A stretch of DNA of 64,000 nucleotides from Nannocystis bainbridge. Lineage in GTDB: Bacteria > Myxococcota_A > Polyangia > Nannocystales > Nannocystaceae. The notes beneath the pieces are model-generated. The model did no database searches, was not told the DNA's origin, and saw only the letters and a list, made by a program, of their open reading frames with translations. Within the stretch, counting starts at the first letter, position 1; every line of letters starts with the position of its first letter. Position numbers and translations under genes: made by a program. Shown here piece by piece: positions 1 through 64,000 of the stretch. The stretch is taken from positions 3,392,001 through 3,456,000 of the forward strand of contig NZ_JAQNDL010000001.1 in the NCBI RefSeq assembly GCF_028368995.1. The letters are read 5' to 3'.

Positions 1-535
1 CGCATCGGCGGTCCCACGACTCCGTCATGAACGCGCAAAGTCTCGCGGCACGGGCCTCCGGCGGCTCCGCGGCGACCGCCTGCAGCGCCGCCACGAACGC
101 CGCGTGATCGCCGGCCCACAGCATCGACTCTCCGTTCGCGAAGTCGACCTCGCCCGCGACCTCGCGATCGTACGCATCCCCCAACAAGATGCTCTCGAGC
201 GTCGTCGACGGCCCCTCGCCGACCCGCAGCCGCAGGATCACCGCGAAGCGAGCCCCGCAGTCGCAGCCGAACCATTCGTCCTCGTCGACCAGCAGCTGCA
301 CCACCGTCGGATCGACCGGCTCGCGCACCCGCCACCACGACCCCTCCCACGCTCGCGCCGTCCCGATCGCCTCGCTGCCGGGCTCGAGCGGCTGAGGATC
401 GCCAGACCTGAACCACCGGTTGCACAGCCCGTAGAACTCCGGCCCGAAGAATTTCGTCTGTCCGTCGAGCCAGAAGCGGTCCCCGCAGCGCGGACAGCTC
501 GCTTCGCCGGAGTAGATGTCGAACGCTCCCATCGC

Positions 536-1918
536 TCACGGATCCGAGAGCAGGAGCAGGTTGGGGAAGCCGCCGAAGAGCAGGTCGTCGACGCCGTCGC
601 CGTTGACGTCGCCGACCGCGGTGTACGTCGGCGTGTCGACGCCCGCACGCGAGAGGGGCAACGGGGCGGGCGGCCACGGATCCTGGCCCAGCGCCGCCGT
701 GAAGCCGGACACGCCCCCGAGCGCCACGTCGAGGCGGTCGTCGCCATCGAAGCGTCCGCGCACGATGAGCGAGTACTTGTCGCCGGTCAGCACCGCCTCC
801 GGCTCGGCCAGCGTGCCATCGTCTTCGACGGTGAACGAGCGCAGCACCGCCTGCGCGTCCTCCTGAACCAGCACCACCAGCGCGGGCCGTTCGCCATCGG
901 CCGGATCGACGACCAACACCGGCCCGATCTCCCCGCTCCCGGTCAGCAACTGGCCCGGAGCGAAGGTCCCGTCCCCGGCGCCGAACATCGTCTCGATCGC
1001 ATCCTCCTCGGTCTGCCAGCGCTTGATCACCAGGTCGAGGTTGCCGTCCTCGTCGAGGTCGAACAGGACCACGCCATCTCGCACGATCATCGGCGCGGGG
1101 AACAAGTTCGAGGTGAACCCACCGAGGCCGTCGTTCAGCGCGACCGCGATGCCTCCGTTGTCGACGGCGACCACATCGAGGTCGCCGTCGCCGTCGATGT
1201 CGCCGTGGTCGCAGCCGCGCGCCTGCACCGGCAAGCCGATCGTGCTCGCCGGACCGAAGGCGCCCATACCTGTCCCCAGAGACAGCTCAGGATCGGAGTT
1301 GACGCCGCAGGCGAACAGGTCGGCCACGCCGTCGCCGGTGAAGTCGGCGAAGCTCATCTCGTCGGGGAACCCGAGCGGCTTCCACGTGGGCCCGGGGGTG
1401 AAGCCGCCCTGCCCGTCGCCCAGCTGGACGATGTAGCTCATGGCCGACATCGTCGCCACCTCGGCGGACGCTCCCAGCGGCAGCGGCTCGCTCGGATTCG
1501 GCGCCGGAACGATCGGCAACGGGAGCGCCTCGAGGGTGAACATGTCGAGGTGACCGTCGCCGTCGAAGTCGACGAACGTGACGTTCGAGATGAAGTCGAG
1601 GAAATCGAGCTCGATCGCCGCGAAACACAGCTCACCGGGCGTCGCCACGCCGTCGCCACAGCCGGCCTCGACAGGATCGCCGGTGGTGCTGGTCGTGCCG
1701 GTGCTCGTCCCGTCGCTCGTCGTCGTGCCCGCGGTCGTCGTCGGCGCTGTGGTCGACGTCGGGCCTCCTGTCGAAGAAGCGCTGACGCCGTCGCTGGTGG
1801 ACGTCGCGGCGCTCGAAGTGTCGCTCGATGTCTCGCCCTCGGTCTCGCTCCCGACGGGGTCGGGCGTACAGGCGAGCCCCGCGGCGAGCGCGAGCGCGAA
1901 GCAATCACGAACGATCAT
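536..1918 (-). CDS. FG-GAP/VCBS-repeat lipoprotein with Thr-rich stalk (3' exon of the group II intron)
   Basis: Lipobox LAAGLAC, Ser/Thr-rich linker, repeated DxDGDGxxD motifs (DFDGDGHLD, DFTGDGVAD, DIDGDGDLD, DVNGDGVDD). The ATG at 1918-1916 is the intron's 3' terminus; the original ATG is at 3933-3931. Confidence 0.85.
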   Translation of the reverse strand: MIVRDCFALALAAGLACTPDPVGSETEGETSSDTSSAATSTSDGVSASSTGGPTSTTAPTTTAGTTTSDGTSTGTTSTTGDPVEAGCGDGVATPGELCFAAIELDFLDFISNVTFVDFDGDGHLDMFTLEALPLPIVPAPNPSEPLPLGASAEVATMSAMSYIVQLGDGQGGFTPGPTWKPLGFPDEMSFADFTGDGVADLFACGVNSDPELSLGTGMGAFGPASTIGLPVQARGCDHGDIDGDGDLDVVAVDNGGIAVALNDGLGGFTSNLFPAPMIVRDGVVLFDLDEDGNLDLVIKRWQTEEDAIETMFGAGDGTFAPGQLLTGSGEIGPVLVVDPADGERPALVVLVQEDAQAVLRSFTVEDDGTLAEPEAVLTGDKYSLIVRGRFDGDDRLDVALGGVSGFTAALGQDPWPPAPLPLSRAGVDTPTYTAVGDVNGDGVDDLLFGGFPNLLLLSDP

Positions 1919-3930
1919 TGGTAGATCCTACCCTTCCTCTGCTTGAGCCGGAGGAAGGGCAGGACCCCCGTTCAAACCGTGCATGCGGATTTCCCGCACA
2001 CGGCTTACCGGTGGTCTCTCGAGCCGCCGCATTACGCGGCCTCCGGGTACTGCACGGTCCCCCGTAGACGGTGGAGACCGTGGTTGTGGAAGAAGTCGCG
2101 CGTCCAGCTCTCGACCTCACCTGCGCGGAGGTGCCGGCCCTTGCGCCTCATCATGAAGCGACGAAGGCGAGACCACACGTAGGTGTCGATCCGGTTGAAT
2201 TTCACGGCGGCGTTCCCGGTGCGGAAGTAGTTACCCCAGCCACGCAGCACCGGGTTGATGTCACGGATGATCACCCGCACATCTTTGGCCCCGTTGCGGT
2301 TCGAGCCGGTCAGCTCCTTCACGCGCTGCCGTGCCCGCGTCATGCTACGCGTCGAGGGCCAGCGCTGGAGGAAGTACACCCTGCGATGTTCCTTCTCCCA
2401 GATCGGCCCGGACATGCGCTTGCGCAGGTGGCAGCCGAGGAAGTCGAAGCCTTGCCGTCCCCAGCTCAGCTCGACTCGCCTCGTCTTCTCGGGATGCAGT
2501 TCCAGCTTGAGACGCCGCAGGATCTCGCGGACCCTGACCTCGGCCTCCTCGCACGCCTTCCTGGTCCCGCACAGGATCACGAAGTCGTCGCAGTAGCGCA
2601 CGAGCTCGCCCAGATGGGCGTGCCGTCGCTGCCACAGCTTGTCGAGGACACCGAGGTAGATGTTCGACAGCAGCGGTGAGATCACGCCGCCCTGGGGTGT
2701 CCCCGAGAGCATCGCCGTCACCTGGCCGTCTTCCATCACGCCGGCTTCGAGCCATTGCCGCACCAGCTTGAGGACCCTTCGATCCGAGATCCGCATCTCG
2801 ACGAGCTTCATCAGTCGCTCGTGATCGATGCTGCCGAAGTAGTCGCGGATGTCAGCGTCGAGCACATGGTTCCCACCTCGAGCTCCCAGCACGCGCAGTC
2901 GCTCGAGCGCCTGCGTCGCGCTGCGCTTCGGCCGGAAGCCGTACGAGCACGGAAGGAAATCCGCCTCGAAGATCGGCTCCAGCACCAGCTTCGCCGCCAT
3001 CTGCACCACTCGGTCCCGGACTGTCGGGATCCCCAGCGGCCGCTTCTTCCCGTCCGCCTTCGGGATGTACCGCCGCATGACCGCGCTCGGTCGGTACGTC
3101 CCGCCCTTGAGTTCGTCGGCGATCTCTTCGAGGAAGCGATCGACGCCGAGCTCTTCCACCTCGGCCAGCGTCTGGGCATCGACGCCCGCTGACCCCCTGT
3201 TCTTCTTCACCCGCCTCCATGCTTCCTTCAGGACGTCACGCCTGAAGATGCGGTCGTACAGCGCATGGAAGCGTCGACCCGGTTGCCGCTTGGCTGCGGC
3301 CCACAGTCGGCGTCGAAGTTCTCGCACTTTGTCACGCGGCCTGCGCCGCGTGGGGTGGTTGGGACCTGTCCTGCAGGCCATGCCCTCGCGCTTACCTTCT
3401 TCTCCGACACGACCACCCCAGGGGTCCTTCCCTCCGACTGCGTTGTTCTGCGCCGCCATCGCCGGTACTACGACCCCCTCGGACTCCCGCTGCACAGCGC
3501 TCGACTTCGCCTTCGGCTTATACGAGTCGCATCGCCCCGACACGGGCCGTGCAGACGGGCCTCTCCTGTTCCGCATCGCTCCTTGAACGCGTGCTGCGCC
3601 CCATACCCCGGGAGGACCCATCGCGCTTTCTGCTCCGGATGACTGCGCGGTGGGCGTGGCCTTCGCCGTGAGATGAGCGGCTCGGCTCCCCCATTGTTCA
3701 TCTGTCGAGGCTGCAGGCTTCACTTGATGTTGCGGCCCGCGTTCTTGCTCCCTCCGCAGAGGCTCTTGACGCCCCGCTCGGGCCGCGAGAATCTCTCCTC
3801 GCGCCTGGGGCCTGCTACCGGGCGCTCCGGCGCCTACCCGGGCGGGACTTTCACCCGCTGGAACGGTGCAGCATGACGCGGCCGAGCCGCCCCCTCCGGG
3901 GCCGAGCTCGTCCGCGTCGTCAGGACGCAC
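1916..3930 (-). mobile_element. Group II intron (ribozyme plus RT/maturase, no endonuclease domain)
   Basis: 5' end GTGCG at 3930. Domain V AAGCCGTGTGCGGGAAATCCGCATGCACGGTTT near 2006-1974. Domain VI hairpin GGTCCTGCCCTTCCTC...GAGGAAGGGTAGGATC with bulged A followed by CCAATG. J2/3 CGA at 3481-3479. RT ORF inside. Confidence 0.93.
2032..3381 (-). CDS. ltrA: Group II intron reverse transcriptase/maturase
   Basis: KVRELRRRLW, GSAGVD, RPLGIPTVRDRVVQ, SYGFRPKRS, DADIRDYF, GTPQGGVISPLLSNIYL, RYCDDFVI, FDFLG, maturase LRGWGNYF; no HNH domain. Likely start ATG 3381; the frame is open back to 3933. Confidence 0.95.
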   Translation of the reverse strand: MACRTGPNHPTRRRPRDKVRELRRRLWAAAKRQPGRRFHALYDRIFRRDVLKEAWRRVKKNRGSAGVDAQTLAEVEELGVDRFLEEIADELKGGTYRPSAVMRRYIPKADGKKRPLGIPTVRDRVVQMAAKLVLEPIFEADFLPCSYGFRPKRSATQALERLRVLGARGGNHVLDADIRDYFGSIDHERLMKLVEMRISDRRVLKLVRQWLEAGVMEDGQVTAMLSGTPQGGVISPLLSNIYLGVLDKLWQRRHAHLGELVRYCDDFVILCGTRKACEEAEVRVREILRRLKLELHPEKTRRVELSWGRQGFDFLGCHLRKRMSGPIWEKEHRRVYFLQRWPSTRSMTRARQRVKELTGSNRNGAKDVRVIIRDINPVLRGWGNYFRTGNAAVKFNRIDTYVWSRLRRFMMRRKGRHLRAGEVESWTRDFFHNHGLHRLRGTVQYPEAA

Positions 3931-4076
3931 CATCGCCCCACGCTATCAGACGCCGGCCGCGCGGTCGAGGGGCGCAGCGTCGACGAGGCTCCATGCCCGA
4001 GTACGCCCCGGGAACCTCCTTGCAGCGCTACGCACCTCGCCGCCACCGCAGCAGCGATCCGTCACACTTCGCTATC

Positions 4077-4119
4077 TCAGGACCGCACGTCGAGCACGCG
4101 CCCCATCCCGGCCCAGCGC
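4077..4119 (-). repeat. Displaced copy of the 3' end of the EF-Tu-like gene (attR-like direct repeat)
   Basis: 4077-4109 is identical to 8715-8747 (33 bp). The match continues to 4119 versus 8766 with a 9-bp in-frame deletion, and includes the stop codon. Confidence 0.9.
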
Positions 4120-4223
4120 CTGATCTCGCATCATGATGTGCACTTCGGCGCATCTTCGAGCGCGACGGGCCTTGCGATGGTCGGAGGGGCGTGTGATAGC
4201 CTACCTCGACGAAGGGTGTTCTC

Positions 4224-4604
4224 ATGATTTGCACGGTCTTCGCCAACGGGCGCGGTGTGGTCCACAGACAGAGCGGAGGCGTCAGCGTGGTGTTCCCGGA
4301 CGTGTGCAAGACGCCGACGCCGGGCGGCCCGGTGCCCATCCCGTATCCCAACACGGGCAAGGCTTCGGACACTTCCAAAGGGCCGAAGAGCATCTCGGTC
4401 GACGGTTGCATGCCGATGGTCGAGGGCGCCCAATACAGCCGTTCGTACGGGGACGAGCCGGGGACTGCCGGGGGCGTGATCTCGGGCACCAACCGAGGCC
4501 CCTGCGAGTTCATGAACTTCTCCTTCAACGTCAAGTTCGCGGGCAAGAATGTTTGCCGTCTTGGCGATCCGCTGCTGCACAACAAGAGGAACATCGGCGG
4601 GTGA
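4224..4604 (+). CDS. PAAR-like DUF4150 spike-tip protein
   Basis: TVFANG...FPDVCKTPTPGGPVPIPYPN...SYGDEPGTAGGVISG...SFNVKFAGKNVCRLGD, a typical DUF4150 pattern. Confidence 0.92.
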   Translation: MICTVFANGRGVVHRQSGGVSVVFPDVCKTPTPGGPVPIPYPNTGKASDTSKGPKSISVDGCMPMVEGAQYSRSYGDEPGTAGGVISGTNRGPCEFMNFSFNVKFAGKNVCRLGDPLLHNKRNIGG

Positions 4605-4614
4605 GGTCGCACAG

Positions 4615-5760
4615 ATGGTGCAGATCGGTGAACCCGTGGGAGTGTCCGGAGCCTCCAGTCCGCCCCCGGACTGGGCGGCCGAGGTGATCGAGGTCAGCTT
4701 CAATTCCGGGATCGCGGCGGCGCGGGACAAGGCTGCCATCCGAGCTCCCCACTGGAGCATCGGCGAAGATTTGTCCGACCTCTGGAAGCTCACCCAATCG
4801 CTCCGATTGCCCGAGGCCCCCTACTCGAAGAAGGCCGCCGTGTATCTCGTGGAGGGCGCTGGCGGCCCGAGAGAGGTCGAGGTCAAGGTACGGGTCAGCA
4901 AGTGCGTCAACATCTCCGGCATGGGGAAGTTGGTCGGCTCGCTCGGGCTCATCGTCATCGAAGGCGAATGCCCGCTCGCGGTCGGGCAACACACGGTCAA
5001 GGCGCAGATCCGGGAACTTCCCGAAGCCATCGCCCACCTCCGCGGCCTGCTCCAGTGGGGAATGGAAGCGGACAAGTTCGGCTGCTGGGCGCTCAATGCC
5101 AGCCTGGTCGAGTTGTTCTTCATCCTGGCCCGGCCGATCGCGGCTTACACACCTGGGGTATGGGTCGAAGCGCTGCGACTCGTCTGTCTCCGCGGGCCGG
5201 TGCTCGGTTTCAAACCGGACGAAGAAGCCAGGGTGGTCGCCAACATCACCCGCTACTGCCACTCGGACCACGAGATGAAATACGACACGCTCGGCGGCGA
5301 CGCGTCTTTCGATGTCGCCGGCGACGGCGGCGCGTTCAACCTCTCGAATTATCTGGCCAGGGCGACCTCGACCCTCAACTGTTACGATCAGGCCGGCGCA
5401 GTCCAGGCGCTCGCAGGTGCGGTCGGTGTCGTCGTCTCCTGGATCTACCTCGCTCCGTTCGGATGCATTCACACGACGGACCTCGTGGGCGTCGGGCGGT
5501 GCAACAACCCCTTCTTCGCCTTTATCGGCAGCGAGCCGGTCGTCGCCCCCGACGATCCGCAGAGGACAGCTTTCGGCAACCACGCCTTCGTCGAGCACGG
5601 CAAGATCCATGACGCCTGCGCCGGGCCGCACATCGGGACCGAGTCGCGCCCCCAGTACGTCGCAACTACGATCGACGCGGTCGCCACACGCGAGCAGGGG
5701 TACGATCCAGGCACCGCCGCAGACATGGAAATTTGCCCGGGTGTGACCAGCATCGTATGA
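4615..5760 (+). CDS. Putative T6SS effector with transglutaminase/papain-like Cys-His-Asp motifs
   Basis: ATG 4615 with GAGGT RBS, directly after the PAAR gene; motifs NCYDQA, FGNHAF and IHDACAGP. Confidence 0.6.
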   Translation: MVQIGEPVGVSGASSPPPDWAAEVIEVSFNSGIAAARDKAAIRAPHWSIGEDLSDLWKLTQSLRLPEAPYSKKAAVYLVEGAGGPREVEVKVRVSKCVNISGMGKLVGSLGLIVIEGECPLAVGQHTVKAQIRELPEAIAHLRGLLQWGMEADKFGCWALNASLVELFFILARPIAAYTPGVWVEALRLVCLRGPVLGFKPDEEARVVANITRYCHSDHEMKYDTLGGDASFDVAGDGGAFNLSNYLARATSTLNCYDQAGAVQALAGAVGVVVSWIYLAPFGCIHTTDLVGVGRCNNPFFAFIGSEPVVAPDDPQRTAFGNHAFVEHGKIHDACAGPHIGTESRPQYVATTIDAVATREQGYDPGTAADMEICPGVTSIV

Positions 5761-6668
5761 CGCTCCGCCTCACAGCGCTGGTGCTGCTGGCCTTCGCGCC
5801 TGGATGTGGCGCCCCTCATCGACCCGATCCACAGCAAGACAGTCGAGGAGCTCGCTCGATCATGACGAACCCCAAGGCCGAGACACTGAAGAGCAAGCTC
5901 GAGCTCGACAAGGTCGAGCTCACCGAACCCGCGCGAGGCGTCGAACTCGCGTGGACGACCGCGCTGGTGCGAGGTTTCCTGCCGGGCGCGAAGTGGGAGC
6001 TGCTGGGAGATACCACGCTCCCCGTCGAGCCCGGTGAAGCGATGCACAAGTGGATCTGGGGCGACGGGGCCGCCCGCCTCACCGTCGCGGTGTTCGTGTC
6101 GAGCGACGGTCCACTCGTCGCGCGCCGTCGACTCGTCACGCTCGCCACGGAGAACATGCGCCCGGACGTACCCTTCATCCGTGGTCCGGCAGATCTGGGC
6201 GATGTCTCGACGATCTTCGCCGTCCCACCCGCCTTCGCCCATCTGATCTGGGCTTACACGAACGTCTGCGTCGCCATCAAGACTCAGGACGCACCGGGCA
6301 TCGATGTGACGAACATCGCCGCAGCGATGCAAGAACACCTCGCCCGTCACGTCGTGCCACGAGTCAAGGGGGCGACGCCGCAGATCGAGCACGCGGAGCC
6401 GTCACTCAAGCAGGTGCCGGTCGGTACACCACTGACGATTCGGCTCCGGATGCGAAGCGAGGATGCTCCCCGCGAGCTGCAGGTCGCCATCAAGGAGCGT
6501 AACTCGACGCTCCGGATCGCCGGCGACCTGGGCCTCGTCACGACCTTGAGCGTCGACACGCCGGGGCCGCGGAAGCTGACCATGATGGTCGCCGACAAGA
6601 GTACCTTGCTGTCGACCTGGGCCAGCGTGATCTTCGAGGTCACGCCCCCGGCGCCGGTTAACGACTGA
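5757..6668 (+). CDS. Lipoprotein, putative immunity protein
   Basis: ATGA overlap with the preceding stop codon; signal peptide MTLRLTALVLLAFAPGC. Confidence 0.65.
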   Translation: MTLRLTALVLLAFAPGCGAPHRPDPQQDSRGARSIMTNPKAETLKSKLELDKVELTEPARGVELAWTTALVRGFLPGAKWELLGDTTLPVEPGEAMHKWIWGDGAARLTVAVFVSSDGPLVARRRLVTLATENMRPDVPFIRGPADLGDVSTIFAVPPAFAHLIWAYTNVCVAIKTQDAPGIDVTNIAAAMQEHLARHVVPRVKGATPQIEHAEPSLKQVPVGTPLTIRLRMRSEDAPRELQVAIKERNSTLRIAGDLGLVTTLSVDTPGPRKLTMMVADKSTLLSTWASVIFEVTPPAPVND

Positions 6669-7704
6669 CGACGACCGCCGCCCGGGGCGCTCCCTCCGAG
6701 GCGCACCAGACGAGGCTCGAACCGGGGCTATCACCCCGCATGAGCTCCACCGCGGCGAGACCCAACAACACGGGGCCCGACGCCGCGCCCAGGTCGCCGA
6801 AGCAGTCGGCGGGGTGCCTCAGGTGCAGGCCGTCGCGGAACGCCGAGCTCGAGCGAATCGCGGCCACGCCCCACTCCTTCGCGCCGAAGCTCTCGCCGTT
6901 GAGGCTGCAGAATACGCTGCTGATCGAGGCATCGGGCGCTCCCGCGACCGCCGCACGGACAGCATCGGCGAGCCCGTCGCCGAGATGCGGCTCCTCGCTG
7001 CGGCGATGGCCCCGCTCCTCGCCGAGGCCAGGCGCAGCGACATGAGCGATGCCGACCGACTCCGGCGTCCTCCGCTGCGCCGAGAGCAGCAGAAACCCTG
7101 CCCCCTCGCCCGGCACGAAGCCATCCGTGACCCCGCAGGCATGCACCCGGCCCGCCCGATCCAGCAGTCCCAGCAGCTCCGGATCGACGTGACTGTCCAC
7201 CCCGCCGACGAGCACGTAGGGCTGTCCCTGCTCGTGCAGGAGCCGCGAGGCGTGCTCCAACACGGCGATGCCCCCTGCACGGCCCTGGAAGGCCGTCGAG
7301 CTGTGCTCGCGGCTGAATGTCACGTTCGTCTGGACCCGGAGCTGCATCAAGAATTCCGCCCCGATCGCCGCTTCCTCTGCCGCGTAGGGCTCGGGACCGA
7401 CGAGCAGGAGAGGAATGGTGTCGACTCGAGCGACCGGTGACACGGCCTCCCGGAGCGCGCGCGTGGCCAGCCGCAGCATGCGCTGGTGTCGCCTCGACAG
7501 TCGCCTGTTCCGCGCCAGCTCCGGAGCGAGCGGCGGAAGGTGCTCGTCCTCCAGGAAGGCGACGATCATCGGCTCCCCCTTGGAGTTCCAGAACGAGCTC
7601 TCGCGCTGGCGGCTGATGCCCGCCCGCACGGCCGCCGCTGTCGCCGCGGCCTTGAGTCCCACGGCCGTGATCACACCCACTTGGTGGACCCAAGCGCCTG
7701 TCAT
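6658..7704 (-). CDS. T6SS-associated beta-ketoacyl-synthase/thiolase-like protein (PRK06147-like)
   Basis: GVITAVGL..AATAAAVRAGI, VGGVDS, GFVPGEGAG, NGESFGAKEW, HPADCFGDLGAASG; ATGA overlap with the DUF2169 stop. Confidence 0.85.
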   Translation of the reverse strand: MTGAWVHQVGVITAVGLKAAATAAAVRAGISRQRESSFWNSKGEPMIVAFLEDEHLPPLAPELARNRRLSRRHQRMLRLATRALREAVSPVARVDTIPLLLVGPEPYAAEEAAIGAEFLMQLRVQTNVTFSREHSSTAFQGRAGGIAVLEHASRLLHEQGQPYVLVGGVDSHVDPELLGLLDRAGRVHACGVTDGFVPGEGAGFLLLSAQRRTPESVGIAHVAAPGLGEERGHRRSEEPHLGDGLADAVRAAVAGAPDASISSVFCSLNGESFGAKEWGVAAIRSSSAFRDGLHLRHPADCFGDLGAASGPVLLGLAAVELMRGDSPGSSLVWCASEGAPRAAVVVSR

Positions 7705-8714
7705 GCCAGCCTCAACTCTTCCAGCCACAGCGTGGCTCGCTCGATCTGCAGCACCCGCTTGTCGCACGATGTCGCGGCTCGCCAGACCATGCACAATCGC
7801 CGCGCGTCCGGCTCGATCAGCACCGTCTCGAGCTCCGGCCGCAACGTTCTCCTATCACCAGCGATCCTCACTTCGATGAAGAAGCGACAGATCGGCAGGA
7901 GACAACGCAGCGGTCCCTCCACAGCGGCGTTCTCGAGCCGCACCGCCTCGCCGCCTCGCAGATATCCGGGGGCACGGAGGACCTCGGGCGCCACGTTGAA
8001 GAACCGCGGGTCGAAGTCATGCGGGAGATAAGGGGCGCGGTGACGATGCCATGCCTCGTCGTAGGTGCCTGCGCACTCCCTCCGCGGCGACCAGGCGGGG
8101 GCCACGGGTGCGAAACACGCCGGGATGGCGGCATCGCCGGCTCCCAATACCGGCGACCGAGGATCCTCCAAATTGGGCAGCAGCAACCCCTTCATGGCCC
8201 GCCCGCGAGCCCCGCGGAATCCTCGTCCGACTGGGTTTCGCGGCTCGTCACGCGGCGGGCCCTGCTCGGGCACGTAGCAGCCCCCGAACGCACGCTCGTA
8301 AACCAACGGCATGGCGACGAAGGGCACCGGCGTGGTGGCCCGCGACAGCGAGGCTGCCCCGGTCCAGAAGCGGTCGCCGACCACGCGGACGGCTCGGCGA
8401 ACGTCCGCGACCGCGAATTCGACCATCAGTTCACTCACCGCCTCGCCGCGAGGCGCGTGGGCTTGGCCGACGAGGAGCACGTCCGTGGATGGCTTGGTGG
8501 GGTGGCGATCTGCGGGATAGCGAATGCTCGACTGTCCGGGCTCGCCCCAATACACGTCACTGGCGTGCAGCGGTACCTGTTCCTCGGCGACGCGCAAAGG
8601 GCTGCCGAGCTCGAAGCTCGCCTTCACCGCCACATAGACCGTATCGACGCCGCGAACATCCGGAAGGACGTCGAGCCCGGCGCTGAACGGCGTGTTGTTG
8701 GTGACCTGCAGCAT
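7701..8714 (-). CDS. DUF2169 T6SS adaptor/chaperone
   Basis: NNTPF start, KPSTDVLLVGQAHAP, YERAFGG, NPVGRGF, AGTYD..W, DFDPRFFNVAP, L.VW end. Confidence 0.92.
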   Translation of the reverse strand: MLQVTNNTPFSAGLDVLPDVRGVDTVYVAVKASFELGSPLRVAEEQVPLHASDVYWGEPGQSSIRYPADRHPTKPSTDVLLVGQAHAPRGEAVSELMVEFAVADVRRAVRVVGDRFWTGAASLSRATTPVPFVAMPLVYERAFGGCYVPEQGPPRDEPRNPVGRGFRGARGRAMKGLLLPNLEDPRSPVLGAGDAAIPACFAPVAPAWSPRRECAGTYDEAWHRHRAPYLPHDFDPRFFNVAPEVLRAPGYLRGGEAVRLENAAVEGPLRCLLPICRFFIEVRIAGDRRTLRPELETVLIEPDARRLCMVWRAATSCDKRVLQIERATLWLEELRLA

Positions 8715-10001
8715 TCAGGACCGCACGTCGAGCACGCGCCCCATCCCAGCCGTCCCGGCCCAGCGCGCTCGTTCGCCTGCCGGCAGCAGCGGCCCCTGAG
8801 TGCCGTCGCGCAGCAGGAACGGCATCCCGCGCTCGACGTACACCGGATGCACCAATTCGACCGTCACCGTCGCCCCCTCGCCCGGCGCGATCGTCTCCTG
8901 CGCGACCACGTCGAAGCGCCCCGCCACCACAGTCGTCCCGAACAGCAGCAGCCCGACGTGGCCGCTGCGGATCGGAGTACGGCGGCCGTGCTCCTCGGTC
9001 GCCAGCAGCTCGAGGTGCGCCGTCAGCGAGCGCACCGCCCTCGTCCCCGGGTTCACCAGCGCCTGGCCCGAGTGCAGCAGCCCGACGTTCAGCGCCTGCC
9101 CTGGCCGCACCAGTCGCACCCCGACGAACTCGCCCGCCTGCGCGCGCTCGACCTTGCGGTGGTTCATCTCGAGCTTCGACACCTGCACCTCGAGCGGCTC
9201 GCCGAAGCCCGCGACCACCAGCGTGTCTCCCGGGCGCACCTGCCCGCGACGCACCCGCCCGTCGATCACCAGCCCCTCGTGGTTGGACCAGCGCGGATAC
9301 ACGTGATCGAAGTACAGCAGCGGCGGGCCCTGCACCGTGTGTTCGGGGACCTGCAGCTCCAGCTCGAGCACCTCGAGCAGATCGGAGATGCACCCCTCCC
9401 AGCGCTGGCGATCGTCCGCCTGCGGCGCCGCGGCGCCGCGGATGATGCGGGTCCCGTCGCCGTCGAAGCCGCAGCGGATCAGCAGTTCGCGCACGTCCTG
9501 CTCGACCAGGTCGAGCCACTCGGCGTCGGCCACGAGGTCGCACTTGTTGAGGAACACCACGATCTGCGACAGCCCGAACGCGCGCGCCAGCAGCAGGTGC
9601 TCGTGCGTCTGCGGCTCCACCCCCTTCGGCCCCGACACCACCAGGATCAGCGCGTCGACCAGCGCCTGGGCCCGCGCCGCGTTCTTCAGCCACGGCCGCC
9701 AGCCGGGGCTGTCGACGTGGACGAAGTCGCGGTGCTCCGTCGCGTAGCGGACCTCGCCCGCCGCGATCGTCCGCGTCTCGAGCCAGCCCTTCTCCCGGTG
9801 ATGGTCGCCGTGCCACGCTCGCCACAGCCCACCGCGCCGGTCGAGCTCGGGCACCGTCACCGCCTTGACCGCCCCCTGCGTGCGGCGCGACAGCAGCTCC
9901 GTGATCGCGCAGGTCAGCGACGTCTTGCCGCATTGATGATGGCCGATGGTGCCGACGGCGAGCGTCGGTCGGTTCGGGGCGACGTGAGCAGCGTCGGACA
10001 T
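8715..10001 (-). CDS. Divergent elongation factor Tu paralog
   Basis: VGTIGHHQCGKTSLT, RDFVHVDSPG, QTHEHLLLAR, VVFLNKCD, DLVEQDVRELL, GRRTPI, FLLRDG. Full EF-Tu domain layout. Alternative start at 10016. Confidence 0.85.
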   Translation of the reverse strand: MSDAAHVAPNRPTLAVGTIGHHQCGKTSLTCAITELLSRRTQGAVKAVTVPELDRRGGLWRAWHGDHHREKGWLETRTIAAGEVRYATEHRDFVHVDSPGWRPWLKNAARAQALVDALILVVSGPKGVEPQTHEHLLLARAFGLSQIVVFLNKCDLVADAEWLDLVEQDVRELLIRCGFDGDGTRIIRGAAAPQADDRQRWEGCISDLLEVLELELQVPEHTVQGPPLLYFDHVYPRWSNHEGLVIDGRVRRGQVRPGDTLVVAGFGEPLEVQVSKLEMNHRKVERAQAGEFVGVRLVRPGQALNVGLLHSGQALVNPGTRAVRSLTAHLELLATEEHGRRTPIRSGHVGLLLFGTTVVAGRFDVVAQETIAPGEGATVTVELVHPVYVERGMPFLLRDGTQGPLLPAGERARWAGTAGMGRVLDVRS

Positions 10002-10058
10002 ACGGCCCGCGATCATAGCCGCAGGAGCACGCCGGCGTCGCGGTCATTTTCGCCCGGC

Positions 10059-10114
10059 GACATGTCCGAACGAACATGTCCCTTAGGACATGAACATGTC
10101 CCTGAGGACATGTA
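10059..10114. repeat. GACATGTC 14-bp-period array
   Basis: CATG cores at 10061, 10075, 10089, then 10095 and 10109. Confidence 0.85.
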
Positions 10115-10134
10115 CTTTACGCCACTTTCCGCCC

Positions 10135-10941
10135 TCACCCCCGCGGCGCGCCGACCAGCCACGTCACGCGCATCGGGCTGCGGCCGAGCGGCTCCGACTC
10201 GATCTGCCACGCGTAGTCCTCCGCTCCGGGCACCGTCGCCAGCAGCTCGCGCAGCTCGTCGGGCGAGTACACCCGCAGGCACGACACCACCCCGTCCCAC
10301 GTCGCCACGAACGGGATCGCCGGCACCAGCCACGTCCACGCCAGCCGCGACAGGCGGAGCGGGCGGATGAACGGCGACGTCGCCAGCACCCCGAGGCTCG
10401 TCACCATGCACGTGGCGATCGACGCCGGGTATCTGCCGACGCCCTCGAACGCCGCGATCCCGCGCCGCTGCGCCACCGCGTCGGCGAGGATCGCCCGCGC
10501 CTGCGCCGGCCGGAAGTGATGGAAGGCGTTGCACAGCACGCGGAACCCGGCGAGCTCGGCCGGGACCGCCGTCGCGTCGACCGGGCGCGGCTCGTGCACG
10601 ATCCGCCCCGGCACCGTCGAGGCCGCTGCGAGCATCGCCTCCGCGTTCGGGAACAGGTCGGTGAGGCGCACGCGCACTGGCACCCCGCGGCGGTCGAGCT
10701 CGCTGATCAATGTCGGCAGCGGCCCTGCCGAGCCCGAGCACAGGTCGAGCAGCTCGCGCTCCCCGGTGCTGCGCAGCGCGGCCGCGAGGGCGTCGCAGAA
10801 GCCCTGGTACGGCCGCGGATCGAGGTTGCCGATGAAGTTGAGGTAGCCCGTCACGCCGTCGCGGATCGCCCGCGGCAGCCACGGCTGATCCTCGATCTCG
10901 AACCCGTGTCGTCGTCGACCCAGCACGCCCTGTCCCGTCAT
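10135..10941 (-). CDS. Class I SAM-dependent methyltransferase-like protein
   Basis: FEIEDQPWLP, LLDLCSGSAGP, LTDLFPN, PVDAT, NAFHHF, WDGVVSCLRVY. Confidence 0.8.
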   Translation of the reverse strand: MTGQGVLGRRRHGFEIEDQPWLPRAIRDGVTGYLNFIGNLDPRPYQGFCDALAAALRSTGERELLDLCSGSAGPLPTLISELDRRGVPVRVRLTDLFPNAEAMLAAASTVPGRIVHEPRPVDATAVPAELAGFRVLCNAFHHFRPAQARAILADAVAQRRGIAAFEGVGRYPASIATCMVTSLGVLATSPFIRPLRLSRLAWTWLVPAIPFVATWDGVVSCLRVYSPDELRELLATVPGAEDYAWQIESEPLGRSPMRVTWLVGAPRG

Positions 10942-11243
10942 CGCCGTCTCCTCGCTGGCGAAATTTAGACCGTCTCGCGGGCGCCGCGGGTTCGTCGCTG
11001 CGATCTGTCTTTGAGGACAGCCCTTTACCTTTGCTCCGCCTCCGACCCCAGGTCTCGGACCCGCTCGCTGCAGAATTCGGGCGCTATCGCGCCGGTTTCA
11101 CCTGACCGGGGGCGCGCGGCCTCGCGGCTCGAGATTGCCCGTCCGCCAACGCACGACAAGTCGGCCTTCCGCGAGGACGCGCGGTTGTGTAGCGTGCGGT
11201 CAGGGTCGCACGCTGCGCCCGGAAATTTCCCTGCGGAGACAAC

Positions 11244-11939
11244 ATGACCATGCGTACGCTTACTTCCTTCTCCCTGATGTCGGTCCTCGCGCTTGGCCTC
11301 GCGGCCTGCGGTGATGATGGCAAGCCGAACCTGACGACCGCCACCACGGCGACCACGCCCGGCACCACCAACACCACCAACACGACCAACAACAACACGA
11401 CCGACAGCACGGACACCGACGCCACGGCGACCGAGACCGACGGCACCGAGACCGACGGCACCGCGAGCGAGAGCACCGCGACCGAGACCGCCTCGAGCAC
11501 GCCGACGACGACCGAGGAGCCGGTCACCACGACCGAGACCAGCGTCACCTCCGAGACCACCGTCGAGCCGGAGACCACCACCTCGACCACCGTCGAGCCG
11601 GAGACGACCACCACCGAAGGCACCACCGACGACACCACCGGCGGCGGCGGCGGCGAGTACCAGGCTTGCGGCGCGATGGGCGAGTGCCCGGCGGGTTCGG
11701 ACTGCCTCGAGCTGATGGGCATCGAGGGCAGCTTCTGCTCGCCGATGTGCGACGGCATGGCGTGCCCGCCGACCGGCGCCGACGCGCAGGGCCAGTGCGT
11801 GCTGAGCATGGGCATGGGCGACCCGACCTACTGCGCGGCCCTCTGCCCGCCCGGTGACGCCGACGCCTGCCCCGAAGGCACGACCTGCAAGGAAGTCCCG
11901 GACCAGCCGATGCCGATCGGCATCTGCACCGCGCCCTGA
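11244..11939 (+). CDS. Lipoprotein with Thr-rich stalk and Cys-rich C-terminal domain
   Basis: RBS GGAG, lipobox LAAC, long Thr repeats, 12 C-terminal Cys. Confidence 0.85.
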   Translation: MTMRTLTSFSLMSVLALGLAACGDDGKPNLTTATTATTPGTTNTTNTTNNNTTDSTDTDATATETDGTETDGTASESTATETASSTPTTTEEPVTTTETSVTSETTVEPETTTSTTVEPETTTTEGTTDDTTGGGGGEYQACGAMGECPAGSDCLELMGIEGSFCSPMCDGMACPPTGADAQGQCVLSMGMGDPTYCAALCPPGDADACPEGTTCKEVPDQPMPIGICTAP

Positions 11940-11947
11940 GTGCGCAC

Positions 11948-12114
11948 GGTCGCCCCGCGCGACCACGCCCGCTTGCGCGAGGCCACGAGTTCGCATAGCT
12001 TCGTGGCCTCGGAGTCGGCCCATGCGTGTCTCTCCACATACACGAGCCTGAGTTCCGGATCGCTTCGGCGGTCCGGTCCCGTGTGTGTGCATTGAGTCCG
12101 CAAAGAGCCACTCA
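11948..12114 (+). promoter_or_regulatory. Candidate structured RNA leader upstream of rbfA-like/rtcB
   Basis: Hairpin 11978-12011; stem 12035-12044/12080-12089 enclosing CCGGATCGC-TTCG-GCGGTCCGG (12055-12076); TGAGT/ACTCA pairing that reaches the start codon. Confidence 0.45.
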
Positions 12115-12566
12115 TGAATCGTCACCGAGACCGCCGGCGCCGTCGCGCGCCGGCCACAACTGAATATTCGCAGTCTCCTCATTCGCTCCCGGGCGACGTG
12201 GACCCCGCCGTGTTGTTCGGCGCGGCCCTCCCGTCGCAGGCGCGACGCAAGCTCGACCAGCTGTCGCGGCAGGTCGAGGAGCGCCTCTCGCTGGTGCTCG
12301 CCGGCGAGATCGACGACCCGCACGTCGCGGCGCTGACCCTGCTCGGCGTCGAGCCCGAGCCCGGCAGCGGCAACCTGGTCGTCGTCCTGGCCCTGCCGGT
12401 CGGCGCCGGCGGCGACGAGGCGCAGGTCGTGATGCGCCGCCTCGACGCCCTGCGCGCCTACCTACGCGCCGAGATCGCCGGCGCCATCCACCGCAAGCGC
12501 ACCCCGAACCTGGTGTTCCGGCTGGTGCCTTCGCCGCTCGCCCGCGACGAGGAGGTGGAGCCATGA
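12114..12566 (+). CDS. Ribosome-binding factor A (RbfA)-like paralog
   Basis: QVEERLSLVLAGEIDDP...V.PEPG...LRAEIAGAIHRKRTPNLVF, an RbfA/KH-type pattern. Confidence 0.75.
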   Translation: MNRHRDRRRRRAPATTEYSQSPHSLPGDVDPAVLFGAALPSQARRKLDQLSRQVEERLSLVLAGEIDDPHVAALTLLGVEPEPGSGNLVVVLALPVGAGGDEAQVVMRRLDALRAYLRAEIAGAIHRKRTPNLVFRLVPSPLARDEEVEP

Positions 12567-13726
12567 CGGCGAACTCCACCGTCGCAAACGGCGAGGGCGC
12601 CGCGCCGGCGAGCCTCACCCGCTTCGTCGCCGAGCCGCCGCCGCGCGCCGTCACCGACGCGCTCGAACGCCTGCGTCACCTCGGCGACGTCGCCCGCATC
12701 GCCGTCATGCCCGACGTGCACCTCGCCGAGGGCGTGTGCGTCGGCACCGTCGTCGCCACCCGCACCCTGCTGTTGCCCGCGGCCGTCGGCGGCGACATCG
12801 GCTGCGGCATGGCGGCCGTCGCCTGCGACGTCGAGGCCAGCGCGCTGGACGACGCCCACACCGCCGCCGCCGTCCTGGTCGGCCTCCAGCGCGCGATCCC
12901 GGCGCTGCGCCACCCGGGCGGCCAGCACCCGCTGCCGCCCGCGCTGGCCGGGCGCCCGCTGTCCGCCCCGTCGCTGCGCTCCGAGCAGCGGCGCACGGCC
13001 GGCCTGCAGCTCGGCACGCTCGGTCGCGGCAACCACTTCCTCGAGCTGCAGGCCGACGAAGACGACCGGCTGTGGTTGATGGTGCACAGCGGCTCGCGCG
13101 GGATGGGCACGGCGATCCGCGACCACCACGACGCGCTCGCCAGCCCGGTCGGCGCCGGCCTGCGTGGGCTCGTCGCTGCCAGCCCCGAGGGCGCGGCCTA
13201 CCTGGGCGACATGCAGTGGGCCCTCGACTACGCCGAGGCCAACCGGGCCGCCCTGGCCGCTCGCGCCGCCGAGGTCTTGGGGACATGTCTCAAAGCGCAT
13301 GTCCTCATGGACACGTGGATCTCCTGCCACCACAACTTCGTCCGCCGCGAGCCGCTGGGCGACGAATCGCTATGGGTCCACCGCAAGGGGGCCGTGTCGG
13401 CGCGGGCAGACGAGCCGGGCATCGTGCCCGGCTCGATGGGCGCGCCGAGCTACCACACGTGCGGCCGCGGCGAGGTCGCGGGCCTGTGCTCGAGCGCGCA
13501 CGGGGCCGGGCGCGCGATGAGCCGCGGTGAAGCGCGCCGACACATCCGCGCCGGTGACGTCGTGGCCCAGATGCGCGGCGTATGGTTCGACCACCGGGCC
13601 GCCGACGCCCTCCGCGACGAGGCGCCGGCGGCCTACAAGGACATCGGCGCGGTCATGCGAGCCCAGCGCGCCCTGACCCGCGTGGTCCGCCGATTGCGGC
13701 CGCTGCTGAGCTTCAAGGCCGCGTAA
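12563..13726 (+). CDS. rtcB: RtcB-family RNA ligase
   Basis: MPDVH, VGGDIGCG, LGTLGRGNHFLE, HSGSRG, HHN, HRKGA, PGSMG, SSAHGAGR, DEAPAAYKDI; ATGA overlap with the rbfA-like gene. Confidence 0.93.
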   Translation: MTANSTVANGEGAAPASLTRFVAEPPPRAVTDALERLRHLGDVARIAVMPDVHLAEGVCVGTVVATRTLLLPAAVGGDIGCGMAAVACDVEASALDDAHTAAAVLVGLQRAIPALRHPGGQHPLPPALAGRPLSAPSLRSEQRRTAGLQLGTLGRGNHFLELQADEDDRLWLMVHSGSRGMGTAIRDHHDALASPVGAGLRGLVAASPEGAAYLGDMQWALDYAEANRAALAARAAEVLGTCLKAHVLMDTWISCHHNFVRREPLGDESLWVHRKGAVSARADEPGIVPGSMGAPSYHTCGRGEVAGLCSSAHGAGRAMSRGEARRHIRAGDVVAQMRGVWFDHRAADALRDEAPAAYKDIGAVMRAQRALTRVVRRLRPLLSFKAA

Positions 13727-13782
13727 TCACCACACCCGCGCGGCGCGCTCCGACCCCGGGGCGCGCCGCGATCGTTTCGCCC

Positions 13783-15402
<1,620 letters not shown>

Positions 15403-15471
15403 GCCGCGATCATACTGCCGCGCGCGAGCGTCGGTGCCAGGGCCGACCCGACCTCGCGCGCGCGCCGACGA

Positions 15472-17991
15472 TCACCGCAGCAGCTCGAGCAGCTCCTCGC
15501 GGCCCAGGCCCGACACATCGCCCTCGTCGACCGTCGCCTGCGCCAGCGCCCGCTTGCGCGCGTGCAGCTCGAGGATCTTCTCCTCCACCGTGTCCTCCGC
15601 GATCAGCCGGTGCAGGAACACCGGCCGCGACTGCCCGATCCGGTGGGCCCGCGCCCCGGCCTGATCCTCGATCGACGGGTTCCACCACGGGTCCAGCAGA
15701 TACACATAGTCCGCAGCCGTCAGGTTCAGCCCCGTCCCGCCCGCCTTGAGCGAGATCAGCATCACCGGCGGCCCGTCCTCCGCCTGGAACCGCGCCACCA
15801 CCCCTGCGCGATCCTCCGTCGCCCCGTCGAGCCGCACGTGCTCGAGCTCCGCCGCCGTCAGCGCGTCCTCGACCAGATCCAGCAGGCTGGTCCACTGCGA
15901 GAACACCAGCGCCCGGTGGCCCGCCGCCGTCACCTCGGTCAGCTGCGCCAGCAGCAGCTCCACCTTGCTCGAGCGCGTCGCCTCCTGCCCCGGTACCAGC
16001 GCCGTGTGGCACGCCGCCTGGCGCAGCCGCAGCAGCAGCTCGAGCGCCTCGAGCATCCCCCCGCCCGACTGCAGCTTCGGCAGCTCGAGCTCGGCCGCCA
16101 CGCGCAGCCCGTCGTAGATCCGGCGCTCCTCCGCGTCGAGCGGGCAGCGCAGCACGATCTCCGTCAACGGCGGCAGCTCTGGCGCCACCTCTTGCTTACG
16201 CCGGCGCAGCATGAACGGCCGCAGCTTCGCCTGCAGCTCCGCCGTCCGGGCCGCCCGGCCCTGCTCGACCGCCTTGCCGTAGCCTGCCACGAACTCGCGC
16301 AGCTGCCCCAGCAGCCCCGGGTTCAGGAAATGCGACAGGCTCCACAGCTCCGTCAGGCGGTTCTGCACCGGCGTCCCGCTGAGCGCCACCCGCCAGCCCG
16401 CGCGCAGCCCGAACGCCGCGCTCGCGGTCGCCGTCGTCGGCTCCTTGATCGCGTGCGCCTCGTCGAGCACCACCGTGTCCCAAGTCTCTCGGGACAGCTT
16501 CTCACGGTCGAGCCGCAGCACCGCGTAGCTCGTGATCGTCACGTCGGCCGTCGGCTCGAGGTTGCGCTTCGGCCCGTGATACAGCGCCGCGCGCAGCCCC
16601 GGGCGGAACCTGCGGCACTCTGCCAGCCAGTTGTGCAGCGTCGAAGTCGGCGCCACCACCAGCGTCCGCCCGCGCACCGAAGTCAGCGTCTGCAGCGTCT
16701 TCCCCAGCCCCATGTCGTCGGCAAGCAGCGCCCCGATCCCCGCATCGCGCAGCACGCTCAACCAATCGACCCCGCGCCGCTGATAATCGCGCAGCTGCGC
16801 CGTCAGGTCCGCCGGCAGCGTCGCCGCCGGCAACGTCGCGAACATCTCCTCGCGCGACAGCGCCGCCAGCCCTGCCAGCTCGGGCGGCGGCGGCACCTGC
16901 AGCGCCTCGCACAGCCCTGCCGCCGCCGTCCGGGCCCAGCGCGGCCGCTTCCCGTCGGCCCGGCGCGCCGCCACGAATTGCTCGAGCATCGGCCCGTAGC
17001 GCTCCAGCCAGTCGCGCGGCAGCCACACCAGCCCGCCGTCGTCGGCCTGCAGCGCATATTGCCCCGAGCGCCACGCCTGCACCACCCGCGCCGCGTCGAC
17101 CTGCGTCTCCCCGCTTGAAGAAGCCCCGCTCGGCGCCTTGAACGTCACCTCCGGCTCGCCCGCCTCCGCGCCCGCCGCCGGCTCCGTCCATTGCGGCTCG
17201 AGCGTCCGCTTCTCCGGCTCGCGCGCCTCTGGTGATTCCGCCGGCGAACCTGCCTCCGGCGATTGTGAAGTCTCCTCGCTCACCGCGATCCGCTCCACGA
17301 ATCGCAGCACTTGCCCCACCAACGCCAGCCGCCCGCCGACGAACGTGCGCCCCTCGATCGCCGCCGCCGTCCGGACCCGCAGCGGCGCCGCCTCGATCGC
17401 CACCGGCGCCCCGTCGAGCGTCACATCGAATGCCGGCACCAGCCGCGCCACCACGAACTCCGCGATGTCCGGGTAGATCATCAGCTCCTTCGCCCCTGCC
17501 GGCATCGCCGCCAGCAGCGGATCGTCCGCCTCGACCGCCCCCACCTGCACCGCCTCGCCGCCCGCGCTCACCGCCACCACCCGCAGCTGCAGCTTGTCGC
17601 CCGCGCTCTGCAGCCGGTACCCCAGCTGCAGCGCCGCCGCCACCTGCGGCCCGATCTGCTCGAGCAGCCCGCCAGCAGTGTGCAGCACCAGCGCCGCCGC
17701 CACCACATGCTCACAGACGGCCGGCCCCGCCCCGCAGTCGCAGCGCCACCCGTCCCACGCCCACCGCACCTCCGCCCGCACCCCGCTGCCCGCCAGCCGC
17801 GCGATCGCAAACACCCACCCTGAGGCGTCGCACGCCTGCACCCGCGCCGCCCCCAGCCGCGCCAGCTTCAATCCCCGGTGCCACGCCGCCGGCGCCGCCG
17901 CCCGATGAACAGGTTCGAGGACCTCGGTAAACACGCGTTCAAGGCTGTACCACGCCCGGTCTCGGAGGTCAGCGCGCGTTTTCGCGCACAC
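15472..17991 (-). CDS. SWIM zinc finger plus SNF2-family helicase
   Basis: CDC..CEH SWIM motif; LRDYQRRG, LADDMGLGKT, LDEAH, LSGTPVQN, LVFSQW, LKAGGTGLNLT, DPWWNP, RAHRIGQ. Start uncertain. Confidence 0.92.
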   Translation of the reverse strand: MCAKTRADLRDRAWYSLERVFTEVLEPVHRAAAPAAWHRGLKLARLGAARVQACDASGWVFAIARLAGSGVRAEVRWAWDGWRCDCGAGPAVCEHVVAAALVLHTAGGLLEQIGPQVAAALQLGYRLQSAGDKLQLRVVAVSAGGEAVQVGAVEADDPLLAAMPAGAKELMIYPDIAEFVVARLVPAFDVTLDGAPVAIEAAPLRVRTAAAIEGRTFVGGRLALVGQVLRFVERIAVSEETSQSPEAGSPAESPEAREPEKRTLEPQWTEPAAGAEAGEPEVTFKAPSGASSSGETQVDAARVVQAWRSGQYALQADDGGLVWLPRDWLERYGPMLEQFVAARRADGKRPRWARTAAAGLCEALQVPPPPELAGLAALSREEMFATLPAATLPADLTAQLRDYQRRGVDWLSVLRDAGIGALLADDMGLGKTLQTLTSVRGRTLVVAPTSTLHNWLAECRRFRPGLRAALYHGPKRNLEPTADVTITSYAVLRLDREKLSRETWDTVVLDEAHAIKEPTTATASAAFGLRAGWRVALSGTPVQNRLTELWSLSHFLNPGLLGQLREFVAGYGKAVEQGRAARTAELQAKLRPFMLRRRKQEVAPELPPLTEIVLRCPLDAEERRIYDGLRVAAELELPKLQSGGGMLEALELLLRLRQAACHTALVPGQEATRSSKVELLLAQLTEVTAAGHRALVFSQWTSLLDLVEDALTAAELEHVRLDGATEDRAGVVARFQAEDGPPVMLISLKAGGTGLNLTAADYVYLLDPWWNPSIEDQAGARAHRIGQSRPVFLHRLIAEDTVEEKILELHARKRALAQATVDEGDVSGLGREELLELLR

Positions 17992-18081
17992 CTTCGCGCC
18001 GACCGCGGTCCGCTCTTCGAAATGAAGCGTGGGAAACTTCGCCGAATCAGCCGATCATCGCGCTCGAGAAGCCGAGGCATC

Positions 18082-18300
18082 ATGACCTGGAGAGACATCC
18101 ATCTTTACGGCGCCGGCGCCATCGAACGTGTCTGCGGGCTCTACGAAATCGGCAACCTGCGAGTCCCGGGCGCCAAGTTCAAGATCAAGGTCCTCGAGCG
18201 TGCGCAAGGTGACTTCGTTGCCCTGCTCAACGTCAGCCTGAAAGCGCCAGACGGAAGCCCGGACGGAATGGCCGGACTCGGACGAACCGAGCACGAGGCG
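18082..18300 (+). pseudogene. Small hypothetical gene, probably 3'-truncated at the low-GC island
   Basis: ATG 18082 with GAGG RBS. Protein-like up to GLGRTEHEA, after which the frame runs into the end of the opposite-strand NTPase gene. Confidence 0.45.
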
Positions 18301-18377
18301 CGTTCGTCGACCCCTGAGGGCGACGCTCATGCACAACTGCCGCACACAGCGGACCGGGATACCGTCGCATGGCGCTC

Positions 18378-20141
18378 TCATCCGTATAGTTGCTTAAGCC
18401 GAACGATGAGCATTTTTTTCTGCAGACTTGGCCCCGGCGCCTGTTGCTCGAGTCTCGCAGTCATGCGCTTGACCCAGTCTCCGGAACCGCCGATCCGGAG
18501 CAGCTCCACGACCTGAATCTGATCATGGTAGGTAAGCGAGAGCAGTATTTTGACGAAATCATCAGTGTCGACTTCTTGCAAAGCGCCGAGCGGCACGGCC
18601 GCCTCACGGCGCCAGCAGTCCTGCAAGTCGACTCCAAGCGCAGCAGCGAAGGCTTGTCCTCCTTGGCGCAAGGCTTTGAGAAGCTTCACTGACTCCAACT
18701 GAATTATTCTCCGCTCGCTCGACCTGGAGCTTTCGGTAGCGTACTTCACAAGCTCCTGAAATTCAGCCATTTCAACGGCCGCATACACTACTCCTGCGTA
18801 TGATTTCGGATACACAAAGCAGGCGTCGCAAGTCTCCGCGTCACGATTAATTGATGCAATTGCACATTTTGCTGCATCGATAATGCTCGCTATGCTCCGC
18901 ACGGAACACACCACCCCCTCATCTTGCGCCCACATATGAGTAGCAGCGACGTGTAAGATTTGACCAGCAGTGTGAAGATTCTTATCAATCAGAGATTTCC
19001 ATGTATTTTCCAGAAGATCATTGAACTCCGAGTCTGAAAACTTATCAAAGTTGATCAAGCGCAGCCAGTCCGGCGGTTGAGCATCCTCCACCACGCGTTT
19101 GCATTCGGAGGCGAGTTCGGCTACTTCGATCTCGCCACGCGCAAAGAAGCCACGCCACCAATTCAGCGAGAGAACCTGTGGCGATAGTGAGAGCGCCGAG
19201 TATCGGCGGTAAATAGTATCATCCAAGCTATCGCCGCTCTGTTTTCCCGAAACAATATTCGCCACGCGCGGCTCAATCTCATCGGGCTTCAATGCGCCGG
19301 AGTAGACCCCAAATGCCAGGGGCAGTGTGGAATCAAGCAACCTCAAAGCCAATGTCTGCTCGTCCTGCAGATCGCTGGGAATCACCGTGAATATGCGGCA
19401 AAAGTCGCGAATGGCAAAGCGGAGGACACGCAGGCTGGTGCATTGGGAATGCTCAAAAAGCTGCAGCGCGCGTCCTCGATGCCTCTTGAGGACTGTCGCG
19501 CACATGTCACTTTCTTCACTGAGCATGCAGTCCAATGCGCCCGCCGCATCGGGGGTCACCTTGAGGGTCATGCCGATGGTTTTCTCCTTGGTCCGCCGGT
19601 AGGATCCGTCCTTTCCCTCTATCTCATTCTCTGCTGACAGCAGGATTACCTTCTTGCCATCATGTTCGACCAACTGGTTGATGAGGCCCCACAGTTCGTC
19701 TCCGGCAACGGCGCAGCGTTCAATGTCGTCGAAGACTAGGATGTCTTTGTCGGTTGAGGGATTCTTTTTTACCTCATCCATGACCCCGGGGAGCCCCGCG
19801 CTGACTTGCAAGTCCCCCTTGTTGTCGCCATTCAAATCGATGGTTGTCGAGATTTTCACAAGCCCCTTGATCAGCCGCCCCGCAATGACAGCTCCTTTCG
19901 ATGCAAGAAACGGATGGCGTGCAGCAAAAATTCGTTCGGCCACATCATTGGCGGATTTGGCTCCGTATAGGCTTATGTAGAGATATTTGTTGAGTTTATC
20001 GGAGGACGAGTGGCGTTGAATCAGCCAAGTCTTGCCCGTGCCCCACTCACCCGTTATCATCAATGCGTAGCGGGGCGGCGTGGTGTAGCATGCATAGTGG
20101 GTGAGATATGACAGGATGTGCTGGTTCGGATTCTCGGACAT
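18378..20141 (-). CDS. KAP-family P-loop NTPase (low GC, probably acquired horizontally)
   Basis: Walker A GEWGTGKT, YISLYG, Walker B ILVFDDIER, KEK motif; visibly AT-richer than the flanks. Confidence 0.85.
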   Translation of the reverse strand: MSENPNQHILSYLTHYACYTTPPRYALMITGEWGTGKTWLIQRHSSSDKLNKYLYISLYGAKSANDVAERIFAARHPFLASKGAVIAGRLIKGLVKISTTIDLNGDNKGDLQVSAGLPGVMDEVKKNPSTDKDILVFDDIERCAVAGDELWGLINQLVEHDGKKVILLSAENEIEGKDGSYRRTKEKTIGMTLKVTPDAAGALDCMLSEESDMCATVLKRHRGRALQLFEHSQCTSLRVLRFAIRDFCRIFTVIPSDLQDEQTLALRLLDSTLPLAFGVYSGALKPDEIEPRVANIVSGKQSGDSLDDTIYRRYSALSLSPQVLSLNWWRGFFARGEIEVAELASECKRVVEDAQPPDWLRLINFDKFSDSEFNDLLENTWKSLIDKNLHTAGQILHVAATHMWAQDEGVVCSVRSIASIIDAAKCAIASINRDAETCDACFVYPKSYAGVVYAAVEMAEFQELVKYATESSRSSERRIIQLESVKLLKALRQGGQAFAAALGVDLQDCWRREAAVPLGALQEVDTDDFVKILLSLTYHDQIQVVELLRIGGSGDWVKRMTARLEQQAPGPSLQKKMLIVRLKQLYG

Positions 20142-20258
20142 GAATAGGATTATCGCCCACTGCACGAGCAAATGTCAACTCGTCCATTCGAAGGGACATG
20201 CCCGGGGCAAGGGAGTCGGGGGCAACAGGCCGGCGTTGAGGGCTGACCCAAACCTGCC

Positions 20259-20564
20259 CTACTGCGGAATAAACTTCGAGCAGGCTGTCCCGATGAGGTT
20301 GGTAGCGACGTCGAACCCGGGCCCGTAGTCGGACTCACTCCAGCCGATCGAGTACATATACGGGAACAGCGCGCGAAATTGACAAATGTGGTCGTAGTCC
20401 TTGCACTCGCCGCCGTACTTGCTGGCGATACTGAACACGACCACGGCCGCGCCATCGCCATGCTTGGCTTCGATCACCGCTTGCGCCACTCGGCGGGGGT
20501 ACCTTCCGAGTCTTCGTCGGCGGTGACGAAGGCAAGGGCCACGACCATGACGTACTACATCCAC
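20259..20564 (-). pseudogene. C-terminal remnant of a myxobacterial vWA-like lipoprotein
   Basis: AKHGD..AVVVFSI...FPY...DYGP.F....LI.TAC..F.PQ resembles these C-termini from memory; no N-terminus is present. Confidence 0.4.
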
Positions 20565-20817
20565 CTCGATAAGCTGCGTAAGGCTCGCTAGGCGGTGGAC
20601 ATGCTGGCGGGAACCGCCCCGCCCCCGACGCTGGCACCCGTGGTGCCGATGCGGCCGACCCCGCCGGTCCGTGGCAACCGCCTGGCACTGGCTGGTAAGT
20701 AGCCCGGGTTCTGTCGTATACGTGGAATTGAGCCGAATTCACAGTCGGCAATTCGCTAAGCAGGACACCCGGCCCGGCTCGCACTCGCGGCCCACTCGAC
20801 TCGAAGCCGAGAACCCG

Positions 20818-21336
20818 TCACCCCCCGAGCCGCTGCGTCACTTCCGCCTCGAGCTCCGCGATCTTCACCTCGCCCGCGAACACCTTCACGATCTGCCCGT
20901 CCTTATCGACCACGTACAGCGTCGGCATCTTCGGCGGCGACCACGACTTCGCCAGCGCCTGTCCTTCATCGAAAATCATCGGGAACGACACTGGCACATC
21001 GCGGAGGAACGCCTGCGCGTCCTCGCGTTGCTCGTCCATGCTCACTCCGACCATCTCCAGCCCGTTCGCCTGGTGGCGCTTGTAGAGCGCCTCGAGCTCC
21101 GGGAACTCTCGGCGGCATGGTTCGCACCACGACGCCCAGAAGTCGACCAGCACCAGCTTCCCGCGCATCGTTGCCAGGTCCACCGTCGTCCCCGCCCCGG
21201 CCAACGACGGCCCGGCCAGCGCGGGTGCCGGCCTCTCCGCCGTCGCCGGCGCACCGCCGTCGGGCGCCTTCGTCGCGGGTTGCGGCTCGCAGGCCGACAG
21301 GAGGAACATGGCGAAGAGGACAGGTCGTGAAAACAT
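20818..21336 (-). CDS. TlpA-family thioredoxin-like lipoprotein
   Basis: Lipobox LSAC; GKLVLVDFWASWCEPC; MPTLYVVDKDG. Confidence 0.92.
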   Translation of the reverse strand: MFSRPVLFAMFLLSACEPQPATKAPDGGAPATAERPAPALAGPSLAGAGTTVDLATMRGKLVLVDFWASWCEPCRREFPELEALYKRHQANGLEMVGVSMDEQREDAQAFLRDVPVSFPMIFDEGQALAKSWSPPKMPTLYVVDKDGQIVKVFAGEVKIAELEAEVTQRLGG

Positions 21337-21366
21337 GCGTGTGTGCTCCGAAGAAAGCCGGCCGTA

Positions 21367-22455
21367 TCAGTAGCGCCCGCCGAGCATGGCCGACAGCTCG
21401 AGGGCCCACACCCGCGACAGCCCGACGAAGTCGTCGTAGCCGATGCGCGTGCCGGCGACCAGCGCCCCGACCTCGATCGCCCCGCGCTTCAGCGGTTTGG
21501 CGTAGAGGCTGTGGAGCGCCAGGCGCTGGCTGCCGAGCGACGACAGTTCGCGGTCGCGGGTGAAGTAACCACCTGGCCCTGGGGCCATGTAGTGAGAGCG
21601 GTAGAAGAACGCCGCCGACTGCGCGTAATGGCGGTACTCGAGCGCCAGCGTCGCCCCGCGGGCCGGCACCACCGACAGGTCGACCGCCGCCGTGTGCGAG
21701 CGCAGCTGCCACGAATCGTAGTAGAAGCGGTACGTCGCCCCGATCGACACTTTGCGGTGCAGCGCCTGGCGGGCCCGCAGCACCCACGCGTGGCGGTTGC
21801 GGCGGCGCGGGTGGACCTCGGGCAGGCAGAACTGCGTCGTCTCGTTGCAAAGCCCGCCGTCGCCGCCGACCGCCACGAACCGGTACGGGCTCGCCATGTA
21901 GCCGAGCGCCCCGCGCAGCTCGTAGGCCAGCTGCAGCAGCGTCGTCTTCGTCAGCACGAACGTCGCGCTGACCAGCGCCCCGCCGGCGCGCACCGGCTCG
22001 CGGAACGTCGGGTCGCCCGAGCGGCCGACGCGGTCGAGCGCGCCGAACAGCCGCCCGGCCAGCGTGATCGTGCGCTGCGCCAGGTCGACCTTGCCGCCGA
22101 GCGTCGCGCTGTTCGCCAGGTAGTCCGGCTCGTGCGAAAAGCGATACGACGCCGACCACGCCGTGATCCCGCGCTCACGCTCGACCCCGACGACCCCCTC
22201 GTGACGGTTCTCGCGCACGATCGGCGTCGCGGCCGTGCGGATGTCCACCGACGCGCTGGTCCAGGCGTCGAGGCTGTAGCTGATGTCCAGCTGCGTCTGC
22301 GGGCCGCCCAATTGCTGCCGCAGGTGCGCCCGCGGCGAGATCACCGTCGTCCGGTCGCTGTCCGTGCGCACGTAGATGCCGCCACGGACCTGGCCCCCGA
22401 TCGGGGCCGGCTCGGCCGCCTGGACCAGAGCCAAACTCAGGGGGATCCACCTCAT
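21367..22455 (-). CDS. DUF3570 family outer-membrane protein
   Basis: DSD.TTVISP, Y.LDAWTSAS.D, SHEPDY, YRFYYDSW...SHT, RHYAQSAAFFY, TRDRELS. Confidence 0.85.
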   Translation of the reverse strand: MRWIPLSLALVQAAEPAPIGGQVRGGIYVRTDSDRTTVISPRAHLRQQLGGPQTQLDISYSLDAWTSASVDIRTAATPIVRENRHEGVVGVERERGITAWSASYRFSHEPDYLANSATLGGKVDLAQRTITLAGRLFGALDRVGRSGDPTFREPVRAGGALVSATFVLTKTTLLQLAYELRGALGYMASPYRFVAVGGDGGLCNETTQFCLPEVHPRRRNRHAWVLRARQALHRKVSIGATYRFYYDSWQLRSHTAAVDLSVVPARGATLALEYRHYAQSAAFFYRSHYMAPGPGGYFTRDRELSSLGSQRLALHSLYAKPLKRGAIEVGALVAGTRIGYDDFVGLSRVWALELSAMLGGRY

Positions 22456-22491
22456 TGGCGGCGAATCATCACGCGCACAGCGCGCGTCACC

Positions 22492-22520
22492 CTGAAATTA
22501 ATTTTGAAATCCATTTTCAG
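22492..22520. promoter_or_regulatory. Fur-like box in the divergent promoter
   Basis: AT-rich patch; the reverse complement of 22504-22519 (TGAAAATGGATTTCAA) matches 56889-56904 (TGAAAACTGATTTCAA) at 14 of 16 positions. Confidence 0.6.
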
Positions 22521-22570
22521 ATCGGAGACTATCCGCCGCGACGTTCTCCGTCAACTCTGGAGTCTCCGCC

Positions 22571-23005
22571 ATGGCCCGTAAGGCACGCCCCACGCTCGTT
22601 CTGCTCCTCGGACTCGCCGCATGCGGTGGGCTCGGAAACCCGAGCGACAGCGACAACAACAACTTCACCACGGCGGTCCCGCCGTGGATGGGCAGCGAGA
22701 GCGACAGCGGCAGCGGCAGCGGCAACGTGGTCCCTGGCGGTCCTTCGACGACCACCACCGGCGCCTCGGCCAGCGACACCGCGACCACCGGCGAGCCGAC
22801 GACCTCCGACAGCACCACGACGACTTCGACCTCCACGTCGACCTCGACGACCGCGCCCGACCCGACCGGCGCGCCGAAGCTCGACCTGCCGCCGAGCTTC
22901 ACCACCGGCGAGACCGACACCGACAAGGACAAGGACAAAGACAAGGACAAGGACGACGACAAGGACAAGGACGTGGACACGACCACGTTGCCCGCGCCGC
23001 TGTGA
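22571..23005 (+). CDS. Small low-complexity lipoprotein with (DK)n tail
   Basis: RBS GGAG, lipobox LAAC, Thr-rich, DKDKDKDK repeat. Confidence 0.7.
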   Translation: MARKARPTLVLLLGLAACGGLGNPSDSDNNNFTTAVPPWMGSESDSGSGSGNVVPGGPSTTTTGASASDTATTGEPTTSDSTTTTSTSTSTSTTAPDPTGAPKLDLPPSFTTGETDTDKDKDKDKDKDDDKDKDVDTTTLPAPL

Positions 23006-24498
23006 TCGCCGGGCCCTCACCGCGCCCCTCGGCCGTCCGCGAAGCCGCGACCTTGCTGCTGGCTGGCCTGTGCTTCGGCGCCAGCCAGCAGCTCGTCGTC
23101 CGTGAGCTCGTCAGCCTCCTCTACGGCGAGGAGGTGGTGCTGCTGTTCGTCTCCGCCGCCGCGCTCGCGGCCGCCTCGCTTGGCTACCGCCTCGGCGCGC
23201 GCCTGTCCCCGCGGGCCCTCGCCGGCCTGCTGCTGACCTGCGGCGCCCTGCTGCTGCTGTCGCCCGCGCTGCCACGATTCGCGGTCGCCGGCCTGTGCCT
23301 CCTGCGCGGCGACTCCGGCCCCGAATTGTTGGTAGTCCTCGCCCTGCTGACATTCGCCGCCGCCGCCCCGTTCACCGCCATCGTCCCGGCCCTGCTCGAC
23401 CGCCACGAGCAGCCCGAGGACCGCCTCGCCGCCCTGCGTCGCGGCTACACCGCCGAGCTGATCGGCTTCGGCCTCGGCAGCACCGCCGCCCTCGCCCTCG
23501 GCAGCGCCCCCGGCCTGCGCTTCGCCGTGCTCGCCGCCGCCCTGGTCGCCCTCGTCCACGTCAGCCTCGACCGCCGCCGCGTCACCCTCGCCTGCACCGT
23601 CGCCGCCGCCCTCGCCTGCGCCACCCATGCCCCGCTGTCGCGGCTCGGCGCCGATCTGGTGTATCGCCACAAGCACCGCCTGCCCGGCGCCGAGGTGGTG
23701 TGGTCGGTCGATTCGCCGTACCAGCGGGTCGAGGTCGTCACCGCCCCGGGCCGCGGCCGCATGCTCTACCTCGACGGCCTGCGCGACCTCGACGACCGCG
23801 ACCTCGGCGCGCTCAATCACTACCTCGCACGCGCCCCGGCGACGCTGGTGCAGCCGAAGCAGGCGCTGCTGGTCGGCAACGGCACGCTGTCGATGGTGCC
23901 CGAGCTGGCGCGCCTGTCCGATCATCTGACCACGGTGGAGATCGATCCGGCGGTGGTCGACGCGGGGGCGCGCTTCTTCACCCCGGGCGAGCCGCTGGCC
24001 CGGCTCGCCAACTGGCGCCTGGTGCTGGCCGACGGCAAGCAATTCCTGGCCGCGACCGAGCAGCGCTTCGACCTGATCGCGGTCGACGTGCCGTCGCCGC
24101 TGACGCTCGGCGAGGCCTATCTGCACACCCGCGAATTCTACGCCCTGTGCCGCGCGCGCCTCAACTCGGGCGGGGTCCTGGCGATCCAGCTGAGCGGCCC
24201 GCTCGGCGCCCCGACCCGCACCCCGGCCCGCCTGGTCGCGTCGCTGCGCGCCGAGTTCCCGGCCGTGGTCGTGGCCGACAGCGAGACGGCCGACCGCGCC
24301 TTCGCCTACGCCTCCGACGCGCTGCCGTTCACGCCCGAGGCGCTGCAGTCGGTCGCGGTCGCCGGTGAGCGGGCGCTCGCCGTGATCGCCGGCCCCGAGC
24401 TCGACCGCCGCATCGAAGGCGCCGTACCCTTGACCCTCGACGACCTCGACCTCGTGCTGCGCCGCGGCGCCGAACGCCTGCGCGAGCGCTACCTGTGA
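23002..24498 (+). CDS. Membrane protein fused to a spermidine-synthase-like domain
   Basis: GTGA overlap with the upstream stop; N-terminal TM helices; SPYQRVEV, LYLDG, LLVGNG, VEIDPAVV, DGKQFL, FDLIAVD, HTREFY. Confidence 0.8.
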   Translation: MIAGPSPRPSAVREAATLLLAGLCFGASQQLVVRELVSLLYGEEVVLLFVSAAALAAASLGYRLGARLSPRALAGLLLTCGALLLLSPALPRFAVAGLCLLRGDSGPELLVVLALLTFAAAAPFTAIVPALLDRHEQPEDRLAALRRGYTAELIGFGLGSTAALALGSAPGLRFAVLAAALVALVHVSLDRRRVTLACTVAAALACATHAPLSRLGADLVYRHKHRLPGAEVVWSVDSPYQRVEVVTAPGRGRMLYLDGLRDLDDRDLGALNHYLARAPATLVQPKQALLVGNGTLSMVPELARLSDHLTTVEIDPAVVDAGARFFTPGEPLARLANWRLVLADGKQFLAATEQRFDLIAVDVPSPLTLGEAYLHTREFYALCRARLNSGGVLAIQLSGPLGAPTRTPARLVASLRAEFPAVVVADSETADRAFAYASDALPFTPEALQSVAVAGERALAVIAGPELDRRIEGAVPLTLDDLDLVLRRGAERLRERYL

Positions 24499-24565
24499 CC
24501 GCCATGCCGCGCGCCGCCACCACGCCCGCTCGCCCCGCGCTCCGCGTCGCGCACGCCAGCACCTC

Positions 24566-25492
24566 GTGACCGCCATGCCGCGCGCCCTGCCCTCCGCGTT
24601 CCTCGTCGGCGTCCACCTCGGGCTGCTGCAGGCCGGGCTGCTGCTGACGCTGTCGCGCGCGCTGTCGGCCGCGCACACCACCTACGCGCTGGTGCTGACC
24701 GCGTGGCTCGCCGGCTCGGCGCTCGGCTTGTGGTCGCGCGCGCCGGCCCGCGACCTGCCGCGCGCGCTCGGGCTCGGGCTCGTCGCCTACGCCGGCGCCG
24801 CGCTGGCGCTCGGCAGCGTCGACTTCATCGCCGCCAGCCCGTGGTGGTTCGCCCCGGCGGTGGCCGCCGCCGGCCTCGCCTCGGGCACCTACTTCGCCGC
24901 CGCGGTCGCCGGCGGGGCCGCGACCGCCCGCGTGTTCGCGCGCGAGACCTGGGGCTTCCTCGCCGGCACCCTGCTGGCCGCCGCCGGCTACGCGTTCCTC
25001 GGACGACCTGCTCTTTTGTACATGCCCCTCGTGACAGGTACCCTCGCCCTCGCCCTGCGCCCGCGCGCCGCCCTCGCCGCCCTCGCCCTGCTGTCCTTCG
25101 GCTGCGACGACCCGGTGCGGGTGGTGCCCGCGCCCGACCGCGCCCGCTTCGGCGCCGAGGTCTACCCGGTGCTGCTGCGCGACTGCAGCTTCCCGGCCTG
25201 CCACGGCGACCCACGCCGCCCGCTGTTCATCCCCGGCCCCGGCCGCACCCGCCTCGGCACGCCCGAGTCGCCGCTCGACGCCCCGACCCGCGCCGAGGTC
25301 GACCTCGCCTACGACCGCGCCCGCGGCTGGCTGCTGGCCGAAGGCGACGAGCCGCCGCCGCTGCTCCACAAGCCCGGCCCGCGCGCCGCCCACGAGGGCC
25401 GTGACGAGCACGGCCGCAACGTCTATGAAGACCCGGACGCCCCCGGCCTGGCGATCCTCACCGCCTGGGCCGCAGGCACGGAGGCGCCGTGA
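24566..25492 (+). CDS. Membrane protein fused to a putative heme c domain
   Basis: Several TM segments, internal lipobox-like LLSFGC, motif CSFPACH (CX4CH). Confidence 0.6.
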   Translation: MTAMPRALPSAFLVGVHLGLLQAGLLLTLSRALSAAHTTYALVLTAWLAGSALGLWSRAPARDLPRALGLGLVAYAGAALALGSVDFIAASPWWFAPAVAAAGLASGTYFAAAVAGGAATARVFARETWGFLAGTLLAAAGYAFLGRPALLYMPLVTGTLALALRPRAALAALALLSFGCDDPVRVVPAPDRARFGAEVYPVLLRDCSFPACHGDPRRPLFIPGPGRTRLGTPESPLDAPTRAEVDLAYDRARGWLLAEGDEPPPLLHKPGPRAAHEGRDEHGRNVYEDPDAPGLAILTAWAAGTEAP

Positions 25493-25580
25493 TGGCTCGA
25501 AGCACATGGTCGATGCGACATGCCCCGAAGGGCATGCCCCAAAGCACATGCTTGAAAGAGCATGTCCTCTCGGACCTGTC
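25491..25580. repeat. GACATGTC 14-bp-period array
   Basis: CATG at 25505, 25519, 25533, 25547 and 25561; degenerate units at 25491 and 25575. Confidence 0.9.
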
Positions 25581-25616
25581 CATCCCCTCGCTCCCCGCGC
25601 GCCCGGAGGTGACCCG

Positions 25617-26480
25617 GTGATCCGCCCCGCCCCGCTGCTCGCCGCCCTCGTCGCCCTCGCGCCCGCCGTCGCGAGCGCCTACTCGTCGCCCGCGCTGTAC
25701 ACCGCCGACCCCGCGCGCACGGGAGGCGCGGGCGGACGGATCTTCAGCGGCAGCCCCGGCGACGGCTTCACCTGCGGGGTCTGCCACACCGGCGGCCCGC
25801 TGCCGACCCCGGAGATCCGCGGCGGCCCGAACGGCGCTTACAAACCTGGCGCGACGTACATGTTCGAAGTGACATGGCCCGAAGACGTGTTCGGGATCGT
25901 GCTCGAGGCGACCGACCCGGCCGGGGCCCCGCTCGGCACCCTGCGCCTGCCGCCGGCCGACATCCTCGAGGACGACGAGCTGTGCCCGGGCGGGCGCGCG
26001 GCCGAGTGGATCGAGTTCGCCGAGGGCGAAGCGCGCCAGGCGGTCGCGGTCAACGTGTGCGGCTCGCACCGCCTGCGCGTGCAGTGGACCGCCCCCGACA
26101 CCCACCTGCCCGGGGCGATCTACATGGCCGCGGTCGCGGCCGACGATGACGGCACCCCGGCCGGCGACGGCGCGGGCTTCTGGGAGTTCCCGGTCGGCCC
26201 CCCCGCCGCGACCGGCTGCAACCTCGGCGGCGCGCCGCCGTGGTGGGCCCTGCTGCTGCTGACCCGCCGGCGTCGCCGCGCCGCCGCGCTGCTCGGCGTG
26301 CTGTCTCTCGGGGCAGGTTGCGCCCGCGTCCAGCCCTACGAGCGCGGCCGCCTGGCCCAGCCCGACATGCAGCTCAACGGCGACGGTGACCTCGACGCCG
26401 GCCCCGAACACGCCCTCGACTACCGCGAAGGCTCGGCCGGCGGCCTCGGCGGCGGCGGCGGAGGTTGCGGATGCAACTGA
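25617..26480 (+). CDS. Secreted CXXCH/Reeler-like domain plus MYXO-CTERM-like segment plus DUF4266 fusion
   Basis: GTG start with GGAGGT RBS; signal peptide; GSPGDGFTCGVCH, VQWTAP; GCNLGG..WWALLLLTRRRRR; C-terminal VQPYERGRLA...REGSAGG.GGGGGGCGCN. Confidence 0.75.
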   Translation: MIRPAPLLAALVALAPAVASAYSSPALYTADPARTGGAGGRIFSGSPGDGFTCGVCHTGGPLPTPEIRGGPNGAYKPGATYMFEVTWPEDVFGIVLEATDPAGAPLGTLRLPPADILEDDELCPGGRAAEWIEFAEGEARQAVAVNVCGSHRLRVQWTAPDTHLPGAIYMAAVAADDDGTPAGDGAGFWEFPVGPPAATGCNLGGAPPWWALLLLTRRRRRAAALLGVLSLGAGCARVQPYERGRLAQPDMQLNGDGDLDAGPEHALDYREGSAGGLGGGGGGCGCN

Positions 26481-26551
26481 GCGAACCTCGCCGCGCGCCC
26501 CCGTCCTGCGACGCCGACATCCCTCGCGCCTCCTGCCACCCCGGTCACGCC

Positions 26552-27739
26552 ATGCCACGAAGCCTCGCCGTCCTCGCCCTCGTCCTCGCCTGCGCGCCCG
26601 ACGGCGGGGCCCGCTTCGAGTTCCCGGTGAGCGGCGCCGGCGGCAGCGACGGCACCGCCTCGACGACTGCCTACACCACCGGAGGGATCGAGGACTCGCT
26701 GACCTCCGGCGGCCCCGGCCTGCCGCCGCCGCTGCCCACCACCGTCGACCCGAGCGGCGCCACCAGCAGCGACAGCGACACCGGCGGCGGGCCGATCCCC
26801 GCGGCGCTGATCCCCGCCAAGGCCACCTGGCGCTGGCAGCCGCTGCAGGCCGCCGTCGCCGGCGACTGGAAGGTCGTCGGCTTCGATGATGCGACCTGGT
26901 CCGAAGGACAGGCTGCGTTCGGCGACGGCCCCGGCGACGCCACCCCGATCGACGCAACCACCGCCCCGCTCGGCCTGCGCCTGCGCCACACCTTCAGCGT
27001 GCCCGAGGCCGCCGACGACCTGCTGCTGCGCGCCTACCTGCGCCGCGGCGACGGCGTCGCGGTGTGGCTCAACGGCGTCCCGCTGCTGCGCTCCAACCTC
27101 CCGCCCGACCCGCTGGCCGCCGACACCCGGGCCCAGTCCGACCTCAAGGGCAACGAGCCGCTGCGCTACGTCCGGCTCGCCGCCCCGCACGCCAGCCTGC
27201 TCGCCGGCGACAACGTCGTCGCCGTCGAGGTCCGCCGCTATCAATCGGGCGCCGCGGGCATCGGCTTCGACCTCCAGCTCGACGTCTGGGACCTGGCCTA
27301 TGAGCCAGCCGACACCATGACCGCCCAGGTGCGCACGCGGACCTACGGGGGCGAGTACGCCGACGAGCACGTCGGCGTCGCGTGGATTCAGGGCGGCAGC
27401 GGCCTGGTGCGCACGCTGGCGGTGTGGGCCGAGGTCCGCGAGAATCACCTGATCCGCTGGCGCTCGCTGTCGGGCGGCGACAACGCCGACGCGATCACGT
27501 CGGCGACCCGCGGCTCGCACCGCACCACCGACCTCTCTTGGGACCTCAAGGACCAGCTCGGCCAACCAGCCGCGCCCGGGGACTACAAGCTGATGGTCGA
27601 GTTCACCGAGGACAACTCCAACGAGGGCCAGCCGCCCGGCCCGGTGCTCGAGATCCCGTTCACCCTCGGCGGCGGCCCGCACCTCACCGAAGTCCCCGCG
27701 CACCCGCAATTCGCCGACGGCCTGCTCGTGGTCCCCTGA
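26552..27739 (+). CDS. Lipoprotein with galactose-binding-like domain and C-terminal DUF2271
   Basis: Lipobox VLAC; W...GFDDATW.EG.A.FG; VAWIQ...VRTL.VW, DAITSAT (flavinylation-type motif), WDLKD..G...PGDY...VEFTED. Confidence 0.8.
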   Translation: MPRSLAVLALVLACAPDGGARFEFPVSGAGGSDGTASTTAYTTGGIEDSLTSGGPGLPPPLPTTVDPSGATSSDSDTGGGPIPAALIPAKATWRWQPLQAAVAGDWKVVGFDDATWSEGQAAFGDGPGDATPIDATTAPLGLRLRHTFSVPEAADDLLLRAYLRRGDGVAVWLNGVPLLRSNLPPDPLAADTRAQSDLKGNEPLRYVRLAAPHASLLAGDNVVAVEVRRYQSGAAGIGFDLQLDVWDLAYEPADTMTAQVRTRTYGGEYADEHVGVAWIQGGSGLVRTLAVWAEVRENHLIRWRSLSGGDNADAITSATRGSHRTTDLSWDLKDQLGQPAAPGDYKLMVEFTEDNSNEGQPPGPVLEIPFTLGGGPHLTEVPAHPQFADGLLVVP

Positions 27740-27891
27740 CCCCACGGCCGCGATTGCAATCAGCCGGACCTATGCGCCGAGTCGCCCCGGGTACAGCGAG
27801 CGTGCGCGCGGCCTCGTCAAGCCCACCGGCTTCGCAGAGCCGGACCCACCCGAGCTGTCTTTGAGGCCAAGTCGCTATCCGACGCAGTGCG

Positions 27892-28140
27892 TCGCTGTCC
27901 GATCAGACATGTCCTAAAAGACATTGTATCCTGCCGCCCGCGGCGCCCCGCTGCGGCGCGCCGTTTCGAGCGACGATCCCCGGCGGTCGCCGCGTAACCA
28001 ACGTGGCAGCAATGTGGGCACAGGTATTGCCTGCACGCCTGCGCTGCGGCCCGGTCCGCTGGCGCCGACGCCCCCGCGGCCGATCTTGCCCGCCCCCGCG
28101 CTCGCAAGCGCGTCGGGGACATGTCCCGAAGGACATATCG
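27892..28140. repeat. Two short GACATGTC arrays upstream of SBP56
   Basis: Cores at 27908/27922 and 28120/28134, each pair 14 bp apart. Confidence 0.7.
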
Positions 28141-28210
28141 ACAGTCCGCGTGCGCGGCGGTCCGTGGCCCTTGACGGGGCCTGGCCGCGCGGGGCAGGCT
28201 GACCGGACAC

Positions 28211-29614
28211 ATGGCCGCTCGCTTTCGTCCCGACCCGACCTTCTATCCGTCGCCGACGATGGCGATGCAGGCCCCGCCGGAGCAGCTCGCCTACGTGGTG
28301 CTGCTCGACCCGACCGGCAAGCAGCGGCCCGACGCGATGGCGGTGGTCGACCTCGACCCGGCCTCGAAGAGCTTCGCCCAGGTGGTCGGCCAGCTCGACA
28401 TGCCGAACATCGGCGACGAGCTGCACCACTTCGGCTGGAACGCCTGCAGCGCGTGCCTGTGCCCGTACGCCCCGCACCCGCACGTCGAGCGCCGCTACCT
28501 CGTGGTCCCTGGCATCAACTCGTCGCGGATCTACATCCTCGACACCCAGCCCGACCCCAAGCGGCCGCACATCGTCCGCACCATCGAGCCCGACGAGGTG
28601 TTCCGCAAGACCGGCTACGCCAGCCCGCACACGACCCACTGCGGGCCCGAGGGCATCTACGTCAGCGCCCTCGGTGCGCCCGACGGCGGCGGCCCGGGCG
28701 GCATCTTCATGCTCGACCACGAGACCTTCGACATCCGCGGCCGCTGGGAGATCGATCGCGGGCCGCAGGAGCTTCACTACGATTTCTGGTGGCACCTCGG
28801 CCACGACACCCTGATCTCGAGCGAGTGGGGCACGCCGAGCATGGTCCGCAACGGCCTCGACGCCGAGGCGCTGCTGGCCGGCAAGTACGGCCACGCGCTG
28901 CACATCTGGGACCTGCGGCGGCGCAAGCACCTCGAGCGGCTCGAGCTCGGCGCCGAGCAGCAGATGGTCCTCGAGCTGCGCCCGGCCCACAACCCGACCC
29001 GCCCTTGGGGCTTCGTCGGCGTGGTCGTCTCGCTCAAGGACCTCTCGGCCTCGATCTGGTTGTGGTTCCTCGAGAACGGCAAGTGGCAGATCAAGAAGGT
29101 CATCGAGATCCCCGCCGAGCCGGCCGACCCGGCCCTGCTGCCGCCGCTGCTCAAGGGCTTCGGCGCCGTGCCCCCGCTCGTCACCGACATCAACCTCTCG
29201 CTCGACGACAAGACCCTCTACGTCTCGTGCTGGGGCACCGGCGAGTTCCTCCAGTACGACGTGTCCGACCCGCACAACCCCAAGAAGACCGGCAGCGTCC
29301 ACCTCGGCGGGATCGTCCGCAAGGCCGCGCACCCGAGCCGGCCCGACCTCGAGCTCGGCGGCGGCCCGCAGATGGTCGAGATCAGCCGCGACGGTCGCCG
29401 GGTCTACTTCACCAATTCGCTGTACGCCCCGTGGGACGCGCAATTCTACCCGGCCGGCTTCGACGGCTGGATGGTCAAGCTCGACATCCCTGAAGGCGGC
29501 AAGGGCATGACGCTCGACCCGAACTTCTTCCTGCAGTTCGAGCCCGGCCTGCGCGGCCACCAGATCCGCCTCCAGGGCGGTGACGCCTCCTCCGACTCCT
29601 ACTGCTACCCATGA
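28211..29614 (+). CDS. SBP56 selenium-binding protein / methanethiol oxidase family
   Basis: DPTFYPSP..AM.AP.E, GDELHHFGWNACS, SSRIY, YDFWW, SSEWG, GGPQM, GGDASSD. Confidence 0.95.
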   Translation: MAARFRPDPTFYPSPTMAMQAPPEQLAYVVLLDPTGKQRPDAMAVVDLDPASKSFAQVVGQLDMPNIGDELHHFGWNACSACLCPYAPHPHVERRYLVVPGINSSRIYILDTQPDPKRPHIVRTIEPDEVFRKTGYASPHTTHCGPEGIYVSALGAPDGGGPGGIFMLDHETFDIRGRWEIDRGPQELHYDFWWHLGHDTLISSEWGTPSMVRNGLDAEALLAGKYGHALHIWDLRRRKHLERLELGAEQQMVLELRPAHNPTRPWGFVGVVVSLKDLSASIWLWFLENGKWQIKKVIEIPAEPADPALLPPLLKGFGAVPPLVTDINLSLDDKTLYVSCWGTGEFLQYDVSDPHNPKKTGSVHLGGIVRKAAHPSRPDLELGGGPQMVEISRDGRRVYFTNSLYAPWDAQFYPAGFDGWMVKLDIPEGGKGMTLDPNFFLQFEPGLRGHQIRLQGGDASSDSYCYP

Positions 29615-30333
29615 GCGACGCACAGGCATGGCTGGCCCTCCTGGGCCTCGGCGCCTTCCACGGCATCAACCCGGGGATGGGCTGGCTGTTCGCGGTGGCG
29701 CTCGGCCTGCAGGAGCAGCGCCGCGCCGCCGTCCTGCGCGCGCTGCTGCCGATCGCTCTCGGCCACGCGCTGTCGATCGCGGTCGTCCTGCTCGTCATCG
29801 GCGTGCTCAAGGACGTCCTGCCCGACGCGTGGGTGCGCTGGCCGGTCGGCCTCGGCCTCACCGGCTTCGGCCTCTACAAGTTGGTCCGCTGCCGTCACCC
29901 GCGATGGGTCGGCATGCGCGTCAGCTCGCTCGACCTGACGTGGTGGAGCTTCTTGATGGCCACCGCCCACGGCGCCGGCCTGATGCTCGCCCCGGTGCTG
30001 CTCGGCTGGCGCGACGGCCCGGCTGTTGAACAGGCTTCAACCCACCACGAGCACATGCATCACGCGGGCCATCACGCGCAGCACGCCGTCGAAGCCGCCG
30101 GCGGTCACGCCGGCCACGCCCAGCACCTCGCGGAGCTGGGCGCCTCGACCCCGCTGCTCGGCCTGGCCGCCACCGGCCTGCACACGCTCGGCTACTTGCT
30201 GGTGATGGGCCTCGTCGCGGTCGTGGTCTACGAGAAGGTCGGCCTGGCGATCCTCCGCAAGGCGTGGTTCAACCTCGACGTGGTGTGGGCCGCGGCGCTC
30301 GTGATCACCGGCATCGTCACGCTGACGCTGTGA
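29611..30333 (+). CDS. SBP56-associated membrane protein with His-rich loop
   Basis: LGAFHGINPGMGWLFAVALG, WSFLMATAHGAGLML, HHEHMHHAGHH, W.NLD..W; ATGA overlap. Confidence 0.85.
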   Translation: MSDAQAWLALLGLGAFHGINPGMGWLFAVALGLQEQRRAAVLRALLPIALGHALSIAVVLLVIGVLKDVLPDAWVRWPVGLGLTGFGLYKLVRCRHPRWVGMRVSSLDLTWWSFLMATAHGAGLMLAPVLLGWRDGPAVEQASTHHEHMHHAGHHAQHAVEAAGGHAGHAQHLAELGASTPLLGLAATGLHTLGYLLVMGLVAVVVYEKVGLAILRKAWFNLDVVWAAALVITGIVTLTL

Positions 30334-30454
30334 TGCGCGCGCCTGCGCCTCAGCCTGCTCGCGCCCGCCGCTGCCCACACGTGTGGAGTCGCGGCGGCGC
30401 GGTCGGGCGGGGTATGATGGCGGCCGCGCGGGGCACCGCGCGAGGAGGATGACA

Positions 30455-31651
30455 ATGGCGATCGACACGGACCTGGCCGCCCGGGTGGCCATGCAGTACG
30501 AGCCCGCGACCTATCGCCGACGCATCGCCGGGCACGACGTCATCATCCACTGTCATCACTACAACGCGCGCCTGCAGCGGACCATCGAGGGCGCGCGCGG
30601 CATCGACGGCAAGGCCATCCTCGTCGGCGCCGCCGAGACCGTGTTCGCCGATCAGCTGGCCCAGGCCATGCGCGCGGGCGACGACGAAGCGCGCCGCTGG
30701 GCCGTCGCCGAGCAGCTCTACCGCCACCTCGGCTTCGGTCGCATCGACCTGTCGCAGATCGCCGCGGGCGTCGTCACCGCCGATTCGTCGCACTTCGTCG
30801 AGGGCTGGCTGGCCGGCCTCGGCGACGCCGCCGGCAGCGTCTGCAGCTTCACCGAGGGCTACCTCCAGGGGGCCGTGCACGCCGTCACCGGCGCCGCCGT
30901 GCGCGTGCGCGAGGTCGAGTGCATGGCCCGCGGCGCCGCGCGCTGCCGCTTCGAGGTCGACCACGGCCCGCGCGAGCCGATCGCCGCCGATCGCAAGGAC
31001 CCGGCGATCGCCGCCCCGCGCGAGCCGGGCGCCGGCTGGCTGCGCTCGCCCAACGTCGACGAGCAGGCCATCATCGACGCCGTCGTCGGCATGCCGATGG
31101 TCGGCGACGACGCCGGCCTCATCCCCGCCTTCAGCGTCTACCTCGCCAACATGCCGGCCGACTTCTACAACCGGATCTGCATCGGCTTCGTCGAGGCCAT
31201 GCGCGGCCTCGGGCGCGACAAGGCCGCCATTCGCTTGCTGGTCTCCGACGCCGAGCACTGCGGCATGAACACCTTCCGCGGCATCATGCACTCGCCCGAG
31301 TGGGACGGCCTCATCGCCCCCATGGTGCGCGACCGGGCCGACGCCCTGCACGCCATCATCGCCATCAGCAACGCGCTCGGCTGGGGCGACTGGCACGTCA
31401 CCGCCCACACCCCGCGCTCGCTCGCGCTCGAGTCGCGCTACGGCTACGAGGCCGTCGGCTACCGCGAGTACCGCGGCCTGGCCGCGACCCCGCAGTGCGC
31501 CATGCTCACCGGCGTCGCCGCCGGCGTCATGGAGCTCGTCTACGGCGAGGGCACCGTCGAGGACCGCTACGGCACCTTCGCCGCCCACGAGGACCGCTGC
31601 GTCAGCTGCGGCGAGCCCTCGTGCAACTTCGCCGTCGAGCAGGTGGAGTAG
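30455..31651 (+). CDS. Tandem V4R-domain protein
   Basis: RBS GAGGAGG; HCHHYN, LGFG, C.F..GY..G, EVECMARGAARCRF; second repeat LGWG...EDRCVSCGEPSCNF. Confidence 0.8.
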   Translation: MAIDTDLAARVAMQYEPATYRRRIAGHDVIIHCHHYNARLQRTIEGARGIDGKAILVGAAETVFADQLAQAMRAGDDEARRWAVAEQLYRHLGFGRIDLSQIAAGVVTADSSHFVEGWLAGLGDAAGSVCSFTEGYLQGAVHAVTGAAVRVREVECMARGAARCRFEVDHGPREPIAADRKDPAIAAPREPGAGWLRSPNVDEQAIIDAVVGMPMVGDDAGLIPAFSVYLANMPADFYNRICIGFVEAMRGLGRDKAAIRLLVSDAEHCGMNTFRGIMHSPEWDGLIAPMVRDRADALHAIIAISNALGWGDWHVTAHTPRSLALESRYGYEAVGYREYRGLAATPQCAMLTGVAAGVMELVYGEGTVEDRYGTFAAHEDRCVSCGEPSCNFAVEQVE

Positions 31652-31659
31652 GCGCCCGC

Positions 31660-31925
31660 ATGCACCGCGAGAAGGTCCCCGCCTGCGTGCATCCGGAGAC
31701 CTACAAGTACTTCCTCGACCGCGACGCCGTCGTCCCGACCTGGCAGCAGCTGGCCGCGCGCTGGGGCGAGCCGCGCCACAACCCCGGCTTCCGCACCATG
31801 GAGATCGCAGCGCCGCGGTTCACCTTGCGCGCCACCGTGCTCGGCAACCCGATTACCGTCCTGCGCAAGCGCGAGTGCACCGCCGACGACCTCGCCGAGC
31901 TGCACGCGCTCCTGGGGTACCGCGA

Positions 31926-31929
<4 letters not shown>
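31660..31929 (+). CDS. Hypothetical protein (89 aa) in the V4R/kinase operon
   Basis: Fills the gap, GGAG RBS, stop overlaps the kinase ATG, GC3-biased codons. Confidence 0.7.
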
Positions 31930-33785
<1,856 letters not shown>

Positions 33786-33854
33786 ACGCCGAGCGGCGCT
33801 GGCCTCGGTGTGCTTCCCCCCTTACACTGGGGTCGGCGCCAGGGACCGTGCACG

Positions 33855-34985
33855 ATGCTCAAGCGGCTCTACATCGACAACTTCAGGACCTTTCAGAACT
33901 TCGAGTGGAGCCCTGGTTCGGTCGCGCTGCTCATCGGCCGCAATGGCACTGGCAAGTCCGCCCTCTTCGAGGTGTTGTACCTCCTGCGCGGCCTCGTGAT
34001 CGACGAGGTCAACCTGTCGCTGGCGATGCCGTCCACCACCCGCACGCGCTGGGATCTGCGCCAGGAGCAGCGCATCGAGCTCGACGTCGCGGGCCCTGAG
34101 GGGCTCTTCAAGTATCGGCTCGTCGTCGAGCACGACAGCAACGACGAGGAGAGCCGCATCGTCAAAGAGACGCTGCACCTCGCGGACAAACCCCTCTTCA
34201 CGTTCAACGAGGGGCAGGTCCAGCTCTACAAGGACGACGGACAGCCTGGCCCCACCTTCGCCGGCAACGTGCGCCGCTCCGGTCTCGGCGCGGTCGTGCC
34301 GGGCAGCTCGAACAAGCTCCTGACCTGGTTCAAGCGGTGGCTCGGCGAGCTCGTCGTCCTGCGCCCGAACCCGGCGCTCATCGAGGGCCGCGCCGAACGG
34401 GAAGATCGCTCGCTCTCGCTGAGTTGTGACAACTTCGCCAGCTGGTATCGCACGATGTGGCAGGAGCGCCCGCAAGAGGTCAACGCCGCGCTCCGCGATT
34501 TGAGCGAGCTCCTCGACGGCTTCACCGGGCTCGCGATCCGCGTCGACGAGCGCAGGATCGGCTGGCTGCGGGCGACCTTCGCCGATCCCGCCGACTCCAA
34601 CCGGCGAAAGAAAGACATTGCGCTCGACTTCGACGAGCTGTCCGACGGACAACGCGCGTTGATCGTGTTGTACGTGGTCCTCCACACCCAGATCGACGGC
34701 GATCGGACCGTCCTTCTCGACGAACCGGACAACTACACCTCGCTGGACGAAGTCCAACCATTCCTGATGGAGGCGCTCTGTCGGGTTCGGGATCGTCCGG
34801 AGGCTCAGCTTTTCATCATCTCGCACAACGCCCAATACATCGACCAACTCGCGCCGGAGGATGGCTTCATCATCTCGCGCGACGGCGGCGGTCCATCGAG
34901 GATCCGCCCGTTCCGATCCGCCGAGGCGCTCGCTCCCTCGGAGATCATCGCCCGCGGTGGCCTCTCGCAGGAGGCCGACGAATGA
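33855..34985 (+). CDS. AAA_21-type ABC ATPase
   Basis: MLKRLYIDNFR, GRNGTGKS, LSDGQR, VLLDEPD, SHN. Confidence 0.88.
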   Translation: MLKRLYIDNFRTFQNFEWSPGSVALLIGRNGTGKSALFEVLYLLRGLVIDEVNLSLAMPSTTRTRWDLRQEQRIELDVAGPEGLFKYRLVVEHDSNDEESRIVKETLHLADKPLFTFNEGQVQLYKDDGQPGPTFAGNVRRSGLGAVVPGSSNKLLTWFKRWLGELVVLRPNPALIEGRAEREDRSLSLSCDNFASWYRTMWQERPQEVNAALRDLSELLDGFTGLAIRVDERRIGWLRATFADPADSNRRKKDIALDFDELSDGQRALIVLYVVLHTQIDGDRTVLLDEPDNYTSLDEVQPFLMEALCRVRDRPEAQLFIISHNAQYIDQLAPEDGFIISRDGGGPSRIRPFRSAEALAPSEIIARGGLSQEADE

Positions 34986-35521
34986 ACCGCAAGCGGACGG
35001 CGGTCATCCTCTGCGAAGACAAGCAGGCGAGCACGCTGCTCTATCAATACCTGAAGCACGAGCGCCGCTTCAAACACGTCATCGTGCTGCCGCTGCCGGC
35101 CGGCGAGGGTTGCGGCTCGCAGTACGTGCGCGAGCGGTTCCCCGGCGAGCTCCGCAAGCAGCGCGACAAGGCGGTCGCCTCCGTCCTCGTCGTCCACACC
35201 GACGCCGACAACCGCACGGTCGCCGAGCGCAAGCAAGAGCTCGCCGCCGCGCTCGCGCGCGAGGAGGTTGCGCCCAGACAGCCAGGTGAGCCGGTCGCCC
35301 TCGTGGTCCCGCGCTGGGAGACCGAAAACTGGCTCCACCACTTCCTCGATCGCCCCGCTGTCACCGAATCCGAGAGGTATCCCAAGTTCAGCGGCGAGGA
35401 GGCCAGAGCCGCGAAACCCACGGTCGCGGCGCTCGTGAGCCTGGTCGACGGCAGCAGCAACGCGCCGAAGAACCTGCCATCCATCGAAGAATCCGCGCTC
35501 GAGCTGCGCCGACTGCCCTGA
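34982..35521 (+). CDS. TOPRIM-like (RloB/DUF4276-type) partner protein
   Basis: ATGA overlap; ILCED, VHTDAD and ETENW motifs. Confidence 0.65.
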   Translation: MNRKRTAVILCEDKQASTLLYQYLKHERRFKHVIVLPLPAGEGCGSQYVRERFPGELRKQRDKAVASVLVVHTDADNRTVAERKQELAAALAREEVAPRQPGEPVALVVPRWETENWLHHFLDRPAVTESERYPKFSGEEARAAKPTVAALVSLVDGSSNAPKNLPSIEESALELRRLP

Positions 35522-35613
35522 GCGCGGAGCCTCGACACCCTGCCCCCTGCTCAGTCCCCCGCAGGATTCGACCATCGTCTTCGGGTCCATCCACACATGT
35601 CCTCGAGGCCATC

Positions 35614-35907
35614 TCACGTCTCGTGCACCCGTCGCCGGCGCTCCCACCATTCGGGCCACGGCAGCAGCACCACCGGCACCAGCGCGATCATCGGGCGGAA
35701 ATCGATGTGCAGCACCCGATCGATCCCGACGTGCATCCCCACCAGCCCCAGCGCCAGCCACGGTCGCAGGCGCGGCAGCGGCACCAGCCGCACCGTCGCC
35801 AGCTCGAGCACCAGCGCCGTCGTCGCCAGCACAGCAGCCACGCGCAGTCCGGTCGCAAACAGCGCCGACTCGCGCGCGAACAGCCCCGCCCAGAACCTGC
35901 CCAGCAC
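35614..35907 (-). pseudogene. Membrane-protein fragment (HTTM-like C-terminus)
   Basis: LELA...PRLRPWL..GL.GMH.GI...L.IDF pattern; in-frame TAG just upstream at 35925-35923. Confidence 0.35.
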
Positions 35908-35985
35908 CGCGCCCAGCCTGGCCTACGCCCGATCGGCGCGGAAGCGCACCCACCTCCTCGCGGTCGCGGTGTTACCCTCCCTGCC

Positions 35986-36477
35986 ATGCCTCGCGCCGCT
36001 CTCGCGCTGGTCCTGCTCCTCCTCGCCTGCAAGCACGGCGGTGCCGGCCTGTCGTCCTCGCGCCCGCCGCCGCCCGAGGTCGCCCCTGCCTTCTTCGCCG
36101 CCGGCTCCAACATCGTGACCTTCGACGACCGGCCCATGGTCGACCAGGCCGCCGCCGAGCTGCAGAAGAACCGCGACCTGCACCTGCTGCTCATCGGCCG
36201 CACCGACTCGCGCGGCAAGGCCGACCAGAACATGGAGCTCGGCCTCCAGCGCGCCCGCGAGATGCGCGAGGCGATCCTCCTCAAGGCCGACGGCAAGCTC
36301 GACCCCGCCCGCGTCCACATCGGCTCGCGCGGCCCGGCCGACCCGACCGGCGACAACAACACCGATGAGGGCCGGGCCGCCAACCGCCGCGTCGAGTTCT
36401 TCTTGTATTACCCCGACGGCACCCCGCTGAAGTCGCGCTTCGCCGACCCGATCATCATCGAGGGCGAGGAGCCCTGA
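35986..36477 (+). CDS. OmpA-family lipoprotein
   Basis: Lipobox LLAC; IGRTDSRG...N..LG..RA; GRAANRRVEF. Confidence 0.9.
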   Translation: MPRAALALVLLLLACKHGGAGLSSSRPPPPEVAPAFFAAGSNIVTFDDRPMVDQAAAELQKNRDLHLLLIGRTDSRGKADQNMELGLQRAREMREAILLKADGKLDPARVHIGSRGPADPTGDNNTDEGRAANRRVEFFLYYPDGTPLKSRFADPIIIEGEEP

Positions 36478-36482
36478 ATCTC

Positions 36483-36548
36483 CGCCTGTCCCCAGGGGCA
36501 TGCCCCGTAGGGCATGCTCCTTCGGACATGCTCCTTCGAGCATGTCCC
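36483..36548. repeat. GACATGTC 14-bp-period array between convergent genes
   Basis: CCTG at 36485, CATG at 36499, 36513, 36527 and 36541. Confidence 0.9.
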
Positions 36549-36564
36549 GAGATTCATCCAAACT

Positions 36565-37434
36565 TCAGAAGAAGATCTGCAGCCCGAGGCTCCAGCCGAT
36601 CGTATAGTCGCGCAGGCGCGTGAACGGCACCTGGAGCGAGCCGACCAGCGAGGCGCGGCGGTGGAAATTGTAAGCCACCGCCATCAGGCCGGTGCCGCGG
36701 GCCGTGCCGAGGTCGCGGTACAGCTCGCCCGCGCGGTTGCCCGGGCAGAACTCGCGGCCGCCCTCTGGCAGCGCGCAAAAGGCCGCCAGGCGGGTGTCGA
36801 GCAGCAGGCCCACGCCGAGGTTGACCTTGCCATTGGCGAGCCGCGCCCCGACCTGGCCGCTCGCGCCGAAGTCGACCGCCACGCCTGCGCGGCGGATGTC
36901 GACCGTCGCGATCGCCAGCACCTGCCAGTACCACGTCATGTACGTGCGCGTGAACACCACGTACGGCGCGACCGCCACGATCGGCCCCGGGTCGACGGTG
37001 AACCGCACCGTGCGCGTCGGCAGCGACGCGTTGAGCCCCGCCGTCAGCACCCGGTGGATCAGCTTGCCCGCGTGCGGCGTGAAGCGCAGCTGCACCCGCG
37101 TATCGCCGTAGCCGACGCGCGTCTCGCCCTGCGTGTCGGCGGCGCGGAACATCAGCAGCGGCGCCTGCAGGGCCATCGACAGCCACGGCCGCGGCGCGTA
37201 CTCGCCGACCACCGACAGCGAGTCCATCGTCCCCGGGTTGAGGCCGAAGCCGGTGTAGACGAACTCGTTGATCAGCAGCAGCCGGGTGTTGGCCCGCCCG
37301 CCGGCGCCGTTGAGGCTGTTGATCGTGCGCACCCCTTCGGACGCGCCGTGGCCGGGCACGTGGTGGGCGCGCGCGGCCGCGGGGGTCAGCGCCAGCGCCG
37401 CTGCCAGCATTCGCGCCGCCAGGCGAGCGCTCAC
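36565..37434 (-). CDS. Putative outer-membrane beta-barrel with N-terminal His motif
   Basis: Signal peptide ARA|HHVPGHG; GYGD motif; amphipathic strands; C-terminal Phe. Confidence 0.65.
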   Translation of the reverse strand: MSARLAARMLAAALALTPAAARAHHVPGHGASEGVRTINSLNGAGGRANTRLLLINEFVYTGFGLNPGTMDSLSVVGEYAPRPWLSMALQAPLLMFRAADTQGETRVGYGDTRVQLRFTPHAGKLIHRVLTAGLNASLPTRTVRFTVDPGPIVAVAPYVVFTRTYMTWYWQVLAIATVDIRRAGVAVDFGASGQVGARLANGKVNLGVGLLLDTRLAAFCALPEGGREFCPGNRAGELYRDLGTARGTGLMAVAYNFHRRASLVGSLQVPFTRLRDYTIGWSLGLQIFF

Positions 37435-37796
37435 CGCTCCCCCTTGATCGCGTGACACTCGACGCACCCGCGGCGGTCCTTGGCCATCCAGTCGGCCACC
37501 AGCGGCGGGCGGACGACCTGGTTCATCTCGACCATGTGGCGCTCGAGCATGGCGGGATCCATCCCGGACATCCGCTTGGCCATGTGCGACTCGAGCTCGT
37601 GGCACTTGAGGCACGACCCGCGCGTCGACTGGGAGCTCATCGCCCCGTGGTGCTCCTCGCGGCGGATGTTGGGGGCGAAGGTGGTGATGCAGCCGGCGCT
37701 CGCGCCCGCCACGGCGGCCACCACGAGGAGGGCAGCGGCGACTCCGCCGAGCCCGCTCGCGCCGGCTGTCTGCCGCTGTCTGCCGCGGGACGTCAC
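37431..37796 (-). CDS. Small diheme cytochrome c lipoprotein
   Basis: SAGC lipobox; CLKCH and CVECH; stop overlaps the downstream GTG. Confidence 0.75.
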   Translation of the reverse strand: MTSRGRQRQTAGASGLGGVAAALLVVAAVAGASAGCITTFAPNIRREEHHGAMSSQSTRGSCLKCHELESHMAKRMSGMDPAMLERHMVEMNQVVRPPLVADWMAKDRRGCVECHAIKGER

Positions 37797-37955
37797 TCTC
37801 GCCGTGTAACCGATCCAGCGCCCGCACGGCGCCATCGCGGCGGGCAAACGGGGCTCCTGCGACATCGGGTCGCATCGCCCGCGCCCGCCGCCGCGTGCGA
37901 CAGGCCGACGCATGTACAGGTCCGCCAGATCGCGCCTATGGTGTCGATCCTCGCC

Positions 37956-38336
37956 ATGACCCGCGCCGCCCGCCCGTTCTCCGCCCTGCTGTCCGTCCTG
38001 CTCCTTTCGGCCGCGGCCGGGTGCACCAGCCAGAGCAACATCGGCAACCCGTGCGACAAGGCCGAGCAGTGCGGCGACGGCCTGATCTGCGACTTCCACG
38101 ACGGCAAGGGCACCTGCCAGGAGCCGCACGGCCACGGCACCGATGGCGAGACCGCCGACACCGCCGACACCGACGACCACTCGCACGAGACCGACGATCA
38201 CTCGCACGAGACCGACGACCACTCGACGGACAGCACGAGCTCCGGCACCGGCCCGACCGAGGCCACCACCGAGCACGGCGAGACCGAGCACGACCACACC
38301 GGCACGACCGCCGACACCACGACCTCGACCGGTTGA
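37956..38336 (+). CDS. His/Asp-rich lipoprotein
   Basis: Lipobox AAGC; small Cys domain; repeats DDHSHET. Confidence 0.75.
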   Translation: MTRAARPFSALLSVLLLSAAAGCTSQSNIGNPCDKAEQCGDGLICDFHDGKGTCQEPHGHGTDGETADTADTDDHSHETDDHSHETDDHSTDSTSSGTGPTEATTEHGETEHDHTGTTADTTTSTG

Positions 38337-38385
38337 TCTTGCCCTGAAGGACATGTCCTCAAAGACATGTCCTTCAGCTCATGCT
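38336..38385. repeat. GACATGTC 14-bp-period array
   Basis: CTTG at 38338, CATG at 38352, 38366 and 38380. Confidence 0.85.
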
Positions 38386-38531
38386 GATCCTCGCGCCCGG
38401 CGTTCCGGTGCCGCCAGAGCGGCGCGACCCGACGGTGCGCGACCCGTCCTGCCGCCGCAGTCGCATCTGCCATGCGCCGGGGCTCGCGCGAAGATCGCGG
38501 CGGTCACCGATCCACGGTATGCTGCGGATCC

Positions 38532-39347
38532 GTGCCGTCCGTCCGCGCCCTCGCTCTCGGCCTCCTCGCCGCGCTCTGCCTCGCCGCGCCTGCCCGCGCC
38601 CACGACTACTGGCTCGAGTTCTCGCCGCTGACGCCCGTGCCCGGGCACGCGCTCGCGCTCAGCCTGTGGGTCGGCGAGGACTTCACCGCCGAGGCGCAGA
38701 AGGCCATGGAGCGGCGGCGGCTGGTCTCGCTGCGGCAGGTCACCGCCCTCGGTGAGCTCGACCTGCTGGCCCAGGCGCGCGACGGCGCCACCCCGTTCCT
38801 CGATCTGCGGCTCGGCGGCGAGGGCGGCTACCTGTTCGGCCTCGAGCGCGACGCCTCGCGCATCGAGCTGAAGCCGCTCAAGTTCAACCGCTACCTCCGC
38901 CACGAGGGCTTCGCCGCCGCCTTCACCGCGCGCAAGCGGGCCGGCGAGCGCTGGCGGCCCGGGCGCGAGCGATACACCCGCTACCTCAAGAGCTTCGTGC
39001 GCGTCGGCGACCCGATCGACGGCGTCTCGACCCGCGTCCTCGGCCACCGCCTCGAGCTCGTCCCCGAGCGCGACCTCGCCGGCCTGCGCCCCGGCGATCG
39101 GCTCGGCGTGCAGCTGCGCTTCGACGGCGCCCCGCTGGCCGGCGCCCGGGTCGAGGCGTTCGCCCGCGATCCCGGCGGCCGGATCGCCGACCAGGCCGCC
39201 ACCACCGACGCCGCCGGCCGCGTCAGCTTCGAGGTGACCGCCGCCGGCCCCTGCCTGCTGCGCGCCGTCCACATGCAGCGCTGCGCCGGCTGCGAGGACG
39301 CCGACTGGGAGAGCTTCTGGAGCTCCTACGGCTTCGCCGTCCGCTGA
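38532..39347 (+). CDS. DUF4198 (NikM-like) periplasmic protein
   Basis: ARA|HDYWLE, FNRYL.HEG, RERYTRYLKS, LELVP, FDGAPL, TTDAAG, DWESFWSS. Confidence 0.88.
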   Translation: MPSVRALALGLLAALCLAAPARAHDYWLEFSPLTPVPGHALALSLWVGEDFTAEAQKAMERRRLVSLRQVTALGELDLLAQARDGATPFLDLRLGGEGGYLFGLERDASRIELKPLKFNRYLRHEGFAAAFTARKRAGERWRPGRERYTRYLKSFVRVGDPIDGVSTRVLGHRLELVPERDLAGLRPGDRLGVQLRFDGAPLAGARVEAFARDPGGRIADQAATTDAAGRVSFEVTAAGPCLLRAVHMQRCAGCEDADWESFWSSYGFAVR

Positions 39348-39364
39348 GCGGCGCCTCACCTCGC

Positions 39365-39444
39365 GCCATGTCTACACGGACATGTCGTGGGGGACATGCC
39401 GCCGTGAACATGTCGCCGGGGACATGCCCCGAAGGACATGTCCC
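39365..39444. repeat. GACATGTC 14-bp-period array (six intact CATG cores)
   Basis: CATG at 39367, 39381, 39395, 39409, 39423 and 39437. Confidence 0.92.
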
Positions 39445-39461
39445 CATGGCAAGGCCCGCGC

Positions 39462-41129
39462 TCAGCCCTCGGCGCGCCAGCCGCGGAGCAGCGGCGGGTG
39501 GCCGCACGAGGCTCGCGAGCGGTAGCGCAGCTTGCCGGCGACCCCGGCGATCGCGGCCTTGTGGGCCTCGTAGTCGTCGGCCGCCAGCAGCAGCCCGACC
39601 TGGCGCTCGCCCTGCGAGCGGACCTCGCCGAGCAGCAGCGAGCCGAGGCCGCCGGCCAGGGCCGTGCGCAGCTCGGGCGCGCCGACCTCCGGGCTGTCCT
39701 CCGCGACCGTGTAGAGCTGGACATAGACCTGCGAGCAGGTCTCGTCGCCGGCCCGCGGGCTGCGGCGCGGCAGCAGGTCCTGCTGGGCCGCGTGGATCTG
39801 GCCGTCGTCGTACAGCGCCAGCGGGGCCGTCGCCGCCGGGCCGCTGCGCAGGACCGCGTGGTACGGCGAAGCTGTGCCATCGGCCAACAGCAGGTTGGCG
39901 TTGACCCACAGCGACCCGGCGTCGTCGCGGCCGATCGCCCGCGGCGACGGCGTCATCGCGCTGGCCGGCGCCGGATCGGAGGCCCACGTGCCGGCGGTCT
40001 GGTCCCAGAACCAGCTCGAGGCCAGCTGCACCGGCGCCAGCTCGACGCGCTCCCACGTGTCCCAATCGCCGCCGGCGTGGATCCGCCACAAACTGTCGGC
40101 GGGCCCGCTCTCGTCGACCACGGCGAAGATCGCCGGCTCGGGCGTCTCGACCAGCGACACCACCGAGCCGCGCACCGGCGGTGGGTCGAGCAGGTGCCAC
40201 GACGTGCCGTCGAAGCGGGCCACGTACGGCACCATCTCTTCGCCGATCTCGACCCCGTCCCCCACCAGCACCTGCCCGCCGCTCTCGACCAGCGTCGCCA
40301 CCTGCTTCGGCGCCCGCGACTCGAGCCCCGGCAGCGGCGCGAAGATCCCCGTGGTGTCGCTCGGGCCCCAGCGCATCATCCCCGACAACATCCCCGGCAG
40401 CCCGCCAGCGTCGGCCGGGCTGGCGGCCACCGACGCGAACAGCTCGCCGCTCGGCAGCCCCGCCACCCGCGACGGCCGCGGCGCCTCGCGCAGGCTCGCC
40501 ACCTCGAGCCGCGGCCGGGCCGGGCGCGCGCCGTCGTCGTCGAGCACCACCAGCGACGGTGCCCCGTCGCCGCCCGCGAGCAGCGCGATGGCGTCGCCAT
40601 CGGGCCACGTCGCATAGTCCATGTAGTAAGCCCCCGGGGCGCTCGGGTCGGGCTCGTGCGGCGCCCATGAATTCTCACGCCGGCGATACACCCGGTGCGC
40701 GGGATCGGCCCCGGTGCGAGCGACCGTCAACCACAAGTCGTCGTCGCGCCCGCCGATCGCGCGCACCTGCCAGCTCGCCTCCGGCTCGGCCGCTTGCAGG
40801 CCGTGGAGCCAGGATGTCTCTTGGGCCAGGTTGTTGTCGGACGCGGCGCGGGCCAGCAGCACGCCGCCGGTCAGCACGACCTCGCCGTCGCCGAGGCGGT
40901 GCAGCCCGATCGGGCCGCGGCGGGTGGCCACGGGCTGCAGCTCGACCTTGATCGTGCGCGGGCCGATCGGCTCGTCGTCGAGGGCGGCGTCGGGCTTGGT
41001 GCCGACGGTCGGGCTCTTGGTCGGTGCGGCCGTCTTGACCGGCGCGGGCGCGTGGGTGTCGCACGCGCTCAGGGCGAGCGCGACGAGCAGGGCGGTTCGC
41101 GCTGGGCGCGGGCTGGGGTGGGCTGGCAT
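39462..41129 (-). CDS. Hypothetical lipoprotein
   Basis: Lipobox LSAC; propeller-like repeats; normal codon bias. Confidence 0.7.
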   Translation of the reverse strand: MPAHPSPRPARTALLVALALSACDTHAPAPVKTAAPTKSPTVGTKPDAALDDEPIGPRTIKVELQPVATRRGPIGLHRLGDGEVVLTGGVLLARAASDNNLAQETSWLHGLQAAEPEASWQVRAIGGRDDDLWLTVARTGADPAHRVYRRRENSWAPHEPDPSAPGAYYMDYATWPDGDAIALLAGGDGAPSLVVLDDDGARPARPRLEVASLREAPRPSRVAGLPSGELFASVAASPADAGGLPGMLSGMMRWGPSDTTGIFAPLPGLESRAPKQVATLVESGGQVLVGDGVEIGEEMVPYVARFDGTSWHLLDPPPVRGSVVSLVETPEPAIFAVVDESGPADSLWRIHAGGDWDTWERVELAPVQLASSWFWDQTAGTWASDPAPASAMTPSPRAIGRDDAGSLWVNANLLLADGTASPYHAVLRSGPAATAPLALYDDGQIHAAQQDLLPRRSPRAGDETCSQVYVQLYTVAEDSPEVGAPELRTALAGGLGSLLLGEVRSQGERQVGLLLAADDYEAHKAAIAGVAGKLRYRSRASCGHPPLLRGWRAEG

Positions 41130-41204
41130 CTTCGCTCCCGCCCATCGTACCGAAAAATCTCGTCCGCGCGCGGCGCCGTGCGACCCGAAGCGCGCGCGGG
41201 CGCA

Positions 41205-42410
41205 CTAATCGGCGTGGAGCACCACGCGCTCCCAGTCGACGCTGCCGTTGAGGGCGAGCGTCGCCCCGCAGCGGTAGCCGCCGTTGATCGTGCCGCCGCC
41301 GGTGTGGAAGCACAGGCGCCGCTCCGGGTTGACGTTGCCGGTGTCGCAGCTGTTGCGCGTGATCGGGTCGCCCTCGACCGCGAAGCCCCACGAGTACGCG
41401 TCGCTGTAGTACCAGCCGGTCCCGTTGGCCACCGTCGGCGTGTTGCTCTGGCCGGTGTCGGCCGTCACCAGCGCGCGCGGCCCGTGGGCCAGCAGCGTGT
41501 ACGTCCCGCTGCCGCTCGGGCGGCACGCCAGCATCAGGTTGGCCTTGCCGCACTGCTGGAGGATCTGCGGCATGGACGTGCCGTTGTGGCCGAACTGGTC
41601 GACGTAGCAGACCTCCCAGCCGACCACCGACGCCGACTGCACGTTCTGCTGCGGCCCGAACGCGTTGTACTTGTTGATCACCGTCTTCTTGCAGTCGGGC
41701 TCGCAGCCGTCGCCCGGGACCTGGTTGCCGTCCTCGCACTCCTCGGTGCCGAGCCACAGGATGCCGTCGCCGCACACCGCGTTCTTGCAGCTCGCCGTGC
41801 ACGCGTCGGTGTTCTCGGCGTTGCCGTCGTCGCACTCCTCGACGCCCATCATCACGATCCCGTCGCCGCAGCCGGCCAGGGCGCACAGGCTGGTGCACGC
41901 GTCGGCGTCGTCGGCGTTGCCGTCGTCGCACGCCTCGAGGCCGACGTGGACCACCCCGTCACCGCACTCGGCCCCGGTGCACATGTTGGTGCAGTCGTCG
42001 CCGTCGATGCCGTTGCCGTCGTCGCACTCCTCGGTGCCGGCCAGCACGAAGCCGTCGCCGCAGGTCGCGAACTTGCACGAGTTGGTGCAGGCGTCGTTGT
42101 TGAGCACGTTGCCGTCGTCGCACAGCTCGCCCGGGTCGAGCTGGCCGTCGCCGCACTTGGGCCCCCCGGTGGTGTTCTGGCTGCCGCTCGCCTCGCTCGT
42201 GCTCTCGGTCTCGTCCGCGGTCGTCGAGCTGCCGGTCGTCGTCGAGGTCGAGGGCGGCTCGGTGGTCGTCACCTCGGGGCCCGTGGTCGTCGTCGTCGTC
42301 GACGGGGCCGTCGTCTCGGTCCCGACCGCGCCGGTGTCGAGCTCGCTCCCCTTCGCGCACCCACCCGCCGCCGCGCCGGCCAGCAGCGCCCCAAGCCAAA
42401 GCCTTCGCAT
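41205..42410 (-). CDS. Lipoprotein with Myxococcus Cys-rich (DUF4215) repeats
   Basis: Five CGDG...E.C.DGN...D.C repeats after a Thr-rich stalk. Confidence 0.9.
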   Translation of the reverse strand: MRRLWLGALLAGAAAGGCAKGSELDTGAVGTETTAPSTTTTTTGPEVTTTEPPSTSTTTGSSTTADETESTSEASGSQNTTGGPKCGDGQLDPGELCDDGNVLNNDACTNSCKFATCGDGFVLAGTEECDDGNGIDGDDCTNMCTGAECGDGVVHVGLEACDDGNADDADACTSLCALAGCGDGIVMMGVEECDDGNAENTDACTASCKNAVCGDGILWLGTEECEDGNQVPGDGCEPDCKKTVINKYNAFGPQQNVQSASVVGWEVCYVDQFGHNGTSMPQILQQCGKANLMLACRPSGSGTYTLLAHGPRALVTADTGQSNTPTVANGTGWYYSDAYSWGFAVEGDPITRNSCDTGNVNPERRLCFHTGGGTINGGYRCGATLALNGSVDWERVVLHAD

Positions 42411-42499
42411 GCTTCAACTAGACCATTCGAGGCCCGGCTTGACAACGTTCGCGACCGCGCGCGCGCGGTCGCGCCATCGCCTGACCCGAAGGACAGGCG

Positions 42500-44095
42500 C
42501 TACCACAACCCGGCCGCGCGCAGCTGCTGCAGCGCCCGCTGCAGCACCTCTTCGGGCGGCCCCCCGCCGTCGATCTCCGCGGCGATCGCCGCGTGCTCGG
42601 GGCGCAGCGGCTGCCACGCGGACCGCGCCTGCAGGTACACCGTCACGTCCGCGTCCGACACGTCACCTGTCCTGCGGGACAGGCGCTCGCGGACCGTCGC
42701 CTCGTCGGCGGTGCACACCAGGATCTGCGCCGGCACCCCGAGCGCCTCGGCCAGCGCGACGAACGGGGCGCGCTGCGAGTCGAGCTTGAAGTTGGCGTCG
42801 ACGACCACGCGCTCGCCCTCCGACAGGCGGGCCTCGGTCAGCTCGCGGCAGACCTCGTAGGTGCGCTCGGTCCACGCCGGCGTGTACACCGAAGCGTCGG
42901 CCGGGGCCTCGCTCGGCAGGCCCGCCAGCTGCTTGCGGACCGCGTCGGAGCGGACCCACGAGAAGCCCTCGCCGGCCAGCGCGCGCGCCAGCGTCGACTT
43001 GCCGGTCCCGGGCAGGCCCATCACCAGCAGCAGGCACGGGGCCAGCGCCGGCGCCTGCAGCTCGCGCAGGGCCAGCAGCAGGTAGCGGCGGGCTCGCGCC
43101 TCGGCCACCCGCGCCTCCGCCTCGGGCACCTCCGCCTCGCGGGCCTTGAACGCCTCGACCTTGGCCCGCACCGTCGCGCGGTAGGCCACGTACAGCGGCA
43201 GCAGCGCGCGCCCCTCGCTCGCCTCGTCCTCGGGCGCCGCCGCGAAGTAGCCCTCGGCCAGCGCGTCGGCCAGGTCGCGCCGGCCGACCTCGCGCAGGTC
43301 CATCACCAAAAACGCCAGATCGGCCACCGGGTCGGCGCAGCGGAACTGCTCGCCGAACTCGATGCAGTCGATCACCAGCAGGTCTTCGGGCGCCTCGCGC
43401 TCCGGGGACCAGTACACGTGCTCGAGCCGCAGATCGCCGTGGGTGTCGCGCGGCACGTGCCGGCGCGCGCGCCCGTCGATCGCCGCGTGCCCGCGGGCCA
43501 GCGCCTCCTCCGTGGCCCGCTCGACCCGCGTCAGCAGCTGCTCCGTCACCACCCCGAGCCCCGCCAGCTGCACGAAATTCTGGCGGCAGTTGCCGGCCAC
43601 CGCCGCGAACGTCGCCCACGCCGACACCGCCGGCCCGCGCCGCGCCCGCGCGTGGAAGCCCGCGATCGTCGCCCCGAGCCGCTGCATCAGCCCCGCGTCG
43701 GCCTCGCCGGCGGCCACGCGCGCGCCGAGCCGGGCCGCGTCGGGCAGCCGCCGCATGTGCACCACCCAGTCGACCACCTCGAGGTCGCCGCCCTCGTCGA
43801 GCTCGCGGCCGACCTTCAGCGCGTCGTCGATCTGTACGACGGGCAATGTCCCGAAGTACACGTCAGGCGCGAGCCGGCGGTTGAGCTCGACCTCGAGCTG
43901 ACAGAAGTGGCGCCGGCGCGACAGCGTCGAGTAGTCGAGGAACTCGAGGTCGACCGGCTTCTTCAGCTTGTAGACGTCGTCCTCGACCAGGAACACCACC
44001 GAGACGTGGGTCTGGACCACCTCGACGCGGACCCCCTCGGCCCGCCCGAAGGCGCGGGGATCCGAGAGGGCTTCGATCAGCGCGGCGAGCTCCAT
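42500..44095 (-). CDS. Aminoglycoside-phosphotransferase-like plus AAA_33 kinase fusion
   Basis: QTHVS.VFL, YKLKKPV...FLDYSTL, E..LNRRLAP, HGDLRLEH, DCIEF; GLPGTGKST, RSDAVRK, SDAD. Confidence 0.9.
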   Translation of the reverse strand: MELAALIEALSDPRAFGRAEGVRVEVVQTHVSVVFLVEDDVYKLKKPVDLEFLDYSTLSRRRHFCQLEVELNRRLAPDVYFGTLPVVQIDDALKVGRELDEGGDLEVVDWVVHMRRLPDAARLGARVAAGEADAGLMQRLGATIAGFHARARRGPAVSAWATFAAVAGNCRQNFVQLAGLGVVTEQLLTRVERATEEALARGHAAIDGRARRHVPRDTHGDLRLEHVYWSPEREAPEDLLVIDCIEFGEQFRCADPVADLAFLVMDLREVGRRDLADALAEGYFAAAPEDEASEGRALLPLYVAYRATVRAKVEAFKAREAEVPEAEARVAEARARRYLLLALRELQAPALAPCLLLVMGLPGTGKSTLARALAGEGFSWVRSDAVRKQLAGLPSEAPADASVYTPAWTERTYEVCRELTEARLSEGERVVVDANFKLDSQRAPFVALAEALGVPAQILVCTADEATVRERLSRRTGDVSDADVTVYLQARSAWQPLRPEHAAIAAEIDGGGPPEEVLQRALQQLRAAGLW

Positions 44096-44227
44096 GGCGT
44101 CCTCGAAGGCTGCCACGGCCGGCCCCCGCCCGTCCATGTGCGAGTGTCACGATCGCACGCTCCCGCGATCGCGTATCGCCCGATGACGGCGACCTCACGC
44201 GCTCGCCGGGCGCCGCGAACGCCGACC

Positions 44228-45709
44228 TCACGGCAGCAGCCGCAGCGCCTCGAGCCGGCGGACCACCCGTTGATTGACGTCGGGCACGAAGCAGGTCGAG
44301 TGCTCGTGCGCCCCGACGTCCTCGGCGAGCGCCAGCCGCGGCGGCGCCGCGCCGGCCCAGTGTCCGCTCACGCCGGCGTCGAGCCCCTGGGCGCTGACGA
44401 TCGGCACCGTGCCGTCGCCCCCGCCGGCCACCGGCACCGCCCGGCGCCCCCGCGGCAGGTCCCAGCGGTACGCCGTCTCGGTCGCCATGCCCCCGGCGTA
44501 CAGCATGAACGTGCGCGGGTGCGCGTAGCCGGCCAGCATGCGGTGCAGCGCTTGCGCGCAGCCGACCCCGCCCCGCAGCGTCGCCCGGTAGACGTCCCAC
44601 CGCGCCAGCGCCCGGGCCGCGCGGGCCCGGTCGGCCCGCAGCCGCATCTCGTGGAACTCGGGGAAGCGCCCGTCCCACTCGTCGTCGAGCTGGATGAGCC
44701 GCGCCTCCGAGGCCCGCGTCAGCGCGTCGGGCGCGTCGCCGAGGCCCTCGCCGAGCAGCGTCTGCAGGTCGGCCGCCGGCAGCTCCGGCACCACGCTGCG
44801 CGGCCCGCCGGACAGGTACTCGGCGTAGATGTCGGCCGCCGGGGCCACCTGTCCCGAAGGACCGGTGAGCCAACCCTCGTAGACCTGGTTCGGCATCAGC
44901 TGCAGCGGCCCCTCGGTCCCGCTCATCAGCATCGTGTAGCCCCACCAGGTCCCGCCGAGGATCCCGGCGAAGATCTTGCCCTCGAGCCCGGTCGCCCGCT
45001 CGTTGCCGAGGCCCTCGACGAACCGGCGGTAGGCCACCACCGCGCCGTTGCACGGCTGGACCACGTGGACCACGCCCTTGACCAGGTTGGCGACGCCGCA
45101 GCCGGCCGGCGCGCAGGCGTAGCGGGCCACCAGCCCGCCCATGCTGTGCGTCACCAGCACCACCTTGTCGACGCCGTGCTTGTCGAGCACATAGCGGATC
45201 CGCCGCGCCAGCAGCGTCGCCCCGTTCGAGACCGTGCGCCGCCAGTCGTAGCCGAACGCGTACACCGGGTGCGCGCCGGCGGCGTAGGTCCCGCTGTTGA
45301 ACGCGACCTCGAGCGCCTTGAGGATCGCGTAGTAATAGCCCTGCGACACCCCGCCCCAGCCGCGCTGGCGGCCGTAGAAGCCCGGGTCGCCGTTCGGATC
45401 GACCGCGCGCCAGATCTTCTCGAGCTCCTTGTCCCACGCGATCGAGTCGCTGAGGACCTCGCCGATCCCGGTGTGCACGCTGAGCAATTCGGCCGCCCGC
45501 TCGGCCGAGCGCATCGACCAGCCGATCAGGTTCTTCTTGCTGTCCGGGTCCCACAGCTCGTTGTGCGCCGTCAGGCGCAGGCGCGAGCCCATCACCCCCG
45601 GCACGAACACGATCGGCAGCGGCTTGCCGGTGCGCAGCGTGTTCTCCTTGCCCTGCTCGAAGATCCGCGCCGCCTCGATCTCGCGCACCGTCAGCTGGTC
45701 GTCCGCCAT
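44228..45709 (-). CDS. Alpha/beta-hydrolase lipase (LCAT/PGAP1-like), putative T6SS effector
   Basis: PIVFVPGVMGSRL, GYDWR, THSMGGL, GDGTVP, HEH. Confidence 0.85.
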   Translation of the reverse strand: MADDQLTVREIEAARIFEQGKENTLRTGKPLPIVFVPGVMGSRLRLTAHNELWDPDSKKNLIGWSMRSAERAAELLSVHTGIGEVLSDSIAWDKELEKIWRAVDPNGDPGFYGRQRGWGGVSQGYYYAILKALEVAFNSGTYAAGAHPVYAFGYDWRRTVSNGATLLARRIRYVLDKHGVDKVVLVTHSMGGLVARYACAPAGCGVANLVKGVVHVVQPCNGAVVAYRRFVEGLGNERATGLEGKIFAGILGGTWWGYTMLMSGTEGPLQLMPNQVYEGWLTGPSGQVAPAADIYAEYLSGGPRSVVPELPAADLQTLLGEGLGDAPDALTRASEARLIQLDDEWDGRFPEFHEMRLRADRARAARALARWDVYRATLRGGVGCAQALHRMLAGYAHPRTFMLYAGGMATETAYRWDLPRGRRAVPVAGGGDGTVPIVSAQGLDAGVSGHWAGAAPPRLALAEDVGAHEHSTCFVPDVNQRVVRRLEALRLLP

Positions 45710-45718
45710 CCCCGCTCC

Positions 45719-46552
45719 TCAGTGTCGCGCCACGCTGGCGACCATCGCCGAAAACCCCGCCGCGCCGATCGCCTCGCGCTCGCGCTCGACCACCACCAGC
45801 CGCAGCGACAGCCCCGGCGCCGCGGCCACCCGCGCCCACGTCGATCCCAGCACCGTCCCGTACGGGTCGCAGCGGTCGAGCCGCCACGCGCCCCACACCG
45901 CCTCGGCGCTCGCCAGCAGCGTCTCGCCGGCCGCCAGCGGCACCACCACCAGCAGCTCGTCCGGCCCGGCGCCGCCCCACGCCTCGAACTCGGGCGCCCC
46001 GGGCATGTCCGAAGCGCCCTGGTCCAAGAGACAGATCACGAGCTCGCCGGCGGCCGCGAACCGGTACACCCGCGGCGGCCGCAGCCACGTCGGCAGCGCC
46101 AGCGGGGCCCCGAAGGCCCGCCGCTCGGCCCAGCCCGGCGGCAGCGAGCCGCCGCCGACGGCCGCGACCAGGGCCATGAACACGGTGTCGGCCCACTCGC
46201 GCGCGCTCTCGAAGCGCAGCGTCCACATCCGCCCCAGCGGGTCGCGCAGGGCCGCCACCCACACCCCGCCGACGATCTCCGGGTCGGTGATCGCCAGCGT
46301 GTGGGCCGGCCCGAGCCCGGTCTCGACCTGTCCTTCGGGCCAGCCCGGGTCGCCGCCGAGGGCCCGCGCCGCGCTCCTGCGGTTGGCCGCGATCAGGTCG
46401 GCCGGGCGCACGTCGGCCGGCAGCAGCTCGGTCTCGATCGTCAGCCGGTCCGCATCGCCGCCGCCGGCCTCCTCGAACACATAGCCGGTGCGGTCCTCCA
46501 GCTCGTCGGGCACGTCCACCGCGTACGGGTCGCACAGTCGCAGCACTTCCAC
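45719..46552 (-). CDS. Hypothetical protein, possible effector adaptor or immunity protein
   Basis: Co-directional and tightly packed between the LysM gene and the lipase; EDRTGY.F motif reminiscent of DcrB/DUF1795. Confidence 0.55.
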   Translation of the reverse strand: MEVLRLCDPYAVDVPDELEDRTGYVFEEAGGGDADRLTIETELLPADVRPADLIAANRRSAARALGGDPGWPEGQVETGLGPAHTLAITDPEIVGGVWVAALRDPLGRMWTLRFESAREWADTVFMALVAAVGGGSLPPGWAERRAFGAPLALPTWLRPPRVYRFAAAGELVICLLDQGASDMPGAPEFEAWGGAGPDELLVVVPLAAGETLLASAEAVWGAWRLDRCDPYGTVLGSTWARVAAAPGLSLRLVVVEREREAIGAAGFSAMVASVARH

Positions 46553-46553
46553 C

Positions 46554-47189
46554 TCACATCCCGTACAGCTCGCGCAGCTTGGCCTGCGTCGCCGCGTCGA
46601 GCTCGCCGCTCGCCGGCAGCCCCTCGCGCAGCTGCAGGCCCCACAGCGCCAGCGCCGTCGCGTCGTCGAGATCGCCGCTGACGCGCCCGTGATAGAGGCC
46701 GAGCTGCCGCAGCCGCGCCTGCGCCCCCGACACCTCCGACACCGGGTCGAGGTGCCCGAGTCGCAGCCGGTACATCAACTTGCGCTCGGGGAACTCGACC
46801 ACCGCCTCGGTCGCCTGGCTGCCGATCGGCTCGACCAGTCGTCCGTCGCCGTCGGTCACGCCCTCGCGGACGGGCTCTTCCATCCCTGTCACAAAGAACC
46901 TGTACGAAGCGCCAGCCACCGGTGCATCGCCCTCGACGAACCGCAGCCGCACCTCCGCGGCCGCCGGCGCCAGCTTGAACCTGTGCGACGCCCCGGTGGC
47001 CCGCGTCTCCCACTTCGGCGGCGGCTCCGGCACGAACAGCGCGTCGCCCGGCAGCAGCGCGCTCGGATCGCGGGCCCGCTCGCGCAGCGCCGCGTTGTTC
47101 GGGTGGTCCCACAGCTCGCGCCAGTCGACGCCGAGGCGCGCCGCGATGCTCCCCGCGCACTCTCCCTGCGCCACCCGGTGACTCGCCAT
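46554..47189 (-). CDS. LysM plus peptidoglycan-binding domain protein
   Basis: HRV.QGEC..SIA...G..W..LW.HP.N..L...P..L.PGD.LFVP; LDPV....G.QARL..LG; G.LD..T..AL..Q. Confidence 0.85.
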   Translation of the reverse strand: MASHRVAQGECAGSIAARLGVDWRELWDHPNNAALRERARDPSALLPGDALFVPEPPPKWETRATGASHRFKLAPAAAEVRLRFVEGDAPVAGASYRFFVTGMEEPVREGVTDGDGRLVEPIGSQATEAVVEFPERKLMYRLRLGHLDPVSEVSGAQARLRQLGLYHGRVSGDLDDATALALWGLQLREGLPASGELDAATQAKLRELYGM

Positions 47190-47293
47190 CGCCCCGCCAC
47201 GGTATCCGCCCGCCCCGCCCGCCGACAAGCCGGACCCGCCGCGCGCCCCCGCTCCGGGGCGCCTCCGCGCCCCGCGAAACCGCGCACGCAAAT

Positions 47294-47328
47294 CATATGT
47301 CCCTTCAGACATGTCCATGAGGACATTC
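47294..47328. repeat. GACATGTC 14-bp-period array
   Basis: Units at 47296, 47310 and 47324. Confidence 0.7.
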
Positions 47329-47491
47329 GATAATCACGCCCTGCGAGATCTCGCCGGACCGACTCACGCCGCTGCACAAAGGCAGAAGCGAGAGCAGCCG
47401 TCCGCTGCAGCGCGGCTTGCGAGCGTCGCCCGCAGCCCACACCGGCGGGCTGATTCGACCTCGACGATCGTGGTCCCGAACTCGCCCGCGC

Positions 47492-48031
47492 TCACTCGGC
47501 GGCCGACCACATGCTCGCGCCGCGCTTCGGGAACGTGACCTTGCACGACCCTGGCGGCAGCCCGCGCACCACCGCCTTGCCGTCGACGCCGAGCGAGCCG
47601 CGCAGCTGCCGGCCGTCGGCCAGCTCGATCACGTACGGCTCCCACGCCACTGGTGCCCCGTGATCGTCGACCAGCTCGAGCCCGATCCACTCGGTCTCGA
47701 CCAGCTTCGTATCGCCCTCCTCGGCCGCCGGCTCGCCCGCGCTGCGGCCCGCCTGACCGGACTCGCGCGCCGGCGCCTCGCGCTCGTGGACGATCTGCCC
47801 GCGCCGCAGCAGATCGATCAGCACCGTCTGCAGCGCCGCCCGCTCCAGCCGCGACGCATCGATCGCCGCCGCCGCGAACACCAGCCCGCGCAGCGCCGCA
47901 GCGGACTCGGGCGTCAGCGCCAGCGCCTCGATCGTGCGCGCTGCGACCTCGCGGCTCAGCCCCGCGCCGCGGCCGGCCGCGAACCACCATTGCTCGCCGA
48001 AGCGCCCTGCGATCGCCACCCGTCGGGCCAC
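47492..48031 (-). CDS. T6SS-associated protein with transthyretin-like C-terminal domain
   Basis: WI.LELVDD.G.PV..EPY.IEL.DG....G.L..DG.A....LPPG.C.VTFP. Confidence 0.65.
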   Translation of the reverse strand: MARRVAIAGRFGEQWWFAAGRGAGLSREVAARTIEALALTPESAAALRGLVFAAAAIDASRLERAALQTVLIDLLRRGQIVHEREAPARESGQAGRSAGEPAAEEGDTKLVETEWIGLELVDDHGAPVAWEPYVIELADGRQLRGSLGVDGKAVVRGLPPGSCKVTFPKRGASMWSAAE

Positions 48032-48150
48032 GCCGCGAATCTACACCAGCCGCCTCGCGCCCGCCGCGATCGAGACCGCGCCGCGCTCTCGCGCGCCTCA
48101 CTTCGACTCGCCGGCCGCTCGCCCGCGTGCAACACTGCTGCCGCGCCGCG

Positions 48151-50400
48151 ATGAACGATCACGCCTCGGACGACCGCAGCGGCCTCCTCGCTGCCACGCG
48201 CTACAGCTTCACCTGCAAGGGCACCCAGGGCGTCGTCTGGCACGTCCGCCGCTTCGACCTCGTCGAATCGATGTCCGAGCCCTACCGCCTCCACCTCGAG
48301 ATCCTCACCGACGACCTGTCCGTCGATCCGGGCGACCTCCTCGGGGCCGAGTGCGACTTCTTCATCGAGCGCGACGTCGCCGCCCGGGCCGTCTACGGCG
48401 TCGTCGCCCGCATGCAGGAGCTCGGCGTCGTCACCGACCGCCTCGTCCTCGGTATCGACCTCGTGCCCGCGCTCGCCTTGCTCGGCCAGGTCGTCAACAC
48501 CCGCTTCTTTCAGGAGCAGAACGTCCCCGACATCCTGCGCCAGGTGTTGGAGCCCGGGCTCGAGCTCGAGGGTCGGCGGCTGCGCCTCGACCTCGACGCC
48601 GCCGCTTACGAGCCGCGCGAGTACTGCGTCCAGTTCCGCGAGACCGACCTCGAGTTCGCCGCGCGGCTCATGCAGGAGGAGGGCATCCTCTACTACTTCG
48701 AGCACCCGGTGAACGGCGGCCCCGAGGTCCTCGTGCTCGCCGGCGGCAGCGACCGTTGCAAGCCGCTGCCGCTCGAGGGTGGGCGCGAGCAGATCGACTA
48801 CCTCGCGCGGCAGACCGGCACCGCCCTGCGTCAGTCGATCGACAGCCTGACCCCGACCTGGTCGCTGCGGACCACCTCGATCGTCCAGCGCGACTTCGAC
48901 TGGCTGCACCCCAGCGACTCGCCGTACCAGCGCGAGCGGCGATCGAAGGACCCTCGCGGCCGCGACCGCGAGGTCTACGACCACGACGAGCTGCGGCTCC
49001 ACCGCGACGACGGCGTCAAGCGGGCCAAGCGCAAGCTCGAGCAGCAGTCGGCCCAGACCCGCGTGTACCTCGGGACAGGCGACGTCACCGAGCTCGCGCC
49101 CGGCCACACCTTCACCCTCCTGGGTCACCCGCAGCCGCAGCTCGACCGCGAGTACCTGCTCGTGCGCGTGCGCCACCGCGGCGCCGCGCCCGAGGAGGAC
49201 ATGTACGCCAGCGCCCGCGGCGAGACCCGCTACGACAACGAGTTCGAGGCCATCCCCGCCGACGTGCCGTGGCGGCCCGAGCCCACCCTCACCCGTCCGC
49301 GCGCTCATGGGCCGCAGACCGCGATCGTCGTCGGCCCTGCCGGCGAAGAGGTGCACACCGACGAGCACGGGCGCATCAAGGTCCATTTTCACTGGGACCG
49401 GATCTCCCCCTTCGACGACACTGCCTCTTGCTGGATCCGCGTCGCCCAGAAGTGGGCCGGTCCATCGTGGGGCGCCGTCTTCATCCCGCGCGTCGGCATG
49501 GAGGTCCTCGTCGAATTCCTCGACGGCGACCCCGACCGCCCCGTCGTCACCGGTTGCGTCTACAACGGCCAGAACCGGCCGCCTTACGACCTGCCGCAGG
49601 AGAAGACCAAGAGCACGATGAAGTCCGACTCCAGCCCTGGCGGCGGTGGTTCGAACGAGATCCGCTTCGAGGACGCGGCCGGGGCCGAGGAGATCTTCAT
49701 CCACGGTCAGCTCGACATGAACACCGACGTCATCCGCGACACCACGCGCAAGAGCGGTCGCGACGACTCGAGCAACGTCGGTCGCCACCAGAAGGACGCC
49801 GTCGGGGTCAACCGCACCGCCAGCGTCGGCAACAACGAGACCATGACCGTCGGCGTCGACCAGTCGCTCACTGTCGGCAACAACCAGACGATCAGCGTCG
49901 GCGTCAACCAGAGCCTCACTGTCGGCTCGATGCAGAACGAGACTGTCGGCGCCAACCAGACGATCAGCGTCGGCGCCAACCAGAGCTCGACCATCGGCGC
50001 CAATCAGTCGACCACCGTCGGCGCCAGCATGACCCTCAGCGTCGGCGGCTCGATGAGCGTGACCGGCGGCGGCAGCAGCACCACCGGCATCGGCGGCAGC
50101 AGCAGCACCACGATCGGCGGCAACGACACCACCAGCGTCGGCGGCAGCAGCACCACCAACGTCGGCGGCGCCACCACGATGACCTTCTCCACCGCCCACG
50201 ACCTCAACGTCGGCGCCGCGCGGACCACCAACATCGGCGGCGGCGACACCCTCAACGTCACCGGCGCGCTGAAGATCACCGCCGCCTCGATCACGCTCTC
50301 GGCCGGCGGCTCGACCATCGACATCGGCCCGGGCGGTGTCACGATCTCCGCCGGCGCGATCGTCTCGATCACCGGCGCCATGGTCAATGTCAACACTTAG
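48151..50400 (+). CDS. vgrG: Type VI secretion spike protein VgrG
   Basis: ESMSEPY, R.FQ...VP.I, REYCVQFRETD..F..RL..EEGI.YYF, GPQTA.VVGP.GEE..TDEHGRIKV.FHWDR, SCWIRVAQ.WAG..WG..FIPRVGMEV, Gp5 C-terminal repeats. Confidence 0.96.
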   Translation: MNDHASDDRSGLLAATRYSFTCKGTQGVVWHVRRFDLVESMSEPYRLHLEILTDDLSVDPGDLLGAECDFFIERDVAARAVYGVVARMQELGVVTDRLVLGIDLVPALALLGQVVNTRFFQEQNVPDILRQVLEPGLELEGRRLRLDLDAAAYEPREYCVQFRETDLEFAARLMQEEGILYYFEHPVNGGPEVLVLAGGSDRCKPLPLEGGREQIDYLARQTGTALRQSIDSLTPTWSLRTTSIVQRDFDWLHPSDSPYQRERRSKDPRGRDREVYDHDELRLHRDDGVKRAKRKLEQQSAQTRVYLGTGDVTELAPGHTFTLLGHPQPQLDREYLLVRVRHRGAAPEEDMYASARGETRYDNEFEAIPADVPWRPEPTLTRPRAHGPQTAIVVGPAGEEVHTDEHGRIKVHFHWDRISPFDDTASCWIRVAQKWAGPSWGAVFIPRVGMEVLVEFLDGDPDRPVVTGCVYNGQNRPPYDLPQEKTKSTMKSDSSPGGGGSNEIRFEDAAGAEEIFIHGQLDMNTDVIRDTTRKSGRDDSSNVGRHQKDAVGVNRTASVGNNETMTVGVDQSLTVGNNQTISVGVNQSLTVGSMQNETVGANQTISVGANQSSTIGANQSTTVGASMTLSVGGSMSVTGGGSSTTGIGGSSSTTIGGNDTTSVGGSSTTNVGGATTMTFSTAHDLNVGAARTTNIGGGDTLNVTGALKITAASITLSAGGSTIDIGPGGVTISAGAIVSITGAMVNVNT

Positions 50401-51673
50401 CCGACTCGCCTGCGCGCTCGCGTGGATGGCCGCCTGCGGCCCCGCGGCGCCCGGCGAGAGCAGCGGCTCCGACACCGAGGTCACCACCGCCGAGGTCACC
50501 ACCTCCGAGGTCACCACCTCCGTGGTCACCACCTCCGGCGATGCGCCGACCACCGGCGGCGGGCCGCTCGACTGCGACGCCGTGTGCGACGCGCCCTGGA
50601 CCTTCGAGGGCCACCTCTCGATCACCCCGGAGCTCGACCCGGCGCAGTTCGAGTGCATGCGCGAGGTCACCGGCAACCTCCACCTGACCGGCTTCACCGG
50701 CCCGCTCCCGACCCAGCTGCGCGCGCTCCAGCGGGTCGGCGGATTCATGGTCGTGTTCGCCAACGACGGCCTCGCCGACCTCGCGGGGCTCGAGTGCCTG
50801 CGCCGCAGCGAGGCCCTGTTCCTCGAGGAGAACCCCGCGCTGGTCGACGTCGCTGCGCTCGCCGGCATGGAGGCGACCACGTCCCTGGCCGTGCACCTGT
50901 GCGACGCCCTCGCCGACCTCTCGCCGCTGGCGAACCTCACCGGCGTCCGCCAGCTCAGCTTCCGCTCCGACCCGGTCCTCGCCACGCTGCCCGCGTTGCC
51001 GGTCGGGACCGTGCTCGACCGCCTGACGGTCGAACATTGCCCCGCGCTGAAAGACCTCGACGCCTTGGCCGGCGTCCGCGGCACGCCCCTGGTGATCCAG
51101 CTGCTGCGCTCGTCCGGGCTCGTCAGCATCGCCGGCCTCGGCGGGCTGTGGGACGCGGGCGATCTGTCGAGCGCGATGTTGATCTTGCACGACCTCCCGC
51201 AGCTCGGGTCACTCGCCGGCCTCGAGGCCCTGCCCGCCGCCGGCACGCTCGAGCTGTCCGCGTTGCCGCAGCTCGACTCGCTGGCGCCGCTCGCCGGCCT
51301 GCGCGCGGTCGAAGAGCTGCAGCTCCACGATCTCCCGGCCCTGAAGTCGTTGGCGGGCATGACCGGCCTCGAGCGCCTCGGCACCCTGCAGATCGGCCGC
51401 TGCGAGCCCGACAGCGGCCTCCCGATCGTCGATCTCGCCGGCCTCGACGCGGTGACCGAGCTGCACGCGATCCACCTCGACGACAACCCCGCGTTGCAGT
51501 CGCTCGCCGGCCTCGACGCGCTCGTCACCGGCCCTGACGAGGTCATCGCCGTCGACAATCCCGTGCTCGATCCGGCTGCGTTCGCCGCCTTCGTCGCCGC
51601 GCACGCCGTGCCCACCAGTTGCCACAGCCCACCCGGGGCGTGCAGCTGCGACTGGGCCGACGCCGTGCCGTGA
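50387..51673 (+). CDS. Lipoprotein with leucine-rich / receptor L-domain repeats
   Basis: Lipobox MAAC; repeated L.SL.GLE.L and NP.L motifs. Confidence 0.85.
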   Translation: MSTLSRLACALAWMAACGPAAPGESSGSDTEVTTAEVTTSEVTTSVVTTSGDAPTTGGGPLDCDAVCDAPWTFEGHLSITPELDPAQFECMREVTGNLHLTGFTGPLPTQLRALQRVGGFMVVFANDGLADLAGLECLRRSEALFLEENPALVDVAALAGMEATTSLAVHLCDALADLSPLANLTGVRQLSFRSDPVLATLPALPVGTVLDRLTVEHCPALKDLDALAGVRGTPLVIQLLRSSGLVSIAGLGGLWDAGDLSSAMLILHDLPQLGSLAGLEALPAAGTLELSALPQLDSLAPLAGLRAVEELQLHDLPALKSLAGMTGLERLGTLQIGRCEPDSGLPIVDLAGLDAVTELHAIHLDDNPALQSLAGLDALVTGPDEVIAVDNPVLDPAAFAAFVAAHAVPTSCHSPPGACSCDWADAVP

Positions 51674-51870
51674 TTCGCCCTGCCACGGGCATGCCTGGTC
51701 TCCTGTCGTGACCCGGCGCGGCGGGTCCGCGACGAACGTCCCTCCTTTCCGCGCCCGTGCGGGCCGCCTCGGTGCAAATGTCCTTCGAGACAGGTTGCTC
51801 GGGGCAGCATGCGGCCGCCGGTCCGTGAGGTCGTGTTGCGCGGCGTGGCGTCGCCGCGTATCGTCGCGGC

Positions 51871-53019
51871 ATGGCTTGGGCGAAGCGATTGTCGTTGTGT
51901 CTCGGTGCTCTCTCGGCGTGCGATCCGCAGCAAGGCGGGACCTCGGCGTCGGCCGGCGAGACCACGACCTCCACCGACGCATCCACGACGAGCGGCACGG
52001 ACGCCTCGACCGCCGGCACCGAGGCGACGACCGAGGCCACGCCCACCACCGGCGAGCCGGGCGAGCCGCTCGGCTGCGCCGACGTGCGCTGGGCCTACGA
52101 CGTGGCCAAGTTCCAGGCCATCAGCGACCTGGCCGTCGACTCGCGCGGGCACGTGCGCGCCACCCTGAGCGGCGCCGAGGTGTTTCGCGTGCTCGACCTC
52201 GACACCGGCGGCGTCGAGGTCGGCGCGTTCGAGGTCTCGAGCGTCGACGCTTTCGTCCGCTGGGGCGGGCTCGACGGCGACGACAACGTGGTGCTGCAGG
52301 TGCAAGAGGACGGCCCGCAGTGGCCCCGCGACTGGGTCCGCAAGTTCTCGCTGGACGGCGCGCTGCTGTGGGAGGTCGAGTTCGCGGCGAAGAGCGACGG
52401 GTTCCCGGTCGGCCGTCCGGCGCCCGGCCCCGATGGTTCGGTGCTGGTCTCGCGCTCGGGCTCCCTTCACAAGTTCGCCGCCGACGGCTCGCCGGTGTGG
52501 GAGCAGGCCAACCTCGACGGTCTGCAGCCCTTCGCGGTCAACGCGGCCGGCGTCAGCGTCGCATGGTTGCTGGCGACCAAGATCGTGCGCGTGCTCGATC
52601 CCGCCGGCATCCCGCTGTGGCAGGCCGAATGGGGCCAGGAGGGGCTGGCCGATCGCTTCATCGTGCTCGACGGCGCCGGCGACGTCGTCGTCGGCGAGCA
52701 GCACCACGGCCTGGCGCGGTTCAGCGGCGACGGCGCGCTCGCGTGGGAGAAGACCGAGGCCGAGCTCGGGCTGCGGATCGACGGGCTGGTGATGAACGAG
52801 GCCGGGCAGCTGGCCGTGCTCGGCCTCCCGGACACCGGCCCGCAGGTGGTCGTGTCCTTCGGCCCCGACGGCGCCGAGGTCGGCCGCCGCGCTTGCACCC
52901 AGCTCTCCCACGTCGGAGAGCTGGCGATCGACGCCGCGGGCCGGGTGACGATCGCCGGCTACGACTTCATCGCCGAGAACGGCCAGTTCGACTGGTGGAT
53001 CGTCGCGTTCGACGGTTGA
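51871..53019 (+). CDS. Beta-propeller lipoprotein
   Basis: Lipobox LSAC; Thr-rich stalk; KF..DG..LW repeats. Confidence 0.8.
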   Translation: MAWAKRLSLCLGALSACDPQQGGTSASAGETTTSTDASTTSGTDASTAGTEATTEATPTTGEPGEPLGCADVRWAYDVAKFQAISDLAVDSRGHVRATLSGAEVFRVLDLDTGGVEVGAFEVSSVDAFVRWGGLDGDDNVVLQVQEDGPQWPRDWVRKFSLDGALLWEVEFAAKSDGFPVGRPAPGPDGSVLVSRSGSLHKFAADGSPVWEQANLDGLQPFAVNAAGVSVAWLLATKIVRVLDPAGIPLWQAEWGQEGLADRFIVLDGAGDVVVGEQHHGLARFSGDGALAWEKTEAELGLRIDGLVMNEAGQLAVLGLPDTGPQVVVSFGPDGAEVGRRACTQLSHVGELAIDAAGRVTIAGYDFIAENGQFDWWIVAFDG

Positions 53020-53029
53020 TGTGTTCTCA

Positions 53030-53144
53030 AAAACATGTCCATTCGGACATGTCATAAAGAACACGTCACCACGGACAGAGCCCGGAGACATGTCTCTTCG
53101 GGCATAGCCCGCTCGGCCCGTCACATGTCCCTTCGGACATGTGC
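53030..53144. repeat. GACATGTC 14-bp-period array between convergent genes
   Basis: Units at 53034, 53048, 53062, 53076, 53089, 53103, 53124 and 53138. Confidence 0.88.
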
Positions 53145-53196
53145 CGGAGGCTCACGGCGGAGGACGCGCGGCTCGGCGCCGCGCGTCTCCTGGCCC

Positions 53197-54252
53197 TCAG
53201 GACAGGTTCGAAGCCGCCTGCAGCGTGCTCAGCAGTTCGCGCCAGGCGGTCAGCTCGGGGCGGCCGGGTTTGCGCTCGCCGAACAGCAGGGCGATGTTGT
53301 CGCCCGCGGCGTCGAACAGCTCGAGCGAGGTGACGACGCCGTCGTCGGTCGGCTTGTCGACGACAAAGGCGCTGGCGACCAGGTCGCGGCGGAGGTGGAG
53401 GTTGAAGCCCGGGTCGAGCACGTTGATCCACGGGCCCATCGGCACGATCTTGCGCACGGGGCCGGTGTGGATCTGGATGCACCCGGGGCTGCCGACGAAG
53501 ATCATGATCGGCAGCTCGCTGGCGGCCGCGCTGTTCAGGACCGCCTCGATGCTGTCCGTGGCGACCGGGCGGACGAAGCCCTCGGGCGCGAGGCGCATCG
53601 CCTGCAGGCGCGCCACCCCGGACTTGCGCAGCAGGCCGAAGAACTCGTGGGTGTCGCGCAGGCCCCGCCAACCGGCCTGAAACGCCGCGACGTCGACCTC
53701 GGCGTCGGGCGTCTCGGCCTTGCGGGGCGGCCGCGGGGTCAGGCGGATCGTCGGCTCCTGGTGCTCCGCGCGGAAGATGTCGACGAGCTGGCGGTACTCG
53801 GCCAGCTCGGTCTTCTCCTTGGCGTAGATCTTGTGGACCGCGTCGCCGTGGGCGTCGAAGAAATGCAGGCTCTGCTTGCCGTCCTCGTCGACCGCGAACC
53901 CGTGGGCCCACTGCGACAGGAAGATCCGCAGATCGATCGGCCCGTCGCCGTGCACGATCCCGTGCGGGCCCGAGATCTCCGGCTCGGTGTACTCGCCGGT
54001 CTTCTCGTGCACGGCGCTCTCGTTGCGGGTGAGCGCCATGACCTCGCCGAGCAGCGGCAGCCGGCGCAAGATGGCCGGCCAGTCGTCGATGAGGCGCACG
54101 GTGGTGGTGCCGCACTCGGTCGCGCGCAGCTCGGCCTCGCTGACGCCGAGGCGGGTGGCGGCGTCGCGGATCCGCAGCTTCGGCTCGCTGGCGCGGAGGT
54201 CACGCCAGGCGTGGGCGAGGTTGTTCGAGGGGGTCGGGGTGGCAGGTTGCAT
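53197..54252 (-). CDS. hemS: Hemin-degrading/transport protein HemS/ChuS
   Basis: RIRDAA..LGVSEAEL, MALTRNESAVHEKTG, IDLRIF, AVHKIY, DTHEFF, IMIFVG..GCIQIHTG, FNLHL, FGERKPG.PE...WR. Confidence 0.95.
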   Translation of the reverse strand: MQPATPTPSNNLAHAWRDLRASEPKLRIRDAATRLGVSEAELRATECGTTTVRLIDDWPAILRRLPLLGEVMALTRNESAVHEKTGEYTEPEISGPHGIVHGDGPIDLRIFLSQWAHGFAVDEDGKQSLHFFDAHGDAVHKIYAKEKTELAEYRQLVDIFRAEHQEPTIRLTPRPPRKAETPDAEVDVAAFQAGWRGLRDTHEFFGLLRKSGVARLQAMRLAPEGFVRPVATDSIEAVLNSAAASELPIMIFVGSPGCIQIHTGPVRKIVPMGPWINVLDPGFNLHLRRDLVASAFVVDKPTDDGVVTSLELFDAAGDNIALLFGERKPGRPELTAWRELLSTLQAASNLS

Positions 54253-54290
54253 GGCGGGGTCCGTCGCGGCTTTCAGAGTATGGATCGGGA

Positions 54291-54905
54291 TCAGGGCAGC
54301 GCTGCCCAGCGGAAGCTGACGAACCCGGGCGTGCCGGCCTCGTCGTAGAAGCCCAGCATCTCGAGCTTGAAGTGATTGCCCTCGGGCGTGCGGACCACGT
54401 ACACGCGGTCGGCCTTGGGCGCGAGCGTGTGGTCCATGATGTTGTAGTCGAACCAGTTGTCGAAGGCGTAGCCGGGCTCGACGTTGGCCATCTCGCCGCC
54501 GGTGCCGGGGCCCTGGGCCTCGTCGGCGATCCAGCCGTCGGCCGGGACGGCGGTGACGGCGTCGAAGCTGGTGCCGTCGAGGATCGCGACCTCGACGCCG
54601 CCCTTGCCCGAGGTGCCGCCGTTCGACTTGACGTTGAAGCGCAGCGCCGCCAGGTCCCACACCTGGTCGTCGTCGGCGTCGGCCGGCTCCACGGCGCCCT
54701 TCGACTCGAAGTCGAAGTACGTCCACGCCTCCTCGCTGGTCGAGTCGATGATCGACTCGTAGCTGCCGTCGCCGAGGTCCTCGGTGACGACCGGGCCGTC
54801 GGTCGGCAGCTCGTCGCCGTCGGTGGTGTCGGAGGCCGAGCTTTCGGTGCAAGCGGGCAGGGCGGCGGCGGCGAGCGCCAACGAGAGCAGCAGGGGGCGG
54901 GTCAT
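54291..54905 (-). CDS. HmuY-family heme-binding lipoprotein
   Basis: Lipobox LPAC; W.YFDF, WDLA..R..VK.NGG.SG.G, WFDY...H.L, VYVVRT..G..FKL....FY..AGT.G..SFRW. Confidence 0.88.
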   Translation of the reverse strand: MTRPLLLSLALAAAALPACTESSASDTTDGDELPTDGPVVTEDLGDGSYESIIDSTSEEAWTYFDFESKGAVEPADADDDQVWDLAALRFNVKSNGGTSGKGGVEVAILDGTSFDAVTAVPADGWIADEAQGPGTGGEMANVEPGYAFDNWFDYNIMDHTLAPKADRVYVVRTPEGNHFKLEMLGFYDEAGTPGFVSFRWAALP

Positions 54906-56860
54906 GGCTTACGTGTCCTTTTGGGCAGGTCGGTGCGGATGCGGGCCGAGATCCCGCCGTAGAACAGGCGGGGTACCAGCGGCAAGTAGGCGGCGTCGCC
55001 GGCGTTGAGCAGGTTGTCGACGCCGGCGAAGAAGGTCAGCTTGCCGCCGAGGATGTCCTGGGCGACGCGCACGTCGAGGTTGGCGTACGGCGACACGCGC
55101 AGCGGCTCCTCGACGCCGTCGCCGTCGTTGTCGCCGTAGTAGAACTGCTTGCCGAACACCGCCGTGCGGACCTGGGCCGAGGTGCCCCAGCGCGGGTGCT
55201 TCCAGCGCACGCGCGCGCTCGAGTGGTGCATCGGCCGGCCGGGCAGGCGCCGCTTCAGCTCGAGGTCGCGGGCGTCGGTGAACGTGTAGCTGACCTCGGC
55301 GTCGACCATGTCGGTGAACTTGACCGCCAGCGCCGCCTCGACGCCCTGGCTGCGCGCCGCGCCGACGTTGGTGTACTGGAACGCGTTGTCGGAGCCGAGC
55401 ATCAAGGTCGTCGCGTCGAGCGCGATCAGGTCCTTGAGGCGGTGGTGGAAATAATCGAAGGTCAGGGTGCGGCCGGGCGACAGCCGCCAGGCCACGCCAG
55501 CGGTGGCGCTGCGCGCCGTCTCGGCCTTGAGCTCGGGGTTGCCGGTCACGCGGTAGCCGGCGGCCGGGTTGGCGAACGCGAGGTAGAGCTCGCGGAAGCT
55601 CGGGGCGCGGAAGCCGAGGCCGGCGCTGGCCCGCAGCGTGAAGCTCTCGGCCGGGTCGATGCGGAACGCCAGGCGCGGCGAGCCGTAGCCGCCGAACTGC
55701 GAGTCGAGGTCGAGGCGCACGCCGGGCACGACGATGATCAGCGGCTTGAGGGCGATCTTCCACTCGTCCTGGGCGTAGAGGGCGAACCGCTGGCGGTCGG
55801 ACGAGGCGGTGGCGAGCCGCGGGGTCGAGAGATACTCGAGCTGGGTCTCGATGCCGGCGCTGAACAGGTGACGGCCGGCGATCATGTGGTCGTACTGGGC
55901 GCCGAACTGGCCGAGCGTGTCCTTGGTGCGCTGGGCCTGGTCGAGCGCGCTGGACTTGCGCTGGTCGAGCACGAAGTTGTCGTCGAAGTGGGCCAGGTGG
56001 GCGACCAGCCGCAGCCGCGCGGGCGCGTCCCAGGTGATCTCGGGGATGAAGCTGACGGATGTCGTTTGGGTCAGGTTGTTGCGGTCGAACACCGCGCCGG
56101 CGGCGTTGCTGTCGATGCCGTGGAGGTCGCGCCGCTGGTAGTCGGCGATGAGGCCGAGGTTGACGTCGCGGCGCACGCGGAACTCGGTCCGCTGCGAGGC
56201 GTTGAAGGAGTGGCCGCGGGCGCCGGTGGTCGAGGGCGTGCTGCGGTCGCGGTCGAAGCCGGCGGTGTAGTGCCAGCCGGCGCTCCAGCGGGTGCTCCAG
56301 CGCCCGCGCGCCCCGCCGATGGTGGCGCTCAGGTCGGAGGTGTGGAAGCTGCCGTAGCGGGCCCGCGCGTCGACCTCGAGCTTCCGCGAGGCCCGGCGGG
56401 TGATGATGTTGATGACGCCCGCGATCGCGTCGGCGCCGTACAGCGAGCTGCCGGGGCCCTTGACGATCTCGACCTGGGCGATGTCCTCGGCCGGGAAGCG
56501 CGAGAGGTCGAGCACGCCGCCGACCCTGCCGGTCGCGCGCTGACCGTCGACGAGGATCAGCACGTACTTGGAGTCGAGGCCCTGCATCTGGATGCCGACC
56601 CCGCCAGCGCCGGCGAAGCTGCGAATGATCTGCAGGCCCGGCTGCTCCTCGAGCACGCCCGCCAGCGTCTCCGCCCCCGAGGCCTCGATCGCGGCCCGGT
56701 CGACCACCCGCGTCGACACTGCGACGTCGCCGATCGCCTGCTCGGTCCGCGCCGAGGTGACCACCACCGTCTTGCTCTCCTTCGGCGGCCGCACGTCAGG
56801 CCGCTCCCGTCGCGGCGGGGCCGCGTGCACGGGGGTCGCGGTGGTCGCAGTCAGCAGCAT
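54902..56860 (-). CDS. TonB-dependent receptor (heme/iron)
   Basis: VVVTSART, LILVDG, IAQVEIVKGPGSSLYGADAIAGVINIITR, GFRAPSFRELY, GNPELKAE, GVDNL. Start uncertain; frame open to 56962. Confidence 0.93.
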   Translation of the reverse strand: MLLTATTATPVHAAPPRRERPDVRPPKESKTVVVTSARTEQAIGDVAVSTRVVDRAAIEASGAETLAGVLEEQPGLQIIRSFAGAGGVGIQMQGLDSKYVLILVDGQRATGRVGGVLDLSRFPAEDIAQVEIVKGPGSSLYGADAIAGVINIITRRASRKLEVDARARYGSFHTSDLSATIGGARGRWSTRWSAGWHYTAGFDRDRSTPSTTGARGHSFNASQRTEFRVRRDVNLGLIADYQRRDLHGIDSNAAGAVFDRNNLTQTTSVSFIPEITWDAPARLRLVAHLAHFDDNFVLDQRKSSALDQAQRTKDTLGQFGAQYDHMIAGRHLFSAGIETQLEYLSTPRLATASSDRQRFALYAQDEWKIALKPLIIVVPGVRLDLDSQFGGYGSPRLAFRIDPAESFTLRASAGLGFRAPSFRELYLAFANPAAGYRVTGNPELKAETARSATAGVAWRLSPGRTLTFDYFHHRLKDLIALDATTLMLGSDNAFQYTNVGAARSQGVEAALAVKFTDMVDAEVSYTFTDARDLELKRRLPGRPMHHSSARVRWKHPRWGTSAQVRTAVFGKQFYYGDNDGDGVEEPLRVSPYANLDVRVAQDILGGKLTFFAGVDNLLNAGDAAYLPLVPRLFYGGISARIRTDLPKRTRKP

Positions 56861-56884
56861 GGCGAGCAGCGGCAGCGCCGATGG

Positions 56885-56980
56885 AAAATGAAAACTGATT
56901 TCAAATTGATCGACAGCCACGCCGTGGGCGTCAAGACCGCGCGCCGTGATGTTTCTCCTCATTGATAATCATTATCATTT
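56885..56980. promoter_or_regulatory. Fur boxes upstream of the heme uptake operon
   Basis: ATTGATAATCATTATCATT (56961-56979) closely matches the Fur consensus GATAATGATAATCATTATC; second site TGAAAACTGATTTCAA at 56889-56904. Confidence 0.85.
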
Positions 56981-57014
56981 GCACGAGAAAACCCGCGCGG
57001 CCGGCGAAGCGGCG

Positions 57015-57377
57015 ATGAAGGCGGGCGCGCGCCGGGAGCGACGCTTCGTGCTCGCCCTGGTGGCGATGCTGCTGCTGGTGCCGCCCATCGTACGCGAGCT
57101 TTATCCGCTCTCGCTGCCGTCGATGTTCTCGCGGGCAATCGTCCGCCTGGCGGTCTACGAGGCGAGAGATCCTCGCGGAGCGCCGGCGCCGCTCGAGCCG
57201 CTGCGCCTGCACGTGCCGGAGTGGCACGACCCGCCCGTCCGCACGCTCGGTCGTGACGGCTACGGCCGCCGCAAGCCGACCAGCGTGCAGGTGCTCGGCG
57301 AGGTCGCCAGCGCGGCCGAGGTCCAGCGCGTGGTCCGCTGGGCGCTGCGCCACGACCCGTCGCTGCCGCCGCCGTGA
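57015..57377 (+). CDS. Small hypothetical membrane-anchored protein
   Basis: N-terminal hydrophobic helix; divergent from the TonB operon. Confidence 0.45.
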   Translation: MKAGARRERRFVLALVAMLLLVPPIVRELYPLSLPSMFSRAIVRLAVYEARDPRGAPAPLEPLRLHVPEWHDPPVRTLGRDGYGRRKPTSVQVLGEVASAAEVQRVVRWALRHDPSLPPP

Positions 57378-57467
57378 CGGTGACGCCGACGGTGATGGGC
57401 CGCGACGCATCCGGCGCGCTGGCGGTGCTGTCGCGGGCGGAGTGGACGATCGCGCGCTGACCCACGG

Positions 57468-57546
57468 CGACATGGTCGATGCGACATGTCCCGTGAGCCA
57501 TACCAATCCCGGCGATGTCTTTACGACATGTCCCATGAGACATGCG
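57468..57546. repeat. GACATGTC 14-bp-period array
   Basis: Units at 57471, 57485, 57499, 57527 and 57541; 57470-57488 is identical to 25504-25522. Confidence 0.88.
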
Positions 57547-57580
57547 TCGCGTCGCTCGCGACGGCCCCTGGCGCGGCTCG

Positions 57581-58336
57581 TCAGCAGGTCCGGCCGCGGC
57601 TGCGCACCTGGGCCGCGAGGCCGTCGAGCAGGCGCTGCAGGCCGAACTCGATCTCGGGCGGGAGGCCGCCCTGGACCGGCTCCGCCGCGAATACGGGGCC
57701 GCCGAACACGGCCGCCAGCGTCGGGTAGCGCGACACGTCGACCAGCGACACGACCATGCGCTGGTACTCGGCCTCGGCGCGGGCCGGGTCGGTGGCGCCG
57801 CGGTACATGTCCTGCTGCGCCTGGCTCATGCCGCGCACGGCGGACACGGTGAACATCGCGGCCGACATCGCCTCGAGGCCGTCGAGGCCGCCCGCGGTCA
57901 TCGCCCGCAGCAGCCGCTCGAGCCAGGCGAGCTGGTTGGGGCCGAGCGGCGGGTGGTCGAAATGCAGGCGCAGCAGCCACGGGTGGGCCGCGAACACCCC
58001 CCAGAGGTCGGTCGCCCACGCCAGCACGCTGGCCCGCCAGTCCTCGCCGCGATCGGCAGGCGGCTGGCCGACGACCGCGTCCGCCATCGCCTCGAGCAGC
58101 AGGTCCTTGCTCGGCACGTGGTTGTAGAGCGACATCGTCGTGTAGCCCAGCTCGGCCGCGACGCGCTGCATCGACACCGCCGCGAGCCCCTCGGCGTCCG
58201 CCAGCGCGATCGCGGCCTCGACCAGGCGCTCGAGGCTGAGCTGCGCCTTCGGCCCGCGACGGCCCGGTCGCCCGCGCCCCCACAGCAGGTCGGCGCTGCG
58301 CCTCAAGTCGTGCGAGTCGTCGTCGTCGGTCGCCAT
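57581..58336 (-). CDS. TetR-family transcriptional regulator
   Basis: RRGPK..LS...V.AAI.LAD.EGL.AVSM.RVA.ELG..TMSLY.HV.SK; HPW; FGL..LLDG. Confidence 0.93.
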   Translation of the reverse strand: MATDDDDSHDLRRSADLLWGRGRPGRRGPKAQLSLERLVEAAIALADAEGLAAVSMQRVAAELGYTTMSLYNHVPSKDLLLEAMADAVVGQPPADRGEDWRASVLAWATDLWGVFAAHPWLLRLHFDHPPLGPNQLAWLERLLRAMTAGGLDGLEAMSAAMFTVSAVRGMSQAQQDMYRGATDPARAEAEYQRMVVSLVDVSRYPTLAAVFGGPVFAAEPVQGGLPPEIEFGLQRLLDGLAAQVRSRGRTC

Positions 58337-58362
58337 CCGGCCCCGCGGAGGGTCCGCGTTTT

Positions 58363-58410
58363 AAAACTATGTACGTGATACATTAAATCATGTACGGTCT
58401 ACATAGTTTT
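58363..58410. promoter_or_regulatory. Double palindromic operator, probably for the TetR protein
   Basis: ATGTACGTGATACAT (58369-58383) and ATGTACGGTCTACAT (58390-58404), inside the outer inverted repeat AAAACTATGTA...TACATAGTTTT. Confidence 0.75.
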
Positions 58411-58427
58411 CTCTGAACGGAGCCCTG

Positions 58428-59114
58428 ATGCCGCCCACGCCCTCCTCCTCGCCCCTCCGCCGTTCGCCTGCGATGCTCGCGCTGACGCTCACGGCGCTGG
58501 CGTTCCTCGCGTTCTCGCTGCCGCCCTACCTGTCGCTGGACCCGGCCCGCTCGCGCGTGCCGCCGCCGCCGGGGGTGCCCGGCTACTTCGCGGCCCTGGT
58601 CGTGCACGTGACCTGCGGGGCGGTGGCGATGGCGACCTGCTGCCTGCAGATCTGGCCGTGGCTGCGCCGCCGAAGCCCGGCGGTGCACCGGCTCGTCGGC
58701 CGCGTCTACGTGCTCGCCGGGGTGGTCCCGAGCGCGCTGGCCGGCATCTACGTGGCCTGCCACTCGCCGTTCGGGCCGCTCACAGGCGCCAGCAGCCTGG
58801 TGCTCGCGCCGCTGTGGCTGACGGTGACGACGATGGCGGTGCTGCGGGCCCGCCAGCGCCGCCTGGGGGCGCATCGGCGCTGGGCGATCCGCAGCTTCGC
58901 GCTGACGATGTCGATCGTGCTCAACCGCCTGCTCGTGGTGCCGGTGTTCGTGACCCTGTACCTGCTGTTCGGCGGGGACGACGAGGCGCGGCTGCAGCAG
59001 ATCGGCGCACCGATCGTGGCCTGGTCGAGCTGGATCGTCGCGCTCTCGCTGGCCGAGCGCCACCTGCGACGCGAAGCCAGGTCCTCGCGGCCCGACGCAC
59101 GCGCGCTCGACTGA
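58428..59114 (+). CDS. DUF2306 membrane protein
   Basis: LV.HV..G..A.....LQ.WP.LR......HR..GR.Y; HRRW.IRSFALT. Confidence 0.85.
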   Translation: MPPTPSSSPLRRSPAMLALTLTALAFLAFSLPPYLSLDPARSRVPPPPGVPGYFAALVVHVTCGAVAMATCCLQIWPWLRRRSPAVHRLVGRVYVLAGVVPSALAGIYVACHSPFGPLTGASSLVLAPLWLTVTTMAVLRARQRRLGAHRRWAIRSFALTMSIVLNRLLVVPVFVTLYLLFGGDDEARLQQIGAPIVAWSSWIVALSLAERHLRREARSSRPDARALD

Positions 59115-59319
59115 AGGCCGCGGGCGCACGAAGTTTTATGGCCTTTGAGACAGGTCATAAACCGCAAGGCTCAGCGGTAAACCCGATCATCTTCGCTCGA
59201 AAATCCCCATTAACTAACCATCGTTTTATTTCTTTTAATATTTAAGTGGGCCATACTGACGGAATGATGAGTTTGAGCGCTTCGCGCCATCGCCTCGTCC
59301 GCGCCCCCTCGATCTGGCG

Positions 59320-59351
59320 AAAGGGACATGTTTTTAAAAACATGTCCCTTT
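59320..59351. repeat. Perfect 32-bp palindrome built from two CATG units 14 bp apart
   Basis: AAAGGGACATGTTTTTAAAAACATGTCCCTTT; the second CATG supplies a likely start codon. Confidence 0.85.
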
Positions 59352-60292
59352 GTTTCACTGCAGCGGTCGCGCTGAGCGGCTGCGTGTCGCGGCCGGGCGA
59401 CTTCGGGGACAGCGCCACCGAGGCCGGTGACCCGACCGGCGACACCAGCGGCGCGGCGACCTCCGCACCGGGCACCTCGACCGTGACGAGCACCTCGACC
59501 GTGACGGGCGCGACGAATCCGGGCACGACCACCGGACCCGACGACGAGCCGGTCCCCAGCACCACTGACTTTCCGTCGAGCACCGGCCACGACTTCATCA
59601 TGCCGCTCGACGGCGGCGGCCTCGGCAACGAGTGCGATCCGTTCGCGCAGGACTGTCCCGTGGGCCAGAAGTGCATGCCCTACTCGGGCGACGGCGACCA
59701 CGCCTGGGAGAGCCTCAAGTGCGTCGAAGTCGTGTCCGACCCCGACGGGCTCTACGAGCCCTGCGAGGTGTTCGGCTCCCCGGTCAGCGGCGAGGACTCC
59801 TGCGACGTCGGCCAAATGTGCTGGGACGTGGAGGACGGCGTCGGCACCTGCGTCGGCCTGTGCACCGGCAGTCACGACGCTCCGACCTGCGCCGATCCGT
59901 CCTCGACCTGCCACCTCAGCTCCGACGGCGTGATCGCCCTGTGCCTGAAGCCCTGCGATCCGCTGCTGCAGGACTGTCCGGGCGGTGATCTGTGCATCCC
60001 CTCGCCCTCGAACCCCGGCACGTTCGTCTGCATCCTCGACGCCGGCGGCGAGGAGGGCCAGGCGCTCGACCCCTGCGAGTACGCCAACGTCTGCGACCCC
60101 GGCCTCTACTGCCTCGACCCGGCGCTGGGCGCCGAGTGCGACCCGCAAGTGATCGGCTGCTGCCTGCCGTTCTGCGACATAACGCTGCCGAACACCTGCC
60201 CCGGCGCGGGCCAGGAGTGCCTGCCGTGGTGGGGCGACGAACCGGCCCCGCCCGTGCACGCGAACCTCGGGGTCTGCAGCCTGCCCCAATGA
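59342..60292 (+). CDS. Cys-rich myxobacterial lipoprotein, paralog 1
   Basis: Lipobox LSGC; CDPFAQDCP.GQKCMPY, CDPLLQDC, GCCLPFCD, LGVC.LP. Confidence 0.88.
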   Translation: MSLCFTAAVALSGCVSRPGDFGDSATEAGDPTGDTSGAATSAPGTSTVTSTSTVTGATNPGTTTGPDDEPVPSTTDFPSSTGHDFIMPLDGGGLGNECDPFAQDCPVGQKCMPYSGDGDHAWESLKCVEVVSDPDGLYEPCEVFGSPVSGEDSCDVGQMCWDVEDGVGTCVGLCTGSHDAPTCADPSSTCHLSSDGVIALCLKPCDPLLQDCPGGDLCIPSPSNPGTFVCILDAGGEEGQALDPCEYANVCDPGLYCLDPALGAECDPQVIGCCLPFCDITLPNTCPGAGQECLPWWGDEPAPPVHANLGVCSLPQ

Positions 60293-60330
60293 CCATGCCC
60301 GTTCCGACATGTCCTATGAGACATCCAAAC

Positions 60331-61269
60331 ATGCAACTCCGCGTCCTCCCGCTGCTGCTCGTCACCGCCTGCTCCCCGCGCCCGCTCGGCGACACCGAGA
60401 CCAGCGCCGGCGGGACCACCACCACCGGCTCCGGGACGACCGCCAGCACCGCCTCGCCGCCCAGCCCGACCACGGGCACCGCCGATCCGCCGCCCGGGAC
60501 GACCGGCGGGCCCGACACGGCGGAGACCCTCACGGACGGCTCGACCGCCCCGCCGGACAGCTCCGGCAGCGAATTCATCGCACCGCCCGACGGCGGCCCG
60601 TCGACCAAGGAGTGCTATCAATGGGCGCAGGACTGTCCCGAGGGCCAGAAGTGCATGCCCTACTCGGGCGACGGCGACAACGCGTGGGAGAGCCTCAAGT
60701 GCGTCGATGTCGTGCCCGACCCCGACGGGCTCTACGAGCCCTGCGAGGTGTTCGGCTCCCCGGTCAGCGGCGAGGACACCTGCGACGTCGGCCTGATGTG
60801 CTGGGACGTGGTCGACGGCAAGGGCAAATGCATGGGCATGTGCACCGGCAGCCCCGACAAGCCGGGCTGCACCGACCCGGAGGCGTCTTGCTACCTCACC
60901 GCCGACGCCGTGGTCACCCTGTGCTTCCCGCACTGCGATCCGCTGCAGCAGGACTGCGAGGCCGACGAACTGTGCCTCCCTCTACCCTCGGGCGATGCTT
61001 TCATCTGCGTCTCCGACGCCAGCGGCGAGGGGGGCCAGACGTTCGACCCCTGCACTTACATCAGCGCCTGCGACGCCGGCCTCCTGTGCCTCAACCCGGA
61101 GCTGGCCGTCGAGTGCGACCCGCAGCAGATCGGCTGCTGCCTCCCGTTCTGCGACACCTCGCTGCCGAACACCTGCCCCGGCGCGGGCCAGGAGTGCCTG
61201 TCATGGTGGGACAACGCACCGCCCTCGCCGGAGCTCGCCAACCTCGGGGTCTGCAGCCTGCCCCAGTGA
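60331..61269 (+). CDS. Cys-rich myxobacterial lipoprotein, paralog 2
   Basis: Lipobox VTAC; same Cys pattern and long identical DNA stretches shared with paralog 1. Confidence 0.88.
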   Translation: MQLRVLPLLLVTACSPRPLGDTETSAGGTTTTGSGTTASTASPPSPTTGTADPPPGTTGGPDTAETLTDGSTAPPDSSGSEFIAPPDGGPSTKECYQWAQDCPEGQKCMPYSGDGDNAWESLKCVDVVPDPDGLYEPCEVFGSPVSGEDTCDVGLMCWDVVDGKGKCMGMCTGSPDKPGCTDPEASCYLTADAVVTLCFPHCDPLQQDCEADELCLPLPSGDAFICVSDASGEGGQTFDPCTYISACDAGLLCLNPELAVECDPQQIGCCLPFCDTSLPNTCPGAGQECLSWWDNAPPSPELANLGVCSLPQ

Positions 61270-61318
61270 CCATCTCTTCTTAAAAAGAGAGACGACATGT
61301 CCCACGAGACATGTCTTC

Positions 61319-61385
61319 ATGTCACTCCGCGCCCTCCCGCTGCTCCTCGTCCAAGCCTGCTCGCAGCGCTTGGGCGGCGACTTCC
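61319..61385 (+). pseudogene. Truncated third paralog (signal peptide only)
   Basis: MSLRALPLLLVQACSQRLGGD matches MQLRVLPLLLVTACSPRPLGD, then similarity stops. Confidence 0.6.
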
Positions 61386-61499
61386 GGGTTCACCTGATCG
61401 GGGTCCACCTCGACGATCGATCCGCCCTGCGAAGGTCCGTGAGCGTCACGGGCCGAACGCATGCCCCCAAAGGACATGTCGCAGCGAGAGACCGCTGCG

Positions 61500-62276
61500 T
61501 CAGCCGCGGCGCTTCGCCGGCTTCGCAGCGGCCGTCTTCGCCCCCGCTGCCTTGTTCGCGCCGGCTTGCTTCTTCGCCCCCGCCGCCTTCTTCGCGCCCG
61601 CTTGCTTCTTCGCGCTTGCCGCCTTCTCCGCGCCGGCTTGCTTCTTCGCCCCCGCCGCCTTTGCGCCCACTGCCTTTGTGCGCGCCGCCTTCTTCGCGCT
61701 CGCTTGCTTCTTCGCCCCCGCCGCCTCTGTGCCCACCTCCTTTGTGCGCGCTGCCTTCTTCGCCCCGGCGGCCTTCTTCGCCCCGGCGGCCTTCTTCGCC
61801 CCGGCGGCCTTCTTCGCCCCCGTCACCTTCGCGTTCCCAGCACCTGCCCCTTCGGGCATGCCCTTACGACCAGGTCCCTTCGCACCTGTCCCCGCAGACA
61901 TGCCCCTCGGGCCACCCGGCTCCATCGCCCCCGAGAGCTTCTTCGGCGCCACCGCCCGATAGCTCTCCGCCAGCCACTCCGCCAGCAGCCCGATCGGCAG
62001 CGCCTCGGCGACCGAGAAGCTCGCTGTCACCCAGCCGCTCTTGCCGAGCCCGTAGCCGGTCGGCGACGCGAACGGCAGCAGCAGCGCCGCCCCGTGCGAC
62101 GCCGGCAGCTTGACCGACAGGGTCAGCGTCCCCGCCTCGCCGCCCATGAACAGGAACGCCTTGCCGCGGACCTTCACCGCCGTGTGGCCCCACGGGAACT
62201 CCTCGACCGCCTCGGGATAGGCGAGGGCCAGCGCCCGCACCTGCTCTGCTCCGGCTCCGATCGCCTGCTTCGTCAT
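61500..62276 (-). CDS. MmcQ/YjbR-family protein with Lys/Ala-rich histone-like tail
   Basis: ALAYPEA.EEFPWG...KVRGK.F, KL, PTGYGLGKSGWV, ESYR.VAPKKL; tail of AGAKK repeats. Confidence 0.88.
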   Translation of the reverse strand: MTKQAIGAGAEQVRALALAYPEAVEEFPWGHTAVKVRGKAFLFMGGEAGTLTLSVKLPASHGAALLLPFASPTGYGLGKSGWVTASFSVAEALPIGLLAEWLAESYRAVAPKKLSGAMEPGGPRGMSAGTGAKGPGRKGMPEGAGAGNAKVTGAKKAAGAKKAAGAKKAAGAKKAARTKEVGTEAAGAKKQASAKKAARTKAVGAKAAGAKKQAGAEKAASAKKQAGAKKAAGAKKQAGANKAAGAKTAAAKPAKRRG

Positions 62277-62363
62277 GATCGCCTCGCGCGCGGTTTCACC
62301 CCTGGGGTCTCACGCGCGATGCACCCTGTCAAGCGGCCGTAATTCGCTACCATCCGCGGCGCC

Positions 62364-62990
62364 ATGCGTCCGCCGCACAAGTTTTACATCGACACTCACA
62401 AGGGCGCCACGGCCCTCGCCGTGCTGGCCCTCATCGCCGGGTACGACGCCTGGCACAACGAGACCGCGTGGATCTACCTCGCCCTCCACGGCACCTACGG
62501 CCTGCTGTGGATCTGGAAGAGCCGGCGCTTCCCCGACAAGCAATGGGAGCAGGCGGTCACGCCGGCCTACGGCCTGCTCACGTGGTTCACGCTCACCCTC
62601 TATTGGGTCGGGCCGTGGATCATCGTCCGCGACGACCTCCACGCCGCGCCGTGGCTGCTCGCGCTGTGCGTGGCGATGTGGGGCCTCGGCGTGTTCCTCC
62701 ACTTCGCCGCCGACATGCAGAAGCACATGCACCTGAAGCTCGCGCCCGGCACCCTGCTCGTCGACGGCCTGTGGTCGCGCTCGCGCAACCCCAACTACCT
62801 CGGCGAGCTGCTCATCTACAGCGGCTTCTGCCTGCTGTCGCGCCACTGGGCGCCGATGCTCGTGCTCGGCGCGATGTTCTTCGGCGTGTGGCTGCCCAAC
62901 ATGCTGAAGAAGGACGCCTCGCTGGCCCGCTACCCCGGATTCGCGGCCTGGAAGGCGCGCACCAGCCTGATCATCCCGGGCCTGCTGTGA
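62364..62990 (+). CDS. DUF1295 / steroid 5-alpha-reductase-like membrane protein
   Basis: ID.HKG.T, ADMQK, DGLW..SRNPNYLGE.LIY, SL.RYP.F..WK..T...IP. Confidence 0.88.
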   Translation: MRPPHKFYIDTHKGATALAVLALIAGYDAWHNETAWIYLALHGTYGLLWIWKSRRFPDKQWEQAVTPAYGLLTWFTLTLYWVGPWIIVRDDLHAAPWLLALCVAMWGLGVFLHFAADMQKHMHLKLAPGTLLVDGLWSRSRNPNYLGELLIYSGFCLLSRHWAPMLVLGAMFFGVWLPNMLKKDASLARYPGFAAWKARTSLIIPGLL

Positions 62991-63042
62991 GCGAAACACA
63001 CGAGGACCGGGCCGCACCGCCGACCCGGCCCTCGCGTGCACC

Positions 63043-64000
63043 TCACGGGTCGACCAGCAGCCCGCTCGGCACGCTGGCGGGGACCAGGTGCGAGAAGTCG
63101 GCGCCGTTGTCGTCGCTGAGCGCGTGGAGGAACTGGACCAGGTTGTCGAGCGCGAGCGGCCCGCCGATGTCCACCGTGTAGAGCAGCGGGTCGACGCCCG
63201 CGGCGATGATCGCGTGGCGGTTCTCGAGCATCTGCGAGTGCATCGCCACCTCGTCCACGCTGTCGCTGATGTCGTAGCCCAGCAGCGACAGCACCGGGAA
63301 GCGGTAGTGACGCAAGAAGTCCTTGATGTCGTTGTAATGGCTCTGCCGACCCCAAGGCCCGGTCAGCATGACGTTGCGCAGCGGCGGCGTGCGCCACGCG
63401 TACTTGTCGGCCGTCTTGCCCGACAGCCGCATGCGCCCGAAATCGTCGAGCCCGCCCGGCCCGTCGCCGCCCGGCACCGTGCCGCCCGGCCCGAATTGCG
63501 GCGCCAGCGTCTTGTGAAAGTCCTCGTCGGTGAACGCGTTGCCGGCGTGACAGGACGTGCAATTGCCCTGATCGGGGTTGAGGAAGCGGCGCGCGCCCGC
63601 CAGCTGCTGCAGGCTCAGCGCATTGTCGTCACCCGGGATGAGCCCGCCGGTCGCGGGGTCGATGCGGCCGACGAACCGGTCCCACGGCGTATCGTTGGAG
63701 AAGAACGCGCGGAACTCGTAGGCCGCGATCGCGTTGCCCGCGTAGGCGAAATGCATGTCCTCGAACGCGACGCCGGGGTAGGCCGCCTCGAACATATCGA
63801 CATATTCGGGGATCGACCCGAGCCGCCCCATCATCTTGCCCCACGCGCACAGCATCAGGTTGAACGCCGGGTTGTCCTGCGGACATTCGGTCGTGAAGTC
63901 GTTCTCGCCGGGGAAGCCGAGCATCTCCTGGTCGGTCACCTGCGGCATCATCGCCTGCCCGGCCGCCGCCCGCATGTCGGGGTCGAAGGCGTCGTCCTGC
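63043..64000 (-). CDS. Cytochrome c peroxidase/MauG-family protein (5' part outside the window)
   Basis: Y..MF..AY, AIAAYE, TPWDRF..GD..ALS, CTSCHAG..FTD, RTPPLRNV..TGPW. Confidence 0.88.
   Translation of the reverse strand, partial: QDDAFDPDMRAAAGQAMMPQVTDQEMLGFPGENDFTTECPQDNPAFNLMLCAWGKMMGRLGSIPEYVDMFEAAYPGVAFEDMHFAYAGNAIAAYEFRAFFSNDTPWDRFVGRIDPATGGLIPGDDNALSLQQLAGARRFLNPDQGNCTSCHAGNAFTDEDFHKTLAPQFGPGGTVPGGDGPGGLDDFGRMRLSGKTADKYAWRTPPLRNVMLTGPWGRQSHYNDIKDFLRHYRFPVLSLLGYDISDSVDEVAMHSQMLENRHAIIAAGVDPLLYTVDIGGPLALDNLVQFLHALSDDNGADFSHLVPASVPSGLLVDP

Follow-up and report, generated by a model that had tools for sequence, protein, structure and literature searches.

The window analysed here, a stretch of 64,000 nucleotides, contains a group II intron, and we consider it very likely, as an explanation of the whole, that this intron represents a lineage without an endonuclease (En) domain that inserts right behind start codons with the hexamer TAnnnT 6-8 nt upstream. 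The intron (1916..3930, on the reverse strand, as are all features described below) is 2015 nt long, runs from GUGCG to CCAAUG, and is identified by Rfam and Pfam matches, by three copies in the genome and by empty sites in relatives. Judged from its sequence, it is an intact and recently mobile element. By inspection, the 5’ exon ends in GGGGCGATG, its final 3 nt being the host start codon ATG (3931..3933), the core of IBS1; the intron begins with GTGCG at 3930 and ends in TAGGATCTACCAATG at 1916. The preliminary description had placed a group II intron behind this ATG with the same 5’ end, and this is borne out by the sequence, by Rfam and Pfam and by the fold of domains V and VI. With 42 bits, the match to Rfam RF00029 (Intron_gpII) exceeds the gathering score of 40, and the D1D4-4 family matches at 80.6 bits. 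Domain V (1973..2006), recognised by RF00029 and by its fold, has 34 nt and an AGC triad. The domain VI helix (1920..1969) covaries among relatives, and in the minimum free energy fold its single bulged A, the branch A at 1922, lies at -7 from the intron end. Domains 1 through 4a occupy 549 nt (3930-3382), with the conserved domain 1 motif beginning about 70 nt from the 5’ end. A GUGYG 5’ end is found in 48 of 65 relatives, and 17 begin with UUGCG, UCGCG or UUCGU.

The intron-encoded protein (2032..3381), whose ORF lies in domain IV, is a 449-aa reverse transcriptase (RT) and maturase (X) with a YCDD motif, read from a conserved internal ATG. Pfam identifies RVT_1 (4.5e-34) and GIIM (8.3e-17), its relatives in the PDB are group II RTs, and no HNH or En family was detected by Pfam in the 449 aa, which end about 33 aa past GIIM. 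A stop-free stretch (3382..3933) places the host ATG in frame through domains 1-3 with the RT, so that the frame from the host ATG through the RT stop comprises 633 codons (2032-3933). This frame is open in 17/20 full-length copies of the genus and in 23/26 relatives from clade I, to which the window intron belongs; in those relatives the remaining two frames average 6 stops. Outside clade I it is open in 5/39 loci, most members of the actinobacterial clade having lost it, and the trait requires only 6 changes on the tree of the intron-encoded protein. Conservation throughout the lineage extends to the internal ATG and to AGGUAAGCGYGAGGGC upstream of it; with a start codon of its own preserved for the RT, the open frame further upstream may have some other function. 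In the yeast mitochondrial IIA introns aI1 and aI2, which have long 5’ exons, the intron protein is likewise read in frame with the upstream exon, whereas here the exon part would consist of nothing but the start codon, and the internal ATG is conserved as well.

The 3’ exon (536..1915) encodes, from codon 2, an FG-GAP repeat lipoprotein with a signal peptide and a lipobox-like LAC. At the DNA level, precise excision would join the host ATG to ATC GTT CGT, the opening of an intact lipoprotein gene of 460 aa. Orthologues with 70-71% identity are present in two relatives, and their intron-less genes, a comparison for which the preliminary description had called, read TAGCGT-GGAACC-ATG-CCT GTT CGC (G003) and ATG CCT GTC CGC (G005), both of which fit a cut after AATG. 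The genome itself holds three copies of the intron at 99% identity, each behind a start codon and preceded by TGATAGC-N-CGATG, and the terminal ATG of each is in frame with a distinct ORF (this lipoprotein, a Ser/Thr kinase and another lipoprotein). The first 250 nt of the intron have 15 matches in G001, 9 in G007 and 7 in G010; one of the nine is a fragment without the 5’ end. At five orthologous empty sites in the genome of the window the host start codon is joined straight to the base that follows the intron’s RTG, and these sites hold the host codon alone, with no second RTG. From these and the two intron-less lipoprotein orthologues, the inserted unit is GTGCG...CCA(A/G)TG. In G007 the 5’ host codon is GTG in three copies and ATG in two, while the 3’ triplet is ATG in all. 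The constancy of this triplet, together with empty sites that have the host codon only, indicates that the terminal ATG belongs to the mobile unit, as had been proposed.

This intron-borne AUG (1916..1918) adjoins host codon 2 in frame. An ATG or GTG ends the intron in 62/63 relatives, and 49 of the 55 informative loci have an in-frame ORF of at least 80 codons downstream. The AGGA at 1929-1926 had been read as the element’s own ribosome-binding site; it does lie 7 nt before the terminal ATG, but it is part of the 3’ strand of the domain VI helix in the minimum free energy fold, and a Shine-Dalgarno-like word precedes the terminal AUG in just 18/63 relatives. The terminal RUG might serve the ribozyme, through the geometry of the 3’ splice site, its identity with a start codon being a by-product. 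The near-universal UG, present even in clades without the Shine-Dalgarno-like word or the open frame, is in keeping with such a role, as is the terminal G (..CUAG) of a terminator-associated sister group. The sister group ends in UAG and not in RUG, however, and in the present lineage intron position -3 is exclusively A or G, the triplet is always in frame with host codon 2 and directly before it, mostly with a long ORF behind, and it does not covary with EBS1 (CAC occurs with AUG in L082 and L105, CAU with GUG in L063 and L069). We consider a purely structural role unlikely, though less so than any of the alternatives discussed below.

The preliminary description had also suggested that the element homes to initiation codons, and this holds well beyond the window. 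Among 33 5’ junctions from four genomes of the genus, 19 have ATG, 13 GTG and one AGG, that is, a start codon in 32/33, and ATG, GTG or TTG precedes the intron in 64/65 junctions of relatives from other taxa. A second feature of the target is TGATAGCGT (3940..3948), a putative leaderless promoter in which a -10-like hexamer, TAGCGT (3945-3940), with a TG upstream of it, lies 6 nt 5’ of the ATG. TAnnnT-N6/7 is common to all three copies in this genome, and TAnnnT at a spacing of 6-8 nt is found in 31/33 junctions of the genus and 61/62 of the relatives. The 5’ flanks read TAnnnT-N6-8-RTG, and not a hairpin with a T-run. Three copies are off this pattern: L038, which is antisense within a gene, and L154 have no TAnnnT, and L148 lies behind AGG. 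Because TAnnnT 6-8 nt upstream marks a leaderless gene, the first transcribed base would be the A or G that opens the start codon. We infer that the targets are gene starts of the leaderless type, with the transcript beginning at the start codon, and it is to such genes that the lineage seems to home.

In domain 1 the hairpin GCCG-CUCAUCUCA-CGGC (3665..3681) displays CAUC at 3675-3672, which pairs with the exon’s GAUG. The loop pairs with exon positions -1, -2, -3 and -4 in 60, 61, 60 and 57 of 61 relatives, and the hairpin covaries with the target in five lineages of the genus and across the family. Four variants of EBS1 with CAC occur at GTG targets only (10/10 in G001, and L082, L086 and L105), and two intron subfamilies within one genome differ in EBS1 in step with their targets. 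At the DNA level, EBS1 thus pairs with the last four nucleotides of the 5’ exon, start codon included. EBS1 had earlier been assigned to another CATC, in AACAUCAAG (3726..3729). That motif is present as described, but it is invariant with the target: the loop stays CAUC where targets are GGUG or CAUG (G001 and G010 lineages), and its AACAU(C/G)A also occurs in outgroups having other targets, so that we rejected it in favour of the covarying CAUC.

Only these 4 bp of the EBS/IBS pairing covary, and the spacers between the -10 hexamer and the ATG vary among copies of one intron. Both observations would suit a ribonucleoprotein that needs nothing beyond a 4-nt IBS1 and inserts widely, with persistence only behind leaderless starts, because there the copies are transcribed and harmless; the off-pattern copies L038 and L154 would also be accommodated. 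TAnnnT is nevertheless almost constant in the junctions counted above, including those of near-identical and therefore young copies. Its spacing is skewed to 6 nt (6:7:8 nt = 40:18:3 in relatives) compared with gene starts in this genome (405:374:265), and decayed off-target copies, which should be common, are absent from the 31 matches listed for three genomes. Survivorship of this kind is in our view distinctly improbable, and insertion directed to the start codon and its upstream hexamer is the reading we retain.

The window intron does not have the usual group II 3’ end, AY, but ends in UG, a boundary that follows from the empty sites and that the gamma base fits. J2/3 reads CGA (3479..3481), with gamma = C at 3481, and is found as GUC-CGA in 69/70 ingroup loci (L115 has no J2/3 match). 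The outgroups combine AGA with a last intron base U, GGA with C and CGA with G, and this covariation supports the suggestion, already made from the window, that gamma C pairs with the unusual terminal G of the intron. Since the flank and the intron end share TG, the register could slide by 1-2 nt with DNA and mRNA unaltered. The groEL introns lie between the second and third base of a stop codon, and the present intron could similarly lie within the start codon (AU/G GUGCG...CCAAU/G) and have a canonical AU end. As DNA and spliced mRNA are identical under both registers, the empty sites are blind to the difference, and the shift would give a 5’ G back to the sublineage that starts with UUGCG or UCGCG, which makes up 17 of 69. 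The C of J2/3 is kept across all clades, however, including those with UUGCG, and it pairs with a terminal G as in the outgroup L124; a branch A at -7 requires an intron ending in G, and most members would acquire the 5’ end GGUGCG. A slid register is slightly less probable still than survivorship, and we keep the intron end at the terminal G.

Group II intron proteins recognise bases of the distal 5’ exon (see also Gomes et al. 2025, PMC12584367). Such reading would allow TAnnnT to be a mere recognition motif of the intron protein, in front of genes that are not leaderless. In the genome of the window, however, hundreds of coding starts free of any intron show a strong enrichment of the hexamer at this spacing: TAnnnT-N6-RTG precedes a coding-like frame 405 times and the N7 form 374 times, while the N5 form does so 59 times and the control hexamer ATnnnA 132 (N6) and 115 (N7) times. 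The hexamer also fits the TANNNT -10 element of Mycobacterium tuberculosis, which is centred 7-12 bp before the transcription start site in a species with 22-26% leaderless genes (PMC3898074). We therefore give little credence to a recognition motif unconnected with transcription and prefer to read the hexamer as a promoter element. The least credible alternative is a canonical 3’ end ...CCAAU with a 3’ exon starting in G, so that the intron-less gene would read ...ATGGATCG and the lipoprotein would be translated from an upstream GTG: AY is the usual group II end and both the window and L003 have an in-frame GTG 9 nt upstream, but the extra G is missing at 5/5 empty sites and 2/2 intron-less orthologues, L002 would have no in-frame start, gamma is C rather than A, and the branch A would fall at -6. 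The preliminary description had set this cut aside on the ground that ATG+GATCGTTCGTGA soon stops, which is correct but overlooks the in-frame GTG (GTG GGG CGA TGG ATC); it is the five empty sites and two intron-less orthologues that rule it out at the DNA level and uphold the cut after AATG (1916).

The family comprises 70 loci from Myxococcota, Planctomycetota, Acidobacteriota, Pseudomonadota, Actinomycetota and others. A match in Embleya has no annotated feature beneath it. Among plasmid-borne RTs outside the lineage, the best match reaches at most 40% identity. Introns at start and stop codons have been described in the IIB1/CL1 clade (Avi.groEL, EcKTE56.groEL), which according to Gomes et al. 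2025 (PMC12584367) occupies housekeeping genes of proteobacteria, encodes a CL1 RT with an endonuclease domain at its C terminus, and has a subdomain Ia of 300-700 nt at the foot of domain 1. Both groups are tied to initiation or termination codons and rebuild the codon upon insertion (UAA to UAG there, the start codon here). The window protein, in contrast, has no En domain, only about 70 nt separate the 5’ end from the domain 1 motif, with no 300-700 nt insertion, and the present lineage spans many phyla and diverse host genes. The absence of the endonuclease domain and of the large domain 1 insertion shows that the window intron is not one of the Azotobacter groEL intron relatives that the preliminary description had mentioned; it belongs to a widespread, apparently undescribed lineage, distinct from the IIB1 start/stop-codon clade as Gomes et al. 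describe it. Class C (IIC) introns, which insert behind terminator hairpins or attC sites (PMC4424553), share the En-less protein, a seemingly very short IBS1 pairing, the many sites per genome and targeting that is apparently directed by a functional landmark of the genome and not by a long homing site; the present lineage differs in lying behind start codons with a -10 box. The sister group (L122-L129, from Paenibacillaceae and Pelosinus), with RTs 51-54% identical, shares the Rfam D1D4-4 match, J2/3 NGA and a branch A at -7, and most of its members end in G (..CUAG) with gamma C. Its introns are not at start codons, L124 and L129 lying behind T-runs or a terminator, and they end in UAG or UAU and not in RUG. 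RmInt1 homes to an IS element. Locus L159 from Sinorhizobium meliloti, which we take to be RmInt1-like, also has an RT/maturase without an endonuclease domain, but its RT is 34.7% identical and its ribozyme matches Rfam D1D4-3 and D1D4-1, not D1D4-4.

These features suggest how the intron may live with its host gene. The host promoter would fire at the start codon and produce an RNA whose 5’ exon is therefore only about 3 nt long; ribosomes would load on the 5’-terminal AUG and read through domains 1-3 into the RT. Through the terminal AUG before host codon 2, unspliced RNA could also yield the host protein, for instance if ribosomes that finish at the RT stop, 113 nt upstream of this AUG, re-initiate there, and splicing would restore the leaderless mRNA. 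Host translation would thus proceed with or without splicing, as the preliminary description had surmised. With 3 bp alone to anchor a 5’ exon of 3 nt, efficient exon ligation is doubtful; a spliced joint was looked for in contigs from RNA runs and none was seen. For the targeting cue beyond the 4 bp, the candidates are TAnnnT read by the protein, or a melted promoter. In a 2015 review (PMC4424553), homing sites, terminators and attC are the only three target specificities given as known. We tentatively speculate, while regarding it as much less certain than the insertion pattern itself, that the lineage represents a fourth mode, in which a leaderless promoter and start codon serve as the landmark, recognised through the -10 element or open complex with 3-4 bp of pairing, and in which the 5’ exon is the AUG alone, the host AUG is hijacked and the 3’ AUG replaces it. 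If so, a leaderless gene would be turned into a two-cistron message in a way that splicing can reverse.

Bacterial group II introns are thought to survive hidden in mobile elements, behind terminators and in attC sites, and this picture changes with a large lineage that sits in ordinary genes of the chromosome, exactly at their first codon. The lineage is a natural example of splicing in which the 5’ exon may be as short as 3 nt and the 3’ end departs from AY, with a C-G gamma pair to match. The combination of a 4-bp EBS1 with a promoter-proximal cue is a possible new principle for aiming targetrons. Gene callers will assign host genes of this kind a wrong start or break them up, and overlook the intron, as with the Embleya match. 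How IIB1/CL1 introns locate their sites is stated to be unknown in Gomes et al. 2025 (PMC12584367), and for the question raised there, the colonisation of start and stop codons, the present lineage provides a second, much larger test set. It would also tie the biology of a retroelement to leaderless translation, a mode that abounds in Actinomycetota and, judging from the motif count, in the genome of the window too.

The group II intron runs on the minus strand from 3930 (GUGCG) to 1916 (...GGAUCUACCAAUG), behind a 5' flank that terminates in ...TGATAGCGTGGGGCGATG and in front of ATC GTT CGT GAT TGC TTC GCG..., which belongs to an FG-GAP repeat protein that has a signal peptide as well as a lipobox-like LAC. 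Its domain IV ORF (3381-2032, minus strand) encodes a 449-aa protein with RVT_1 and GIIM domains. No endonuclease domain was found in this protein, nor anything C-terminal of RVT_1 and GIIM, and searches of the PDB and of plasmids returned no close named relative of it. Rfam matches the intron to D1D4-4 with 80.6 bits, to Intron_gpII with 42 bits (gathering score 40) and to part of D1D4-6; an intron class taken from the D1D4 family was dropped because these families and the intron classes do not correspond one-to-one. In the fold of the 3' end, domain V has 34 nt, and the single bulged A of domain VI, at 1922, has two pairs and then the four unpaired bases AAUG on its 3' side. On the plus strand at 4224-4604, the divergent neighbour lies 290 bp upstream of the host start codon; its 126-aa product is Tox-PAAR-like (Pfam 3.3e-40).

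The genome of the window (11.05 Mb in five contigs) has two further copies of the intron with 99% identity. All three are preceded by TGATAGC-N6/7-CGATG and end in CCAATG, and their terminal ATGs are in frame with differing ORFs, namely the window's lipoprotein, a Ser/Thr kinase (Pkinase) and another lipoprotein. Many copies are present in relatives of the same genus, and five of the sites occupied there have an orthologous empty site in the window's genome. At all five the host start codon adjoins the base that follows the intron's RTG (ATG or GTG), for example in GGCCGCGTG[GTGCG...CCAATG]GTGCTCGCC versus GGGCGCGTGGTGCTCGCT. Intron-less orthologues of the window's host gene read TAGCGT-GGAACC-ATG-CCT GTT CGC in one other genome (G003) and ATG CCT GTC CGC in another (G005). 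A further genome, G007, has GTG as the 5' codon in three copies and ATG in two, whereas the 3' triplet is ATG in all, which indicates that the 5' codon is the host's and that the ATG at the 3' end is part of the mobile unit. A 3-bp target-site duplication is ruled out by the three G007 copies with GTG on the 5' side but ATG on the 3' side. A conserved 18-nt leader travelling with the intron was also rejected, since copies with 99% identical introns have leaders that differ at 2-4 of 18 positions, and comparable intron-free sites occur elsewhere in the window's genome.

Intron-free look-alikes at ORF starts of this genome, TGATAGCGT-CGCGGCG-ATG-AAG... (C1:3299221, plus strand) and TGATAGACT-CGCGGCG-ATG-CAG... 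(C3:1282377, plus strand), are candidate unoccupied targets for the window intron with its EBS1 CAUC. The genome also carries an intron fragment of 131 nt with 88% identity (C5:495445-495575), and G010, a further genome of the genus, has an 897-nt copy with an internal deletion (C1:7331433-7332329) that is still located at TAAACT-N6-ATG and ends in CCCATG. Two species have an intron at the same orthologous start codon of a lipoprotein gene: L003 on contig C2 of the window's genome and L049 in G010 (C1:6404814-6406802). The two introns have 69% nucleotide identity and their reverse transcriptases (RTs) fall in different clades, I (that of the window) and III, which suggests that a single leaderless start was invaded independently by each.

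The preliminary description had proposed that the element homes to start codons, and junction counts in the genus and the family bear this out. In the window the -10-like hexamer TAnnnT is TAGCGT at 3945-3940 (minus strand), with an upstream TG. The codon preceding the 33 5' junctions of the genus is ATG (19), GTG (13) or AGG (1), and TAnnnT is found 6-8 nt upstream at 31 of them; the exceptions to the genus pattern are the fragment L148, L154, and L038, which is antisense within a gene. When one genome per species was scanned with protein guidance, at least 593 stretches encoding relatives were obtained, and the best 80 were taken further; 10 of these are an outgroup with other ends (RT 51-54% identical, tblastn) and 70 are ingroup. 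Among these best 80 of at least 593, the 5' junction was located in 65 of the 70 ingroup loci, following ATG in 53, GTG in 10, TTG in one and ATT in one, and TAnnnT is present at a spacing of 5-8 nt in 61 of 62 loci (6 nt in 40, 7 nt in 18, 8 nt in three). In the same sample the 3' junction, located in 63 loci, is CCAATG in 57, CCAGTG in three, and CCTATG, CCCATG and CCAACG in one each, and by hand count 49 of 55 informative loci have an in-frame ORF of at least 80 codons behind the terminal triplet. Named hosts within these best 80 of at least 593 include Sorangium, Nannocystis, Archangium, Planctomycetota, Acidobacteriota, Steroidobacteraceae, Burkholderiales, Spirochaetia, Acidimicrobiia, Solirubrobacterales, Embleya, Pseudonocardia and Mycobacterium simiae.

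The motif is common at gene starts that carry no intron. In the window's genome TAnnnT-N6-RTG occurs 893 times, in 405 cases followed by a coding-like open frame, and TAnnnT-N7-RTG 810 times (374 such frames); with N5 the frame follows in 59 of 445, and the control hexamer ATnnnA gives 132 (N6) and 115 (N7) coding-like frames. On sequence grounds the hexamer is a feature of the host and not solely a cue for the intron. In Mycobacterium tuberculosis, where 22-26% of genes are leaderless, TANNNT is centred 7-12 bp before the transcription start site (PMC3898074). We infer that transcription here would start on the host start codon.

The exon-binding site is a different hairpin from the one first proposed. 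The preliminary description placed EBS1 at CATC, 3729-3726, but this loop remains CAUC in G001, where the targets are GGUG, and in G010, where they are CAUG. Family-wide complementarity of that loop was scored with a regular expression that is possibly out of register in distant clades, and our verdict rests on the genus comparison. The hairpin GCCG-CUCAUCUCA-CGGC (3681-3665, minus strand) covaries with the targets: CAUC with GAUG in the window's genome, CAUG with C(G/A)UG at four of five targets in G007, CACU with GGUG in G001, and CAUG with CAUG in G010 and L049. It pairs with exon positions -1, -2, -3 and -4 in 60, 61, 60 and 57 of 61 loci from the best 80 of at least 593. Four independent CAC variants, in G001 (10 of 10 sites), L082, L086 and L105, have GTG targets only. 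G001 has one subfamily with CACU, GTG targets and an AGUG end, and a second with CAUG, cATG targets (four of four) and an AAUG end. Because EBS1, target and 3' end change together in G001, the 3'-terminal RUG could be thought a mimic of IBS1 that pairs with EBS1; this was rejected, since L082 and L105 combine CAC with AUG, and L063 and L069 combine CAU with GUG.

A splice register slid by one or two bases would be compatible with the DNA, because flank and intron end both carry TG. The register GUGCG...AAUG is nonetheless favoured by the 5' consensus itself, by the branch A at -7, a distance that matches the sister group, and by J2/3. Among the best 80 of at least 593, 69 of the 70 ingroup loci have GUC-CGA as J2/3, the exception being L115, where there is no match. 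In outgroup loci with Rfam-placed 3' ends, its first base tracks the last base of the intron, with AGA and ...CUAU in L128, GGA and ...GAC in L127, and CGA and ...CUAG in L124, which supports the pair between gamma C and the terminal G that had been proposed from the window. A cut after AAT would give both the window and L003 an in-frame GTG start nine bases upstream. This rival is stronger than its earlier dismissal implied, but the empty sites decide against it.

In place of GUGCG, 17 of 69 family members start with UUGCG, UCGCG or UUCGU (L077, L079, L080, L084, L085, L088, L092-L094, L097, L100-L104, L106 and L115). They are mostly from an actinobacterial clade, the trait requires 10 changes on the RT tree, and their 3' end CCAAUG and J2/3 CGA are as in the others. 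A first base other than G is odd for a branching intron.

The suggestion that the intron brings its own ribosome-binding site (AGGA, 1929-1926) fares poorly, since the motif is the 3' strand of the folded D6 helix, which covaries among relatives, and a Shine-Dalgarno-like word is not conserved: from the best 80 of at least 593, 15 of 26 loci in the window's clade and three of 37 others have one ahead of the terminal AUG. The conserved element is the start codon itself, directly before host codon 2.

The ORF list has a frame of 633 codons that starts at the ATG of the 5' exon (3933, minus strand), crosses D1-D3 and continues into the RT. Of 20 full-length genus copies, 17 keep it open and in frame, the other three having 1-nt indels, and the 69%-identical variant L049 keeps it open too, indels notwithstanding. 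In a FastTree RT tree the window falls within a clade of 32 rows, of which 26 come from the best 80 of at least 593 with a mapped 5' junction; 23 of these 26 are in frame without a stop. The alternative two frames over the same stretch hold six stops on average, and the stretch takes 11 different lengths (525-615), every one a multiple of three. Outside this clade the frame is open in five of 39 loci from the best 80 of at least 593, and the trait requires six changes on the tree. The RT's own ATG behind AGGUAAGCGYGAGGGC is kept across the lineage, so that read-through from the host AUG would be at most an additional route, one whose existence we regard as about evenly balanced. In L049 and L158 (G010, clade III) the host-ATG frame is open for 659 codons and ends at a D6 TAG 9 nt before the terminal ATG. 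In L089, from an uncultured Acidimicrobiales, 1387 nt rather than about 520 separate the 5' end from the RT match; an insert of about 860 nt lies within D1-D3.

The RNA data are Logan contigs only and carry no weight for or against splicing or the transcription start. Run X1 has one 1921-nt contig spanning 2012-3932, and the metatranscriptome contigs of relatives are all inside the intron (1959-3919); the spliced joint 1915/3934 is absent from the Logan contigs examined, which has no bearing on whether splicing occurs. A metagenomic joint 1579/4088, with 24 letters on one side and off the intron ends, was taken as spurious. X1 also has a 172-nt contig over domain V (1975-2005) with a word depth of about 3196, versus 18.5 for the remaining intron.

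The sister group L122-L129 (Paenibacillaceae, Pelosinus) has D1D4-4 and J2/3 NGA in common with these introns and mostly a ..CUAG end and gamma C. L124 follows a cspA-like region closing in a T-run and L129 likewise a T-run, from which the targeting of this group looks terminator-like. Michel et al. 2007 described a IIB1 clade located at start or stop codons; in the summary given by Gomes et al. 2025 (PMC12584367) it has a CL1 RT plus endonuclease domain, a subdomain Ia of 300-700 nt and proteobacterial hosts, and its site-finding mode is stated as unknown. The window intron differs in having none of this clade's defining RNA or protein features. A 2015 review (PMC4424553) names homing sites, terminators and attC as the three target specificities, and two surveys of intron neighbourhoods (PMC7306698, PMC8919778), in the passages covered, make no mention of start codons. 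Full-text literature searches, with Michel 2007 and Simon 2008 outside their reach, gave no description of leaderless starts as sites of group II introns, nor of such introns with a terminal AUG; the available portions of PMC3753933, PMC3073962 and PMC4028801 hold none, and a term search in that of PMC3552965 had no matches. Michel 2007, Simon 2008, supplements and the Zimmerly database may include these introns already, and we consider an earlier description of the lineage possible, if the less probable case.

The core observation of the preliminary description and its start-codon reading stand; its location of EBS1 was wrong and its ribosome-binding site weak. A widespread endonuclease-less lineage that ends in UG and is aimed at gene starts of leaderless type is well supported at the DNA level, as is the maintenance, in the window's clade, of an open frame between the host AUG and the RT. 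By inference, transcription would begin at the start codon, a 3-nt exon would be spliced and both translation routes would be used. A lineage at leaderless-type starts with a UG end is a larger result than the single intron first observed.

What the first reader, a model, noticed from the sequence alone, without database searches (positions are those of the whole stretch)
10059..61915. Dispersed family of 14-bp-period arrays of the palindrome GACATGTC
Seen: about 20 short arrays of (GACATGTC-like octamer + 6 variable nt) with CATG cores exactly 14 bp apart. Examples are 39367/81/95/39409/23/37, 25505/19/33/47/61, 36499/36513/27/41, 38352/66/80, 10061/75/89, 53034/48/62/76, 57471/85/99/57527/41, 47296/47310/24, 59327/41, 60294/60308/22, 61296/61310, 27908/22, 28120/34 and 35596/35610. 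Spacers differ between units while phase is kept, even across degenerate units. Arrays sit between convergent genes, between tandem genes and over start codons, so they are not promoter-specific. Inference: conserved core and spacing with free spacers fits cooperative binding of a dimeric protein along the chromosome (nucleoid organiser, parS/matS-like marker or methylation-linked site) better than slippage or a REP/MITE. I know of no described element with this grammar.
Basis: seen in the sequence. Interest (0 to 1): 0.85.

Follow-up and report, generated by a model that had tools for sequence, protein, structure and literature searches.

The report
Phased dyad-repeat arrays at gene ends
A group of soil myxobacteria (Nannocystis) has written thousands of copies of one small mirror-image DNA word, often stacked exactly 14 bases apart, mostly just after genes but also into coding sequence by base changes, and no described repeat family fits this.

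Summary
CATG-CATG spacings of 14/28/42 bp number 3736/2073/1586, against about 100-300 at other spacings.

The true unit is a 14-bp dyad, TGYCC-N4-GGRCA. It is strictly N4: 2828 copies, against 93 with N3 and 54 with N5. Head-to-tail abutment of modules creates the GGRCATGYCC palindrome and the 14-bp lattice. I count 2596 arrays covering 1.25% of the genome.

- **Position.** 48% of convergent, 17% of tandem and 8% of divergent intergenic regions hold an array. This is a REP-like, gene-3'-end profile.
- **Not a mobile REP.** No Y1/RAYT transposase was found in 6 of 6 array-rich genomes. There are no conserved flanks and almost no shared spacers.
- **Origin in place.** Arrays inside genes arise by substitution, not insertion.
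- **Range.** The module is confined to one Nannocystaceae clade.

Best reading (0.4): stacked recognition sites of an unidentified clade-specific dimeric DNA-binding factor. They accrue in situ and are retained at gene ends, where they probably act as two-way barriers. Rivals are REP-like RNA hairpins, an uptake-signal-like drive and repair bias.

I rate it a new variant of a known kind.

The parts
39364..39457 (.). Seven-unit array filling the gap between convergent genes (my calls 38532-39347 + and 39462-41129 -). This is the flagship example.
   Evidence: As RNA it folds at -52.9 kcal/mol, z -3.1. The orthologous gap holds an array of 3-7 units with different spacers in all 6 large relatives.
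36482..36547 (.). Five-unit array between convergent genes (35986-36477 + and 36565-37410 -). Its units 3 and 4 are exact reverse complements of each other.
25502..25581 (.). Six-unit array between tandem + genes. It starts 10 bp after the upstream stop and ends 36 bp before the next start.
38335..38386 (.). Four-unit array starting at the stop of gene 37938-38336 (+), 146 bp before the next gene.
10058..10115 (.). Two overlapping short arrays (3 and 2 units, offset 34 bp, so out of phase by 6) between tandem minus-strand genes.
53017..53144 (.). Three short or degenerate arrays (5, 3 and 2 units) in one convergent gap (genes 51895-53019 + and 53197-54252 -).
57466..57549 (.). Array of six positions in phase. 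Four keep CATG and two middle units are degenerate.
60277..60328 (.). Four-unit array overlapping the stop of gene 59384-60292 (+) and ending 2 nt before the start of gene 60331-61269 (+).
59324..59347 (.). Two-unit array (one dyad module) in a tandem gap.
61293..61316 (.). Two-unit array in a convergent gap.
61840..61905 (.). Five-unit array (CCTG and CATG cores mixed) inside my ORF call 61500-62276 (-), next to an 18-bp coding tandem repeat.
13281..13318 (.). Three-unit array inside a called gene (12563-13726 +).
25856..25879 (.). Two-unit array inside a called gene (25617-26480 +).
28117..28140 (.). Two-unit array (GGACATGTCC cgaa GGACATATC) in a tandem gap.
27893..27926 (.). Degenerate three-unit array (CTGTCC gatc AGACATGTCC taaa AGACATTG).
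   Evidence: read by eye
47294..47328 (.). Three-unit array with cores TATG, CATG and CATT.
   Evidence: read by eye
35594..35618 (.). Two-unit degenerate array (CACATGTCC tcga GGCCATCTC).
   Evidence: read by eye
3362..3385 (.).

Best explanation
The arrays are stacks of one clade-specific 14-bp dyad site, TGYCC-N4-GGRCA. I read it as the recognition site of a still unidentified dimeric, sequence-specific DNA-binding factor.

In the core Nannocystis species the sites abut with zero gap. That creates the GGRCATGYCC junction palindrome and a 14-bp lattice: one dimer per 14 bp, three per four helical turns.

The sites are not spread by transposition. They are written in place by base substitution and grow or shrink by local slippage and inverted duplication. 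They persist where they do no harm or are useful. That means just downstream of genes, above all between convergent, well-adapted (high-GC3) genes, and in tolerant parts of proteins. They are nearly absent from promoter-only gaps.

At gene ends the bound, hairpin-capable arrays most likely act as two-way barriers to read-through transcription, working like REP/BIME elements.

**Shown:** unit, geometry, lattice, placement, origin in place, lack of mobility signatures, taxonomic range.
**Inferred:** the protein, its dimeric nature, the barrier function, and whether selection or a molecular drive maintains the sites.
For: **Geometry.** The N4 rule is absolute: 2828 copies against 93 (N3) and 54 (N5), with background about 45. 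Abutment is absolute too: GGRCA-N0-TGYCC occurs 1771 times, against 28-78 for N1-N3. The same strict N4 holds for the CCTGTCC variant: 413 against 1, 0 and 0. It also holds in a divergent relative: 21 against 0 and 0. There is no excess of 13, 15, 27 or 29 spacings genome-wide.

**Centre of the dyad.** The two middle loop positions are 41% G+C in a 71.5% G+C genome.

**Little RNA-type tolerance.** In tandem gaps, G-U on the sense transcript numbers 1130 against 992 A-C. Inside genes it is 543 against 532. No T-run follows the arrays.

**Origin in place.**
- In a Mur-ligase-like gene the array occupies a stretch with no indel against 20 orthologues. Array-poor members of the genus have ordinary codons there.
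- Of 105 in-gene arrays spanned by an alignment to a paralogue, 37 show no length difference, 49 are within one residue, and only 6 look like insertions.
- In-gene arrays are kept, at the same length, in all 6 large genomes.

**No mobility.** Y1_Tnp was found in 0 of 6 genomes. Flanks are not conserved. Shared runs of 4 or more spacers occur in only 26 array pairs.

**Placement.**
- Arrays occur in 688 of 1442 convergent, 723 of 4340 tandem and 113 of 1462 divergent gaps.
- In tandem gaps the median distance is 35 bp after the stop and 170 bp before the next start.
- Occupancy of convergent gaps rises from 18% to 72% across GC3 quartiles of the flanking genes.

**Range.** Exact modules number 1550-2090 in the large Nannocystis genomes and 114-959 in divergent members of the genus. 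Two sister genera hold 87-169, and the other genomes searched 0-20. The reversed-pattern control gives 0-10.
Against: - No protein was identified, and no binding, methylation or RNA-end data exist (one search found no usable RNA run).
- Neighbouring half-units covary in the Watson-Crick sense. The outer pair gives A:T 1112 against 938 expected and C:G 539 against 385. The inner pair gives C-G 146 against 86 expected. A plain homodimer site does not predict this. It points to hairpin or cruciform formation, at least as a mutational force.
- The placement profile and the absence of a U tract are just what E. coli REPs show (passages). So an RNA-level role could explain placement without any DNA-binding factor.
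- Between genomes 94% identical, cores of short arrays diverge 8.2% (58 of 710), spacers 13% (24 of 184) and flanks 7% (70 of 1000). Constraint on cores is therefore modest.
- Long arrays turn over fast.
- In a divergent relative the modules are spaced 21 or 27 bp apart. The 14-bp lattice is therefore not essential to the module.
- Gene positions come from my own crude codon-usage gene finder.
Confidence: 0.4

Rival explanations
1. REP/BIME-like RNA elements. The arrays work mainly as transcribed 3'-UTR hairpins: two-way, U-tract-less terminators and blocks to exonucleases. Sequence uniformity would be a legacy of how they form, not of a DNA-binding factor.
For: - The placement profile matches E. 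coli REPs, which are about 60% convergent, 40% tandem and 1% divergent, with about 30% of convergent gaps occupied and no poly-U (passages). It also matches REPs generally (passages).
- Folding is strong: -52.9 kcal/mol, z -3.1.
- Watson-Crick covariation is present.
- There is a slight G-U excess on the sense strand: 1130 against 992, p=0.003.
- UUCG and its complement are among the top loops: 234 + 234 of 7231.
- Occupancy is higher beside high-GC3 genes. REP-flanked convergent genes in E. coli are likewise more highly expressed.
Against: - RNA hairpins tolerate 3-6-nt loops and G-U pairs. Here N3 and N5 are at background and G-U is about equal to A-C.
- The commonest loop, CTTC, is not a recognised stable tetraloop (recalled).
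- About 28% of arrays (728 of 2596) lie in coding sequence and arose there by substitution. A 3'-UTR role does not explain that.
- The arm sequence is conserved beyond what pairing needs.
Confidence: 0.22
2. Uptake-signal-like molecular drive. The dyad is preferred by a DNA-uptake or recombination receptor, as DUS and USS are. Fragments carrying it are over-transmitted, so sites accumulate wherever they are tolerated. Terminator positions are simply the most tolerant.
For: - Hallmarks of DUS/USS read in passages (bioRxiv 10.1101/2025.10.24.684340; PMC2397512): thousands of copies; both in genes and between them; in permissive parts of genes; about half in predicted terminators, often as inverted repeats; lineage 'dialects'; rare in recently acquired DNA.
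- Matched here by origin in place in genes and the 3'-end bias.
- Also matched by a clade-limited range with a CCTG versus CATG dialect shift: 99:50 and 78:32 in divergent members against 88:265 in a core species.
- Occupancy is low beside atypical genes, and long arrays turn over fast.
Against: - Known uptake sequences are asymmetric single words whose pairing or spacing does not matter for uptake (passage). Nothing known predicts a strict N4 dyad or a 14-bp lattice.
- Competence of Nannocystis is not documented in anything I read.
- Arrays are not visibly depleted in non-syntenic DNA between two relatives. 42 of 169 arrays lack anchors, and about 22% of the DNA is unaligned.
Confidence: 0.15
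3. By-product of a sequence-specific repair or modification system. A clade-specific methyltransferase, nickase or very-short-patch-type repair would convert near-cognate sequence to the cognate dyad, with hairpin-templated correction making arms symmetric.
For: - Origin by substitution without indels.
- Watson-Crick but not G-U covariation, as DNA-templated correction would give.
- Clade limitation.
- HIP1 of cyanobacteria is a precedent: a hyperabundant palindrome tied to methyltransferases (abstracts only).
Against: - A conversion bias does not explain the 12-fold difference between convergent and divergent gaps unless selection is added.
- It does not explain zero-gap stacking.
- No candidate enzyme was sought or found.
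- CATG overall is only mildly over-represented: 3.6 per kb against about 2.6 expected from base composition (my arithmetic).
Confidence: 0.1
4. A miniature mobile element (REPIN/MITE-like) mobilised in trans by a transposase.
For: High copy number, lineage-specific expansion and presence/absence differences of long arrays between relatives.
Against: - No Y1/RAYT transposase in 6 of 6 genomes, while the control search rings in 6 of 14 reference genomes.
- No conserved ends or target duplications.
- Spacers are essentially unique to each array.
- In-gene arrays replace rather than add sequence: 6 of 105 look like insertions.
Confidence: 0.04

Closest known systems
REP / BIME elements of Enterobacteria and Pseudomonads (REPINs with RAYT transposases)
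   Same: - Short G+C-rich palindromic units in hundreds to thousands of copies, often clustered into arrays (REP325 has 12 units).
- They lie after genes, between tandem or convergent but hardly ever divergent genes. They lack poly-U and are proposed as two-way terminators or decay blocks. E. coli figures and roles come (passages) and general REP placement (passages).
- My counts: 827 convergent, 907 tandem and 132 divergent arrays.
   Different: - No RAYT in 6 of 6 genomes.
- No GTAG/CGTC-type tag or conserved flank.
- Loops differ from copy to copy.
- Units abut on an exact 14-bp lattice.
- 28% lie in coding sequence and arose there by substitution. E. coli REPs are all extragenic.
DNA uptake sequences (DUS of Neisseriaceae, USS of Pasteurellaceae)
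   Same: Hyperabundant clade-specific words with dialects. They are found in genes at permissive places and, as inverted repeats, in terminators. They are created in place rather than by transposition (passages). See for the matching features here.
   Different: DUS and USS are asymmetric words of 10-12 or about 30 bp with no fixed pair geometry. Here the unit is a strict 5-4-5 dyad that stacks every 14 bp. No uptake evidence exists for this genus.
HIP1 (GCGATCGC) of cyanobacteria
   Same: A hyperabundant palindrome present within and between genes. It is conserved between genomes and its function is still debated (nucleoid structure, methylation, gene transfer). Source: abstract; listing.
   Different: HIP1 is a single octamer. 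It is not a split dyad, is not stacked in phase, and is not reported (in what I read) as biased to gene 3' ends.
Tandem operator arrays of small dimeric repressors (omega heptads of pSM19035, MetJ met-boxes) and 5-4-5 FNR-type sites
   Same: Fixed half-site spacing and zero-gap stacking of sites for cooperative side-by-side binding. This grammar is recalled from memory, not from a call.
   Different: Those arrays number a few per replicon and sit in promoters. Here there are about 2600 arrays, and they avoid promoters.
Rickettsia palindromic elements and other in-gene REP-like palindromes
   Same: Palindromic repeats read through as peptide inside genes. Recalled; also earlier notes e1-794483 and e1-1520257, and (abstract passage: REPs inside genes).
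   Different: Those are described as in-frame insertions. Here the paralogue and orthologue comparisons show replacement without a change in length.

Membership tests
REP/REPIN-RAYT | Short palindromic units in high copy number, mostly extragenic | tested here: met
   2596 arrays and 2828 exact modules; 72% lie outside my gene calls
REP/REPIN-RAYT | Located downstream of genes (tandem or convergent, not divergent) | tested here: met
   688 of 1442 convergent, 723 of 4340 tandem and 113 of 1462 divergent gaps are occupied
REP/REPIN-RAYT | Cognate RAYT (Y1/HUH transposase, PF01797) in the genome | tested here: not met
   0 of 6 array-rich genomes; the control search rings in 6 of 14 reference genomes. 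The assemblies are 80-91% complete by marker genes
REP/REPIN-RAYT | Conserved tag (GTAG or CGTC) or flank next to the stem | tested here: not met
   Position logos of flanks show nothing conserved beyond the lattice
REP/REPIN-RAYT | Copies related by copying (shared loops and variable positions) | tested here: not met
   Shared runs of 4 spacers occur in 26 array pairs only; for runs of 2 the count is 3517 against 3358 expected
DNA uptake sequences | Clade-specific hyperabundant motif with dialects | tested here: met
DNA uptake sequences | Arises in place, including in permissive parts of genes | tested here: met
DNA uptake sequences | Increases DNA uptake through a specific receptor | not testable with these tools
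   Needs transformation or uptake assays
Intrinsic (Rho-independent) terminator | G+C-rich hairpin | tested here: met
Intrinsic (Rho-independent) terminator | U/T tract directly after the stem | tested here: not met
   2.32 T per 15 nt downstream against 2.47 upstream. The scan of 25000-44999 gives 3 sites against 3.4 expected, none at an array
parS/matS-type chromosome markers | Few sites concentrated in one macrodomain (origin or terminus) | tested here: not met
   Arrays lie on all 5 contigs at about 12 per 50 kb, with no change at the GC-skew switch on contig 3
MITE | Terminal inverted repeats, target-site duplication and a shared internal sequence | tested here: not met
Cooperative operator array of a dimeric DNA-binding protein | Fixed half-site spacing and fixed site-to-site period | tested here: met
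Cooperative operator array of a dimeric DNA-binding protein | An identified protein that binds in a spacing-dependent way | not testable with these tools
   No candidate found; needs pull-down, DAP-seq or ChIP

The most novel reading that the evidence does not exclude
A genus-wide protein-DNA lattice system. A clade-specific dimeric factor would coat zero-gap stacks of its 14-bp dyad site at the ends of most well-expressed genes. It would serve as a two-way roadblock terminator or insulator in a genome that lacks U-tract terminators. Pressure to carry these sites would be strong enough to rewrite coding sequence in place.
Probability: 0.22. Interest if true: 0.88.

Novelty: new variant of a known kind. 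Interest (0 to 1): 0.7.

Why it matters
- **An open question made testable.** Hyperabundant genomic palindromes (REP, DUS/USS, HIP1) are old puzzles. How they arise and what keeps them is still argued. This family combines REP-like placement with DUS-like origin in place, plus a geometry (strict 5-4-5 dyad, zero-gap 14-bp stacking) that almost demands a specific binding partner. That makes the question directly testable in culturable Nannocystis strains.
- **A possible mode of transcription termination.** The arrays occupy 48% of all convergent gaps. They occupy 72% of those beside the most codon-adapted genes. This hints at how a 71% G+C bacterium without U-tract terminators may end transcription.
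- **A striking evolutionary case.** A DNA-level signal has overwritten protein-coding sequence without changing its length.
- **Practical uses.** The motif is a genus marker. It is also a caution for gene callers and for assembly of these genomes rich in natural-product genes.

Tried and rejected
- **Rfam (gathering thresholds) on the window.** Nothing on any array; only a group II intron.
- **RNA evidence.** No RNA holder listed for window 36000-42000. Four soil runs hold 5-6% of the words, as contigs only, so I did not lay reads.
- **First covariation tests.** Tests on thresholded units were biased by the threshold. An unbiased test on units framed by strong units (735 quads) showed no pairing between the two middle units. 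Later tests on register-free pairs did show covariation.
- **Even/odd unit preference and position-specific loops in 6-unit arrays.** No position-specific loop signal.
- **Distant same-genus relative G009 as outgroup for the window's gaps.** Synteny was too poor; only one gene matched.
- **Histidine-kinase gene (P0002).** The array sits in a linker with many indels among 5 orthologues, so insertion against replacement cannot be told. The UppP-like gene (P0004) carries the array in an extra loop of about 70 residues and was not followed up.
- **Origin/terminus clustering.** None.
- **Earlier notes of this scan.** Nothing on this genome or its look-alikes. Word searches gave only other repeat systems.
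- **Literature.**
  - 'GGACATGTCC' found only eukaryote papers, mostly on p53 (15 of 47 hits listed).
  - Nannocystis with repeat and intergenic terms gave nothing relevant, as did Nannocystis with palindrom.
  - 'Repetitive extragenic palindromic' with myxobacteria also gave nothing relevant.
  - Subscription journals and supplements were not seen.
- **Not attempted.** I did not try to name the binding protein.

Full report
**1.

The window has 242 CATG. Pairs 14, 28 and 42 bp apart number 26, 11 and 9, against 0 at 13 and 2 at 15.

The other four are present with one degenerate core each. A position-weight definition finds 17 arrays in the window.

The window lies in an 11.05-Mb, 71.5% G+C assembly of 5 contigs. 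Genome-wide:
- Spacings 14/28/42/56/70 occur 3736/2073/1586/751/383 times.
- Spacings 13, 15, 27 and 29 stay at background (72, 262, 275 and 88). Background is about 100 off-frame and about 300 at multiples of three.
- For units with at least 8 of 10 matches, spacing 14 occurs 4396 times. Spacings 12, 13, 15 and 16 occur 170, 91, 120 and 43 times.

I define 2596 arrays of 2-13 units. They cover 137,578 bp, which is 1.25% of the genome.

**2. Anatomy**

The unit logo is GGRCATGYCC plus four variable bases (4108 units). The primary unit, however, is the spacer-centred dyad:
- TGYCC-N4-GGRCA occurs 2828 times, against 93 with N3 and 54 with N5 (background about 45).
- The 10-mer palindrome occurs 1771 times. 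Gaps of 1-3 bases between modules are at background, 28-78.
- The outer halves of terminal units are degenerate, so arrays begin and end at module borders.
- A second common variant is CCTGTCC-N4-GGACAGG: 413 copies with N4, and 1, 0 and 0 with N3, N5 and N6.

Loops are not random:
- The commonest are CTTC 288, CGAA 234, TTCG 234, GATC 192 and GAAG 190 of 7231.
- The two middle loop positions are 41% G+C.

Flanks carry no conserved sequence. Rfam has nothing for the arrays.

**3. Pairing**

Neighbouring half-units covary in the Watson-Crick sense:
- Fully complementary R/Y combinations are enriched 1.12-1.45-fold, and mismatched ones are depleted.
- At the first pair outside the fixed module, A:T is 1112 against 938 expected and C:G is 539 against 385.
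- At the inner pair, C-G is 146 against about 86 expected, while T-G is depleted.

G-U tolerance is weak. In tandem gaps, oriented by the upstream gene, G-U on the transcript numbers 1130 against 992 A-C (p=0.003). In genes it is 543 against 532.

The flagship array folds at -52.9 kcal/mol (z -3.1) as RNA. No T-run follows arrays. A terminator scan of 20 kb finds 3 sites against 3.4 expected, none at an array.

**4. Placement**

Gene positions come from my own crude codon-usage gene finder (8057 genes).
- Arrays fall in convergent gaps 827 times, tandem 907, divergent 132 and inside gene.
- By my arithmetic, that is 2.9, 0.95 and 0.25 arrays per kb of the three gap types.
- Gaps with at least one array: 688 of 1442 convergent, 723 of 4340 tandem and 113 of 1462 divergent.
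- In tandem gaps the median distance is 35 bp from the upstream stop and 170 bp to the next start.
- Occupancy of convergent gaps rises from 66 of 361 to 261 of 361 across quartiles of the flanking genes' GC3.
- Arrays lie on all contigs, about 12 per 50 kb and over-dispersed, with no change at the GC-skew switch.

**5. Not mobile, but made in place**

Evidence against mobility:
- No Y1/RAYT transposase domain was found in this genome or five array-rich relatives. The control search rings in 6 of 14 reference genomes.
- Runs of four shared spacers link only 26 array pairs (0.05 expected). Runs of two are at expectation.
- Neighbouring spacers are identical in 3.3% of cases against 1.25% expected. 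They are reverse-complementary at lag 2 in 3.9% against 1.2%. That points to local slippage and inverted duplication.

Evidence from arrays inside genes:
- Three in-gene arrays are conserved, at the same length, in all six large genomes.
- In a Mur-ligase-like gene the array lies in a stretch with no indel across 20 orthologues. Two array-poor members of the genus have ordinary codons there: GVPSRGPALHGEDLAARAVEVS against GVMSRGACLKEHDLEAMSVRTS.
- In an ACP-ligase fusion the array sits in a linker that 14 orthologues from other genera have at nearly the same length.
- A histidine-kinase linker was too variable to judge.

Systematic test against paralogues:
- There are 378 in-gene arrays of 3 or more units.
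- 105 of them are spanned by an alignment to a paralogue within the genome.
- The net length difference is 0 in 37 and within one residue in 49. Only 6 look like insertions.

**6. Turnover**

The orthologue of the gap at 39364 carries an array in all six large genomes, but with 3-7 units and different spacers.

I compared two relatives that are 94.3% identical over 373 kb:
- 87 arrays have both flanking anchors. 47 have the same length in both genomes.
- Among the 25 equal-length arrays anchored in one of the two genomes, cores differ at 58 of 710 positions, spacers at 24 of 184 and 20-nt flanks at 70 of 1000.
- The rest, mostly longer arrays, differ by unit gains and losses, duplications or wholesale replacement.

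**7. Range**

The double 10-mer pattern hits 78 loci among one genome for each of 185,579 species. 75 of these are labelled Nannocystis, Nannocystaceae or Myxococcales.

Exact TGTCC-N4-GGACA counts:

| Group | Count |
|---|---|
| This genome | 1987 |
| Five large relatives | 1550-2090 |
| Five divergent or fragmentary members of the genus | 114-959 |
| Two sister genera | 87-169 |
| One further genome | 20 |
| The remaining 44 genomes of the 61 searched | 0-8 |
| Reversed-pattern control | 0-10 |

The abutting (CATG) form is a feature of the core species: 417-778 copies there, against 2-57 in the divergent members. In divergent members the CCTG form leads, 99:50 and 78:32, against 88:265 in a core species. 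In one of them the modules repeat at 21- or 27-bp steps rather than 14.

**8. Reading**

These features argue for recognition on DNA by a dyad-symmetric factor, and against a purely RNA-structural element or a transposon:
- the absolute N4 rule and zero-gap stacking;
- the AT-enriched centre;
- weak G-U tolerance;
- origin by substitution in coding DNA.

These features argue that hairpin potential matters too, at least for where arrays are kept and how they mutate:
- the REP-like placement; E. coli REPs are about 60% convergent, 40% tandem and 1% divergent, occupy about 30% of convergent gaps, and lack poly-U (passages);
- the covariation between half-units;
- the tie to well-adapted genes.

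Origin in place, presence in genes, the terminator bias and the dialects parallel uptake sequences (passages).

I commit at 0.4 to stacked binding sites that accrue in place and act as two-way barriers at gene ends. The rivals are REP-like RNA hairpins (0.22), an uptake-like drive (0.15), a repair or methylation by-product (0.1) and a mobile element (0.04).

**9. Novelty**

I found no description of this family in the searches. Subscription journals and supplements were not seen.

It fails defining tests for REP/RAYT, MITEs, intrinsic terminators and parS/matS. It shares features with REP, DUS/USS and HIP1. I therefore rate it a new variant of a known kind, hyperabundant genomic palindromes, with an unusual and testable grammar.

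Noticed in passing
window 1909-2008 and 3725-3860, minus strand: Rfam hits to group II intron domains (RF00029 at 42 bits, RF02003 at 80.6 bits). A group II intron lies near the left end of the window, next to a 2-unit array at 3362-3385.
   Followed up: no
window 41724-42123; 49769-50259; 61531-61830: Long tandem repeats that look coding. Periods are 96 bp x 4.2, then 24/48/72 bp, then 18/36 bp x 17 (GCCTTCTTCGCGCCCGCT-like). They are unrelated to the 14-bp family.
   Followed up: no
L208:11330-11490 and L209:14184-14290 (divergent same-genus relative): Tandem repeats of whole CCTGTCC-cccg-GGACAGG hairpins at alternating 21- and 27-bp steps with identical loops. This is a different stacking mode of the same module.
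   Followed up: partly
L084 (orthologue of the gap at window 39348-39461 in one large relative): The gap is about 290 bp long. It holds a block of about 30 bp twice, about 130 bp apart, each copy carrying the same small array.
   Followed up: no
window 1-35900: The first 36 kb of the window has no match in the regions of two relatives that are syntenic with window 35962-64000. It still carries 7 of the 17 arrays called in the window.
   Followed up: no
G000:C1:83144-84172 (L144:245-1273): A UppP/BacA-like protein with an extra loop of about 70 residues, rich in Pro, Gly and His. The loop contains a 6-unit array.
   Followed up: partly
genome-wide: Within units framed by strong neighbours, the R and Y positions of one 10-mer are palindromic less often than expected: 0.285 against 0.386. 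Units tend to be GGACATGCCC or GGGCATGTCC, paired with the reverse complement next door.
   Followed up: partly
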